Shown: positions 1-35,131 of the stretch, piece after piece
Layout of the letters: the number at the start of each line of letters is the position of its first letter
Position numbering within the stretch: the first letter of the stretch is position 1
Assembly: GCA_964493715.1 (NCBI GenBank)
Contig: CAZBPC010000026.1
Span: 1 to 35,131, forward strand
Length of the DNA: 35,131 nt
From: an uncultured archaeon
GTDB lineage: Archaea > Asgardarchaeota > Lokiarchaeia > Sigyniarchaeales > SOKP01
Direction: 5' to 3'
Notes under the pieces: generated by a model
Databases searched by the model: none
What the model saw: only the letters and a program-made list of their open reading frames with translations
What the model was told of the DNA's origin: nothing
Position numbers and translations under genes: made by a program

Positions 1-576
1 ACTGACGTCCTTCAAGAACGATTTGGGCTTGAAATGCCCCAGATAGAGGTTGAAGAGGTCCAAAATCCCGACGTTAATGCACAAATTATGGCTGAACGAT
101 TAGCATATTCATTAGACCGAGGACGCCACTTCAGAAGGGCAGGATATTATATTCTACGAAAAGTTATGGATTCTGGAGAAGCGAGAGGTGTTGAAATAAT
201 CGTTTCAGGCAAGGTCACTTCCCAAAGAGCCAGAACTCAAATATTTAGAGCAGGAACCATGTCTAAATCGGGTCAACCCGCCCAAGAGGGAGTGGATAAA
301 GGAGTTGCTCAATGTATCCAAAAATCTGGAACCCTTGGAATCATCGTGAAAATAATGAGAGCAGATACCAGAATGGGAGATACAGTAACATTAAATAGGG
401 ATTTATTATCAAAAGCTCAAACAAAAGCAGAAGCAAAATTGGCTAAAACTCGTGTTGAGTATAAGATTGAGGAAGAAGAGGGAGCTGAACTCTCAATCGA
501 GGATAAGGAATTACTTGATAAAGTGGATGAAGAAGATATATCAGAAATCTCATTAAAACCCGACGATGAGGTTTAA
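1..576 (+). CDS. rps3: 30S ribosomal protein uS3, 5'-truncated by the window edge
   Basis: Frame is open from base 1 (TDVLQERFGLEMPQIEV). S3 C-domain motifs HFRRAGY and GVEIIVSGK, plus an acidic C-terminal tail. Confidence 0.95.
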   Translation, partial: TDVLQERFGLEMPQIEVEEVQNPDVNAQIMAERLAYSLDRGRHFRRAGYYILRKVMDSGEARGVEIIVSGKVTSQRARTQIFRAGTMSKSGQPAQEGVDKGVAQCIQKSGTLGIIVKIMRADTRMGDTVTLNRDLLSKAQTKAEAKLAKTRVEYKIEEEEGAELSIEDKELLDKVDEEDISEISLKPDDEV

Positions 577-622
577 AATAATAATTAATAAAAAGTTAGC
601 ATCTAAAATTGAGTGAGTTAAA

Positions 623-820
623 ATGGATATTATTACCGCTGAAAAAATCCGAGAAATGGATGAAAGGGAAAGGGAAAGGACCTTAATCAGTTTACGTGAG
701 GAGTTAATGATGCTTTATAGCATGCAAACTGGAGGTGGGCTTTCAGATAATCCCGCTAAGGCTAAAATACTTAGAAAACAAATCGCTAGAGTATTAACAA
801 TAAAAAATGAGAAAAAATAA
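623..820 (+). CDS. rpl29: 50S ribosomal protein uL29
   Basis: 65 aa, IREM...LREEL...NPAKAKILRKQIARVLTI; canonical position after S3. Confidence 0.95.
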   Translation: MDIITAEKIREMDERERERTLISLREELMMLYSMQTGGGLSDNPAKAKILRKQIARVLTIKNEKK

Positions 821-1113
821 TGATGATTGATCCAAAATATTTGATTTATCACGATCTGATTGGTTTCCATGTGTTAGCAAGACATGTATTTAAAGATCAA
901 GATAAATTTTCAGATTGTGGAGTGGTCATTGATGATACAAAAAATATGTTACACATTAAGAAAGATAATATTATAAAAAAATTAGTTAAGAAGGATTATA
1001 TATTTAGAATTAAGCTTGAAGATGGATTACTTGAAGTAAATGGATCCAAAATTATTGGTGTCCCAGAAAATAGATTAAGAAGCTTAAAAAAGAAAAAACG
1101 GTTGAGAAGATAA
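820..1113 (+). CDS. rnp1: Ribonuclease P protein subunit Rpp29/POP4
   Basis: HDLIG...GVVIDDTKNML...EVNGSKIIGVPENRL; canonical archaeal position between L29 and S17. Confidence 0.92.
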   Translation: MMIDPKYLIYHDLIGFHVLARHVFKDQDKFSDCGVVIDDTKNMLHIKKDNIIKKLVKKDYIFRIKLEDGLLEVNGSKIIGVPENRLRSLKKKKRLRR

Positions 1114-1114
1114 A

Positions 1115-1465
1115 ATGAGTATTAGAAATATAGGAATTCCCGGAATAACACCCCCCACAGCAAAAGAATGTGGAGATAATGATTGCCCTTACCACGGAAC
1201 TACAAGGATTAGGGGAAAGATCACTCAAGGAGTGGTAGTAAGTAAGAAATCTAAAAATACAGTAATAATTCGACAGGATTATGTTAAATTTATTAAGAAA
1301 TATCAGCGATATGAAAGACGTAATTCTCGACTGTCATGCCATCTACCCTTATGTTTAAGAAATGAGATAAATTTAGGAGATTTAGTAAGGGTAGGTGAGA
1401 GTCGAAAACTTTCAAAAACAAAATCATTTATTGTGTTAGATAAAGTATCAAGAGGGGCTGTCTAA
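1115..1465 (+). CDS. rps17: 30S ribosomal protein uS17
   Basis: CGDNDCPYHG, KYQRYERR and GESRKLSKTKSF motifs. Confidence 0.96.
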   Translation: MSIRNIGIPGITPPTAKECGDNDCPYHGTTRIRGKITQGVVVSKKSKNTVIIRQDYVKFIKKYQRYERRNSRLSCHLPLCLRNEINLGDLVRVGESRKLSKTKSFIVLDKVSRGAV

Positions 1466-1891
1466 ATGGGTACAAGAAGAAAGTCGGGCGCAAAGAAAAT
1501 TTCTATGCCCCGAACGAGTTACGGAGTTCAAAATGGTACTAGAATTCTTATTGCAGATAATTCGGGTGCAAAAATAGCTGAAATTATAAATGTAGATCAT
1601 TCTAAAACCAGATTAAATAGATTACCAAAAGCTACTGTAGGTTCTGTTTGTACAGTAACTATTAAAAAGGGTCGACCTGAATTGCGTGGAAATATCTTGA
1701 AAGCAGTTATTGTTCGACAAAAGATGATGTTCAAACGAATTGATGGAACTCGATTATGTTTCGAAGACAATGCAGGGGTTATCATTTCAAAAGAAGGAGA
1801 TCCAAAAGGAACAGAAATTAGGGGTCCAATCGCGAGAGAAGCCGCTGAAAGGTTTCCGAGATTAGCCTCAATATCATCACTAATAATATAA
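1466..1891 (+). CDS. rpl14: 50S ribosomal protein uL14
   Basis: ADNSGAK, FEDNAGVI and KGTEIRGPIAREAAERFPR motifs. Confidence 0.97.
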   Translation: MGTRRKSGAKKISMPRTSYGVQNGTRILIADNSGAKIAEIINVDHSKTRLNRLPKATVGSVCTVTIKKGRPELRGNILKAVIVRQKMMFKRIDGTRLCFEDNAGVIISKEGDPKGTEIRGPIAREAAERFPRLASISSLII

Positions 1892-1905
1892 GAAAAGTGA
1901 ATAAT

Positions 1906-2334
1906 ATGAAAGTTAAATCAATACAACCTAGAAAACAAAGAAAAGCATTATTCAATTATAGAAGTTATCAGCGATCAAAATTATTATCCACACGTTTAGC
2001 AGATTTCTTACGAGAAGAGTATGGAATTAAAAAGTTACCTTTAAGGGTGGGAGATCAAGTTAGGGTGTTAGGTGGGGAATTTAAAGATTTTGAAGGAGAA
2101 GTTATTGAAGTAATGAAAAACCAACGCGCTCAAGTGAAAGAATGCGTATTTGATAAAAATGATGGAACACAATACCATCCATCCCTTCATGTTTCAAAAC
2201 TCATTATAACTAAGTTTGGAGATGAACGAAAAATGGATCCTTGGAGAGCTAGGATTATTGAAAGGAAAGCTTTATACGGATTTGGAACTGAAGAATTAAA
2301 AGCACCTAAAAAAGAAAAAGGAGAGAAATTATAA
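1906..2334 (+). CDS. rpl24: 50S ribosomal protein uL24
   Basis: SIQPRKQRK and KOW motif LRVGDQVRVLGGEFK. ATG at 1906 preferred over GTG at 1897. Confidence 0.95.
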   Translation: MKVKSIQPRKQRKALFNYRSYQRSKLLSTRLADFLREEYGIKKLPLRVGDQVRVLGGEFKDFEGEVIEVMKNQRAQVKECVFDKNDGTQYHPSLHVSKLIITKFGDERKMDPWRARIIERKALYGFGTEELKAPKKEKGEKL

Positions 2335-3086
2335 TGGCTAGGCACGGAGGCAAGAAAACATTAAAAAGATTTAATACACCCAAGTATGTACAATTAGAAA
2401 GAAAGCAAGGAACTTTCTTCGTTAATGCATCATCTGGTCCACACGCAAAAAGATTTTCTTTAACTCTATTACACGTTGTAAGAGATCTTCTAAAAATAGT
2501 TGACAATTATCGTGAGGCAAAAAAATTAATTGGTTTAGGCTATTTTAAAGTTGATGGACGAACTATAAAGGATAAGGCTTTTCCTCTGGGAATAATGGAT
2601 GTTCTAAGTATTGAAAAAATAAATACTCATTTCCGGATATTGCCTGATTCTCATCACGGGTTAATTTTACATGAGATCCCTGCTGAAGAGAGCACTTTCA
2701 AATTATGTAGGATTGACCAAAAAACTACGATTAAAGGTGGACATATTCAATTGCATCTCCATGATGGACGTAATATTCTTATTAATGTTAAAGATCCTAA
2801 GAATCCCAAAGAAGATATTTACAAAAGAATGGATGTATTGAAAATTTCGGTTCCTGAACAAGAAATACTTAAAGTTTATCGGTTTAAAGAAGGAAATCTA
2901 GCAATAATCCTATCAGGAAAAAATATTGGTCAAGTTGGGAAGATAGTTAATATACTTAAACGATTTGGTCCTAAAGCTAGCACTGTATCCATTCAACATG
3001 ATTCTGATCATACTGAAACACTTTATGATTATACTTTTATTATTGGAGAAGAACAAGCAGAGATAAATTTACCATCAATTATATAA
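2334..3086 (+). CDS. rps4e: 30S ribosomal protein eS4
   Basis: SSGPH, FPLGIMDV, KGGHIQLHLHDGRN and GKNIGQVGKI motifs. Confidence 0.97.
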   Translation: MARHGGKKTLKRFNTPKYVQLERKQGTFFVNASSGPHAKRFSLTLLHVVRDLLKIVDNYREAKKLIGLGYFKVDGRTIKDKAFPLGIMDVLSIEKINTHFRILPDSHHGLILHEIPAEESTFKLCRIDQKTTIKGGHIQLHLHDGRNILINVKDPKNPKEDIYKRMDVLKISVPEQEILKVYRFKEGNLAIILSGKNIGQVGKIVNILKRFGPKASTVSIQHDSDHTETLYDYTFIIGEEQAEINLPSII

Positions 3087-3110
3087 ATAAAATTATAGAG
3101 AGATAACCAA

Positions 3111-3704
3111 ATGTCATCTACATCAAATAAAAATTCCAAAATTGTTGGAGCAACACAATTTGAAGAATTATGGAAAAACCCCATGAAAAAACCATTTTTA
3201 GAGAAAATAGTGCTAAATATAGGTATGGGAAGTGGAGGAGAAGAATTAGAAAAAGCTTCGACAGTTTTAGAAACGATCTCTGGAATGAAAGCTGTAAAAA
3301 CGATATCAAAAAAAAATGTAAAGGAATTTAACTTGAGGAAAGGCAGGGCAATAGGTACTAAAGTCACTGTGAGAGGAGCTGAAGCGGGAAAGCTTCTAAA
3401 AAGGTTATTAATTGTAAACAATAATAAAATCTTACGTAAAAGTTTTGATAATTTTGGAAACTTTGGATTTGGCATAACAGAACACATAACCATCCCTGGA
3501 GTAGATTATGATAACTTGATTGGAATTTTTGGATTGGATGTTGTTGGAAGGATAGTTAGACCTGGGATGAGAGTAAAATATAGAAGAATTCACAGAGCTA
3601 AAGTACCAAGACATCATTACGTATCTAAAGAAGAAGCAAAATATTTCTTAAAAGTTAATTTTGGAGTAGAAATTGTAAATAAATTAGAATTAGAATATTT
3701 TTAA
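3111..3704 (+). CDS. rpl5: 50S ribosomal protein uL5
   Basis: NPMKKPFLEKIVLNIGMG, IGTKVTVRG and FDNFGNFGFGITEH motifs. Confidence 0.97.
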   Translation: MSSTSNKNSKIVGATQFEELWKNPMKKPFLEKIVLNIGMGSGGEELEKASTVLETISGMKAVKTISKKNVKEFNLRKGRAIGTKVTVRGAEAGKLLKRLLIVNNNKILRKSFDNFGNFGFGITEHITIPGVDYDNLIGIFGLDVVGRIVRPGMRVKYRRIHRAKVPRHHYVSKEEAKYFLKVNFGVEIVNKLELEYF

Positions 3705-3725
3705 AATTAAAAAAAGGATGATTAA

Positions 3726-3875
3726 ATGCCACAAGGAAGACATAGCGGAAAAGGTCAAAGAGAATGCAGAAGATGCCATACTCATCGAGCAGTGATTAGA
3801 AGATATGGATTATATATCTGCAGGAGATGTTTCTATGAAATTGGAACAGAAATTGGTTTCCGCCGTTATGAATAA
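3726..3875 (+). CDS. rps14: 30S ribosomal protein uS14 (zinc finger), absent from the ORF track
   Basis: Hand translation [49 protein letters not shown] (49 aa), with two CxxC motifs, between L5 and S8. Confidence 0.96.
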
Positions 3876-3901
3876 TATAGTAAAAAAAATATGAGGTGTA
3901 T

Positions 3902-4320
3902 ATGAAATTGACAAATACAGTAGCAGATGCTTGTAATCTTTTAAAAAATGCGGAAATGGCCAGGAAGAAAGAAGTGGTCATTAGTCCAGCGAGTAACTTA
4001 ATGCAACGCATTCTTCGTATCTTTCAGCAACACGCTTACATAGGCGAAATTTAATAGGAATTCCTATTAAACGCAAGTTTGAAAGATATGACGATGGACG
4101 GGTAGGTAAGTTCAAAGTGGCTTTAGGAGGAAAAATCAACGAATGCAAGGCCTTAATGAGGCTTAATTATGGTTTTGGAGATTTTGAGAGATTAGAGCGA
4201 ACATTATTACCTGCTCCCGGACTGGGATTAATTATATTAACTACAAATCAGGGTGTAATGACCATGAAAGAAGCCGAAGAAAAGAAGATCGGTGGCATGA
4301 CATTATGCTATGTTTATTAG
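3902..4320 (+). CDS. rps8: 30S ribosomal protein uS8, split by a 29-nt intron: join(3902..4048,4078..4320), 129 aa
   Basis: Exon 1 MKLTNTVADACNLLKNAEMARKKEVVISPASNLMQRILRIFQQHAYIGE, then ATT TAA TAG. Exon 2 in another frame, FERYDDGRVGKFKV...TTNQGVMT...GGMTLCYVY. Joining restores the conserved YIGEFExxDDGR. Confidence 0.93.
4049..4077 (+). other. Putative BHB-type mRNA intron in rps8 (29 nt)
   Basis: Perfect 22-nt palindrome TTTAATAGGAATTCCTATTAAA (4050-4071), bulge AA|A (4047-4049), central helix GGCG/CGCA (3 of 4 pairs), bulge AG|T (4076-4078). The cuts restore the frame. Confidence 0.82.
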
Positions 4321-4339
4321 GAAATTGGAGGTATGAACC

Positions 4340-4918
4340 ATGGTAAAAACAATGTATCTTGAAGAAAAATTAGTGATTCCAGATGGAGTTGAAGTTACTG
4401 CCGATGAGAATCACCACATCACTGTAAAAGGTCCTAATGGCTTGATATCTAAAGACTTTTCTCATGTTAGAGGAATAAAAATAGCAGTTGAAGGAGATTC
4501 AATAAATTTTTCAACTAGTTTCCCTAAAAGAGGAACACTTGCTTTAACTAAAACAATTTACAATATAATAAAAAATTTAATAATTGGTGTCCAAACAAAT
4601 TATAAATATTCATGTAAAATTTGTTATAGCCACTTCCCCTTTAATGCTGAAATCAAACAAAAAAATAAAGAAATTCATTTTGTGAATTTTTTAGGCGAAC
4701 GAGCTCCTAGAGTGACTCAATATTTAGAAAATGTATCTGTTGAAATCCAAGGTGATGATGTAATATTGATAGGTCCAGACAAAGAAACATTGGGTCAAAC
4801 TGCAGCCAATATGCAAAAGAGTTGCCGTATTCGGAAAAAAGACCATCGTGTTTTTCAAGATGGCGTGTATTTGTATAAAAAACAGCTAGGTGACGAAGTT
4901 CTCTGGCAAATAAGATAG
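4340..4918 (+). CDS. rpl6: 50S ribosomal protein uL6
   Basis: VKGPNG, YSHFP, NFLGERAPR and DHRVFQDGVY motifs. Confidence 0.97.
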   Translation: MVKTMYLEEKLVIPDGVEVTADENHHITVKGPNGLISKDFSHVRGIKIAVEGDSINFSTSFPKRGTLALTKTIYNIIKNLIIGVQTNYKYSCKICYSHFPFNAEIKQKNKEIHFVNFLGERAPRVTQYLENVSVEIQGDDVILIGPDKETLGQTAANMQKSCRIRKKDHRVFQDGVYLYKKQLGDEVLWQIR

Positions 4919-4931
4919 GTGATGTGGAATT

Positions 4932-5411
4932 ATGGTAGAAAAAAGACTAATGGATTTAAGAAAAACTATTGCTAAACATCGTCCAAGTTTTCGGCGTGTT
5001 GAATCATGGCGACTCATAAGAGTAAAAGATCCTTGGAGAAAGGCACGAGGCATCGATTCACGAACTCGAATAAAATCTAAATCTGGAGTAAAATCACCTT
5101 CAGTTGGATATCGTGGACCAAAAAAAGTTAGAGGAATGCACCCTTCTGGATATGAAGAGATCAGAATCGTAAGTATTGAAGATCTCAAAAATTTAAATAA
5201 TAAAAAACATGCTTTAAAATTATCTAGTAGGTTGGGAGCGAAAAAAAGATTGTCCATAATTGAGTATGCTCAAAATCGGGGATTTAAAGTATTAAATATT
5301 GGAATGTCTCAAAAGGAATTAGCAGATTTGGAATCAATGTTGGAATCTTCATTCGACGATGAGGAATATCTTGGTGTTGATGACCTAGAAGAAGAATTAA
5401 AGGATGATTAA
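4932..5411 (+). CDS. rpl32e: 50S ribosomal protein eL32 with acidic C-terminal extension
   Basis: RPSFRRVESWR, WRKARGIDS and GYRGPKKVRGMHPSG motifs. Confidence 0.96.
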   Translation: MVEKRLMDLRKTIAKHRPSFRRVESWRLIRVKDPWRKARGIDSRTRIKSKSGVKSPSVGYRGPKKVRGMHPSGYEEIRIVSIEDLKNLNNKKHALKLSSRLGAKKRLSIIEYAQNRGFKVLNIGMSQKELADLESMLESSFDDEEYLGVDDLEEELKDD

Positions 5412-5432
5412 ATAATAAATTAGTGATATATT

Positions 5433-5888
5433 ATGAGTTTAAAAGCCCAAAAAAGAATGGCCGCTCAAATTTTGAAATGTGGTGAGAATCGAGTTTATTT
5501 TGATCCTTACTTAATCGAAGATATACGGATGGCAATCACACGAGAAGACATCCGTAACTTGATAAAAGAAGGTGTCATTCTAAAGAAATATGAAATAGGT
5601 ATCTCAAAACATAGAAAAAATGTCAGACATGAAAGAAAAGTAAAAGGAAGAGCGAGAGGTTTAGGAAAAAGAAAAGGAAAGAAAACTGCTAGAACTCCTA
5701 AGAAGCAGGCCTGGATGAAAAAGATACGTCCTCAAAGAAAAGAGCTTAAAAAATTAAGAGATCGAAAATTAATTACGACAGCAACATATAGAAAACTCTA
5801 CAAGAATGCAAAAGGAGGTATGTTTCATAGTGTTGCCCAAATGCACCGCCATATAAAAGAAAAGGAACTTTTGAAACGAGGGAGATAA
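5433..5888 (+). CDS. rpl19e: 50S ribosomal protein eL19
   Basis: QKRMAAQILKCGENRV, AITREDIR and YRKLYKNAKGG motifs. Confidence 0.97.
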   Translation: MSLKAQKRMAAQILKCGENRVYFDPYLIEDIRMAITREDIRNLIKEGVILKKYEIGISKHRKNVRHERKVKGRARGLGKRKGKKTARTPKKQAWMKKIRPQRKELKKLRDRKLITTATYRKLYKNAKGGMFHSVAQMHRHIKEKELLKRGR

Positions 5889-5890
5889 AA

Positions 5891-6484
5891 TTGGCAAAAG
5901 GACCAAAATACAGAATACCAAATAGAAGAAGAGCTGAAGGTAAGACAAATTATCATAGGAGATTGAGGTTATTAAAATCAGGAAAGTTGAGAACTGTAAT
6001 CAGAGCTTCAAATAATCATATTACCGTTCAAGTTGTCCAATCAAAATTAAAAGGAGACAAAATATTAATTTCAGCTCATTCAAAAGAATTACTAACTAAT
6101 TATGGTTGGAATGCAAATACAGGAAATATTCCAGCTGCCTATCTTACAGGATATCTTGCTGGTATTAGAGCAAAAAAAAATGGCATTGATGAAGCAATCC
6201 TTGATTTGGGGTTATTTTATCATAAAAATCGTGTTCTAGCGGCGTTTAAAGGCGTTCTAAAAGCTGGCATTGAAATTCCCTATAGTGAAGAATTCTTTCC
6301 AGAAAATCTTGAAGAAAGAACTAATGGTTCTCATATAGAAAATTATGCACAATTATTGAAAAAAGAAGAACCTGAGAGATATGAACAAATCTTCTCGGGA
6401 TATTTGAAAAAAAGGAAAATAAATCCTTTGAAAATTAATCAAATTATTACAAATACAATAAAATCAATAGAAAATAAAGCTTAA
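5891..6484 (+). CDS. rpl18: 50S ribosomal protein uL18
   Basis: RRRAEGKTNYHRR and NIPAAYLTGYLAG motifs; TTG start. Confidence 0.96.
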   Translation: MAKGPKYRIPNRRRAEGKTNYHRRLRLLKSGKLRTVIRASNNHITVQVVQSKLKGDKILISAHSKELLTNYGWNANTGNIPAAYLTGYLAGIRAKKNGIDEAILDLGLFYHKNRVLAAFKGVLKAGIEIPYSEEFFPENLEERTNGSHIENYAQLLKKEEPERYEQIFSGYLKKRKINPLKINQIITNTIKSIENKA

Positions 6485-6498
6485 AAAAGTGAAATTTT

Positions 6499-7113
6499 AT
6501 GAGTCGTCCTAGAAATATGGAAGAAGCTTGGGTACCTAAAACGCAATTAGGTGAACTAGTGCAAAGTGGACTAATTACAATTGATAAGATCTTTGAAAAT
6601 AATCTTGTAGTAAAGGAAAAGCAAATTATTGATGTTCTTTTGCCACAATTAAAAGAAGATGTAGTCACCATTAAAATGGTTCAACAAATGACCGCTAGCG
6701 GTCAACGATCTAAATTTAAAGCAGTGGTGCTTATTGGATCTGATGGATTTATCGGAGTTGGTTCTACAAAAAGTAGAGAGGTGGGACCTGCAATTAGGAA
6801 GGCAATCGATAAAGCGAAACTTTCTGTTATACCTATTCTAAGGGGGTGTGGAAGCAAAGAATGCGGTTGCGGGCATACACACAGTATTCCATTTAAAGTA
6901 AAAGGAAAGTGTGGTTCAGTTAAAATTGAATTGATTCCTGCTCCAGCAGGAGTTGGATTAGTATGTGCTGATAAGGTTAAACAACTCCTTCGATTAGCTG
7001 GAATTGAAGATATATGGAGTAAAACATATGGTGATACAAGAACAAGTGAAAATCTCGTTAAGGCGACCTTCAATGCTTTGAAACAAGCTCATAAGTTCAA
7101 TTTTAATATATAA
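6499..7113 (+). CDS. rps5: 30S ribosomal protein uS5
   Basis: WVPKTQLG, RGCGSKECGCG and LIPAPAGVGL motifs. Confidence 0.97.
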   Translation: MSRPRNMEEAWVPKTQLGELVQSGLITIDKIFENNLVVKEKQIIDVLLPQLKEDVVTIKMVQQMTASGQRSKFKAVVLIGSDGFIGVGSTKSREVGPAIRKAIDKAKLSVIPILRGCGSKECGCGHTHSIPFKVKGKCGSVKIELIPAPAGVGLVCADKVKQLLRLAGIEDIWSKTYGDTRTSENLVKATFNALKQAHKFNFNI

Positions 7114-7120
7114 TATAAGA

Positions 7121-7663
7121 GTGGTAGTCATGATGGCTGAACAAAAAATTGTAACAAAAAAAAAAAGTAAAAAAGTGGTTAAACCACCAGTTCTCTATTT
7201 CGCTATACGAGTTAGAGGGGCCCCAGGAATGAAAGGAAAAATTCTAGATACAATTAAGATGCTAAGAATGCATAAAGTAAATCATGGTGTCTTGTTATGG
7301 GGGGAAAAAAGTGTAATAGGGATGCTTATAAAATGTAAGGATTATATTGCATATGGTGAAATTGATGAAAAAACCTTAGTTAGGCTTTTACGAGTTAGAG
7401 GTAGGATAGAGGGAAATACTCCACTCACGGATGAGCACGTTAAGAATTTAACTAAGTATGCAAACATAAAGGAATTAGCAAAAGCTCTATTAATAGGAGA
7501 AATACAATATAAAGAAAAGGATATCTACAAAATTAAGCCTGTTTTTCGAATGCACCCCCCTCAGAAAGGATTTAGGGGATCAATCAAAAAACATTATAAT
7601 GAAGGCGGTACCTTAGGCTATGTAGAGAATTACATTAATGAATTAATTCAAAAAATGATATAA
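7121..7663 (+). CDS. rpl30: 50S ribosomal protein uL30 (long archaeal form)
   Basis: AIRVRG, DYIAYGE and PVFRMHPPQKG motifs. The true start may be ATG 7130 or 7133. Confidence 0.95.
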   Translation: MVVMMAEQKIVTKKKSKKVVKPPVLYFAIRVRGAPGMKGKILDTIKMLRMHKVNHGVLLWGEKSVIGMLIKCKDYIAYGEIDEKTLVRLLRVRGRIEGNTPLTDEHVKNLTKYANIKELAKALLIGEIQYKEKDIYKIKPVFRMHPPQKGFRGSIKKHYNEGGTLGYVENYINELIQKMI

Positions 7664-7680
7664 TGTGGTGAAGCATAAAC

Positions 7681-8163
7681 ATGAGAAAATATCCTAGTAA
7701 AATAAGAAAGAAAAGAGGTACTCGCGTTATCGGTTATGGACGAGTCGGTCAACATCGAAAAGCAGGTCAGAGGGCTGGAAAAGGAAAAACTACGGGATGG
7801 AAAAAGAGCAATAAATCTTATTTCTTAAAACAGCAAGAGTTAGGCTTTCCAGATCCAGATTGGGCAAAACTCAACCCAAAAAATAAAAAGGGATTCAAAC
7901 GTCCACAAGATATAAATCGAATATATCATGTAAATACAATGAACATTAAGGATTTAGATTTTAACATTGAAAAATATTCTCAAAGAACTAAAGCTTCAAA
8001 ATCAGGAAGCACATACACCATTAATTTAAACGATCTAAACATCCAGAAAATATTAGGTCGTGGCGAAATTTCTAAACCCATAAACGTGACCGTGAATCAA
8101 GCGTCAAAACGAGCAATTGAAAAAATTGAAGCCGCTGGTGGAAAAGTATCTCTCAGTTCCTAA
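7681..8163 (+). CDS. rpl15: 50S ribosomal protein uL15
   Basis: GYGRVGQHRKAG, KILGRG and ASKRAIEKIEAAGG motifs. Confidence 0.96.
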   Translation: MRKYPSKIRKKRGTRVIGYGRVGQHRKAGQRAGKGKTTGWKKSNKSYFLKQQELGFPDPDWAKLNPKNKKGFKRPQDINRIYHVNTMNIKDLDFNIEKYSQRTKASKSGSTYTINLNDLNIQKILGRGEISKPINVTVNQASKRAIEKIEAAGGKVSLSS

Positions 8164-8168
8164 TCACA

Positions 8169-8190
8169 AATTGTTAAAAAATTAACAATT
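8169..8190. terminator. Possible bidirectional terminator between convergent genes
   Basis: Inverted repeat AATTGTTAA-AAAA-TTAACAATT followed by T-rich sequence. Confidence 0.4.
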
Positions 8191-8218
8191 TTCTACTTTA
8201 TTAATTAAAATGAATTTT

Positions 8219-8869
8219 TCAATCCAATAATTTTATTATTAATTGGATTAATCCTGGAAGAATAAAAATAAACCCCAATACGTTCCCGATAAGGTGTATT
8301 GTAGTAAATATTATTCCCGAAAGGTAAGTAGTCAAGAAATATTCAACTGATTGAGAAAATAACATGGCTCCAAAAAATGTGCTCAAAATATCATAAAAAA
8401 ACGTGATTAACGCTCCAGTCAATCCTAATATTACCAAAATAGGAAATATATAGAGATCGTCTTTTGGTTTAAAATACTCACGTTTATTAAAATATTGTCT
8501 TAAAAAACCACCTAATAATCCTGTCAAGGAGTAATGCGCAATCTGGTATAGGAAAAGTGGAAGCGCCACTACTGAAGAACCTATTGGATTAAAGAAGGTA
8601 AATATCATGGAACTTAATAAACCAACGATCAATCCTTCCTTTTTACCCAATATGAATCCAGATAAGAAGACGGTTAGGGTAAAGATTTCAATGTTAGGAA
8701 TAAATGCGAGCATGTAGCCAAACACTACTGCTAATGCCGCAAAAGTACTCAAGATCGCAATTTTAAACGTGGGTTTTTCAAGCCAAGTGGAAATATTCTC
8801 TCTCTCGGTTGCCTTTTTAAATATGGAGACTTCCATCTCACCTTTAAGATCTGAATTTTCTAATTCCAT
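8219..8869 (-). CDS. ECF transporter S component (possibly cobalamin/CbrT-like)
   Basis: About 6 TM helices, IPNIE motif and F-x-x-G-x-x-x-G-x-x-x-G pattern typical of S components. Confidence 0.75.
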   Translation of the reverse strand: MELENSDLKGEMEVSIFKKATERENISTWLEKPTFKIAILSTFAALAVVFGYMLAFIPNIEIFTLTVFLSGFILGKKEGLIVGLLSSMIFTFFNPIGSSVVALPLFLYQIAHYSLTGLLGGFLRQYFNKREYFKPKDDLYIFPILVILGLTGALITFFYDILSTFFGAMLFSQSVEYFLTTYLSGIIFTTIHLIGNVLGFIFILPGLIQLIIKLLD

Positions 8870-8878
8870 CGCTGAGAA

Positions 8879-8908
8879 CTCATATTAGTATTATTTAAGT
8901 AATATGAG
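8879..8908. promoter_or_regulatory. Perfect 9-bp inverted repeat in a divergent promoter region (candidate operator)
   Basis: CTCATATTA-N12-TAATATGAG, about 10 nt upstream of the S-component start. Confidence 0.4.
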
Positions 8909-8990
8909 ATAGCATAAAAAGATTAGGATAAGTTTCCCAATCTTTATATTTTTTCCTAAATATTATTATAATAATTAAAAAAAATTTATT

Positions 8991-10403
8991 ATGCCTCAAA
9001 AAATTATGAGGAAAAAAGCGATAGTGCTTGGAATTTTATGTTCTTTCTTTATTATGCAAGGAATTTTCATAGTATCCATTCCAACTGTGAAAGCGGATGT
9101 AACAATTCCCCCCAATTTCTATTCAGAATTAGACACAGATTCAGTTTATGTCTATAATGTAACCAAATTTGGCGGGGATCTAAGCTGGTTAGGCTTTGAT
9201 TGGGTATCAAAATATAATACTACGACTAATGTAGGTGGTCAAATATCCATTAATTTTACAGGTTTTTATGATAAAGATCCAGCTGACGTTTATAATGCTT
9301 TCGGAAGTCCCATGCCCTATATGGATATTGAATTTATTGAAAATCAAGGAGGTGTTTTGAATTCTAATCACACCTTTTACAATGTATCTAATGGAGAGGT
9401 TGCATTCAACATGGCATTAGGTTATAACTCTTTTCAGTCGGGGTTCCTCATCTCTATTGATAATTTAACTTATCTGAAAGAATTAGCTCTTGCTCAAGAT
9501 AGTGGATACATGCCTGGAGATATAAATGTCGAAGAATCATCTAATTTTATTTCCTTCGATTTTAAACAAGATTCGAAGTTCCAAAATACAACGTTGGTAT
9601 ATGAAAGAAAAAGTGGTTTATTAGTTTGGGCAAGAACTAAACTGGCTCCAATAACAGATCCGATTGGATACACACTTGAATTCTTCTTGACAAACTATTC
9701 TCTTGATTTAAATTCTGCTTATGCTTACAACGTTTCAAGATTTGGAGAAACGGCGTTTTGGAATGATTGGAATGATAATTTTATAGATACTTGGACTACA
9801 AATCCAGGGGGATTAGTAATAATAAACTTTACAGACTATTATTATAAGGATCCGAATGATTCAAGTACTTCTGATGCCTTTCCATCAGATATAAAGAGAG
9901 CTTGGTTAGACCTTGAAGTATATTATAATGGATCTTTTGGTCTAATTGGACCTCAAATTAGTTTTACAAACATATCTAATAGAGAAGCTGCTATTCAAAT
10001 GAGGATGGGATATGGGGATTTGCAATCAGGATTTTTGATTCCAATGATAAACAACATCACGTTCATAAAAGAAAAAGCACTCAATGCTGCAAATCCGGGA
10101 GAAGTTATTTTTGCAGAAACCGAACTAACCATTAGTATCTTCTATGATCAGATAGGTGGGTTTCAAAAAACCCACTTCATTTATGAAAAGAAAACGGGAC
10201 TCTTACAATGGATTGATACAGATGTGGGAAGTTTTGGTTTAGAAATGACATTAATAGGTTTTTCTCCACCCTTGACAACAAATCCACCTCAGCCTCCTAA
10301 TGGTTCAATTCCATCCTTTATCCCTATTATTTTAGGAATCGGGATGATAATAACATCAATATTAATAATCAAGAAGGTTAAAAGACAAATTAAAAAGATT
10401 TAA
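8991..10403 (+). CDS. Secreted surface (glyco)protein with two ~190-aa internal repeats and a C-terminal TM anchor (Loki-CTERM-like)
   Basis: Signal peptide ending VKA. Duplicated YxYNVxxFG...TTNxGG...INFT...SN.E...GY...QSGFLI...YExKxGLL. Pro-rich linker, IPSF-TM-basic tail, many N-x-S/T sequons. Confidence 0.75.
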   Translation: MPQKIMRKKAIVLGILCSFFIMQGIFIVSIPTVKADVTIPPNFYSELDTDSVYVYNVTKFGGDLSWLGFDWVSKYNTTTNVGGQISINFTGFYDKDPADVYNAFGSPMPYMDIEFIENQGGVLNSNHTFYNVSNGEVAFNMALGYNSFQSGFLISIDNLTYLKELALAQDSGYMPGDINVEESSNFISFDFKQDSKFQNTTLVYERKSGLLVWARTKLAPITDPIGYTLEFFLTNYSLDLNSAYAYNVSRFGETAFWNDWNDNFIDTWTTNPGGLVIINFTDYYYKDPNDSSTSDAFPSDIKRAWLDLEVYYNGSFGLIGPQISFTNISNREAAIQMRMGYGDLQSGFLIPMINNITFIKEKALNAANPGEVIFAETELTISIFYDQIGGFQKTHFIYEKKTGLLQWIDTDVGSFGLEMTLIGFSPPLTTNPPQPPNGSIPSFIPIILGIGMIITSILIIKKVKRQIKKI

Positions 10404-10447
10404 GTACATTTTTCTATTTTTTTTAATTTTTTATACGTGAGAGATTT

Positions 10448-10831
10448 ATGGAACAAAAGAAAAAATACATCTTAATTGCAATAATTGGTGTAACTTTATT
10501 CTCATTATTAATAATAATTAATTTCAATTTATATAAAACTCCTGACAAACTCGAAGTGGTGGAAAATATAACACTTCACGTGGATTATAATAACGGTACG
10601 ATTAAAACCCGAACAAATTTTACACTCAGTGAAGGTAAAACAACCGCTTTTGATGCTTTGAATCAGTGGTGTGAAATTCAATATGCTGTCAATGGAAATC
10701 GCTATTTTGTAATATCGATAGATGGAATTGGAGAAAATTGGCTCTACTTCGTTAATGGTATCGCTCCAGGAGAAAGCTCAAATCTTTATGCTTTAAACAA
10801 TGGAGATCTTGTTGAGTGGCGACATATTTAA
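10448..10831 (+). CDS. Membrane-anchored DUF4430 (transcobalamin-like beta domain) protein
   Basis: N-terminal TM; TAFDAL...FVISIDG...WLYFVNG...YALNNGDLVEW. Confidence 0.8.
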   Translation: MEQKKKYILIAIIGVTLFSLLIIINFNLYKTPDKLEVVENITLHVDYNNGTIKTRTNFTLSEGKTTAFDALNQWCEIQYAVNGNRYFVISIDGIGENWLYFVNGIAPGESSNLYALNNGDLVEWRHI

Positions 10832-10839
10832 AAAAAGAA

Positions 10840-11265
10840 TTATCCTTCTCTCTGTATATGTTGAAGAATTGGTTCCATTTCTTTAAATGCCTTTCGGATC
10901 TTGTGGAAGTAATAGCCCAGCTTGTAGCCCTTCTTACAATTCGTAAATAACATGAAATCATTTTCAGCAGATCCTACTAAAATAATGGTATAGCCCTTTA
11001 TGCCTCTAATTACAATTTCTCTCAATTCTCCCTGACCGAGTCCCATGCTAATCTTTTCTCCTAATGATATTAGAGTAGCAGGGCTTGCACTGTATATATC
11101 TGCCACCACATCGGCAGTTTCAGAGCTTGCTATCCTTAATCCTGTTTTTGAAACTAAAGCAGTCCCTTCCAAATCAGTAGAACTTTCTAAGTTCTCTAAC
11201 TTACGCATTAAATCCGCGAGAATTTCAGGATCAATGTTTATCTCTGATGGTTGAAAATCTTCCAT
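10840..11265 (-). CDS. Roadblock/LC7 domain protein
   Basis: GTALVSKTGLRIAS...LGEKISMGLGQGELREIVIRGIKGY. Confidence 0.85.
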   Translation of the reverse strand: MEDFQPSEINIDPEILADLMRKLENLESSTDLEGTALVSKTGLRIASSETADVVADIYSASPATLISLGEKISMGLGQGELREIVIRGIKGYTIILVGSAENDFMLFTNCKKGYKLGYYFHKIRKAFKEMEPILQHIQREG

Positions 11266-11291
11266 TATGATAACCTCACTTAATAATATAA

Positions 11292-12746
11292 TTAGTTTTG
11301 CACATTTAAATCTTTTTTAGATTTCAAGGTAAAACTTCTCAGCTCTTTTAGTATTACCATATCTCCTTTTTTCACTTCAATTTTTTGGTGATTTTCATCT
11401 CTTTCAATTCCGATAATTACAGCCCCTTTTGTGCCAAAAGAGTTGAGAATTTTAGTAAACGGGGGTTCAAGTTTTTTTCCAATCACTTTTTTTGCACCTA
11501 TTAAGCTTTGAGCTAAACCTGAGCATACAATACCTTGGGAATGATCTGGGTTTTCTATCTTCCCTCTTTTTGTCTTAATTCGATATAATTTGGGGGGTTC
11601 ACTATGAATCTTAAATAATTTAGCAGCACCTATAATTCTCAATGATGTTGGAGGGAGATCCAATCTACTCAATAATATTCGAGATTTCTCTTTAGCAAAC
11701 AAAATTTTCTCATTTAACCATAAAAAAGCAGAAAAATTATCATTTTCTTTTAAAATAGATATTTCCAACAACTTACCATTTTCTTCTTTAAAAGGATAGA
11801 TAAAACCAGAAGTAGTAAACATCCCAATGGTCGAATGTACTTGTGTGCCAAAAGGGACATCCGGTTTAAATAAACGATTCTTCTTCACTCTGATCTCAAC
11901 AAGGTCACAATATTCAAAAAATTTGGGATCATCTGTTGCATAACATCCTCTATACACTTTATTAATATCGATACCTTTCAAGTTTACTCCCACGCGATCT
12001 CCCGCTTTAGCAGAAGGAAAGTCCTGATGGAATATTTGAATTGACTTCACCCTTCCTTCTTCATTAATAGGTAGTATGGTTAATTTTTGATTTAATGATA
12101 AAGTACCTTTTAATAAAGTCCCCGTGAGAATAGCACCTCTTCCCTTTATTGGAAAATGATGGTCAATTGGTAAAACAATATGACCTTCGATATCCCTCTT
12201 GATTTTTAATTGTTTTATTGTTGCTAAAATCCCTTTTTTTAACTCTTCAAAACCTTTTTTCTGTTTTGCTGAAACTGCATAGATGGATATATTGGATCCA
12301 TAAGATGTTGATTTGAAGAAATCTTTAATTTTGTCAATTTCTCTATTAAGATTACCTTTAAATAAATCAATTTTATTCAGTATTACTATTAGATCCTTTA
12401 TTTCCAACGCTTCAATCATGATAATGTGTTCTCCAGTCTGAACTTGAGGCCCTTTGTTAATATCAATAACAATTACCGCTATATCAATGATTTCGACTGA
12501 AGAAGCACTAATTTTTATTAGATCAGCATGTCCAGGACCATCTACCAATGTTATAAGATAATCATCTAAAATTAAACTAGTAAACCCGAGATCTATAGTT
12601 ATCCCTCTTTCTTTGCTTTGTGGATGGGCATCAATACCTGCTGTAGATATGATTTCACTAAGTACTTCTGCAATCGCTGTTTTACCAGAATCTATATGAC
12701 CAAATAAGCCGATATGAATAGGTATCTTTTTTTCAAGATTATACAT
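11292..12746 (-). CDS. selB: Selenocysteine-specific elongation factor SelB/eEFSec (archaeal-eukaryotic type)
   Basis: GHIDSGKT, QSKERGITIDLGF, DGPGH, QTGEH, NKID and LSRLD motifs; short domain IV; tRNA-Sec and SepSecS nearby. Confidence 0.93.
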   Translation of the reverse strand: MYNLEKKIPIHIGLFGHIDSGKTAIAEVLSEIISTAGIDAHPQSKERGITIDLGFTSLILDDYLITLVDGPGHADLIKISASSVEIIDIAVIVIDINKGPQVQTGEHIIMIEALEIKDLIVILNKIDLFKGNLNREIDKIKDFFKSTSYGSNISIYAVSAKQKKGFEELKKGILATIKQLKIKRDIEGHIVLPIDHHFPIKGRGAILTGTLLKGTLSLNQKLTILPINEEGRVKSIQIFHQDFPSAKAGDRVGVNLKGIDINKVYRGCYATDDPKFFEYCDLVEIRVKKNRLFKPDVPFGTQVHSTIGMFTTSGFIYPFKEENGKLLEISILKENDNFSAFLWLNEKILFAKEKSRILLSRLDLPPTSLRIIGAAKLFKIHSEPPKLYRIKTKRGKIENPDHSQGIVCSGLAQSLIGAKKVIGKKLEPPFTKILNSFGTKGAVIIGIERDENHQKIEVKKGDMVILKELRSFTLKSKKDLNVQN

Positions 12747-12890
12747 ATTTTAACAATATTTTAATGATTAAGTCGCTTAATAGGTTTTTATATATTGGAA
12801 AATATTGGACTCCAATAAAATTTAATTTAATGGATTTTAATTTATTTTATAGTAGTGTTTTATTTTTAACCTATAAAATTGTGAGAAAAA

Positions 12891-13766
12891 ATGCCTTCCA
12901 AGTATTGTGTGTATTGTGGTAACCCCCTTAAAGAGAGTGATAAATTCTGTATTATATGTGGAAAACCTGTTTTAAGAGATCTTCCAGATACATGGAAACA
13001 AGAGTCTAAACCACGATCAAAACCTCAACGTCAAGAGATTTTACCAAAAGAAGATACGATTATCGAATTCGCTGATGATAGTGAAGAAGAACTCGAAATA
13101 AAGGAAGATAAAAAAGAAAAGAAAAAGGAAAAAGATAAAAAAGGAGATAAAGTCGTTGAAAAACCCCTTCCATTTGAAGTAAAAGAGCAAATGATTCTAT
13201 ATATTGAATACAATGATATCCAGCTTAATAAAGAAATCCTAATTACCAAGTTAAAGGATTTGCAGAAAGAGTTAAAAGATCCAGCATATGAATATGATGA
13301 ACAATATAAGGAATCTTTAAATGTCAAACTTGAAGCAATTAAAACACTTATCAACGAAATGAAACAAAAAGAAAGTGAGCTTAAGCAAAAAATGGATGAT
13401 CCCTTCATTGTTCAAAGGATCAAAACAGACACGGAAACCAAGATCTTTCAATTGAAAAACTTAACTAAAGAATTTAAATTACATAAAGTTGATAAGGATT
13501 CTTTTGAGACTTTGAGAGATAAATATAAACAAGAAAAAGAGGAATTGGAACAAGAAAGGGAAGATCTTATATCTGGAATGAGTTTATGGATAAAAGAACT
13601 AAAATTGGAAAAAGTTGAAGCTCAATCTCAACGAAATCTTAATAAGGGAAGATTTCATTCAAAAGAGATTACTCAAGAAGATTTCAATTCAAAAGATAAG
13701 GAATTAGAATTGAAAGTTAAAAAGATTGATGTTAAAATTAAAACTTTAGAAAAACTTGTCAAGTAA
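12891..13766 (+). CDS. Zinc-ribbon plus long coiled-coil hypothetical protein
   Basis: CVYCG...FCIICG at the N-terminus, charged linker, E/K-rich heptads. Confidence 0.75.
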   Translation: MPSKYCVYCGNPLKESDKFCIICGKPVLRDLPDTWKQESKPRSKPQRQEILPKEDTIIEFADDSEEELEIKEDKKEKKKEKDKKGDKVVEKPLPFEVKEQMILYIEYNDIQLNKEILITKLKDLQKELKDPAYEYDEQYKESLNVKLEAIKTLINEMKQKESELKQKMDDPFIVQRIKTDTETKIFQLKNLTKEFKLHKVDKDSFETLRDKYKQEKEELEQEREDLISGMSLWIKELKLEKVEAQSQRNLNKGRFHSKEITQEDFNSKDKELELKVKKIDVKIKTLEKLVK

Positions 13767-13813
13767 AATAAATAAATTTTATTTTCACTCAAACATTAAA
13801 AAATGTGATAATC

Positions 13814-13939
13814 ATGAGGAAAAAGTTAATTGGTTTCATACTCTTATTATTTGCTTTATCATTACTGACAATTGGTATCATTGAAGGTGAATACAATTTA
13901 ATTTCATCCATTTACACTCAAATGGCTTCATTACCGTAA
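13814..13939 (+). CDS. Small single-TM protein (41 aa), absent from the ORF track
   Basis: MRKKLIGFILLLFALSLLTIGIIEGEYNLISSIYTQMASLP*, preceded by GTGA RBS-like sequence. Confidence 0.55.
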   Translation: MRKKLIGFILLLFALSLLTIGIIEGEYNLISSIYTQMASLP

Positions 13940-13961
13940 AAATATGCACAATAGATATGAA

Positions 13962-14270
13962 TTATTCGTAATCGTAGCGTTTCGTCCTTGCTGATGCAAC
14001 AGAATCATCTAGAAACCCTTTCTTTTGATATAGCTTTTCTTGTGATTTTCGATATTTATTGGATTCTTTATAATGATTTTTGCAAAGATAAATTTTATGT
14101 TGCTTGTTTTCGATATATTTCAAGTCTGCTTTTTCAACATATGGTTTCCACTTATTTTCCGATAAGGAGCGAATAGCAATTTCATTACAATTTTTAATGC
14201 TACAAGATCGCTCTTTAGTAGTAGCGTTTCCTAGATCTTTTTTTTCTCTGAGTTCCTTTGGGAGTTTCAT
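13962..14270 (-). CDS. Small basic putative zinc-binding protein
   Basis: CSIKNC...AIRSL...YLCKNHYKE (C3H arrangement). Confidence 0.7.
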   Translation of the reverse strand: MKLPKELREKKDLGNATTKERSCSIKNCNEIAIRSLSENKWKPYVEKADLKYIENKQHKIYLCKNHYKESNKYRKSQEKLYQKKGFLDDSVASARTKRYDYE

Positions 14271-14355
14271 TCATATCATCTTTCTAAAAATTTTATTAGA
14301 AACAATAATTATATATTTTAATTCATCACCAACTTAAAGTTTTATCTAATAGCAA

Positions 14356-15066
14356 ATGGATTCTCTAAATTTCAGTTACAATGAAACTAAAATAAGAAAA
14401 AATCTATATCCATGTGATTCTCAATCTAGAATTAAACTAAATGACGATTTCTTTACTCCTTCTGCTATTTTATTTCCAATAATACCATATAAAGATAAAC
14501 CTTATAAATTAATTTTAATCCATCGTTCTGACAGGGGTACTCGTCATAGGGGCGAGATGTCATTTCCAGGTGGAAAATTCGAGGATATTACAGATAAAAC
14601 CATGAGAGACACTGCTCTGAGAGAAACTGAAGAAGAAATAGGGGTTTCAAGGGAAAATATAAAGGTTCTAGGTTGTTTAAACGATTTTCCTACCATGACA
14701 AAATATATAATAACTCCGTATGTGGGTATAATTAATAAGGATCAAGAACTAGTAAGAGATTATCGAGAAGTACAAAAAATCTTAAAAATCTCTATTGATT
14801 TTTTTACAGATAAAAAGAATTTTAGAGAACAACCAATTGATATTGAAGGTCATAAGTTTCCCATATTTTATTTTAATTATATTAATCCTAATGATGGTAA
14901 TCATTATACTATATGGGGCGCTACAGCATATATGATCGTAACCTTTATTGAAAGAGTATATAACTTCACATTATCTGATCTTGGATTAAAGAGATTTAAA
15001 TTAGATAAAATCAAGCATTTAAAAGAGTACATTAAATATAGAGACCAAATCATTAAGAAATTTTGA
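14356..15066 (+). CDS. Nudix hydrolase, CoA pyrophosphatase family
   Basis: HRGEMSFPGGK...TALRETEEEIG, ITPYVG and IWGATA motifs. Confidence 0.9.
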   Translation: MDSLNFSYNETKIRKNLYPCDSQSRIKLNDDFFTPSAILFPIIPYKDKPYKLILIHRSDRGTRHRGEMSFPGGKFEDITDKTMRDTALRETEEEIGVSRENIKVLGCLNDFPTMTKYIITPYVGIINKDQELVRDYREVQKILKISIDFFTDKKNFREQPIDIEGHKFPIFYFNYINPNDGNHYTIWGATAYMIVTFIERVYNFTLSDLGLKRFKLDKIKHLKEYIKYRDQIIKKF

Positions 15067-15073
15067 GAGAAAA

Positions 15074-15751
15074 ATGGTAAAGAACACTTACTTATTTGAC
15101 GAGGAATTCATTCGCTCTAAATTAAAGCAATATATATCTCCCGAGAGATTATCATTAGATCACGACAAATTCGTACATTCAGCTGTAATATTCTTGATCG
15201 TTCCTCACGTTGAACAACCTTATGATTTGATATTAATTCGTCGAACCAAGCACCAAAAAGATAAACATTCTGGTGAAATGTCCTTTCCAGGGGGAAAATA
15301 TGATCCTAAAAGGGATAAAACATACCTAAATACTGCACAAAGAGAACTTATGGAAGAATTAGCGATTTCACCTTATCAATTAACTATTTTGGGATGTATT
15401 GATGATCATTTAACACCAAAAGGATTTATCATAACTCCATTTGTAGGATATATAAATGAAGAATTAAGAATGAAGAAATATGATGGAGAAGTTCAAGAGA
15501 TAGTGAACATTCCAATTAGTTTTTTTGCTAATCGAAACAATTATCGGGAAAAAACCTACTATCTAAAAAATGATCTCATTGGTGTCGGAAAATATAATTA
15601 TAAAACAGCAGATAATAAAAAATACGTGATTTTTGGTGCTACATCACACATTATTGTTAATTTTATTGATAACGTATATGATTTAGGATTAAAAACAGCA
15701 GGATGTAGAAGAGTAAATTGTAAAGATCTTGAAGATAGAATCGTAAATTAG
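15074..15751 (+). CDS. Nudix hydrolase, CoA pyrophosphatase family (tandem paralog)
   Basis: HSGEMSFPGGK...TAQRELMEEL, ITPFVG and IFGATS motifs. Confidence 0.88.
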   Translation: MVKNTYLFDEEFIRSKLKQYISPERLSLDHDKFVHSAVIFLIVPHVEQPYDLILIRRTKHQKDKHSGEMSFPGGKYDPKRDKTYLNTAQRELMEELAISPYQLTILGCIDDHLTPKGFIITPFVGYINEELRMKKYDGEVQEIVNIPISFFANRNNYREKTYYLKNDLIGVGKYNYKTADNKKYVIFGATSHIIVNFIDNVYDLGLKTAGCRRVNCKDLEDRIVN

Positions 15752-15765
15752 ATTTACTTTAATAT

Positions 15766-15775
15766 ATTTATATAA
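15766..15775 (+). promoter_or_regulatory. TATA box for tRNA-Sec/SepSecS
   Basis: ATTTATATAA about 22-31 nt upstream of the tRNA 5' end. Confidence 0.55.
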
Positions 15776-15796
15776 TATAATAAAAAAATTAATCAA

Positions 15797-15889
15797 GGCC
15801 CTTGACGGTTGGGGTGGTCTCTGACGCTGGGCTTCAAACCCAGTTATCCTGCGGAGGGATAGCGGTTCGATTCCGCTCGAGGGCCGCCA
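15797..15889 (+). tRNA. selC: tRNA-Sec (anticodon UCA), 9/4 fold, encoded CCA
   Basis: 9-bp acceptor GGCCCTTGA/TCGAGGGCC, 7-bp D stem GTTGGGG/CTCTGAC, anticodon arm GCTGGG-CTTCAAA-CCCAGT, long variable arm, 4-bp T stem GCGG/CCGC, GCCA end. Confidence 0.97.
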
Positions 15890-15915
15890 TTTCTATAAAT
15901 TTATAGTGATTATTG

Positions 15916-17283
15916 ATGGTTGATCTTAACGATCTAATAGAATATTTTAAAAACACCAGCATTCCTCAAAACATGTTGAATCGGGGTCAACTTGTATTGA
16001 ATAATTTCCTACATCCAATCAAGGTGCTTTTTGAACAAAAATCGGTTCCAATCAAACCATGGAATGATGATCAAATTGAATTTTTGCTCCAAATTCTTTC
16101 TCACATGGATACTGATAAGGATGATAAATCTGCGAGGGTTGGTGAAAGGGAGGCAAGAATTGCTTCGAATTTACATCTAAAAACTTCTGCTGGATTTTGT
16201 CATGGTATTGGTAGGAGCGGTTTTTTGACGGCTCCACAACCCAAAGCACCAGGAGGATCAATATTGTATGAAACTACGAATTATTTAGCACGTGATTTTC
16301 TTAAAAAATTCGGGCTTCCAAATATCAATAAAGCAATTGTGCTTCCTTTATGTACGGGGATGTCATTGGCTTTAACATTAGCAGCTCTCAAACCTGATTG
16401 GAACAATGATGATCTGATACATAAAAGGGCAGTAATAATCCCTCAGATTGATCATAATTCGATATTAAAAAGTATTGAAATGGTTGGAGCAAGAGTTAAA
16501 ATTGTCAAAGGTAAAATTTTTGGAGATGCAGTTAGAATCCCAATTGAAGATATTAAAAAAAGTATTGATGATACTTGTTTTGGAATATTATCTATAACGA
16601 GTTTTTTTCCTCCCCGAGAAAATGATGATATTAAGGAAATCAGCAAGTTTGCTGAAGAGCATGAATTAGTTCACGTAGTAATTAATGCTTATGGGGTTCA
16701 AAGTCCTGAATGGATGAAAATTATTAGATCTGGTATCGATGCTGGAAGGATTGATGCGATTATCCAATCCACTGATAAAAATCTTCTCACTCCCGTCGGA
16801 GGGGCGATCATAGCTTCCCCAAATAAAGAAAACGTTAAAAAAATTAGTCAAACTTATGCAGGCCGTGCTTCAGCTTCCCCTGTTGTTGATAGTCTCATCT
16901 CAATGCTCTCTTTAGGCATTGAAAGGTATCAAGAATTGATAGATAATCAAAAGGAAAATAGAAGAATTCTAGAACAAGAATTAAGTAAAATTGCACTTAA
17001 ATATAATGAAAGGATTTTAGAAGTATTCAATCCTGTTGCTGTAGCAGTCACGTTAAAAAATCTTAAAAAGGAACAATTATCTGCTCTGGGGGGTGCACTT
17101 TATAATTTGAGAGTGACAGGTCCACGTGTTTATGATCCTTCTAAAAAAGATTTTGGTACGTGTTGTACAAATTATAATACTCCTTATATTGTAATGAATG
17201 CAGCAATTGGTGCCACAAATAAAGATATTAACTATGCGGTAGAACGTTTTGATAAAGCCTATTACCAAATAATGCAAAAATAG
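15916..17283 (+). CDS. spcS: O-phosphoseryl-tRNA(Sec) selenium transferase SepSecS
   Basis: VGEREAR, HGIGRSG, PQPKAPG, NAYG, QSTDKN (PLP Lys) and YAGRAS motifs. Confidence 0.96.
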   Translation: MVDLNDLIEYFKNTSIPQNMLNRGQLVLNNFLHPIKVLFEQKSVPIKPWNDDQIEFLLQILSHMDTDKDDKSARVGEREARIASNLHLKTSAGFCHGIGRSGFLTAPQPKAPGGSILYETTNYLARDFLKKFGLPNINKAIVLPLCTGMSLALTLAALKPDWNNDDLIHKRAVIIPQIDHNSILKSIEMVGARVKIVKGKIFGDAVRIPIEDIKKSIDDTCFGILSITSFFPPRENDDIKEISKFAEEHELVHVVINAYGVQSPEWMKIIRSGIDAGRIDAIIQSTDKNLLTPVGGAIIASPNKENVKKISQTYAGRASASPVVDSLISMLSLGIERYQELIDNQKENRRILEQELSKIALKYNERILEVFNPVAVAVTLKNLKKEQLSALGGALYNLRVTGPRVYDPSKKDFGTCCTNYNTPYIVMNAAIGATNKDINYAVERFDKAYYQIMQK

Positions 17284-17379
17284 CAATTATGTTTATTATT
17301 TGAATATCGGATGGGATAAATCAAAAAAAAATAAAAATGAGAAGAACAATATTTATATAAAAAAAAGATTTGTGATAGA

Positions 17380-18057
17380 ATGGAAAATCGTCTTTTAACT
17401 CAGTTTAATGATATTATTTCTACTCAATGGCAGTTTAAAGAAGTAATTGAACCCAGTACTCCATTATCTTCCAGAGAAATTTTTGAGTTGGCTTATCATA
17501 CTTGTAATTCAATCGCTACCAGGAGCATATTCCTAAAATTATCTCTAAGTGAAGCAACGGGAGCACAAGCAATCCTGTATTTAAATAGCAAGAAATTTAT
17601 AACGATAGATGCATTAGATAATGGTATAAAAATCAAAAAGTATTATCCCGAAGGATCTACCGGTGATAAACTAATAACTGATTTATTACCAACTTTGCAA
17701 AGAAGAAAACAAATTTTTGCTGGAAAGGAAAATGAAATTAAGACTCAATTATTAAAAATGATTTTAGTTGAAAGAAAATTGGATGAGTGCGCAAATCATG
17801 TTATTATTAAAAACTATAATCGAAAAATATACTTTGCAATAGGGGATGCAAGAGAAAGTGCTGCAGTTGTACCTATATTCATGGAGGCTGAAGGAGCGAG
17901 TTTGGTACAATTAGCATTGAACAAGTGGATGACTAAAACACAACTACTGGATCAAGAAAAAACTTTTCCAGAAAACCTTGTACCAGGATTACTTAAGAAT
18001 CTTATGCAAATTAAGAAATGGATCTTAAATTTAATCACCTCAAATCTGGAAAAATAA
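17380..18057 (+). CDS. Hypothetical protein
   Basis: 225-aa ORF with GTGA RBS-like sequence and upstream TTTATATAA; no family recognised. Confidence 0.75.
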   Translation: MENRLLTQFNDIISTQWQFKEVIEPSTPLSSREIFELAYHTCNSIATRSIFLKLSLSEATGAQAILYLNSKKFITIDALDNGIKIKKYYPEGSTGDKLITDLLPTLQRRKQIFAGKENEIKTQLLKMILVERKLDECANHVIIKNYNRKIYFAIGDARESAAVVPIFMEAEGASLVQLALNKWMTKTQLLDQEKTFPENLVPGLLKNLMQIKKWILNLITSNLEK

Positions 18058-18126
18058 AATTCTGATATTAGCTATATTTAGATTTTTTATGTTTACACGA
18101 TAAAATAAATAAAAAAAGTAAAAAAT

Positions 18127-18302
18127 TGGGCCATCGGGGATTTTCGTGCTCAACTTTATTATTTAAGTCACTTCGAACCCCGGCTCTCAGGCTTTTACTG
18201 TTATGGACAATTTTTCAAATGTATGTCCATAGGCCATTTATAAGACCTGCGCTTTTTGACCAAGCTCGTAAAACCTCGTTAACCAGGCTGAGCTAATGGC
18301 CC
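18127..18302 (-). tRNA. tRNA-Ile(UAU) with three introns (18255-18279, 18193-18237, 18141-18171)
   Basis: Spliced 75-nt cloverleaf GGGCCAT TA GCTC AGCCTGGTTA AAGC G CAGGT CT TAT AA GCCTG AGAGC CGGGG TTCGAAT CCCCG ATGGCCC A. Each insert has BHB-type geometry; TATA (TTTATAAT) at 18331-18338. Confidence 0.88.
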
Positions 18303-18436
18303 AAAATATATACATTATTTTTGTAATAATATTATAAACTCAAAAAGCATAAAAACATAAAAATTTTTTTATTGATGCACTCTGTTATATTTATAATTGA
18401 AATAGAAAATTATTATTTGAATTATTTAAATATTGG

Positions 18437-18850
18437 GTGATTATCATCGCAGAAATGCTTACAGACTTGCTACAGAACATTTACAAAAGAATTGCTCAAT
18501 TGGGTCAAGCAATTCAAGCGTTGAATTCTTCTTTAGATGGATTAAATCAAAATATTGAACAAAAAGTAACAAATCTGAATTTTAAATTAGAAGAATTCAC
18601 CAAAGAAATCGATGTAACAAAAAATAACCATATAGATGTGTTGAGAGAAATCGGAGAAGGGACGAAAGATGAATTAAAAAAACTTCAAGGAGATTTAGGT
18701 TTAGATGCTCTCCAAACACTAATTTCTAAATTAGAAGAATTTGAAAAATTATCAGAAGAAGTGTTAAATCAGGAAACTGTAAACCTCCTTCTTTCTGAAG
18801 CAATAAATTCTGTAAAAGTCTTGAAGGAACAAGCACCAAGTAAATTATGA
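18437..18850 (+). CDS. Small coiled-coil hypothetical protein
   Basis: All-helical heptad pattern; start may be ATG 18455. Confidence 0.75.
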   Translation: MIIIAEMLTDLLQNIYKRIAQLGQAIQALNSSLDGLNQNIEQKVTNLNFKLEEFTKEIDVTKNNHIDVLREIGEGTKDELKKLQGDLGLDALQTLISKLEEFEKLSEEVLNQETVNLLLSEAINSVKVLKEQAPSKL

Positions 18851-18872
18851 TGTATATTTCAATAAATTATAA

Positions 18873-19307
18873 ATGCTGAATATTATGGCTGAAAAATTAT
18901 TAGAAGAAATGATTATTAAAATTAACCAGATTACTACCTCTTTAGATGGAACAATTGCTCAAATAAATCAGATGAGTACAGCAATCCAGACTATGTCGCA
19001 GAAATTTTCAGAAGAAACAATATCAGTTAATGAAAATATTAGATTAATTGTGGAGGTATTAAAACAATTCCGAATGAAGTCTGGCGAAAGTATACAAGAA
19101 ATCTCAAATGATTTTAACTCCCAAATTAAAAAATTATATGAAAATAAATCAATTGAAGTCATTACTGAAACAGAAAAGAAAGCAATTGATATTATCAGAC
19201 AAGCTGCGAAAACGGTATCCAATAATTTATATTATGCTCAATTATTAAATGTAATTCAATCAATTAGGGAAGAAACCAACAGAATAATTAGTCGTAAAGA
19301 AACTTAA
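18873..19307 (+). CDS. Small coiled-coil hypothetical protein
   Basis: All-helical heptad pattern, similar in size and N-terminus to the upstream gene. Confidence 0.75.
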   Translation: MLNIMAEKLLEEMIIKINQITTSLDGTIAQINQMSTAIQTMSQKFSEETISVNENIRLIVEVLKQFRMKSGESIQEISNDFNSQIKKLYENKSIEVITETEKKAIDIIRQAAKTVSNNLYYAQLLNVIQSIREETNRIISRKET

Positions 19308-19360
19308 ATAATTTAAATCATAATATTCTCTTGTTTTCAATTAAATAGTAGGAGTCAAAA

Positions 19361-20257
19361 ATGCCAGCAGGAAGTTTTGTTATAATTTTACCATTAGATA
19401 AGGATTATAAAGTATTAGGTTATTACTTCAAGGATGGTAATTCTATTTTTGAGGTAACGAGCAATATTTTCTTGAGATTGCATTTGGATCATTCCAAAGA
19501 TGATTATAACTTATTATCTTTGAAAGGAATTCGGCTTTTTTCATTTTTTTATACTTTGGAAGGGAAGATTGCAAGGAAGGCTTCTAGTATAATTATAGGA
19601 TTGCTCTTAAATGAAAATGATCAACCTGAAAAATTTCGTGCTCCTTTAAAAGAAGCAGCTGTAGCTATAGAAGTTTTGGGGTCGGAGGTCTTAGATATGC
19701 CTCAAGACAAATTTGAGCAAGTATTAAAAGATATTTATTTAGAACATTTAGAACCTCTTACAGATATACTAAAGCCAGAAGCTTTAAGAGAAAGTATAAT
19801 AAATATTACCAAACTCATGTTAAGCGGGGGAAAAAAAGAAAGAACTATTGCCCAAGATCTATTAAAACGTGTGGAAAATAGAGATCATGAAAAAATCTCT
19901 GAAAATTATGAAAGTGCCGAAAACGCTTTGAAATCTTTAGAATATGAGAAAGCTACTAAATTATTTACTAAAGCTTCCCAAATAGCTGAAGAATTGTATG
20001 TTCTAGATATTGCTGAAATCTTAAAAGAAAAATCAAGCTTTTCAATAAAAATCCCTAATTTATCAAAAAAAAGAAATAAATTAGTACAAGATGCAAGAAA
20101 CAGCCTTAGGAACGAAGAATTTCACTCTGCTTATGAGGCCTATAAAAAAGCAAGTGAATTATCAAAAAAACTATTAGATTTCGAAAAAGAAGAAGAATAT
20201 AGACTTAAATCGAAAGCGTTAGAAGAGTTCTACCTTGTTGATAAAAAATATAAATAA
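19361..20257 (+). CDS. Hypothetical protein; possible longin-like N-domain plus TPR/MIT-like helical repeats
   Basis: Beta-beta-alpha-beta-beta-beta-alpha-like N-terminus, then two A-x-x-x-Y/F-x-K-A-S helical repeats; GGAG RBS. Confidence 0.6.
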   Translation: MPAGSFVIILPLDKDYKVLGYYFKDGNSIFEVTSNIFLRLHLDHSKDDYNLLSLKGIRLFSFFYTLEGKIARKASSIIIGLLLNENDQPEKFRAPLKEAAVAIEVLGSEVLDMPQDKFEQVLKDIYLEHLEPLTDILKPEALRESIINITKLMLSGGKKERTIAQDLLKRVENRDHEKISENYESAENALKSLEYEKATKLFTKASQIAEELYVLDIAEILKEKSSFSIKIPNLSKKRNKLVQDARNSLRNEEFHSAYEAYKKASELSKKLLDFEKEEEYRLKSKALEEFYLVDKKYK

Positions 20258-20330
20258 TTGAAATTTTTTCTTTACCTTGTTTTTAATACCTAAAATTAAT
20301 AATATTTTCCGTTATATATTCTCTTAGAAA

Positions 20331-21149
20331 ATGGTTGAAATTATTGGATTAATTACTGATTTTGGGTTACATGGGTCACATTATGTTGCTAGCATGAAAG
20401 CTGTAATTCTAAAAATTAATCCACTAGTCAAAATAATTGATATCTCTCATGCAATAACCTCTTATTCAATACTTGAAGCGTCTTATATCTTAAAAGCAAC
20501 CTATACCTTCTTTCCCGAGAAATCAGTGTTTATAATTGTAGTTGATCCAGGAGTAGGTAGTTCCAGGGAAATCTTAGCACTTAGAACAAAATCTAATCAT
20601 TTTTTTATTGGTCCAAACAATGGGCTTTTTGGAAATGTTTTTGAAAAGAATGAGATTAATTTATGCATTAAGATAGAAAATGAGAACTACTTCATTAAGC
20701 CCATATCTAATTCATTTCAAGGACGTGATATAATGGCTCCAGTCGCAGCATATATTACATCGGGGATAAATATGCGGGAACTTGGTAATGAATTTAATAT
20801 TGAGAATATAAAATCATCTCCCTTGAAGTATGAAATATTAAATAAAAAAAAAATTAAGTGCTATATACAATATATCGATGATTTTGGTAATGGAATAACA
20901 AATTTCCCAATAAATAAACAATCCACAAAGAATTCTAATATGCCTTTAAAAGAAGGAGATATCATCACTCTAGATTATAAAAATCGAAATTATGAAGGTA
21001 CTTTTATTACCCATTTTAGCGGAACCTCCCTTGGATCATTATTATTCCTTAAAGGTTCCACAGGCTATCTAGAAATTTCAATGAATCAAAAAAATGCTGC
21101 GAGTTATATTGGTTTAAAAGTAGGAGATTTAATTTTTATTAATTTATGA
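20331..21149 (+). CDS. SAM hydroxide adenosyltransferase / chlorinase-fluorinase (DUF62) family protein
   Basis: ITDFG, IDISH, VVDPGVGS, GPNNG, GRDIMAP, YIDDFGN and GYLEIS motifs. Confidence 0.9.
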   Translation: MVEIIGLITDFGLHGSHYVASMKAVILKINPLVKIIDISHAITSYSILEASYILKATYTFFPEKSVFIIVVDPGVGSSREILALRTKSNHFFIGPNNGLFGNVFEKNEINLCIKIENENYFIKPISNSFQGRDIMAPVAAYITSGINMRELGNEFNIENIKSSPLKYEILNKKKIKCYIQYIDDFGNGITNFPINKQSTKNSNMPLKEGDIITLDYKNRNYEGTFITHFSGTSLGSLLFLKGSTGYLEISMNQKNAASYIGLKVGDLIFINL

Positions 21150-21150
21150 T

Positions 21151-22308
21151 ATGATTTTTATCATGGAAAAGGAAATCTTAGCATGTATTAAGGATCAAGA
21201 TATAAAATATTTACAAGCAGGACAAATTTCAAAGTATGTTTTCCCTTTGGAAAGAAAAAAAGCACATGATGATTATGTAAGTCATTTAATTATAAGAGTG
21301 TTTGCATATTCAATTTCTCCCAAAAATGAGATCAGATATCTCATTCAAAAAAGAGGTATGAAAAAAGAGAGTTTTCCGGGTTATTTTACCGATTCAGCGT
21401 CTGGGCATGTGATATTTCAAAAAAATCTTGGTTTAAAAGACATCGAAAACAATGCAAAACGAGAGCTTCAAGAAGAATTTGGCATTCAACCAAAAAATAT
21501 TAAAAAAACATCTTTTTATGATATAAGAACAGAAACCTATATGAACACCTCTGAAATATCCTATATTTTCCTCTTTCAAGTGGATTATGATGTAGAATTT
21601 GAAGCTGATCCAATAGAACTTGATACTGGGACAAGCAGGTTCTATTCTGAATATGAACTCAAACAAATTCTAAAAAATGAGAATTCCGTTGATTATTCGA
21701 GGAAAATTTGGGAAGAAATTCTTACTATGGACCTGAGAAATTTATTAAAAAGTAAAATGAAAATGATAAAGCAAGGAAATGTGGCATTATTCATTGGTAG
21801 ATTCCAACCTTTCCATCATGGGCATGTCTATGTAATTAATAACATATTTAAGGAATTTAAAAAAATAAAAATAGCAATCGGAAGTTCTCAATTATCAAAC
21901 ACGTGTACTAATCCTTTTACAAGTACCGAAAGGAGAAAGTTTTTGGTTGCTGCTTTGAAAAGTAGAAAATATCCTGTTAAAAATTATCAAATATTTGAAA
22001 TACCTGATATTTTTAATGCTGAAAAATGGGTAAATCATGTAGTTTCCATTGTTGGAGAATTTGATACAGTTTTCTCAAATAGTGATTGGGTACGAATTTT
22101 ATTTCAACAAAAAGACTTCAATATCGGCAAGAAAATAACCATTTTTAAGAAGAAATATAGTGGCACTAATATAAGAAAATTAATCTCCAAAAATGACAAA
22201 AACTGGAGAAATTTAGTACCAAAAGAAGTTATCAAAATAATCGAAGAATCTTCTATAGATGGAGTGAACCGAATCAGAAAATTATGTAAAGAGAAAGTTT
22301 CAAATTGA
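21151..22308 (+). CDS. Nudix domain fused to nicotinamide-nucleotide adenylyltransferase (NMNAT/NadM)
   Basis: N-terminal QKR...FPGYFTDSASGHV...AKRELQEEFGI; C-terminal GRFQPFHHGH, IGSSQ, NPFT and SGTNIR. Confidence 0.88.
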   Translation: MIFIMEKEILACIKDQDIKYLQAGQISKYVFPLERKKAHDDYVSHLIIRVFAYSISPKNEIRYLIQKRGMKKESFPGYFTDSASGHVIFQKNLGLKDIENNAKRELQEEFGIQPKNIKKTSFYDIRTETYMNTSEISYIFLFQVDYDVEFEADPIELDTGTSRFYSEYELKQILKNENSVDYSRKIWEEILTMDLRNLLKSKMKMIKQGNVALFIGRFQPFHHGHVYVINNIFKEFKKIKIAIGSSQLSNTCTNPFTSTERRKFLVAALKSRKYPVKNYQIFEIPDIFNAEKWVNHVVSIVGEFDTVFSNSDWVRILFQQKDFNIGKKITIFKKKYSGTNIRKLISKNDKNWRNLVPKEVIKIIEESSIDGVNRIRKLCKEKVSN

Positions 22309-23375
22309 ACGAAAATAAAATTATAAAGTTAGATGGTTCTATTGGAGAAGGCGGGGGTTCAATTATTCGGTTAAGTGCAAGTTTTTCTACATTGTTTAAC
22401 CAACCAATTCACATTTCCAATATACGTGCTAATCGATCAAAACCGGGTTTGCGTCAACAACATTTATTGGGACTCAAGACTCTGGCAGAATTAACAAATA
22501 GCAATTTGAGTTCATGTGAAGTCGGTTCTAGTGAAATTACATTGATACCAGGAGGATCAATACAAAAATCAGAAATTGACGTTAACGTCAATACTGCTGC
22601 AAGTCTAGGATTGCTACTCCAACCAATTCAAATAGCTAGTCTAAGCATGAAGAAATCTCAAAGACTAATGGTCAGACTTCATGGTGGTGGGACATTTGGG
22701 AAATGGGCACCGAGTTTGAATTATCTTAAAGACGTCACTTATAGCGTGTTTAAAAAAGCGGGACTCAATATAGATATTAATATTAATCGTCATGGTTTTT
22801 ATCCAAAAGGAGGCGCTAAAGTTCACTGCTCAATATCTATGGGAACTGATTTACTTAAGCCGATTAATATGGTGAGTTTAGGTAATATTGAACAAATAAA
22901 TGGAGAAATAATACTATCAAATCATTTTCAAAATAAAAATAACATTGGAGAAAGAATTAAAAACACGATCATTGGAGAAATAAAAAGATACCACCATAAC
23001 ATTAACGCTAATATAAATTGTAGATATGTACCGACCCATAGTCAAGGATTAGGTCTCCATCTATGGGCAAATTCTAATACAAGTGCAATAATATCAACTG
23101 GAACTTTACTAGGAGAAAAAGGAATAACTTCTGAACAATTGGGTAAGCTAGCTGTAAAAGAATTGACAGAATATATAAAAAATGATATACCTGTTGATAA
23201 ATATTTGAGTGATCAACTAATTCCCTTGATGGTTTACTTAAAAAGCTCCTCAATAATAAAGGTACTTGAGATCACAAGTCATACCCAGACAAATTTAGAT
23301 TTAATCAAGAAGTTCTCTCAGAGAAATTATAAAATCAAAAAAGAACAAGTTGGATATTATATTGAATTTGATTGA
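22305..23375 (+). CDS. rtcA: RNA 3'-terminal phosphate cyclase
   Basis: DGSIGEGGG, IRANRSKPGLRQQH, GFYPKGG, DKYLSDQL and catalytic SHTQTN motifs. Confidence 0.94.
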   Translation: MNENKIIKLDGSIGEGGGSIIRLSASFSTLFNQPIHISNIRANRSKPGLRQQHLLGLKTLAELTNSNLSSCEVGSSEITLIPGGSIQKSEIDVNVNTAASLGLLLQPIQIASLSMKKSQRLMVRLHGGGTFGKWAPSLNYLKDVTYSVFKKAGLNIDININRHGFYPKGGAKVHCSISMGTDLLKPINMVSLGNIEQINGEIILSNHFQNKNNIGERIKNTIIGEIKRYHHNINANINCRYVPTHSQGLGLHLWANSNTSAIISTGTLLGEKGITSEQLGKLAVKELTEYIKNDIPVDKYLSDQLIPLMVYLKSSSIIKVLEITSHTQTNLDLIKKFSQRNYKIKKEQVGYYIEFD

Positions 23376-23439
23376 TTTAAAGAAATTTTTATATTTAAGT
23401 ACTATTATATGTTTATTAAATTATTAAATTGGTTATTAG

Positions 23440-24339
23440 ATGTCGACTCAAAGTTACACTCGTTGTCCACGCTGTGGAAATGAAAATCGTAGTGGTAGTT
23501 ATGCCTGTTCCTTCTGTGGCAAACGATTAAGAATAGAACGAATTGAAAATATCTCGATATTCAAGAGAATTGAGTCCGAATGGATAACACCAGCTTCATG
23601 GTATTTAAAAATTATATGGTTATTCATCAGACCAAATAGAGCTTTTTGGGATATCAATCATAAGAGAAACAAAGCACCTGGATATCTCATCATCTTATTT
23701 AATGCTTTAATTTATGGTCTGATGGGAATAGCATATTTATCACATTTTGTAATTTCTAACCCATTTCTATCATTTCTTTATAACCTAACCGTGTTTTCAG
23801 CATTTTTTATGATGGGTTTATTCTTTAATTTTATTTTTGGTAGATTATTAATATGGTTCTTCATTAAAGGAGCAAATTCTGCTGTAGGGTTTTCTAAAAT
23901 TTTAGAAACTCGATTTGGAGGTGAAACTCAGAAGGAAACATATCGTGAAGCAGAAATGAGTCCATTTAGTATATATAAAGGGGGCACTCTTCATCAACAA
24001 GAAGCTCATAAATACAAAATGATGTATTGTGCATTCACACCATTCTTGCTTATCAACCTTATTGAAACTCTACTAATTTTGGTGGGGTTTCCGACAAATA
24101 CAATAACAATAACAGGATTTAATCCAACTGTTTTCACAGGCATGTTTAATTCTCCCACTTGGATTATTTTATACACAATAGATGCATTAACTATTGCTAT
24201 TTGGATTCCAATATTAGTGACACTTGCGATAAGAGAATTATCAAATTCATCAACTTTTCGAGTATTATTTGCCTCCTTTGCCATTGGGTTACTAACGGCG
24301 ATAATTGTTTTCTTCTTACGACCTTCATTCTTACCATAA
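23440..24339 (+). CDS. Zinc-ribbon plus Yip1-like multi-pass membrane protein
   Basis: CPRCG...CSFCG; LFIRPNRAFWDI (Yip1-type motif) followed by about 5 TM helices. Confidence 0.7.
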   Translation: MSTQSYTRCPRCGNENRSGSYACSFCGKRLRIERIENISIFKRIESEWITPASWYLKIIWLFIRPNRAFWDINHKRNKAPGYLIILFNALIYGLMGIAYLSHFVISNPFLSFLYNLTVFSAFFMMGLFFNFIFGRLLIWFFIKGANSAVGFSKILETRFGGETQKETYREAEMSPFSIYKGGTLHQQEAHKYKMMYCAFTPFLLINLIETLLILVGFPTNTITITGFNPTVFTGMFNSPTWIILYTIDALTIAIWIPILVTLAIRELSNSSTFRVLFASFAIGLLTAIIVFFLRPSFLP

Positions 24340-24394
24340 ATTTATTAACATCCATTCTTCATTTTATTTAATCAAACTCATTAATCTTATTGAA

Positions 24395-25012
24395 ATGACA
24401 ACTCAAAATGATTCTTCTTTAGAATCTGAAATCTTTGCAATCGTCGAGACAATTATCACTCTCCAATTGAAATATCAAAATGGTGATGTTTCCGATGCTT
24501 TTTACCAAAAAGCCATAAATAGTGCCTACAAAGAAATCTTAAAATTTCATTTTAAATTAAAAGAAAAAGATTTAATACTCTCAGATGTCCTCGAGAATAT
24601 GAATCTCAAGAATAAATACCAAAAAGCACTAGATATTCTAAGTCAAGTGATTGCCTCAAGTTCTTCTGGGGATATGTATATTTCCCCAAATACACAAAAG
24701 GGATCTTCGGTATTGGCGCTTCCAGGTATTACGTTAGAAATTACATCTGCATTTATCACTATTATGGATATTTTAAAATTAGGAAGTGTTCATGATACAA
24801 GTCTTTTACAAGATATCTTTAACGATTTAATTGAAAACCTTACCAAGTTTCCTGGATTGGAATATATTAAGATTAAAGTATCCCGCTTGAGAGAAGATTT
24901 ATTAAAAGATAAAGAAAAAATAATAAGTGATGATATCTATCGAGAGGATGTCGGAAGGGAACTCTACTTGCTTTTCAAAGATTTTCAAGATAAACTAAAT
25001 CTAAAATCTTGA
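24395..25012 (+). CDS. Vps28-like (ESCRT-I) protein
   Basis: EIFAIVETIITL...Y..G.VS...Y (Vps28 N-domain-like) and EITSAFITIMDILKL (cf. Vps28 FITxMDxLKL). ATG 24395 avoids overlap with the upstream gene. Confidence 0.7.
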   Translation: MTTQNDSSLESEIFAIVETIITLQLKYQNGDVSDAFYQKAINSAYKEILKFHFKLKEKDLILSDVLENMNLKNKYQKALDILSQVIASSSSGDMYISPNTQKGSSVLALPGITLEITSAFITIMDILKLGSVHDTSLLQDIFNDLIENLTKFPGLEYIKIKVSRLREDLLKDKEKIISDDIYREDVGRELYLLFKDFQDKLNLKS

Positions 25013-25102
25013 TATGAAATCAAAAAATTAATTAAGTTTTCCCTCTTTAAAATCATATCATCTTAAATTTTAAAATCTCAAAATCAATAAAAGGTTAGCC
25101 AA

Positions 25103-25381
25103 TTGCCAAGACCCGCTTTAAGATCAAGAGCTCAAAAACGTAAAAAATTGAAAACACCTGGTCATCAACAAGTTATTCATTATTGGAGAAGAAATCCATC
25201 CAGAGCTCAATGTTCAATATGCAAGAAACCCCTTCAATCTATCCCACGATTACGTCCAGCAAAAATGAAAAAGACACATAAAACAGCTAGATCGGTTAAT
25301 AGATTAGAAAGTGGACGATTCTGCGCCAAATGCCTGCAGAAACAGATTAAGCATTCAGTTTGGCAATCTCCCGATTTATAA
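25103..25381 (+). CDS. rpl34e: 50S ribosomal protein eL34
   Basis: MPRPALRSR, KTPG, CSIC and CAKC motifs; TTG start. Confidence 0.93.
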   Translation: MPRPALRSRAQKRKKLKTPGHQQVIHYWRRNPSRAQCSICKKPLQSIPRLRPAKMKKTHKTARSVNRLESGRFCAKCLQKQIKHSVWQSPDL

Positions 25382-25433
25382 AAATTTTGTTTGTTTAAAT
25401 TAACTAAAATAAAGCTTAACATGCTCTTAAAAC

Positions 25434-25964
25434 ATGATTATATCAATTTCAGGTCTCCACGGAACTGGAAAATCTACCGTAGGAAAACTAGTTGCAAAAG
25501 CATTAGGCTTAAATTATTACTCAACGGGTCAAGCATTTCGAGATCTTGCTAAGGAAAGGGGAATGAGCCTCCAAAATTTTACGCGTTACGTTGAGGACCA
25601 TCCTGATATTGATAAAAAATTAGATGAAAAAATAATTAAAATCGCTGAAAAAGATAATATATTAATTGATAGCCAATTAAGCGGTCATATTCTGAGAAAT
25701 GTTGCTGACTTCAAAATACATTTAACTTGTTCACTTGAAACAAGAGTTAGGCGAATAGCTGAAAGAGATCAAGCTTCTTATGAATTGAAAATGAAAGAAA
25801 CGCAAATTCGGGAATTATCTGAGTTGGAGCGTTTCAAGAAGTTGTATGGTATTCATTTAGATGATCTTGAAGAAATCAGTCGTATCCACGATTTGGTGTT
25901 AGACACTGAAGGACTTTCAATTGATGATATTGTAGAATTAATCATTTCAAAATTATGCAAATAA
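25434..25964 (+). CDS. cmk: Cytidylate kinase (archaeal type)
   Basis: ISGLHGTGKST P-loop, STGQAFR and RVRRIAER; canonical position between L34e and L14e. Confidence 0.92.
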   Translation: MIISISGLHGTGKSTVGKLVAKALGLNYYSTGQAFRDLAKERGMSLQNFTRYVEDHPDIDKKLDEKIIKIAEKDNILIDSQLSGHILRNVADFKIHLTCSLETRVRRIAERDQASYELKMKETQIRELSELERFKKLYGIHLDDLEEISRIHDLVLDTEGLSIDDIVELIISKLCK

Positions 25965-26020
25965 AAATTCTTTTTATGAAAAAAGCATAAAAAATATAAT
26001 TTTAGAATTATTTCATAATT

Positions 26021-26085
26021 TACTTATAGTAGTTTATTTTAACTGAGAAAAATCTAATTCTCAGTAATAATAGACGTTATTAGTA
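26021..26085 (+). other. Canonical BHB motif with predicted 31-nt intron (26041-26071) in the rpl14e 5' UTR
   Basis: Inner stem ACTGAGAA/TTCTCAGT, bulge TT|A, central helix TATT/AATA, bulge AT|A, outer helix GTT/GAC extended by TACTTATAGT/GTTATTAGTA. Confidence 0.65.
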
Positions 26086-26100
26086 ATTTGGTGACAAATT

Positions 26101-26373
26101 ATGAGCGTGTATGATATTGGAAGAGTTTGTGTAAAAACAATGGGAAGAGAAGCGGGAAATTACTGCGTTATAGTTGATATCATAGATAAAAACTATGTTA
26201 TCATTGACGGTTTAAAAGTACGAAGAAGACGAGCTAATTTCAATCATGTGGAACCTACTGCAGATATGGTGGAAATTAAAAAGGGAGCTGATCATAAAAC
26301 CGTTGAAGCTGCTATTAAAAAAGCAAAATTAGACAAAAAAATGAAGGAAACGTTCTCAATCCCAATAAAGTAA
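26101..26373 (+). CDS. rpl14e: 50S ribosomal protein eL14
   Basis: IGRVCVKTMGREAG and VRRRRANFNHVEP motifs; RBS GGTGA at 26090-26094. Confidence 0.96.
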   Translation: MSVYDIGRVCVKTMGREAGNYCVIVDIIDKNYVIIDGLKVRRRRANFNHVEPTADMVEIKKGADHKTVEAAIKKAKLDKKMKETFSIPIK

Positions 26374-26375
26374 AT

Positions 26376-26407
26376 AATCCGTATTTTTATGGATTCCATT
26401 TTTTTTT
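26376..26407 (+). terminator. Hairpin plus oligo-T after rpl14e
   Basis: AATCCGTA-TTTT-TATGGATT followed by T9, abutting the tRNA-Ser 5' end. Confidence 0.4.
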
Positions 26408-26521
26408 GCAACGGTAGCCTAGCCTGGTAAGACGCTGGATTGGAATTTTTGGATAAACCATCCAATTGATCATACATCCAGTGTGAGTGATCACTCGGGG
26501 GTTCGAATCCCTCCCGTTGCG
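26408..26521 (+). tRNA. tRNA-Ser(GGA) with a 30-nt intron at 37/38 (26446-26475)
   Basis: Acceptor GCAACGG/CCGTTGC, G73, anticodon arm CTGGA-TTGGAA|A-TCCAG, variable arm GTGA/TCAC, T arm GGGGG-TTCGAAT-CCCTC, intron hairpin TTGGAT/ATCCAA. Confidence 0.9.
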
Positions 26522-26660
26522 TTTTGTTCTGCCCTCTAACTCATAGTAAATGCATCATTCATTCAATCATTTTACTATGTGAAATAAAGGTATATCCCTT
26601 TATTATATAAGGCAAAATTTTTAAAATTTTGAATCAATATTTAAAATATAAAAAATATTA

Positions 26661-27032
26661 ATGAGAATCATGAAGAAAATTATTGGAATTCCATCTAATG
26701 GACCAAATTTAAGTGATAATATCTCTGAACATTTTGGTCATTGCAATTATTTTGTAGGAATTAATATCAATGAAGATAACTCCTTTGAAAAGTTATTTGA
26801 TATTCAGAATGAGGGTCATAATGGATGCATGGAACCTGTCATGAAATTAAAAGATAATGAAGTCACTGATGTGATATTAAGTGGCATCGGTGGTAGACCA
26901 TATATGGGATTTTTGCAATTAGGAATACCTATGAGTCAAGGTGTTCCTGGAAAAAGCATTGAAGAAAACGTTAAATTATATCTTAAAGGAGAATTAAAAG
27001 AAATGAAAGGTTCAAGCTGTTCTGATCACTAA
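26661..27032 (+). CDS. NifB/NifX-family (dinitrogenase FeMo-cofactor-binding domain) protein
   Basis: ISEHFGHCNYF, VILSGIGGRP and a C-terminal C/H motif. Confidence 0.85.
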   Translation: MRIMKKIIGIPSNGPNLSDNISEHFGHCNYFVGININEDNSFEKLFDIQNEGHNGCMEPVMKLKDNEVTDVILSGIGGRPYMGFLQLGIPMSQGVPGKSIEENVKLYLKGELKEMKGSSCSDH

Positions 27033-27089
27033 TCACAAATCCTATTCATAGATAGTTAAGAAATAGAAAATTTTATTTTAAATTATTGA

Positions 27090-27764
27090 TCAAACATCGG
27101 GAAATTCTAATGCTTTTGCTTTAGATCCTCCCATCATTTGACTCATTCCACCACCTGATGCTTGTGTTTGCAATCCAAAAAATCGTTGAACTAATGCACT
27201 CATTCCAAAACTGCATAGATAATACCAACCAGTGAAATTTATCCAACCATATGTATTTGGAATTGTCCTTGCGAACCCATAAACTAGTTCTGTCCATGGA
27301 TAAGGGACATTAGTGAATGCGGCAAGCATTTGACCGATAAAAGGAACATCATTTGCATTCATTGGGGATAAAGCTACGGGATTATTTAAGAAAATACCAC
27401 GAACTATTATGAAAATAACAACCATGGGGACGAATGTTATGCATGAAGGTTTTAATCTTTGCAGAGACATGCGTTGCTTGGATTGTTTGAACATTTCATC
27501 CTTCCTTTCCCACCTTTTACGTAATTTTCTGTATTTTTCAGGGTCAGTTTCAGCAAATTCAATAATTTTTGCTTTTTCTTCATCATGACCCTTTTGCGCT
27601 ACTTGTTTTCTTTGCATCTCATCCACGTCAGTAAGCCATTTTGAAAGTGCAGCAGTAATCAATGAAGTCATAACAGATAATAATAAAATGAATATCATCG
27701 AACCCGGCGGATAACTCATCCACTCTAAAAATGGGTTTGTATCTTGTAAAAGAGTAAGTATCAT
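27090..27764 (-). CDS. DUF106 / EMC3-TMCO1 (Oxa1 superfamily) membrane insertase
   Basis: TM1, coiled coil, KPSCITFVP and GWYYLCSF; directly downstream of secY. Confidence 0.88.
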   Translation of the reverse strand: MILTLLQDTNPFLEWMSYPPGSMIFILLLSVMTSLITAALSKWLTDVDEMQRKQVAQKGHDEEKAKIIEFAETDPEKYRKLRKRWERKDEMFKQSKQRMSLQRLKPSCITFVPMVVIFIIVRGIFLNNPVALSPMNANDVPFIGQMLAAFTNVPYPWTELVYGFARTIPNTYGWINFTGWYYLCSFGMSALVQRFFGLQTQASGGGMSQMMGGSKAKALEFPDV

Positions 27765-27843
27765 TATTAAGATAGAATAAGAGTAAGTACATTTTAAATT
27801 TTTCAGATTCTAATCGTTTTTTTCTCTGAGACTAAAATATTAT

Positions 27844-29295
27844 TTAATCTAATCCCAGCATCGAACGCATCCCAGGATACTGATTAGCAGCAACTTCTTT
27901 GCTGATAGATTCAGCATATTGATGGATAATGCCAATAGAGATGAGGAGTCCCGTACCTGAAGTTAAAGCGCCCAAAGTATCGGCGAAAAAGCTCATGACC
28001 GCAATTATAATGCCGTTTATTATTATAAGCGTTGGAATGTACCTTTTTAAGATTCGCTCGATAATTCGTTCTGATGATCTAAAGCCCGGTACTTGCATTC
28101 CGGAGTCGAGAATTTGCTGAGCGATATCTCTGGGGGCGAGACCTGAGACTTCGACCCATAGACGGCCGAGCAATACGCATAAGACAATGAAAATTCCGAG
28201 ATATATCACTGCTCTTTGGGGGGCATTTATAAAATCACCTATTCCTCGAGGAGGCGTGAGGAGCCATAAAATTCCTCCTGTTGGAACGAGATAATTTCCT
28301 TGAGCTCCCGCCGATACGGGCGCAGCAAATGTACCAATTAGATTTAACCAAAATTCTAGTTCGGGAATGCTCCGTAAACTAGAATCTGGTCCTGCTATTA
28401 TTTGGCCGAAGAATAGTAAATTGGCATAGAGGGCATTGACTAATATAACAGGAATATTAGAAACATATAATAGTTTCATGGGATATTTTCCTTTAAACCC
28501 TCTATGTCCACTATAAGCTAGCGGGATCTCAATGCGAGTAGATTCAAACCAAACGACAATAGCAAAAATAACTAATGTCGTGATCCCTCCAACGATAGAA
28601 GGCGCGTTATCTCGATATATGAGATCAGCAGTATTAATATTGGGGTCTGCAAATGATTGTATGAATGATATTAATATTCCACGAGGAGTACCTCCACCAC
28701 CTAAAAAACTAAAGGTGTTCCAAAAGATCTGACCTGCAACACCAGCAGCTATGAATAATGAGACACCACTTCCTATCCCCCATCCTTTTTGAAGGAGTTC
28801 ATCTAATAGTAAGATCACAAGTCCTGCAAAAATCAACTGAAGGAAAATAATCGCTGAAGCAGCGATTGATAAATCTTTACCAAAAGCTCCTCCAATAATG
28901 TAAGCAACACAATTAAAGACTGTTAGTATCATGGCCAGGACTTTTTGAGAGCCACTAAACATTGCTCTATCGTATGGATCTCTCATATCCACCTTAATAA
29001 TTTTAGAACCCATTAATAATTGCATTATAAGACCAGCGGTTACAATAGGACCAATCCCCAATTCAGTAAGAGTTCCTCTATGACTAGCGAGGATTACTCG
29101 AAGCCAATAATAATAGTCTGTTGTATTTGATATATTTACTCCATAAAGAGGGATATTTGATAAAACGATATAAATAACTAATACAACCGCAGTCCAGATG
29201 AATTTTTCTTTGAAGGTTACTTCCCTTTGTGGTTGTTTGATTTCAGGAAGAATTCGAACAAACGGGCTGAAGAATTTCAGGAATTTTCCAGTCAT
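27844..29295 (-). CDS. secY: Protein translocase subunit SecY/Sec61-alpha
   Basis: GTLTELGIGPIVTAG, DELLQKGWGIGSGVSLFI, KLLYVSNIPVI and RYIP motifs. Confidence 0.97.
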   Translation of the reverse strand: MTGKFLKFFSPFVRILPEIKQPQREVTFKEKFIWTAVVLVIYIVLSNIPLYGVNISNTTDYYYWLRVILASHRGTLTELGIGPIVTAGLIMQLLMGSKIIKVDMRDPYDRAMFSGSQKVLAMILTVFNCVAYIIGGAFGKDLSIAASAIIFLQLIFAGLVILLLDELLQKGWGIGSGVSLFIAAGVAGQIFWNTFSFLGGGGTPRGILISFIQSFADPNINTADLIYRDNAPSIVGGITTLVIFAIVVWFESTRIEIPLAYSGHRGFKGKYPMKLLYVSNIPVILVNALYANLLFFGQIIAGPDSSLRSIPELEFWLNLIGTFAAPVSAGAQGNYLVPTGGILWLLTPPRGIGDFINAPQRAVIYLGIFIVLCVLLGRLWVEVSGLAPRDIAQQILDSGMQVPGFRSSERIIERILKRYIPTLIIINGIIIAVMSFFADTLGALTSGTGLLISIGIIHQYAESISKEVAANQYPGMRSMLGLD

Positions 29296-29534
29296 GATCA
29301 ATCAGTTTTTGTATATTTATGTTGCTACTAAAATCATATATATTTTTAGAAAAACTGAAATTAAAAAAAAACTTTGTTATTTACCACTTTTTGATGATAA
29401 AATTATTGAATTGTTGGATGATTTGCTTGCGATAAAATGTTAAAAAAAAAAATAAATAAAAAAATATTTTTTGAATAATTCATGCAAAAAAATGCATTTC
29501 TAAGAAGAGAGAGGTTTTATCCTCTTTTATTTGT

Positions 29535-29831
29535 TTAAAACAAACTTCCTATCCCTGTAGGCTCTTCTTCTTCTTCCTCTTCTTCTTTCTTTTCTTCCTT
29601 AACTTCCGCTGTAGCGGGTGCGGCACCACCAACATGAGCTGCCATTACAGGAGCTGCAGCAGCAGAACTAATAATATCATCAATATTTGCTTCTTTTAGC
29701 CCGGCGACGAGCTTAGTAATCTGAGAATTATCAATATTTGCTCCAGCTGCTTTTAGTACTTTTTCAATAGCACTATCCGTGATACTTTTACCTGCTTTAT
29801 GTAGAAGCAAGGCTGCGTATATACTTTCCAT
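29535..29831 (-). CDS. rpl12: 50S ribosomal stalk protein P1 (aL12)
   Basis: MESIYAALLLH, Ala-rich hinge and acidic tail ending GIGSLF. Confidence 0.96.
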   Translation of the reverse strand: MESIYAALLLHKAGKSITDSAIEKVLKAAGANIDNSQITKLVAGLKEANIDDIISSAAAAPVMAAHVGGAAPATAEVKEEKKEEEEEEEEPTGIGSLF

Positions 29832-29903
29832 TTTACAAATCCTCTTATAAGTTTATTATATTTCAAATGTTAATCAACTATTTTTTCAAAAAAATTATTT
29901 TTA

Positions 29904-30872
29904 TTAACCAAAAAGTCCTCCTATGCCAACTTCTTCATCTTCTTCCTCCTCTTTATCATCTTCAGGAGGCTTGGAAGAACTTCCACTCGTGGGAACCGAG
30001 ATTCCTCCACCTAAAAGTAATGAGTTTAAGATTGTGGCATTTGAAACTGCTTTTTGGATATATTCATCTCTCATGTCTTGAATGTAAACGGGGGAATCAA
30101 ATAAGATCCCGAGTGCTTCTCTATAAGCTTTTTGAATCATTGGTTTAATGGTTTCTTTATCTACAACGCCAAGTTCGATTGCTAATTGTTGAGCCGCAAA
30201 ATAGGCAGATGCTAAATCTTGTTTGAATCCTTCAAGATCCATGTAAATCACGTCGGCTGAGTAGATTTCTCCATCACTCCACGCGTAATGAATTTTAATC
30301 AAGGATTCTATAGGATTTACACCCAACTTCTTTAAGACTGCAGCTTGTTTTACATTCACAAAATCTCCAGCTTTGTGGGTCCTTGTAGGCTCACGTATCC
30401 AAATTGTATCATGTTGAATCTGGGTGGGTAATCGCAACGTCATGTTAAGTTCACTAATGACTTGCCCAGTTGGTAGACCAGTATCTCCAGCAGGAACCCA
30501 AATATCAATCGGAGTTATATCATCTGGTTTAGCTGGAACCATCCATAAATTATCATTAAAAATCTTCTTTAATTCAAAAACATCAATGTCTGTAAAGCAC
30601 AACGCTGATTGTCCGGGAAGGTTATCAACAAGATAATCCAAATTCTTCTTCGCTGATTCATTTTTGAACCGTTCAATAGCTCTAATTTGCAAATTTTTCT
30701 TTGACATTTTAATAATTGCTTTTCCACGTAATAACTTTCGAATGTCTTGAACTTGTTTGTCATTCAAGCTAGCAACTTTCAGCACCATTACATATTTGTA
30801 TTTATTGAATAGTTCTATCAGATAATCAACTTCATCTAATTTCCATTGAGGGATATGCTTTTTTCCAATCAT
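29904..30872 (-). CDS. rpl10: 50S ribosomal protein uL10 (P0)
   Basis: IPQWK, VPAGDTG, AAVLKKLGVNP and acidic tail GIGGLFG. Confidence 0.96.
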   Translation of the reverse strand: MIGKKHIPQWKLDEVDYLIELFNKYKYVMVLKVASLNDKQVQDIRKLLRGKAIIKMSKKNLQIRAIERFKNESAKKNLDYLVDNLPGQSALCFTDIDVFELKKIFNDNLWMVPAKPDDITPIDIWVPAGDTGLPTGQVISELNMTLRLPTQIQHDTIWIREPTRTHKAGDFVNVKQAAVLKKLGVNPIESLIKIHYAWSDGEIYSADVIYMDLEGFKQDLASAYFAAQQLAIELGVVDKETIKPMIQKAYREALGILFDSPVYIQDMRDEYIQKAVSNATILNSLLLGGGISVPTSGSSSKPPEDDKEEEEDEEVGIGGLFG

Positions 30873-30876
30873 TTAA

Positions 30877-31605
30877 TCACACCTTTACGCTTTTTAAGAA
30901 TTGTTCATCAATTTTTACAGGGCGTCCCATCGTAGTTTTTAAATACATTGATTTGATATTATTATATTTATGGGGTAGTTGATCTGCTACATAATTCACA
31001 ACCGTCTTAAGATTTTCGAATAGTTTCTCTTGTTCCATTGATTTCTTCCCGATTTTAACTTGAACTGTTGGTTGTTTTTTTAACTGAATTCGAATGACTT
31101 TTAAATAACGTTCGATGGTCATTTTAAGATCTTCAGCATTTGAGATGATTCCGTATCCACTTGGAAATGGTTTTGGCATTTTTCCCAAGGGTCCTAAAAA
31201 TCGAGCTAAGTATCGGGCAACATTTGGCATCATTTTATCTTCTACAATGAAAAAGTCATAGTTTTTTACAAATTTTTTCTTTTGTTTCTTTTCTTCATTG
31301 TTCATTTTAACTAATCCATCAGAATCAATTGTATCTAAACCTAAATTCTTTGCTTCCATTAGAACTTCATCAGAAGCAATAACGCATACGTTTGGTTTAT
31401 CCATAAGCAGAATATCATAAGGAAGAATAATTTCCTTATCAATTCTCTGCTTTGGGTCACTTAAGTTTATATCCTTGAGGTTGATTACAAAATCAAGAGT
31501 CTCGTCAAATTTCCGATTTTTATCTTTAAAACCCTCTTTTTTAAAAGCCGAAAACTCAATAGCAGCACTAATTGATTTTTTCAACAATTTATCGTCTACT
31601 TTCAT
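30877..31605 (-). CDS. rpl1: 50S ribosomal protein uL1
   Basis: RKFDETLDFVINLK, LGPLGKMPKP and YLKTTMG motifs. Confidence 0.96.
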   Translation of the reverse strand: MKVDDKLLKKSISAAIEFSAFKKEGFKDKNRKFDETLDFVINLKDINLSDPKQRIDKEIILPYDILLMDKPNVCVIASDEVLMEAKNLGLDTIDSDGLVKMNNEEKKQKKKFVKNYDFFIVEDKMMPNVARYLARFLGPLGKMPKPFPSGYGIISNAEDLKMTIERYLKVIRIQLKKQPTVQVKIGKKSMEQEKLFENLKTVVNYVADQLPHKYNNIKSMYLKTTMGRPVKIDEQFLKSVKV

Positions 31606-31608
31606 TGT

Positions 31609-32141
31609 TTATATCTCCCCCGTAATTCTATCATCATAATCTCCATTATCAATACGTTCTTGAATCTTACGTGGATCTTCCCCTTCCACTGTTACCCCTA
31701 TTGATAAAGCAGTCCCCAATACAGATTTAATGGCTGCTTTGTACGTTCGGTTTAAGAAAATCTCTTTTTTTGCTTCGACGACGTTCATGATTTGATCCAA
31801 TTTCATATCGCCAATCTTGTTAGATGAGCAAGAATCACTCCCCTTTTGAACTCCAATCTCCTTTAAAAGTAACGAGGCAGTCGAGGGAGTCTCTATGAAG
31901 ATTTCAAACTTTTTAGTCTCAGGATCACATACAATTCTAACTGGTACAGTTAAACCTTTGAATAACATTGTCTTTTCGTTTACTGTGTCGACCACGTCTT
32001 TTATGTTTATACCCGTGGGTCCAACGGCAGGTCCTTTACCTTTTATTATTAAAACGATTTGTTTTAGGAAATAGGCGGCCCGCCTGATGCACTTCCACCA
32101 GTCACGAGAGCTTTTATGGTTATTTTTCCTTTTTCACTCAC
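31609..32141 (-). CDS. rpl11: 50S ribosomal protein uL11, split by a 35-nt intron: complement(join(31609..32035,32071..32141)), 165 aa
   Basis: GTG start at 32141 with GGTGAG RBS. Exon 1 MSEKGKITIKALVTGGSASGGPP(I), then TCC TAA. Exon 2 in another frame, GPAVGPTGINIKDVVDTVNEKT... Joining restores the conserved GPPxGPAxGPxG. Confidence 0.93.
32036..32070 (-). other. Putative BHB-type mRNA intron in rpl11 (35 nt)
   Basis: Central helix GCCU/AGGU, bulges AU|U and AA|A, exon-exon helix GGCGGGCC/GG(A)CCUGCC, internal hairpin UAAAAC/GUUUUA. Confidence 0.85.
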
Positions 32142-32190
32142 ATGTACTCACCGTATTCTTTTTATTATATAGATTTATTATCAAAATATA

Positions 32191-32290
32191 TCTTTAAGGT
32201 TAAGAACGCGAATTTACTATTTATGAATAATTCATTTCCGATATCTTAATTATATCGAAACCGCATCAAATTGCGTCCTAAGCCTTTAGA
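32191..32290 (-). promoter_or_regulatory. Structured RNA element upstream of rpl11 (candidate leader or ncRNA)
   Basis: Long imperfect stem AAGGCUUAGGACGCAAUUU / AAAUUCGCGUUCUUAACCUU enclosing hairpin UUUCGAUAU/AUAUCGGAA. Confidence 0.5.
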
Positions 32291-32350
32291 ATAAAATTTT
32301 GAACTTAGTATGATTTAAAATATAACAAGATTAAAAAATTTTATTAAACA

Positions 32351-35131
32351 TTAAATAGTTCGATATTCCATAATATCCTTGATAATTAACTTTACCTCTT
32401 CCATCTCAATTCTTTTATAATCATATCCTTCTGCTGTGGGTATATATTTTTGTATATTGGATGCCCAAGAGAATGTAAAATCATTTAACCTATCTATCGC
32501 TTTCTGGATATCTTTCTCTTCCCAATTTATAAGTTCCTTTAACTTTTTAGGGTTCTTTGAATAGACTGCGTCTTCTATTACTTTGGAATTCTTTTCAATT
32601 ACTTTTTCAATTTTTTTTAAACGCAAAATGGTTTTTTCCCGAGTATTAACTTTAATATTATCTCTTCTAAGATTACCCTCTAAACCCGATATTATATTAT
32701 GAGTCAAATATTCTCTCACTAAATAGTCTCCTTTTCTAAACTTTTCTGGAGGTTTAATAGGAATGAAAACAAGATCGTTTTCTGATCTCCCTACAGGATT
32801 ATAATGAAAATGATGAAAATTCGCATAAATCTTGCAAATATTTTTTGATGTAATTTTGTTACCCCATATATCAAAACCATCGAATGGACTAAAACCAAGC
32901 ATCAATAAAAATCTCTTTACACGTAATTTATGAGAAAAAAAGTAATTCTGATATTTTCCATATCTCTCTTGTTCTCTTATTTTTTTTTGGGTTTTTTTTT
33001 CTGTATATTGATAAAAATCTCTTCTTTTACATTCAAACTTTTCAAGAAGAATTCTTAATGTTTGTTTACTCTTATCATTAGCTTGAAGATTATTAATTAA
33101 TTCGTTGAATTTTTCAACAAAAAACTCAAGATTTGATTCTTTATTAAAAACATTTGGATTTGCTAATTTCTCTAATAATCTACTTGCCTTTTTATTTTTT
33201 GATATAAATTGTAAGTCATTCATTAAATCTGTAAATCTATCTTTATAGAATTTTAAAGTTTCAAGAATTAAATCAATCAAAACAACATTGTCAATTCTCT
33301 CCATATTTTCATATTCAATTTGTGTCTTTAATAAAAAATCTTTTAAATTCTCTTCATCAAATATTATAATAGAATGTTGGATGTTTATATGACTCTCCAA
33401 TTGTTTCATAACTTTATAAAAAATATTTCGAAGATTATACCCATTTTCTTTTAATTTATCTACAAATCCTTTTTTAAATATAGGCTCATATTCTAAAATT
33501 GAATAGTATGCTAAGCTGGCAGCTAAATACTTTGGGTGTTTTGTTATTATTGTATTTTCATTAAATCCATTAGAAATTGCTTCTGAATAAAGATCTAATG
33601 CCCGTTTAATATATAAATCTCTATTCTTTTCAACGAAAATTCCTACAAATTTCTTTAGGAATTCCTTTACTTTCTGAAAATCAACCTCTTGCTTGTCATT
33701 ATAGAACCTTTTTGGTCTATAAAGTAAATTCTCTTTTACATCTTCAGTTAAGTAATCGTAAATAAATGCTACAGTAGAATAATTTGAATCCTTATAATCT
33801 GGGAAATAAAAATCAGAAAATTCGGTCATACTTAATGACTCAGAAACTTTAGAATCTTGGTGTTTATATGCCAAAAAAATAAAAGCAACAGACATATTTT
33901 TAGGCGATGAAAACCATTTATTTCTTTCAATTATTTCTTGAAAAGAAAAAACTTTTGGTGGGTTCTGTGCATTTTCAAGTAGATTAATTGACAAATTTTT
34001 AATAATCTCTGAATTTGGAAGATGTAGTGAAAATTTTAAAAGATTATCTCTTATTTTTTGAATAAATGAATTATTAGGGTCTTTCACCCTAATAATTTCC
34101 TTATCATTATCTTTAAAACCCTGAAAATTGTATTCTTCCTTAATCTTTCTGGGTTTATATGTTACATTTTGCTTTTGATAATTAGAAAGATATTTATAAA
34201 TTACAGGAATTGTATTCGTAATCGCCAGTTTCATAGTCGTTTTATCTGGAAAAAAATCTTTGATAAACTCCATTACTCCATAGATTTTGTATTTTGGATG
34301 TCTTTGGCAATAAATTCTTCCTCTTAAAGCGAAATATATTATACTCACTGCCAAGTATCTAACATTTGTTTTATAACCTAGAGGTAAATCATCAACTCTT
34401 AGTTTGGGTGGATTATCAACTAAATCTTTAAAAATATCATGTGCTAATTGAGATAATAACTCTGAATCTTCAAATTGTGATGAAAATTGTGAAATAAATT
34501 CTAAAGTTTTATTGGAAGGACGTGAATTAGAACCCCTGGCTGATGTTGTTGGAAAGCGATCGTTCAATCGAATTTTATGCTTAAATTGAAGATATCTAGC
34601 AGTGTTGGTTACAAAATCTCTTGAAACGCCATATTTATTACTTAATTCAGTTATAGAATCATTTAACGTTGAATCTAAAATATTTAGCATTAACTTTCCT
34701 AAAATCGAAATATATTTTTTTTTATTTCCTAATCTTTCTTTTGCTTCATTTTTATAGCTTATATTTGACGAATCTATCTTCTCATTAGAACTAAGAATAC
34801 CTATAGCGCTTAATAGTGCTTCAAGTATTGTATCAGAATTAAAATCATTTGATTTCGGTGAATTTTTAGCTATATAATTATAAACTACATCCCTAACTTT
34901 ATGATAAAATTTCCCTCTAAAGCTATTTGTAATAGGGGTTCTAAAATTTTCACTATCTTTTGCATTTTCTTTAGTTTCTAAACTCCTTATATTTGATTGA
35001 ATTTTGCTAAAATCATATGTATTTAAATCCCTAAATATGATTGCATCAAATTTTTCAATTGGACCTTTATTCCATAATTCAGAAACTAGTAGGAAAACTT
35101 GTTTTACTAACCATCTTAGATATACAACGAA
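32351..35131 (-). CDS. Large hypothetical protein (at least 926 aa, 5' end outside the window) with TFIIB/cyclin-like repeats and a possible C-terminal HNH-like motif
   Basis: Hand translation shows the frame open without stops from 34691 to the window end. Repeats ...RYLAVSIIYFALR, ...PKNMSVAFIFLAYK, ...PKYLAASLAYYSIL; FHHFHYN...NDLVFIP...H near the C-terminus. Confidence 0.7.
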   Translation of the reverse strand, partial: FVVYLRWLVKQVFLLVSELWNKGPIEKFDAIIFRDLNTYDFSKIQSNIRSLETKENAKDSENFRTPITNSFRGKFYHKVRDVVYNYIAKNSPKSNDFNSDTILEALLSAIGILSSNEKIDSSNISYKNEAKERLGNKKKYISILGKLMLNILDSTLNDSITELSNKYGVSRDFVTNTARYLQFKHKIRLNDRFPTTSARGSNSRPSNKTLEFISQFSSQFEDSELLSQLAHDIFKDLVDNPPKLRVDDLPLGYKTNVRYLAVSIIYFALRGRIYCQRHPKYKIYGVMEFIKDFFPDKTTMKLAITNTIPVIYKYLSNYQKQNVTYKPRKIKEEYNFQGFKDNDKEIIRVKDPNNSFIQKIRDNLLKFSLHLPNSEIIKNLSINLLENAQNPPKVFSFQEIIERNKWFSSPKNMSVAFIFLAYKHQDSKVSESLSMTEFSDFYFPDYKDSNYSTVAFIYDYLTEDVKENLLYRPKRFYNDKQEVDFQKVKEFLKKFVGIFVEKNRDLYIKRALDLYSEAISNGFNENTIITKHPKYLAASLAYYSILEYEPIFKKGFVDKLKENGYNLRNIFYKVMKQLESHINIQHSIIIFDEENLKDFLLKTQIEYENMERIDNVVLIDLILETLKFYKDRFTDLMNDLQFISKNKKASRLLEKLANPNVFNKESNLEFFVEKFNELINNLQANDKSKQTLRILLEKFECKRRDFYQYTEKKTQKKIREQERYGKYQNYFFSHKLRVKRFLLMLGFSPFDGFDIWGNKITSKNICKIYANFHHFHYNPVGRSENDLVFIPIKPPEKFRKGDYLVREYLTHNIISGLEGNLRRDNIKVNTREKTILRLKKIEKVIEKNSKVIEDAVYSKNPKKLKELINWEEKDIQKAIDRLNDFTFSWASNIQKYIPTAEGYDYKRIEMEEVKLIIKDIMEYRTI

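What the first reader, a model, noticed from the sequence alone, without database searches (positions are those of the whole stretch)
3902..32141. tRNA-type (BHB) mRNA introns spread across several ribosomal-protein operons of an Asgard-like archaeon
Seen: three independent short AU-rich elements in r-protein transcripts, in the rps8 CDS (29 nt), the rpl11 CDS (35 nt) and the rpl14e 5' UTR (31 nt). Each has bulge-helix-bulge geometry like the four tRNA introns in this window (25, 45, 31 and 30 nt). Both coding inserts shift the frame and put a stop within two codons, and cutting after the second bulge nucleotide gives exactly the conserved protein. Established: BHB motifs are cut by the tRNA splicing endonuclease EndA and ligated by RtcB; the classic archaeal pre-mRNA case is cbf5 in some Crenarchaeota. 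Inference: this lineage splices essential mRNAs with the tRNA machinery, tying ribosome synthesis to EndA/RtcB activity. That would be relevant to intron evolution near the eukaryote root, and such genes would be routinely mis-annotated as truncated or pseudogenes. I cannot check whether this has already been reported.
Basis: partly seen in the sequence, partly recalled or inferred. Interest (0 to 1): 0.93.

Follow-up and report, generated by a model that had tools for sequence, protein, structure and literature searches.

The report
tRNA-type introns inside Asgard protein genes
Two essential ribosomal-protein genes of this Asgard (Promethearchaeota) archaeon are each broken by a tiny insert shaped like a tRNA intron, so their messages most likely have to be cut and rejoined by the tRNA-splicing enzymes, and the same kind of insert turns up in other genes, including the gene for the rejoining enzyme itself.

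Summary
The rps8 (29 nt) and rpl11 (35 nt) inserts are real. Both genes are single-copy. Removing the insert restores a full-length S8 or L11. The same or neighbouring sites are occupied in some relatives and empty in others. The boundaries follow one rule: a 4-nt helix strand, then two bulge nucleotides, then the cut, on both sides. Six of nine independent sites have a perfect 4-bp central helix, against a 4.5% chance expectation. Helices keep pairing through compensatory changes. Exons are under purifying selection.

Across the genus, rpl11 carries three intron sites and rps8 two. Outside the window, this genome's only rtcB gene and a histone-fold gene each carry a 29-nt insert of the same type. 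The genome encodes two EndA subunits and RtcB. One tRNA in the window has three introns.

The third element, in the rpl14e 5' UTR, is a hairpin found at the same place in all 21 distinct genus sequences. It fits a plain stem-loop better than a BHB, so it is probably not an intron.

My literature searches found only cbf5 and one haloarchaeal UTR as confirmed archaeal mRNA cases.

The parts
3902..4048 (+). rps8 exon 1 (49 codons)
   Evidence: Pfam Ribosomal_S8 positions 2-43, E 8.9e-09; sequence
4049..4077 (+). rps8 intron, 29 nt, relaxed BHB (HBh'): central helix 3 of 4 pairs, 9-bp inner hairpin, bulges AA|A and AG|T
   Evidence: fold z -3.19; same-site inserts in G023, G004, G071 with a compensatory pair
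4078..4320 (+). rps8 exon 2 (80 codons plus stop)
   Evidence: Pfam Ribosomal_S8 positions 93-126, E 9.3e-11; tblastn
32071..32141 (-). rpl11 exon 1 (GTG start; 23 codons plus 2 nt)
32036..32070 (-). rpl11 intron, 35 nt, relaxed BHB (hBH): central helix GCCT:AGGT 4/4, bulges AT|T and AA|A, outer exon-exon helix
   Evidence: MFE shows the 4-bp helix and the 3-nt 3' bulge
31609..32035 (-). rpl11 exon 2 (1 nt plus 141 codons plus stop)
   Evidence: Pfam Ribosomal_L11_N positions 17-58 and Ribosomal_L11
   Evidence: z -4.15; MFE is a hairpin with a 3x3 internal loop
26101..26373 (+). rpl14e CDS, uninterrupted
18127..18302 (-). tRNA-Ile(UAU) with three introns (18279-18255, 18237-18193, 18171-18141; 25, 45 and 31 nt)
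26407..26522 (+). tRNA-Ser(GGA) with a 30-nt intron at 26446-26475 (position 37/38)

Best explanation
The rps8 and rpl11 inserts are archaeal bulge-helix-bulge (BHB) introns in pre-mRNA. The transcript folds so that four exon nucleotides just upstream of the 5' junction pair with four intron nucleotides just upstream of the 3' junction. This leaves a 3-nt bulge on each strand. The two-subunit, crenarchaeal-type splicing endonuclease EndA cuts after the second nucleotide of each bulge. RtcB joins the exons and the short intron is released, probably as a circle. Without splicing, translation stops within two codons. S8, L11, a histone-fold protein and RtcB itself can therefore only be made when EndA and RtcB are active. 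The introns belong to a fast-turning-over population that occupies different sites in different species of this Promethearchaeota family, like the abundant tRNA introns of the same genomes.

Shown: the inserts, their geometry, their comparative behaviour and the enzyme genes. Inferred: cleavage and ligation in vivo, circularisation, and any regulatory role.
For: (1) Frame and homology. Removing the insert gives a full S8 or L11. tblastn finds no second copy in a genome rated 100% complete.

(2) Presence and absence among orthologues.
- rps8 is interrupted in 4 of 25 genus genomes.
- Class-wide, 9 of 150 listed matches are interrupted, all in the window's family, and none of the 20 listed from other families.
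- rpl11 carries at least one insert in 13 of 19 assessable genus genomes, at three sites (A, B, C), and in 0 of 10 loci from other families.

(3) Geometry.
- Nine independent sites were scored: rps8 sites 1 and 2, rpl11 A, B and C, rtcB, the histone-fold gene, and thiolase 1 and 2.
- The 4-nt strands ending 2 nt before each junction pair 4/4 at 6 sites and 3/4 at 3 sites (plus my reading).
- Random positions give 4/4 in 4.5% of cases, so P(6 or more of 9) is 6e-7.

(4) Covariation.
- At rpl11 site B the central-helix pair varies as A-T, T-G and T-A, and the inner helices have different sequences (GAAAA:TTTTC against GTT:AAC).
- At rps8 site 2 the inner helices are unrelated in five genera, and one exon-intron pair changes from C-G to T-A.

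(5) Selection.
- L11 of G000 against G001 gives dN 0.054 and dS 0.385.
- The intron differs at only 1 of 35 positions.

(6) Machinery. The genome has two tRNA_int_endo genes of 208 and 206 aa; for the 208-aa one the best PDB matches are 3p1z_B, 3ajv_B and 2cv8_A. It has one rtcB locus. Asgard EndA is reported as the (alpha-beta)2 type with the L1 loop that gives broad specificity (PMC5829648, passages read).

(7) tRNAs in the same window carry four such introns.
Against: There is no RNA-level evidence: no spliced junction reads, no circular introns and no enzyme assay.

The BHBs are relaxed. The rps8 site 1 central helix pairs 3/4 with a G.A mismatch and lacks an outer helix. rpl11 site A lacks a flush inner helix, and one site-A intron (G016) has only 3/4.

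Fold z-scores for rpl11, rtcB and the histone gene are modest (-2.0, -1.9, -1.9), and the histone MFE does not show the BHB register.

Some sites (rps8 site 1, rpl11 A, the histone gene) were noticed partly through BHB scoring. The strictly motif-blind set is six sites, of which four are 4/4.

The reading frame of exon 2 happens to stay open backwards through the rps8 and rpl11 inserts. Frames alone therefore do not exclude a frameshift at these two sites.
Confidence: 0.85

Rival explanations
1. Recoding at the ribosome. The insert stays in the mRNA and is passed by a programmed -1/+1 frameshift or by translational bypassing (hopping), as in phage T4 gene 60.
For: In rps8 and rpl11 of this genome the exon-2 frame stays open back through the insert (open frames of 107 and 174 aa). 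A stable hairpin sits just after the stop.
Against: At one and the same site, insert lengths differ in their remainder mod 3: rpl11 site B is 28, 32, 37 or 38 nt and site A is 30, 35 or 36 nt. One shift direction therefore cannot work. Inserts of 30 and 36 nt carry in-frame stops. The rpl11 insert splits a codon. I saw no matching take-off and landing codons in the sequences. Insert changes follow base pairing, not codons.
Confidence: 0.04
2. Broken genes or assembly artefacts. The inserts are errors or pseudogene lesions, and the proteins are made from other copies or not at all.
For: The genome is a draft in 160 contigs with about 4% estimated contamination.
Against: Homologous inserts occur at the same sites in separately assembled genomes, with compensatory changes. 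No second copy exists. The exons are under strong purifying selection. The genes are essential.
Confidence: 0.02
3. RNA-level removal by something other than EndA and RtcB, for example another endonuclease-ligase pair or a small self-cleaving element.
For: No assay links EndA to these sites. The motifs are relaxed.
Against: The cut positions obey the EndA rule at all nine sites. Rfam finds no ribozyme or intron family in the window. Inserts of 27-38 nt are far too small for group I or II introns.
Confidence: 0.06
4. The rpl14e 5' UTR element is also a BHB intron, removed from the leader as in Haloferax HVO_1309.
For: In G000, G001 and G022 the BHB register is complete: central helix TATT:AATA 4/4, an 8-bp inner helix and a 3-bp outer helix (my reading). 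A spliced 5' UTR BHB intron is documented in Haloferax (PMC7714728, passages read).
Against: Across 21 distinct genus sequences, the four pairs specific to a plain hairpin are paired in 77 of 84 cells, with C-G to U-A covariation. The four pairs of the BHB central helix are paired in 56 of 84. One relative has no internal loop at all. The element is present in every genus sequence, unlike the sporadic coding introns. The MFE is the symmetric hairpin.
Confidence: 0.15

Closest known systems
cbf5 pre-mRNA intron of Crenarchaeota (Watanabe 2002; Yokobori 2009, PMC2738675, passages read)
   Same: A short BHB or relaxed-BHB intron inside a protein-coding gene. It is cut by a heterotetrameric broad-specificity EndA. 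It is patchily present among relatives and is easily mistaken for a frameshift.
   Different: That case is one gene in Crenarchaeota. Here there are at least five genes (rps8, rpl11, rtcB, a histone-fold gene and a thiolase), several sites per gene and up to two introns per gene, in an Asgard family. Splicing of cbf5 was shown experimentally; here it is not.
5' UTR BHB intron of Haloferax volcanii HVO_1309 (PMC7714728, passages read)
   Same: An EndA substrate in an mRNA outside tRNA and rRNA.
   Different: It lies in a leader, is 46 nt long, and was supported by circRNA-seq and in vitro cleavage. The analogous claim here (rpl14e leader) is not supported by comparison.
Multi-intron tRNA genes of Asgard archaea (bioRxiv 10.64898/2026.10.13.758758; abstract, outline and one passage read)
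   Same: The same lineage, the same motif, repeated gains, and an unknown route of arrival. The window's tRNA-Ile has three introns.
   Different: That census covers tRNA genes only. A term search of its text found 0 occurrences of 'mRNA' and 'ribosomal protein'.
HAC1/XBP1 unconventional mRNA splicing in eukaryotes (recalled; titles seen)
   Same: A tiny frame-changing mRNA intron (26 nt in XBP1, listing) is removed by an endonuclease, and in metazoa the exons are joined by RtcB. Protein output is gated by splicing.
   Different: The nuclease is IRE1 acting on twin stem-loops, not EndA on a BHB. It is a regulated stress switch in one mRNA.
Translational bypassing (T4 gene 60, mitochondrial byps; recalled)
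   Same: Short inserts with a stop and a hairpin inside essential coding sequence.
   Different: Bypassing needs matched take-off and landing codons and leaves the RNA intact. Neither fits here.

Membership tests
Archaeal BHB (EndA/RtcB-dependent) intron | Two 3-nt bulges on opposite strands, separated by a 4-bp helix, with the cut after the second nucleotide of each bulge | tested here: met
   The rule fits both junctions at 9 of 9 independent sites. The central helix is 4/4 at 6 sites and 3/4 at 3 (my reading). The null rate for 4/4 is 4.5%.
Archaeal BHB (EndA/RtcB-dependent) intron | At least one flanking helix (h or h') stacked on the central helix (strict hBHBh' or relaxed HBh'/hBH) | tested here: met
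   rps8 has a 9-bp h'. rpl11 site A has an outer helix of 5-6 positions. Site B has an h' of 3-10 bp. rtcB has an h' of 9 bp. None is a full strict hBHBh'.
Archaeal BHB (EndA/RtcB-dependent) intron | Precise removal restores the functional product | tested here: met
   In-script removal gives full-length S8, L11 and the histone-fold protein, and removal of three introns gives tRNA-Ile. For rtcB, reading the sequence shows that removal joins PGGVGY to DINCG. Pfam coverage is continuous across the exons.
Archaeal BHB (EndA/RtcB-dependent) intron | The host encodes a splicing endonuclease able to cut relaxed motifs, and an RtcB ligase | tested here: met
   Two tRNA_int_endo genes and one rtcB locus. 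Broad specificity is taken from PMC5829648 and was not assayed.
Archaeal BHB (EndA/RtcB-dependent) intron | Spliced RNA, excised or circular intron, or in vitro cleavage | not testable with these tools
Programmed ribosomal frameshift or bypass element | One constant shift direction or matched take-off and landing codons, with the insert translated or hopped | tested here: not met
   Lengths at one site differ mod 3, and 30- and 36-nt inserts contain stops. I saw no matching codons.
Group I / group II self-splicing intron | A ribozyme core of hundreds of nucleotides | tested here: not met
   The coding inserts are 27-38 nt. Rfam gave only tRNA matches in the window.
BHB intron (rpl14e 5' UTR element only) | The BHB register is conserved among relatives | tested here: not met
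   The BHB central helix is paired in 66.7% of cells, against 89.1% for the whole outer helix of the plain hairpin.

The most novel reading that the evidence does not exclude
BHB introns in this Promethearchaeota family form a mobile, rapidly gained-and-lost population that invades protein-coding genes as well as tRNA genes. They hit the same hot spots repeatedly: two sites 6 nt apart in rps8 across six genera, and three sites within 17 codons of rpl11. They have even entered the only gene for the ligase that must remove them, which creates a self-dependent splicing loop. That would be a living prokaryotic example, next to the eukaryote root, of protein-spliced introns spreading through mRNAs before or beside spliceosomal introns.
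Probability: 0.45. Interest if true: 0.92.

Novelty: new variant of a known kind. Interest (0 to 1): 0.82.

Why it matters
Confirmed archaeal mRNA splicing by the tRNA machinery rests on cbf5 in Crenarchaeota and one haloarchaeal leader. A 2020 paper still called cbf5 the only additional BHB intron case.

Here the same mechanism appears to interrupt several essential genes, at many sites and with fast turnover, in the archaeal group closest to eukaryotes. That makes three questions testable:
- how protein-dependent introns colonise coding sequence;
- whether expression of ribosomal proteins, chromatin protein and the ligase itself is gated by EndA/RtcB activity;
- how introns are lost precisely.

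There is also a practical point. By inference, gene callers would report such genes as truncated or split. In the mechanical ORF list, rpl11 appears as a 128-aa ORF and rps8 as two ORFs of 52 and 67 aa. This would distort marker-gene sets and completeness estimates for Asgard genomes.

Tried and rejected
1. De novo genome scan for BHB plus ORF restoration. It gave 98,644 candidates in 28,303 groups, and the best candidate per group was wrong even at the known loci. I abandoned it as too noisy.

2. Census by comparison with a relative. I compared 1.19 Mb of genome G022 (contigs C1-C106, first 20 kb of each) with G000 by blastn. 837 kb aligned at 78% identity or more, giving 140 gap events of 13-120 nt.
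   - Convincing coding introns were only rpl11, rtcB and the histone-fold gene in G000, and two in a thiolase gene of G022.
   - Rejected: a 32-nt event (L120) that lies between genes, a 30-nt in-frame indel without stops (L095), and many AT-rich intergenic indels with chance BHB scores.

4. Intron copies elsewhere. blastn-short of the four G000 introns against the genome found only the introns themselves, so there is no repeat family.

5. Rfam at E up to 1 found nothing in the UTR or the inserts.

6. Literature. Eight searches found no report of BHB introns in Asgard protein genes. Supplementary files were not opened. Subscription journals are not covered.

7. Slips. One search used rps8 coordinates off by one (fixed). 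One search used invalid blastn scoring (fixed). One search's site-C anchor was one base off for 8 of 12 rows; for those rows I rely, which gives H 4/4 at the alignment-derived junction for all of them except L045, whose boundary one search also mis-slid and for which I rely on my reading. One search failed on a missing row name (redone).

Full report
**What is in the window.** The window is contig C26 of a 3.68-Mb draft genome in 160 contigs with 31% G+C. Its closest public relatives are MAGs labelled Promethearchaeota, that is Asgard archaea. The window carries the large ribosomal-protein operon, the L11-L1-L10-L12 operon, cmk-rpl14e, a tRNA-Sec, and two intron-bearing tRNAs.

**The two coding inserts.**
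- rps8 starts at 3902. After codon 49 the frame reads ATT TAA. Removing 4049-4077 (29 nt) gives a 129-aa S8.
- rpl11 starts at GTG 32141 on the minus strand. After 23 codons and 2 nt comes a 35-nt insert (32070-32036) with TAA two codons in. Removing it gives a 165-aa L11.
- Pfam places the rps8 exons on the two ends of Ribosomal_S8. It starts rpl11 exon 2 at position 17 of Ribosomal_L11_N.
- tblastn finds no other copy of either gene in the genome, which is rated 100% complete.

- ARAGORN with intron search finds tRNA-Ser(GGA) with a 30-nt intron.
- A structure at 18302-18127 (minus strand), missed by ARAGORN and Rfam, becomes a clean tRNA-Ile(UAU) once inserts of 25, 45 and 31 nt are removed at BHB-scored positions.

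**Comparison with relatives: rps8.**
- Among 25 genomes of the genus, rps8 is interrupted in four. G000, G023 and G004 carry the insert at the window's site. G003 carries a different 29-nt insert 6 nt upstream. The nearest relatives G006, G001 and G022 are uninterrupted.
- A class-wide search covered 159 genomes. 155 had a match and 150 matches were listed. It flagged nine short upstream frames, and reading each confirmed an insert.
- Site 1 is occupied in G000, G023, G004 and G071. Site 2 is occupied in G003, G060, G074, G057 and G155.
- All nine are in the window's family, spread over six genera. None of the 20 listed matches from other families is interrupted.

**Comparison with relatives: rpl11.** The gene has three sites within 17 codons.
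- Site A (after PPI) is occupied in 4 genus genomes.
- Site B (within the Ser codon of GGS, before AS) is occupied in 5.
- Site C (after TGI) is occupied in 8.
- Four genomes carry two introns.
- 13 of 19 assessable genus genomes carry at least one insert and 6 carry none.
- None of 10 loci from other families carries an insert.
- Insert lengths run from 27 to 38 nt.

**Geometry.** One rule fits every site. Four nucleotides ending 2 nt before the 5' junction pair with four nucleotides ending 2 nt before the 3' junction. This leaves 3-nt bulges that are cut after their second nucleotide.
- Nine independent sites were scored: rps8 sites 1 and 2, rpl11 sites A, B and C, rtcB, the histone-fold gene, and thiolase sites 1 and 2.
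- The central helix is 4/4 at six sites and 3/4 at three (and my reading of the sequences).
- For random genomic positions, allowing equivalent junction placements, 4/4 occurs in 4.5% of cases. P(6 or more of 9) is 6e-7.
- Taking only the six sites found without any use of the motif (rpl11 B and C, rps8 site 2, rtcB, and the two thiolase sites), four are 4/4.
- Flanking helices differ by site. rps8 and rtcB have long inner hairpins (HBh'). rpl11 site A has an exon-exon outer helix (hBH).
- These are relaxed motifs. According to PMC5829648 (passages read), such motifs need the broad-specificity (alpha-beta)2 EndA with the L1 loop, which that paper reports for Asgard archaea.
- MFE folds show the central helix and bulges for rps8, rpl11 and rtcB, but not for the histone-fold site. 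Z-scores are -3.2, -2.0, -1.9 and -1.9.

**Covariation and selection.**
- At rpl11 site B the outermost central pair is A-T, T-G or T-A, and the inner helix has different sequences that still pair.
- At rps8 site 1 a T-A pair becomes C-G in G023 and G004. The G.A mismatch of G000 is a G-C pair in G071.
- At rps8 site 2 five genera have unrelated inner helices of up to 9 bp. In G060 a synonymous exon change (GCC to GCT) is matched by a G-to-A change in the intron (read by eye).
- The exons are under purifying selection. L11 of G000 against G001 gives dN 0.054 and dS 0.385. S8 gives pN 0.09 against pS 0.79.
- The rpl11 intron differs at only 1 of 35 positions between these two genomes, so the intron itself is constrained.

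**Machinery, and an unexpected target.**
- The genome has two tRNA_int_endo genes of 208 and 206 aa. Each has the N- and C-terminal domains.
- For the 208-aa gene (contig C5) the best PDB matches are 3p1z_B, 3ajv_B and 2cv8_A, which from memory are crenarchaeal enzymes. For the 206-aa gene (C58) the best is 1a79_A.
- The Pfam RtcB search found one locus, and that locus is split. Model positions 1-47 and 48-426 are separated by 29 nt.
- The insert sits between PGGVGY and DINCG. It has a perfect central helix (TTGG:CCAA), bulges AT|A and AG|A, and a 9-bp inner helix.
- The insert is shared with G001 and is absent from 22 other genus genomes and from the other families.

**A partial census.** I compared 837 kb of alignment between G000 and G022.
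- It recovered the rpl11 and rtcB introns.
- It added a 29-nt intron after codon 7 of a histone-fold gene of G000 (C18:23314-23342).
- It also found two introns, of about 34 and 31 nt and 11 nt apart, in a thiolase gene of G022 whose G000 orthologue is intact.
- So about three coding introns per genome were seen in roughly a quarter of the genome. The targets are not limited to translation genes.
- The four G000 introns have no other copies in the genome.

**Turnover.** I built a tree from three neighbouring ribosomal proteins (L5, L6, L32e; 529 columns). Intron states are patchy on it.
- Sister genomes G015 and G014 carry rpl11 site B only and site C only, respectively.
- Sisters G001 and G022 differ by the rpl11-A and rtcB introns.
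- The rps8 site-1 intron occurs in G000, G023 and the distant G004.
- This requires many precise losses, repeated gains, or transfer.
- The tree rests on one linked locus, so I cannot choose between these.

**Rivals.**
- Frameshifting or hopping is contradicted by lengths that differ mod 3 at a single site, by 30- and 36-nt inserts with in-frame stops, by a split codon, and by pairing-driven rather than codon-driven change.
- Artefact or pseudogene readings are contradicted by recurrence in independent assemblies, single-copy status and purifying selection.

**The rpl14e leader.**
- The 31-nt element lies in a stem-loop found at the same place in all 21 distinct genus sequences. Similar hairpins appear in other families.
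- On the alignment, the four pairs that exist only in a plain hairpin are paired in 19, 19, 20 and 19 of 21 sequences, with C-G to U-A covariation.
- The four pairs that exist only in the BHB reading are paired in 18, 12, 18 and 8 of 21.
- The MFE is the plain hairpin, with z -4.15.
- Only G000, G001 and G022 can draw a perfect BHB.
- I read it as a conserved leader stem-loop, probably regulatory or stabilising. I put the chance that it is also cut at about 15%.

**What is known.**
- The papers I read describe cbf5 as the only confirmed archaeal pre-mRNA intron. Others were predicted only (PMC2738675, passages).
- They also describe a 5' UTR intron in Haloferax (PMC7714728, passages).
- A 2026 preprint documents heavy, repeatedly gained tRNA introns in Asgard archaea. 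It does not mention mRNA (abstract, outline and one passage read).
- Eight full-text searches found nothing on Asgard mRNA BHB introns.

**Limits.**
- Some helix counts were made by eye from printed sequences.
- MAG records L144-L155 probably overlap the G genomes and are not counted as independent.
- The open-frame screen cannot see in-frame introns without stops, or introns in exon 2.

Noticed in passing
G000 contig C2, minus strand, insert 12164-12136 (outside the window): The genome's only rtcB gene is split by a 29-nt insert with a perfect BHB between PGGVGY and DINCG. The RNA ligase would then be needed to mature its own mRNA. The insert is shared with G001 only.
   Followed up: yes
G000 contig C18:23294-23541, insert 23314-23342: A histone-fold (CBFD_NFYB_HMF) gene carries a 29-nt BHB-type insert after codon 7. 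The insert is absent from the G022 orthologue.
   Followed up: partly
L102 (G022 contig C5), about 3370-3460; G000 orthologue C4:98959-100218: A thiolase-like gene of relative G022 carries two inserts of about 34 and 31 nt, 11 nt apart, each with a long hairpin and a 3/4 central helix. The G000 gene is uninterrupted.
   Followed up: partly
window 18127-18302 (-): tRNA-Ile(UAU) is interrupted by three introns (D-arm, anticodon and T-arm regions). It is invisible to default ARAGORN and to Rfam's tRNA model.
   Followed up: yes
window 15797-15889 (+): A tRNA-Sec gene (Rfam 59 bits) implies that this archaeon uses selenocysteine.
   Followed up: no
all coding intron sites: In every intron I read, the first nucleotide of both 3-nt bulges is A (pattern A-N|N). 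In the tRNA-Ile 25-nt intron the 5' bulge starts with T, so this may be specific to the mRNA sites.
   Followed up: no
window 26446-26475, tRNA-Ser intron: The anticodon-loop strand TTGG pairs with CCAA inside the intron, but 10 nt rather than 2 separate that helix from the 3' cut. This is a bulge-helix-loop rather than a canonical BHB.
   Followed up: partly
L031-L050, rpl11 codons 20-28: The Gly-Pro codons on both sides of site A (GGNCC ... GGNCC) form the outer helix. The wobble positions pair in 6 of 7 intron-bearing sequences, but in only 2 of the 4 intron-less ones I read.
   Followed up: partly

What the first reader, a model, noticed from the sequence alone, without database searches (positions are those of the whole stretch)
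4043..4080. 29-nt palindromic intron interrupts rps8 inside YIGE^FE
Seen: the uS8 frame from ATG 3902 hits TAA TAG at 4052-4057 and resumes in another frame at 4078. The insert ATTTAATAGGAATTCCTATTAAACGCAAG contains a perfect 22-nt palindrome. It is preceded by a 3-nt bulge (AAA) and a central helix GGCG/CGCA (three G-C pairs, one G-A). Standard EndA cut positions (after 4048 and after 4077) remove exactly 29 nt and yield a 129-aa uS8. The outer exon helix is weak, so this is a relaxed HBh'/BHL-type motif. Inference: uS8 is essential, so splicing is more plausible than pseudogenisation. Since bacterial S8 autoregulates the spc operon, splicing here might be a feedback point (speculative).
Basis: partly seen in the sequence, partly recalled or inferred. 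Interest (0 to 1): 0.88.

Follow-up and report, generated by a model that had tools for sequence, protein, structure and literature searches.

The report
tRNA-type mini-intron in ribosomal protein uS8
The only gene for the essential ribosomal protein uS8 of this Asgard (Loki-type) archaeon is broken by a 29-base insert shaped like the introns that archaea cut out of tRNAs, so its messenger RNA very probably has to be spliced before the protein can be made.

Summary
The uS8 frame from ATG 3902 stops at TAA TAG (4052-4057) and resumes out of frame at 4078. The 29-nt insert (4049-4077) holds a perfect 22-nt palindrome.

The intron reading is strongly supported, but only by comparison. No RNA read covered the site.
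- uS8 is interrupted in 9 of 130 genomes of the family, at two sites 6 nt apart, by inserts of 29-32 nt.
- All nine fold the same way: a 4-bp helix, a 3-nt bulge, a roughly 9-bp hairpin, the helix again, a 3-nt bulge.
- Cutting after the second bulge base restores AY[I/V/L]GEFE in every case.
- The stems differ in sequence but stay paired: 108 of 117 cells, against a shuffle maximum of 83.
- The genome has two EndA paralogues and RtcB.
- Introns of the same build interrupt rtcB itself, aEF-2, leuS, nadE and two thiolase genes.
- The exon tract beside the intron follows intron-bearing alleles, not the species relationships, which hints at transfer by recombination.

The feedback idea is untested.

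In print I found only the cbf5 mRNA intron. This scan has noted similar mini-introns before on other DNA (Asgard cobO and iolM; DPANN rtcB).

The parts
3902..4048 (+). uS8 exon 1 (49 codons, ATG start behind GAGGTG)
   Evidence: Translation. Pfam Ribosomal_S8 positions 2-43. NCBIfam NF003115 positions 1-49 of 130.
4049..4077 (+). 29-nt bulge-helix-bulge mini-intron
   Evidence: Sequence. Geometry and register scan (9 of 10 scored pairs at the proposed register, 1-4 at shifts of -4 to +4). Homologous inserts in G023 and G004 and in G061.
4078..4320 (+). uS8 exon 2 (80 codons plus stop)
   Evidence: Translation. NF003115 positions 50-130.
4043..4046 (+). Central helix H, 5' strand (GGCG; exon, Gly and Glu codons)
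   Evidence: Pairs with 4072-4075: 3 of 4 pairs plus G.A. All four site-1 alleles use the Gly codon GGC. The 21 uninterrupted genus alleles printed use GGA, GGG or GGT.
4047..4049 (+). 5' bulge AAA; predicted cut between 4048 and 4049
   Evidence: Cut position calibrated on tRNA-Gly(GCC) of the same genome (parsed by hand).
4050..4071 (+). Intron hairpin h' (9-bp stem 4050-4058/4063-4071, loop AAUU); the 22-nt palindrome
   Evidence: Compensatory changes in G023/G004: U-A to C-G at 4051/4070, and in G023 G-C to A-U at 4058/4063.
4072..4075 (+). Central helix H, 3' strand (CGCA; intron)
   Evidence: It is CGCC, a perfect 4 bp, in G061.
4076..4078 (+). 3' bulge AGU; predicted cut between 4077 and 4078
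   Evidence: The joined sequence reads GGC GAA|TTT GAA, i.e. GEFE.
4052..4057 (+). In-frame TAA TAG that end translation of unspliced mRNA after 50 residues
4012..4026 (+). 5' arm of a predicted distal exon-exon helix (partner 4080-4094)
   Evidence: 15 nt, 87% complementary. (96-nt fold, z = -5.46). (kept in all four site-1 alleles, but almost invariant, so there is no covariation evidence).
4080..4094 (+). 3' arm of the predicted distal exon-exon helix
4007..4048 (+). Exon-1 tract that follows the intron-bearing alleles rather than the species relationships
   Evidence: in these 42 nt G000 differs from G004 at 1 position and from G023 at about 3 (2 in the last 39), but from its nearest relatives G006/G001/G022 at about 10-11. 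One search gives the window identities.

Best explanation
Window 4049-4077 is an archaeal bulge-helix-bulge (BHB) mini-intron inside the mRNA of the single uS8 gene.

Proposed fold of the transcript:
- Exon bases GGCG (4043-4046) pair with intron bases CGCA (4072-4075) to make the short central helix.
- The palindrome forms a 9-bp intron hairpin.
- AAA (4047-4049) and AGU (4076-4078) are left as two 3-nt bulges on opposite strands.

Proposed steps (inferred, not shown):
- The tRNA-splicing endonuclease, here probably a two-subunit alpha-beta EndA, cuts after the second base of each bulge.
- RtcB joins the exon ends.
- The result is an mRNA reading ...AYIGE|FERYDDG... for a 129-aa uS8.
- Unspliced mRNA yields only a 50-residue fragment.

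Shown here: the sequence, the structural fit, its conservation with compensatory changes, the enzymes' genes, and sister introns in the same genome.

The intron is one of a population of 29-32-nt introns of the same build in protein genes of this Promethearchaeota (Loki-type Asgard) lineage. It appears to have been inherited or moved together with about 40 nt of flanking exon.
For: 1. uS8 is essential and single-copy here. One match in a genome scored 100% complete.

2. Census. A uS8 match was found in 130 of 133 family genomes. Nine had a short open frame, and all nine carry an insert when read.
- Site 1 (E^F): G000, G023, G004 with 29 nt; G061 with 32 nt.
- Site 2 (Y^I/V/L): G003 and G064 with 29 nt; G050, G047 and G145 with 30 nt.

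3. Geometry. All nine parse as H(4)-bulge(3)-hairpin-H(4)-bulge(3). H has 3-4 of 4 pairs. The proposed register scores 9-10 of 10, against 1-6 at shifts of -4 to +4. The predicted cuts restore AY[I/V/L]GEFE in 9 of 9.

4. Covariation. 108 of 117 pair cells are paired. After shuffling partners the mean is 69.3 and the maximum 83, and 0 of 2000 shuffles reach 108. Stem columns show up to 5 pair types each, and H covaries, e.g. GCUU/AAGU against GCCU/AGGU.

5. Cut register calibrated in the same genome. tRNA-Gly(GCC) has a 30-nt intron at 37/38 with H UUGC/GUAA, bulges CA|U and UG|A, a 9-bp stem and a 5-nt loop (parsed by hand).

6. The exons abut in NF003115 at 49|50.

7. Machinery.
- Two EndA-domain ORFs of 207 and 205 aa each carry both EndA Pfam domains.
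- One aligns to the C-terminal repeat and the other to the N-terminal repeat of the fused-type models.
- RtcB is present.
- PMC5829648 (passages read) reports (alpha-beta)2 EndA with the L1 loop in Asgard archaea.

8. Sister introns in G000, with exons that abut in profiles.
- rtcB: 1-47|48-426.
- aEF-2: 24-60|61-467.
- leuS: 1-76|77-172.
- nadE: 5-155|156-260.
- Thiolase-a: 215-299|301-398.
- Thiolase-b: exon 2 starts at position 290 of NF004720. Exon 1's end in that model is not in the printed stretch; in NF004936 the parts are 4-306 and 309-401.

9. The insert is present in an independent DNA run.
Against: - No RNA evidence. The three metatranscriptome runs laid gave contigs only at 3708-3912 and 4180-4455, none across the intron.
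- In G000 the central helix has only 3 standard pairs plus G.A.
- The outer exon helix is almost absent, 2 of 6 pairs. The motif is therefore relaxed, and cleavage depends on a broad-specificity enzyme whose properties were not tested.
- Free-energy folds do not predict helix H. They pair GGCG with upstream CGCUU (4033-4037/4042-4046) instead.
- The six sister introns were picked with a structural filter, so their structure is not independent evidence. Only their profile adjacency is.
- Genomes with a normal open frame were not read one by one, except the 21 printed.
Confidence: 0.87

Rival explanations
1. Recoding at the ribosome: a -1 frameshift just before the stops, or a gene-60-type translational bypass of the hairpin, yields full-length uS8 from unspliced mRNA.
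For: - The exon-2 frame is open through the insert. The open frame of 107 aa reaches 27 codons upstream of 4078.
- A stable hairpin directly follows the last exon-1 codon.
- A stop codon follows soon after the would-be take-off codon, as in known bypass sites (recalled).
Against: - Take-off and landing triplets match in 0 of 15 introns.
- A frameshift would insert about 10 foreign residues into the conserved YIGE-FERYDDG core.
- Three of the nine uS8 inserts are 30 nt with in-frame stops (translations) and one is 32 nt, so no single recoding event explains the set.
- The BHB register explains all nine.
Confidence: 0.04
2. Broken gene: a small palindromic insertion has inactivated uS8 (a pseudogene), or the two halves work as separate polypeptides.
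For: - The frame is interrupted by stops.
- A GTG-started 67-aa ORF exists at 4117-4320.
Against: - There is only one uS8 locus in a genome scored 100% complete.
- Both exons stay intact and conserved. Exon 2 is 98% identical in protein to G006.
- Nine species keep interrupted but otherwise perfect genes, with structure-preserving changes in the insert.
- The 67-aa ORF would lack the conserved FERYDDGRVGKFK.
Confidence: 0.03
3. Assembly or sequencing artefact: the palindrome was created by the assembler.
For: The genome is a 160-contig metagenome assembly, and palindromes can arise as artefacts.
Against: - The insert stands in a contig of a DNA run not flagged as the source, with a single loop difference.
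- Homologous inserts stand in separately assembled genomes: G023 and G004 and G061.
Confidence: 0.01
4. A BHB-like element that is cut but serves mainly as a regulatory switch, for example uS8-dependent or stress-dependent splicing as in XBP1/HAC1, rather than as a constitutively removed passenger.
For: - Unspliced mRNA is untranslatable beyond codon 50.
- An alternative local hairpin sequesters the 5' strand of helix H in all four site-1 alleles, which could compete with the splicing-competent fold.
- rtcB itself carries such an intron.
Against: - The distribution is patchy, 9 of 130 genomes, and the closest relatives G006, G001 and G022 lack the intron. That argues against a conserved regulatory role.
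- No test of regulation was possible.
Confidence: 0.1

Closest known systems
BHB intron in the cbf5 pre-mRNA of Desulfurococcales and Sulfolobales (Watanabe 2002; Yoshinari 2006; Yokobori 2009, PMC2738675)
   Same: A short protein-dependent (tRNA-type) intron inside an archaeal protein-coding gene. It occurs in organisms with a hetero-oligomeric splicing endonuclease and shows gain and loss among relatives. For PMC2738675 I saw the start of the abstract and one passage. The 2002 and 2006 papers I saw only as reference-list entries.
   Different: - The host gene is ribosomal protein uS8 and the lineage is Promethearchaeota (Asgard), not Crenarchaeota.
- Two insertion sites lie 6 nt apart in the same gene.
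- It is one of at least seven such introns in one genome, including one in the ligase gene rtcB.
- PMC2738675 states that pre-mRNA splicing had been confirmed for no gene other than cbf5 as of 2009.
Archaeal tRNA introns with canonical or relaxed BHB motifs (hBHBh', HBh'; Marck and Grosjean 2003, as summarised in PMC4090602)
   Same: A 4-bp helix flanked by two 3-nt bulges with one cut in each. The intron hairpin h' matches tRNA-Gly(GCC) of the same genome. The relaxed form lacks the outer helix (passages of PMC4090602).
   Different: The substrate is an mRNA within a polycistronic ribosomal-protein operon. No tRNA body supplies the outer helix.
Heavily intron-interrupted tRNA genes of Asgard archaea (PMC11291895; bioRxiv 10.64898/2026.10.13.758758)
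   Same: The same lineage and presumably the same enzyme. The preprint reports two full-length EndA paralogues, consistent with (alpha-beta)2, in 44 of 60 Asgard genomes (passages).
   Different: Both papers treat tRNA genes. In the passages returned for the terms 'mRNA' and 'protein-coding' I saw no intron in a protein gene.
Unconventional cytoplasmic splicing of XBP1/HAC1 mRNA in eukaryotes
   Same: A short intron bounded by stem-loops is removed from an mRNA by an endonuclease plus a tRNA ligase, outside the spliceosome. PMC4090602 passages call it tRNA-type unconventional splicing. That removal of the XBP1 intron changes the reading frame is recalled.
   Different: The endonuclease there is Ire1 rather than the tRNA-splicing endonuclease (recalled), and the event is a regulated stress switch. 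Regulation is not shown here.

Membership tests
Archaeal BHB intron (EndA/RtcB-dependent) | [quoted passage not shown] | tested here: met
   bulges AAA and AGU. H is GGCG/CGCA with 3 of 4 pairs plus G.A in G000, and 4 of 4 in 5 of the 9 uS8 alleles. The handedness equals that of tRNA-Gly(GCC) in the same genome.
Archaeal BHB intron (EndA/RtcB-dependent) | Symmetric cuts inside the bulges give a functional joined RNA | tested here: met
   In silico only. Cuts after the second bulge base restore the conserved peptide in 9 of 9 alleles. The exons abut at 49|50 of NF003115.
Archaeal BHB intron (EndA/RtcB-dependent) | Flanking helices: intron helix h' and exon helix h (canonical hBHBh') | tested here: not met
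   h' is present (9 bp). h is not: 2 of 6 positions pair in G000 and 1-5 of 6 in the other alleles. The motif is therefore the relaxed HBh' type, not the canonical one. A distal exon helix 4012-4026/4080-4094 is predicted but has no covariation support.
Archaeal BHB intron (EndA/RtcB-dependent) | Structure conserved through compensatory change | tested here: met
   108 of 117 cells paired and 0 of 2000 shuffles reach that; 4 pairs with changes on both sides among the four site-1 alleles.
Archaeal BHB intron (EndA/RtcB-dependent) | Host encodes a splicing endonuclease able to cut relaxed motifs, plus an RtcB ligase | tested here: inconclusive
   Two EndA paralogues and RtcB are present. The alpha/beta assignment rests on which half of the fused-type models each paralogue matches. 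The L1 loop, its lysine and the catalytic residues were not examined.
Archaeal BHB intron (EndA/RtcB-dependent) | Excision and ligation observed in RNA | not testable with these tools
   The RNA contigs of X15-X17 do not cover 3916-4158.
cbf5-type archaeal pre-mRNA intron | Located in the cbf5 (pseudouridine synthase) gene of Crenarchaeota | tested here: not met
   The host gene is uS8. The nearest relatives are titled Promethearchaeota. The mechanism is the same but the gene and lineage differ.
Programmed translational bypass (T4 gene 60, mitochondrial byps) | Matching take-off and landing codons flanking the skipped stretch | tested here: not met
   0 of 15 introns have identical triplets.
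Self-splicing group I / group II introns or another described RNA family | Match to a curated RNA family model | tested here: not met
   No Rfam match at E <= 1 in 3700-4500 on either strand. That 29 nt is far below ribozyme size is established knowledge.

The most novel reading that the evidence does not exclude
Loki-type Asgard archaea routinely splice messenger RNAs with their tRNA-splicing enzymes. A population of 29-32-nt BHB mini-introns sits in essential genes: uS8, aEF-2, LeuRS, NadE, thiolases, and the ligase RtcB that must seal its own mRNA. The introns come and go between close species. They spread at the DNA level together with a short tract of flanking exon, much like the co-conversion seen with homing introns, although they encode no endonuclease. 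If so, the closest prokaryotic relatives of eukaryotes already have to finish mRNA splicing before translation.
Probability: 0.5. Interest if true: 0.9.

Novelty: new member of a known kind. Interest (0 to 1): 0.76.

Why it matters
1. Annotation. Gene finders will call uS8, rtcB, aEF-2, leuS and nadE of such genomes frameshifted, split or pseudogenes, and marker-based quality scores can suffer.

2. Biology. In the papers I could search, mRNA splicing by the tRNA-splicing enzymes is confirmed in archaea only for cbf5. Here it appears to be required for the ribosome, translation factors and the splicing ligase itself, in the lineage closest to eukaryotes.
- How is translation of unspliced mRNA avoided where transcription and translation are thought to be coupled? 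This becomes a concrete, testable question that bears on ideas about why eukaryotes separated the two processes.
- The rtcB intron implies a self-dependent loop, because ligase is needed to make ligase.

3. Evolution.
- There are two insertion sites 6 nt apart.
- The intron is found in 9 of 130 genomes.
- An exon tract travels with the intron.

Together these give a handle on how such introns are gained, lost or moved.

Tried and rejected
- RNA evidence. The look-up of sequencing runs listed six RNA runs with small shares. I laid three of them (X15-X17) plus DNA run X5. The RNA contigs lie only at 3708-3912 and 4180-4455 and carry several differences, so they may come from relatives. They say nothing about splicing.
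- Structure-only genome scans.
  - The strict motif gave 692 hits, against 752 in the reversed genome. 17 passed the ORF test, where about 14 were expected from random positions (137 of 7000).
  - The relaxed motif gave 81,248 hits and 587 ORF-restoring candidates, mostly ordinary gene boundaries. One example is C9:28937-28965, whose 3' junction is an ATG start.
  - Structure alone therefore does not find these introns. Only a tighter filter plus profile adjacency did.
  - A first pure-Python version of the relaxed scan timed out.
- Candidates not confirmed by Pfam: C65:15891-15922 (DeoC-type aldolase; exon 2 too short to score), C53:2033-2062 (TPP enzyme; exon 1 unscored), C145:299-328, and C28:34412-34441.
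- The MAFFT alignment of the ten intron segments put gaps in the stems, and my rtcB reference was 2 nt out of register. I dropped it and counted pairs by geometry in a script instead.
- The order-wide census mostly repeated the family census. It added only that 0 of 17 genomes of families f2 and f4 have a short uS8 frame.
- The distal exon helix 4012-4026/4080-4094 as a substitute for the outer helix: it is kept in all four site-1 alleles but is nearly invariant, and by my hand comparison it is largely pairable in intronless G006 too. It is neither supported nor excluded.
- Literature. Seven searches found no report of a BHB intron in uS8, in any ribosomal-protein gene, or in any protein gene of Asgard archaea. 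PMC3064391 is not held. Subscription papers and supplements were not seen.

Full report
**What is in the sequence**

The window is an archaeal ribosomal-protein operon: uS3, uL29, an Rpp29-like ORF, uS17, uL14, uL24, eS4, uL5, uS14, uS8, uL6 and onward. These gene names are my reading of the ORF translations.

The uS8 gene starts at ATG 3902. It reads 49 sense codons to GAA (4046-4048), then ATT, then TAA TAG at 4052-4057. From 4078 another frame reads FERYDDGR... to a stop at 4318-4320.

The 29 nt between them (4049-4077) contain a perfect 22-nt palindrome at 4050-4071. The palindrome is unique in the window and in the 3.68-Mb, 160-contig genome.

Exon 1 matches the archaeal uS8 model NF003115 at positions 1-49 and exon 2 at 50-130. 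Removing exactly these 29 nt therefore gives a seamless 129-aa protein.

**Is it real DNA, and is there another copy?**

The genome has a single uS8 locus (completeness 100%). A contig from a DNA run that is not flagged as the source sample covers 3756-4331 with the insert and one change in the hairpin loop, A4059G. Separately assembled relatives carry the same insert (below). An assembly artefact is excluded for practical purposes.

**Comparative evidence**

The nearest relatives' records are titled Promethearchaeota or Promethearchaeia. This is the Loki-type Asgard phylum.

I searched the C-terminal 80 residues in 133 genomes of the family and 130 had a match. Nine had an open frame shorter than 120 aa. 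I read all nine and each has an insert.

| Site | Position in protein | Genome (genus) | Insert length |
|---|---|---|---|
| 1 | between Glu and Phe | G000, G023, G004 (g1) | 29 nt |
| 1 | between Glu and Phe | G061 (g19) | 32 nt |
| 2 | 6 nt upstream, after Tyr | G003 (g1), G064 (g21) | 29 nt |
| 2 | 6 nt upstream, after Tyr | G050 (g15), G047 (g14), G145 (g23) | 30 nt |

- The 30-nt inserts keep the frame but contain stop codons.
- The genomes with normal open frames were not read individually, except the 21 genus members printed. These run straight through ...GGA/GGG/GGT GAA TTT....
- In the other families of the order, 0 of 17 genomes have a short frame.
- G000's closest relatives G006, G001 and G022 (98-93% protein identity in exon 2) lack the intron.

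**Structure**

All nine inserts have one architecture:
- four exon bases (H, 5' strand);
- a 3-nt bulge;
- a hairpin, usually with a 9-bp stem and a 4-5-nt loop;
- four intron bases complementary to the first four (H, 3' strand);
- a second 3-nt bulge.

The lengths follow from this build: 1 + 22 or 23 + 4 + 2 = 29 or 30 nt.

Cutting after the second base of each bulge restores AY[I/V/L]GEFE in 9 of 9 alleles. At that register 9-10 of the 10 scored pairs form. At shifts of -4 to +4 only 1-6 form.

The hairpin sequences are almost unrelated between genera, yet they stay paired:
- 108 of 117 cells are paired. With shuffled partners the mean is 69.3 and the maximum 83, and 0 of 2000 shuffles reach 108.
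- H covaries, e.g. GCUU/AAGU against GCCU/AGGU and GGCG/CGCC.
- Among the three genus-g1 site-1 alleles, pair 4051/4070 changes U-A to C-G and pair 4058/4063 changes G-C to A-U, while the loops differ.
- The kinship of the sequences inflates such shuffle tests somewhat. The site-2 introns, however, share little sequence at all.

**Calibration of the cut sites**

I did not rely on memory for where EndA cuts. I used a tRNA of the same genome. tRNA-Gly(GCC) at C24:22458-22559 has a 30-nt intron at 37/38, and its boundaries are fixed by the mature anticodon loop. My hand parse of the output gives:
- H UUGC/GUAA;
- bulges CA|U and UG|A;
- a 9-bp intron stem and a 5-nt loop.

This is the same handedness, the same cut after the second bulge base, and the same hairpin size as in uS8.

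**Machinery**

The genome encodes two EndA-domain proteins of 207 and 205 aa, each with the N-terminal and catalytic Pfam domains. One aligns to the C-terminal repeat and the other to the N-terminal repeat of the fused-type NCBIfam models. The second also touches a beta-subunit model. This fits a two-subunit (alpha-beta)2 enzyme.

Published work agrees:
- PMC5829648 reports (alpha-beta)2 EndA with the L1 specificity loop in Asgard archaea (passages).
- A 2026 preprint finds two paralogues in 44 of 60 Asgard genomes (passages).
- According to the abstract of PMC5829648 and passages of PMC4090602, only such enzymes cut relaxed motifs.

That matters here because the outer exon helix is nearly absent. 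I did not examine the loop or the catalytic residues. RtcB is present.

**uS8 is not alone**

The Pfam search for RtcB returned two pieces, 1-47 and 48-426, that are 29 nt apart. The insert splits GGVGY^DINCGVR and has the same build: H UUGG/CCAA, bulges AUA and AGA, a 9-bp stem and a 4-nt loop. It is shared with G001 only. In the genus, 2 of the 39 genomes with an RtcB match show the split.

A tightened structural and reading-frame filter over the genome gave 75 candidates. I picked those whose junction peptides looked like conserved motifs. Five were confirmed because their exons abut in curated profiles.

| Gene | Profile | Exon 1 \| exon 2 positions | Intron |
|---|---|---|---|
| aEF-2 | TIGR00490 | 24-60 \| 61-467 | 30 nt |
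| leuS | TIGR00396 | 1-76 \| 77-172 | 30 nt |
| nadE | NF010587 | 5-155 \| 156-260 | 30 nt |
| thiolase-a | NF004810 | 215-299 \| 301-398 | 30 nt |
| thiolase-b | NF004720 (exon 2 from 290); NF004936 | 4-306 \| 309-401 | 31 nt |

Four further candidates stayed unconfirmed. Because these introns were chosen by structure, only the profile adjacency counts as evidence. Structure alone is not enriched over controls.

**A mosaic exon**

Over most of the gene G000 is closest to G006, G001 and G022: 82% identity in the first 90 nt and 91-95% in the bulk of exon 2.

In the last 57 nt of exon 1 the pattern reverses. G000 is 89% identical to G023 and 82% to G004, both intron-bearing, but only 68-72% identical to its three closest relatives and 54-72% to all 21 other alleles compared.

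In the final 42 nt, G004 differs at one position, whereas G006 differs at about eleven, mostly synonymous. By my hand count, G061 from another genus is 37 of 42 identical there.

There are two readings. Either the intron and its upstream exon tract were transferred or retained as a unit by recombination, or the tract is held by an RNA constraint.
- The tract contains one arm of a predicted 13-15-bp exon-exon helix, 4012-4026/4080-4094.
- It also contains a local hairpin, 4033-4037/4042-4046, that competes with helix H.

I cannot separate the two readings. I lean to recombination, because unpaired positions are shared too.

**Rivals**

- Ribosomal frameshifting or bypass fails as a general explanation. 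Take-off and landing triplets match in 0 of 15 introns, three inserts are in-frame with stops, and one is 32 nt.
- A pseudogene or split protein is contradicted by the single copy, the intact conserved exons in nine species, and the structure-preserving evolution of the insert.
- No Rfam family matches the region.
- A regulatory role is possible but unsupported. The patchy distribution argues against a conserved one.

**What is missing**

No RNA read across the junction was available. Splicing is therefore inferred, not shown.

**Comparison with what is known**

The kind is known. It is a protein-dependent BHB intron in an archaeal protein gene, established for cbf5 in Crenarchaeota. PMC2738675 says no other gene had been confirmed by 2009, although others were predicted.

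Seven full-text searches found no report of such an intron in uS8, in any ribosomal-protein gene, or in Asgard protein genes. The Asgard intron papers I read in passages concern tRNA genes.

Earlier notes of this scan describe similar mini-introns on other DNA: Asgard iolM and cobO, and DPANN rtcB. I did not check those notes.

**Verdict**

This is a new member of a known kind, with high confidence (0.87) that it is a spliced BHB intron. It is of clear interest because of the gene, the lineage, the second site, the companion introns including rtcB, and the hint of DNA-level mobility.

Noticed in passing
G000:C2:12136-12164, minus strand (L050): The RNA ligase gene rtcB, whose product would seal these exons, is itself split by a 29-nt insert of the same build in GGVGY^DINCGVR. 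The Pfam RtcB pieces are 1-47 and 48-426. G001 shares the split. The other genus genomes with a full-length match do not; 2 of 39 with a match are split.
   Followed up: partly
G000: C76:5211-5240 (-), C44:26027-26056 (+), C39:8748-8777 (+), C28:23007-23036 (+), C120:4198-4228 (+): 30-31-nt inserts of the same BHB build interrupt aEF-2, leucyl-tRNA synthetase, NAD synthase and two thiolase-family genes. In each case the two exon translations abut in a curated profile. The two thiolase paralogues are hit one codon apart in the EVHDCFT motif.
   Followed up: partly
G000: C65:15891-15922 (+), C53:2033-2062 (-), C145:299-328 (-), C28:34412-34441 (+): Further candidate mini-introns in a DeoC-type aldolase, a TPP-enzyme beta-like gene, a thiolase-like gene and a VWA-domain gene. 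They have good structure, but the profiles did not cover both exons, so they are unconfirmed.
   Followed up: partly
window 4007-4048: The 42 nt of exon 1 next to the intron are nearly identical to the intron-bearing alleles of G004 and G023, but differ at about 10-11 mostly synonymous positions from G000's closest, intronless relatives. This mosaic suggests recombination that carries the intron with its flank.
   Followed up: partly
window 4033-4046: [quoted passage not shown] It is a possible competing fold.
   Followed up: no
G000:C24:22458-22559: tRNA-Gly(GCC) has a 30-nt intron at 37/38 whose helix, bulges, 9-bp stem and 5-nt loop match the mRNA introns. tRNA and mRNA introns of this genome look like one structural class.
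   Followed up: partly
window 26407-26522: ARAGORN with the intron option predicts a tRNA-Ser(GGA) with an intron of about 30 nt inside this window. The default scan of the window did not report it.
   Followed up: no
window 15797-15889: A tRNA-Sec (anticodon TCA) gene is predicted, which implies selenocysteine use.
   Followed up: no
L008, L010-L015, L017-L019 and other genus loci, at the position aligned to window 3902: Many relatives have no ATG at the position aligned to G000's uS8 start; the aligned triplets read as stop-K-I or stop-K-M. This fits an earlier scan note that uS8 starts at ATA in related species.
   Followed up: no
window 4059: A DNA contig from another sample carries A4059G in the hairpin loop of the intron and is otherwise identical over 3756-4331.
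   Followed up: no

What the first reader, a model, noticed from the sequence alone, without database searches (positions are those of the whole stretch)
32026..32084. 35-nt BHB intron interrupts rpl11 in the conserved GPPI^GPAVGP motif
Seen (minus strand): ...GGC GGG CCG CCT AT|ttcctaaaacaaatcgttttaataataaaaggtaa|A GGA CCT GCC... The central helix GCCU pairs with intron AGGU, both bulges are 3 nt (AU|U, AA|A), and the exons form a strong GC helix GGCGGGCC/GG(A)CCUGCC. The unspliced frame stops at TAA 32064-32066; the spliced product is 165 aa. The insert is very AT-rich within a locally GC-rich codon stretch. The junction creates an AUA Ile codon. Inference: the intron sits in the loop of a pre-existing mRNA hairpin that mimics a tRNA arm, consistent with insertion by reverse tRNA-type splicing.
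Basis: partly seen in the sequence, partly recalled or inferred. Interest (0 to 1): 0.88.

Follow-up and report, generated by a model that had tools for sequence, protein, structure and literature searches.

The report
tRNA-type mini-intron splits Asgard rpl11
The only gene for ribosomal protein L11 in this Asgard archaeon is broken by a 35-base insert shaped like a tRNA intron, which the cell almost certainly cuts out of the messenger RNA; related species carry such inserts at four spots in the same gene, a kind of gene splitting that papers report in archaea for essentially one other gene.

Summary

It is a relaxed bulge-helix-bulge (BHB) intron:
- It is the genome's only L11 gene.
- 16 species carry a homologous insert at this codon, with covarying pairs.
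- A close relative has the gene precisely uninterrupted.
- One metatranscriptome contig skips exactly 32036-32070, while a DNA contig keeps it.

New here:
- Of 105 distinct rpl11 loci from relatives, 41 carry 28-38-nt inserts at four sites within 75 nt, up to two per gene. Carriers were seen only in this Promethearchaeia (Loki-type) family.
- The same genome has BHB introns in rtcB, cdhD, nadE and a Toprim (DnaG-like) gene.
- It encodes a catalytic and a His-less EndA subunit, plus RtcB.

Mosaic 5' exons point instead to DNA-level exchange.

The papers I could search report coding BHB introns only for crenarchaeal cbf5. This scan has already noted BHB introns in other Asgard genes (cobO, iolM) and in DPANN rtcB, on other DNA.

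Verdict: real, and a new member of a known kind. The four-site, fast-turnover pattern is the surprising part.

The parts
32071..32141 (-). rpl11 exon 1 (GTG start; 23 codons plus 2 nt; encodes the N-terminal strand up to GGPP-I)
   Evidence: Relatives have ATG at the same place and conserve the peptide with synonymous changes.
32036..32070 (-). 35-nt BHB-type intron (7 of 35 G+C), with an in-frame TAA at 32064-32066
   Evidence: It is absent precisely in L004. RNA contig record 19 of run X16 skips exactly this range.
31609..32035 (-). rpl11 exon 2 (141 codons plus 1 nt, and the stop)
   Evidence: Pfam L11_N positions 17-58 and Ribosomal_L11 2-69.
32073..32076 (-). 5' strand of the central 4-bp helix (GCCU, the end of exon 1), followed by bulge A32072 U32071 | U32070
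   Evidence: Fold; pair counts (columns 18-21 with 54-57: 87.5% of cells paired).
32038..32041 (-). 3' strand of the central helix (AGGU, the end of the intron), followed by bulge A32037 A32036 | A32035
32077..32084 (-). Outer (exon-exon) helix, 5' strand GGCGGGCC
   Evidence: In one search the GGNCC:GGNCC pairs are invariant, and the N:N' pair covaries (AU 7, GU 4, GC 2, UA 1, unpaired 2).
32026..32034 (-). Outer helix, 3' strand GG(A)CCUGCC in exon 2
32050..32066 (-). Hairpin inside the intron: UAAAAC / pentaloop AAAUC / GUUUUA
   Evidence: In one search, columns 27-33 with 39-45 show pair 32-40 as GC 10, AU 5, GU 1. C-NNNUC-G loops occur in 32 of 51 rpl11 inserts.
29535..31605 (-). The rest of the operon on the same transcript direction: rpl1 30877-31605, rpl10/P0 29904-30872, rpl12/P1 29535-29831. 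All are uninterrupted.

Best explanation
The 35 nt at 32036-32070 are an archaeal tRNA-type (bulge-helix-bulge) intron inside the coding sequence of the single rpl11 gene of a Promethearchaeia (Loki-type Asgard) archaeon.

Proposed mechanism:
1. On the pre-mRNA, two GGNCC words from Gly-Pro codons on either side of the insert pair as an exon-exon helix.
2. The last four exon-1 bases (GCCU) pair with the last four helix bases of the intron (AGGU).
3. This leaves two 3-nt bulges (AU|U and AA|A) on opposite strands.
4. The heteromeric splicing endonuclease cuts after the second base of each bulge. It consists of one catalytic EndA subunit and one His-less structural subunit.
5. RtcB joins the exons. 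This creates an AUA Ile codon and a 165-aa L11.

Unspliced RNA would give only a 25-residue peptide.

Shown here: the DNA anatomy, the fold, covariation, precise absence in relatives, the enzymes' genes, and one RNA-library contig with the exact junction.

Inferred: that EndA and RtcB are the enzymes that act, and that splicing is efficient.

The intron belongs to a population of 28-38-nt hairpin mini-introns. In this family these occupy four sites within 75 nt of rpl11 and at least four other protein genes of this genome. They turn over quickly between species.
For: (1) Single-copy essential gene. One L11_N hit and one L11 hit in a genome that is 100% complete.

(2) Domain continuity. Exon 2 starts at Pfam L11_N position 17. 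Exon 1 supplies the conserved start.

(3) Precise presence and absence. L004 (90% aa identity) is continuous across the junction. 16 distinct loci carry a 30-36-nt insert at the same codon.

(4) Structure. The minimum-energy and centroid folds are the BHB. On 16 sequences, 85.7% of cells are paired, against 22-62% when the partners are slid, and 0 of 500 shuffles reach the observed pairing or covariation score. The synonymous N:N' pair across the intron is pairable in 14 of 16 carriers against 43 of 89 non-carriers.

(5) Sister sites show the same design.
- Site A: central helix 100% paired. The exon's Gly third base covaries with the intron's 3' end (AU 7, UA 7, UG 3 of 17).
- Site C: central helix 100% paired, 90.1% overall.

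(6) RNA. In metatranscriptome run X16, contig record 19 (151 nt, depth 3) lies on 31967-32035 and 32071-152. It skips exactly 35 nt, with 69 nt on the shorter side and no positional ambiguity. DNA run X1 record 4 spans 31975-32078 unspliced with 0 differences. The RNA contig differs from the window at 4 of 151 positions. The nearest species representatives differ at 15 (intronless L004) and 16 (L003).

(7) Machinery. There are two EndA genes. One retains Tyr/His/Lys and best matches the Aeropyrum chain 3p1z_B. The other has the His replaced. RtcB is present. Published work assigns (alpha-beta)2 EndA with the broad-specificity L1 loop to Asgard (PMC5829648, passages read).

(8) The same genome has BHB inserts with exact Pfam continuity in three genes: rtcB (1-46 | 48-426), nadE (3-143 | 144-242) and cdhD (7-178 | 181-227).
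Against: The RNA evidence is thin. It is one contig of depth 3 in one run of an RNA library that may hold DNA. That run also holds relatives at 93-95% identity (table 8). An unsampled intronless near-relative could therefore have produced the contig. RNA runs X15 and X17 do not cover the junction.

The fold energy is not better than shuffles (z = -1.06).

The motif is relaxed:
- There is no inner helix directly next to the 5' bulge.
- The fourth central pair is unpaired in 7 of 16 homologues.
- The outer helix has a G-A mismatch in this window.

No enzyme assay has been done, and no circular intron or peptide has been detected. rtcB itself needs splicing in this genome.
Confidence: 0.9

Rival explanations
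1. The insert is not removed. The gene is broken in this lineage, or L11 is made without its N-terminal strand from the internal GTG at 31995. On this reading the junction contig comes from an intronless sister strain.
For: The RNA contig has 4 differences from the window, and run X16 holds several related populations. An ORF of 128 aa from GTG 31995 exists.
Against: - This is the only L11 gene in a complete genome.
- Exon 1 stays open and its peptide is conserved with synonymous changes in all 16 carriers.
- Insert ends covary with exon bases, which a dead gene would not maintain.
- The truncated protein would lack Pfam L11_N positions 1-29 or so.
- 41 of 105 loci would all have to be broken, always within the same 75 nt.
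Confidence: 0.03
2. The ribosome bypasses the 35 nt (a translational hop of the phage T4 gene 60 or mitochondrial byp type) and the RNA is never cut.
For: A short insert with a stop codon close behind the take-off region and a hairpin inside. This resemblance is recalled and was not tested.
Against: - There are no matching take-off and landing codons. The sequence shows AUU or CCU before the gap and AAA before the resume site.
- An RNA-library contig lacks the 35 nt.
- What is conserved is pairing between exon bases and intron ends, in BHB geometry, at three sites.
- tRNA genes of the same genome carry inserts of like size and hairpin.
Confidence: 0.02
3. The insert is excised from RNA, but by something other than EndA plus RtcB: another nuclease/ligase pair, or a self-cleaving element.
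For: The motif is relaxed, and no enzyme was tested. rtcB in this genome is itself interrupted.
Against: - The cut sites fall after the second base of two 3-nt bulges separated by 4 bp, which is EndA's ruler.
- No Rfam family other than two tRNAs reaches threshold in the window.
- 35 nt is too short for a known ribozyme intron (established knowledge).
- Both EndA subunits and RtcB are encoded.
Confidence: 0.05

Closest known systems
BHB intron in the cbf5 pre-mRNA of Desulfurococcales and Sulfolobales (Watanabe 2002; Yoshinari 2006; Yokobori 2009, PMC2738675, passages read)
   Same: A short BHB-bounded insert inside a protein-coding sequence. It breaks the frame, is removed by the tRNA-splicing pathway, occurs in a host with heteromeric EndA, and is present or absent by lineage.
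   Different: - The host gene is rpl11, and also rtcB, cdhD, nadE and a Toprim gene.
- The phylum is Asgard, and these are mesophile-type AT-rich genomes.
- There are four alternative sites within 75 nt and up to two introns per gene.
- Species that differ by a few percent in the rest of the gene differ in intron pattern. cbf5 has one site.
Multiple non-canonical tRNA introns of Asgard archaea (PMC11291895, passages read; bioRxiv 10.64898/2026.10.13.758758, abstract and one passage) and transposed tRNA introns of Thermoproteales (named only in an earlier scan note; not read)
   Same: - Same size class.
- Same BHB or relaxed BHB ends.
- Same host enzymes.
- Many independent gains have been proposed.
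- This genome's tRNA genes are also heavily interrupted: ARAGORN finds only 27 tRNAs, 12 with introns. At least one tRNA intron has the same stem-AAAUC-stem hairpin.
   Different: Those papers, as far as I read them, treat tRNA genes only. Here the host is an mRNA, so splicing must restore a reading frame and compete with ribosomes.
BHB element in the 5' UTR of Haloferax volcanii HVO_1309 (PMC7714728, passages read)
   Same: An mRNA is a substrate of the archaeal splicing endonuclease in vivo and in vitro.
   Different: That element lies in the untranslated leader, not in the coding sequence, and the host has a homodimeric EndA.
HAC1/XBP1 unconventional mRNA splicing of eukaryotes (Ire1 cut, RtcB or Trl1 ligation; recalled, and named as a third intron type in the abstract of PMC12530127, search listing)
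   Same: It works alike: a short frame-changing insert flanked by stem-loops is removed without a spliceosome by a protein endonuclease and a tRNA ligase.
   Different: The endonuclease is Ire1, not EndA. That system is regulated by stress, and no regulation is shown here. There is no evidence of common descent.

Membership tests
Archaeal BHB (tRNA-type) intron | Two 3-nt bulges on opposite strands, separated by a 4-bp helix at the exon-intron boundaries, with at least one flanking helix (canonical hBHBh', or relaxed hBH / HBh' / BHL) | tested here: met
   The minimum-energy and centroid folds show GCCU:AGGU, bulges AUU and AAA, and an outer helix of 8 pairs with one bulged A. There is no inner helix directly next to the 5' bulge, so this is the relaxed form.
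Archaeal BHB (tRNA-type) intron | Cuts at symmetric positions in the two bulges, giving a product collinear with uninterrupted homologues | tested here: met
   Cutting after base 2 of each bulge removes 32036-32070. Intronless L004 and 63 other loci are continuous at exactly this point. The RNA contig's joint is at 32035/32071 with no ambiguity.
Archaeal BHB (tRNA-type) intron | The structure, not the sequence, is conserved (compensatory changes) | tested here: met
   - 7 pairs change on both sides, and 0 of 500 shuffles reach the covariation score.
- pair 18-59 is AU 7, UA 7, UG 3.
- covariation in the inner helix.
Caveat: the sequences are related, so the shuffle counts overstate the support.
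Archaeal BHB (tRNA-type) intron | The host encodes a splicing endonuclease able to cut relaxed motifs, and an RtcB ligase | tested here: met
   There are two EndA paralogues, one catalytic and one lacking the His, and an RtcB. I did not test for the broad-specificity L1 loop. It is reported for Asgard in PMC5829648.
Archaeal BHB (tRNA-type) intron | The spliced RNA exists | tested here: met
   One contig of depth 3 in RNA run X16 carries the junction. This is weak: a single run, contigs rather than reads, and a source strain 97% identical to the window.
Archaeal BHB (tRNA-type) intron | EndA chemistry: 2',3'-cyclic phosphate and 5'-OH ends, and a circular intron | not testable with these tools
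   This needs enzyme assays or circRNA-seq.
cbf5 pre-mRNA intron (orthologous group) | The insert lies in the cbf5/truB gene of Crenarchaeota | tested here: not met
   The host gene is rpl11 (Pfam) in a Promethearchaeota genome (record titles). It is the same kind of element but not the same intron.
Self-splicing group I / group II introns | A ribozyme core of hundreds of nt | tested here: not met
   The insert is 35 nt. Rfam at gathering threshold finds only tRNA-Sec and one tRNA in the window.
Translational bypass element (gene 60 type) | Matching take-off and landing codons flanking the gap | tested here: not met
   Read directly from the sequence: the codons before the gap and before the resume point do not match.

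The most novel reading that the evidence does not exclude
A living, mobile population of roughly 30-nt BHB mini-introns is colonising protein-coding genes in one family of Loki-type Asgard archaea. These introns share a stem-NNNUC-stem hairpin.

The introns land in conserved Gly/Pro-rich motifs, where GGNCC-type codon words supply exon helices in an AT-rich genome. They are gained, lost or exchanged between species on the timescale of a few percent sequence divergence. rpl11 shows this with four sites in 75 nt, up to two per gene, and mosaic 5' exon haplotypes.

They have even entered rtcB, the ligase needed to remove them.

This would be a protein-enzyme-spliced route to interrupted mRNAs, operating today in the closest prokaryotic relatives of eukaryotes.
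Probability: 0.45. Interest if true: 0.88.

Novelty: new member of a known kind. Interest (0 to 1): 0.8.

Why it matters
Archaeal genes are annotated as if they had no introns. Here a universal, essential ribosomal protein gene would be called as a 25-aa stub plus an N-terminally truncated L11 in 41 of 105 related genomes. The same applies to rtcB, nadE, cdhD and a Toprim gene.

A 2020 paper I read in passages (PMC7714728) states that cbf5 is the only coding-sequence BHB intron reported. My six literature searches found nothing newer on mRNA introns in Asgard. (Supplements were closed, and subscription journals are not in the library.)

If the pattern holds, Asgard archaea offer a natural system for three questions:
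- How do enzyme-spliced introns enter, spread in and leave mRNAs?
- How does splicing compete with coupled translation?
- Does the cell's tRNA-splicing capacity become tied to ribosome and ligase production?

It also gives gene callers and marker-gene pipelines a concrete rule to add.

Tried and rejected
(1) De novo genome-wide counts of BHB plus ORF-fusion candidates in the 3.68-Mb genome never exceeded a mirror-pair decoy:
- 101 real against 129 decoy.
- 337 against 326 after adding A-first bulges and lengths of 24-45 nt.
- 48 against 47 after a codon-usage filter.
- 557 against 561 when anchored on NNNUC hairpins.
The scan did recover 4 of the 5 known introns. These scans give no usable total, and I rejected them as a way of counting.

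(2) RNA runs X15 and X17 have contigs on rpl1 and on parts of rpl11 but none across the junction. They say nothing either way.

(3) Fold energy against shuffles is not significant, so I did not use it as support.

(4) I mapped sites on a quick maximum-likelihood tree of 750 nt downstream. It used 90 of 105 rows; 15 were dropped for short flanks. The minimum changes were A 12, B 12, D 2 and C 7, for 15, 12, 4 and 8 carriers. The tree is short and poorly resolved, and recombination is evident. I therefore do not read these numbers as counts of gains.

(5) An apparently truncated L11_N match outside the family (G078) is cut by a contig end. It is not an intron.

(6) The first look-up of earlier notes for 'intron' in this genome found nothing.

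(7) (literature search) failed on a term that was too long. I re-ran it with shorter terms.

Full report
WHAT IS THERE

On the minus strand, an L11-L1-L10(P0)-L12 operon occupies 29535-32141 (ORFs; Pfam). Its first gene is in two pieces.
- Exon 1 starts at GTG 32141 and ends at 32071.
- Thirty-five bases follow, at 32070-32036. They have 7 of 35 G+C and contain an in-frame TAA at 32064-32066.
- Exon 2 runs from 32035 to the stop at 31609-31611.

Exon 2 alone matches Pfam Ribosomal_L11_N from profile position 17 of 58, and the whole C-terminal domain. Removing the 35 nt creates an ATA codon and a 165-codon frame. The span 32026-32084 is the full extent of the proposed RNA motif.

IS IT REAL DNA, AND IS THIS THE ONLY COPY?

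The window is contig 26 of a 3.68-Mb, 160-contig genome rated 100% complete. That genome has one L11_N hit and one L11 hit, both here.

A DNA run holds a 104-nt contig that spans 31975-32078 with no difference from the window (record 4). Independent assemblies of other species carry homologous inserts at the same codon. An assembly artefact is excluded.

WHO IS IT?

Record titles of the closest rpl11 loci name Promethearchaeota / Promethearchaeia MAGs, that is, Loki-type Asgard archaea. The genome has 31% G+C. ARAGORN finds only 27 tRNA genes, 12 of them with introns. This fits published reports that most Asgard tRNA genes are interrupted (PMC11291895, passages; bioRxiv 10.64898/2026.10.13.758758, abstract).

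THE FOLD

It has these parts:
- An exon-exon helix, GGCGGGCC with GG(A)CCUGCC.
- A 4-bp helix between the end of exon 1 (GCCU) and the end of the intron (AGGU).
- A 3-nt bulge AAA on the 3' strand.
- AUU opening the 5' side.
- A small hairpin with pentaloop AAAUC inside the intron.

This is the tRNA-like arrangement: each bulge lies 3' of its central-helix strand. Because no inner helix abuts the 5' bulge, it is a relaxed motif (hBH/BHL type). The energy is not better than shuffles (z = -1.06), so the fold alone proves nothing.

COMPARATIVE EVIDENCE

I collected rpl11 loci from three sources:
- 30 from relatives.
- 17 more from the genus.
- 80 from the species-representative collection.

Of these 127, five were dropped: four cut by contig ends and one without the anchor. 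Of the remaining 122, 105 were distinct.

Sixty-four have no insert. Forty-one have 28-38-nt inserts at one or two of four sites, all within 75 nt of coding sequence:

| Site | Position | Loci | Length |
|---|---|---|---|
| A | after GG, in a Ser codon | 17 | 28-38 nt |
| B | this finding, PPI^G | 16 | 30-36 nt |
| D | GPAV^GP | 5 | 28-30 nt |
| C | TGI^N | 13 | 28-29 nt |

The combinations seen are AC 5, AB 3, BC 1 and AD 1.

Inserts whose length is a multiple of three carry in-frame stops. I read this from the sequences.

All ten loci from other families of the order are uninterrupted. In an even sample of 151 genomes of the phylum, interrupted L11_N matches occur only in this family. The one apparent exception is a contig end.

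COVARIATION

For site B (16 sequences, alignment A1):
- 85.7% of cells pair, against 22-62% with slid partners.
- Seven pairs change on both sides.
- 0 of 500 shuffles reach the observed pairing or covariation score.

The most telling pair joins two synonymous Gly third positions on either side of the intron: AU 7, GU 4, GC 2, UA 1, unpaired 2. That position is pairable in 14 of 16 carriers but only 43 of 89 loci without a site-B intron.

Two weak points remain. The central pair next to the 5' bulge is unpaired in 7 of 16, and this window has the G-A mismatch.

For site A (17 sequences), the central helix is paired in every cell. The exon's GGA/GGU choice covaries with the last helix base of the intron (AU 7, UA 7, UG 3).

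For site C (13 sequences), the central helix is again 100% paired and the inner hairpin shows four pairs with double changes.

By eye, site D has GGCU with AGCC/AGUU, bulges GU|A and CA|A or AA|A, and GGNCC:GGNCC outer helices (sequences). I made no formal count for it.

The sequences are related, so the shuffle statistics overstate the support. The slid controls and the double changes do not depend on that.

RNA

I laid one DNA run and three metatranscriptome runs on 30900-32300.
- In RNA run X16, contig record 19 (151 nt, depth 3) aligns to 31967-32035 and 32071-32152. The joint skips exactly 35 nt, with 69 nt on the shorter side and zero positional ambiguity.
- No such joint is seen in DNA run X1.
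- The contig differs from the window at 4 of 151 positions. The nearest species representatives differ at 15 (intronless L004) and 16 (L003) over the same stretch. The source is therefore closer to this genome than any sampled species.
- X16 also holds contigs at 93-95% identity, the evidence is contigs rather than reads, and X15 and X17 do not cover the junction.

I treat this as a real but single observation.

MACHINERY

The genome has two EndA-family ORFs.
- The 207-aa ORF keeps the catalytic Tyr/His/Lys in alignment with its best PDB match, 3p1z_B. It also matches 2zyz_B, which by my recollection is the Pyrobaculum catalytic chain.
- The 205-aa ORF has the His replaced when aligned to the M. 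jannaschii enzyme 1a79.

This is what a heteromeric (alpha-beta)2 enzyme would look like. That is the type reported for Asgard, and the type that cuts relaxed motifs (PMC5829648, passages).

RtcB is present, but its gene is itself split. A 29-nt insert at C2:12136-12164 lies between PGGVGY and DINCG. It has a canonical BHB: UUGG with CCAA, bulges AU|A and AG|A, and inner helix CAUAA with UUAUG. Pfam shows continuity 1-46 | 48-426. In the genus, only this genome and G001 show the split, while 34 genomes have an uninterrupted 1-426 match.

HOW COMMON IN THIS GENOME?

De novo scans failed to beat decoys, so I have no total.

Instead I aligned 661,729 nt of the intronless-rpl11 relative G022 to this genome. 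That was 60 contigs, of which 541,860 nt aligned. The alignment gave 119 indels of 15-120 nt. Twenty-one lie where the other genome has an ORF open for at least 40 codons on both sides.

By inspection, three of these are BHB inserts in this genome:
- cdhD, C8:45566-45597, 32 nt.
- nadE, C39:8748-8777, 30 nt.
- A Toprim gene whose DnaG-like name I give from recall, C17:13937-13974, 38 nt.

Two more are in a thiolase-like gene of G022, 16 nt apart. The remaining 16 look like ordinary in-frame or low-complexity indels.

Pfam profile coordinates run on across the gap for cdhD (7-178 | 181-227) and nadE (3-143 | 144-242).

Three own-specific introns in about 15% of the genome suggests tens per genome. 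This is my extrapolation and has wide error. Introns shared by both genomes are invisible to this test.

A FAMILY OF INTRONS?

Thirty-two of the 51 rpl11 inserts hold a C-NNNUC-G loop. Seventeen hold UCNNNUCGA: 7 at site A, 6 at site C, 4 at site D and 0 at site B. The genome-wide frequency of that word is 0.174 per kb per strand, which by my arithmetic predicts well under one hit. Carriers are related, so the count is inflated.

The cdhD and Toprim-gene introns have like hairpins. So does a tRNA-Gly intron of this genome. This points to common descent or a shared constraint, and I cannot tell which.

TURNOVER AND ORIGIN

On a tree of the 750 nt downstream, carriers are scattered.

I compared locus pairs that differ at 20 or fewer of 390 downstream positions.
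- Most pairs with the same intron pattern differ at 0-7 of the 75 exonic positions around the sites. Two intronless pairs differ at 18-19.
- Pairs with different patterns differ at 8-27 of 75.

The 5' end of rpl11 is thus a mosaic whose haplotype travels with the intron pattern. That suggests recombination or allele exchange between co-occurring species. MAG chimerism at this conserved spot is the alternative.

WHAT IS KNOWN

Passages of PMC7714728 (2020) state that, beyond tRNA and rRNA, only the cbf5 mRNA intron of Crenarchaeota had been reported, and they add a 5'-UTR case in Haloferax. PMC2738675 (2009) says that no archaeal pre-mRNA splicing other than cbf5 had been confirmed.

Six full-text searches found nothing on BHB introns in Asgard protein genes. 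The library lacks most subscription journals, and supplements were closed.

Earlier notes of this scan report BHB introns in Asgard cobO and iolM and in DPANN rtcB, on other DNA. These are unchecked AI notes. They agree with what I found independently here.

VERDICT

This is a real, almost certainly spliced BHB intron in an essential ribosomal protein gene, and a new member of the cbf5 kind. What is surprising is the four-site, fast-turnover pattern and the company it keeps, rtcB included.

Noticed in passing
own genome contig C2:12136-12164 (minus strand; locus L035): The RNA ligase gene rtcB is itself split by a 29-nt canonical BHB intron between PGGVGY and DINCG. The enzyme that seals spliced exons therefore needs splicing of its own mRNA. 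Only this genome and G001, of 41 in the genus, show the split.
   Followed up: partly
own genome C8:45566-45597, C39:8748-8777, C17:13937-13974 (loci L194-L196): Three further BHB mini-introns (32, 30 and 38 nt) lie in cdhD, nadE and a Toprim (DnaG-like) gene. Each sits inside a highly conserved motif and each is absent from relative G022. Pfam coordinates run on across the gap for cdhD and nadE.
   Followed up: partly
L138 (G022 contig C5) about 3375 and 3425; own orthologue C4:98959-100218: A thiolase-like gene of relative G022 carries two mini-inserts (34 and 31 nt) only 16 nt apart. The gene is uninterrupted in this genome.
   Followed up: no
rpl11 5' region in loci L002-L133: The 75 exonic nt around the four intron sites differ at up to 27 of 75 positions between species whose next 390 nt differ by 5% or less. 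Large differences mostly go with different intron patterns. This looks like recombination or allele exchange, or MAG chimeras.
   Followed up: partly
window 32090-32095, DNA run X1 (table 5c): The same DNA sample holds a relative whose rpl11 has 35 other letters inserted at site A. Intron-pattern variants therefore coexist in one sample.
   Followed up: no
window 26408-26521 (+) and 15797-15885 (+): A tRNA-Ser(GGA) with a predicted 30-nt intron, and a tRNA-Sec gene (ARAGORN, Rfam). Genome-wide, ARAGORN finds only 27 tRNAs, so most tRNA genes are probably too interrupted to be detected.
   Followed up: no
window 32351-34690 (-): A 779-aa ORF directly upstream of rpl11 has no Pfam match at E <= 0.01. 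The open frame continues to the window's end (926 aa).
   Followed up: no
own genome C28 about 34412-34441 (+), C145 (-), C2 (-) (candidates): Further ORF-fusing BHB candidates with the family's hairpin. One example is a 30-nt insert with stem-AAUUC-stem between ORFs of 319 and 82 codons. I did not verify them by homology.
   Followed up: no
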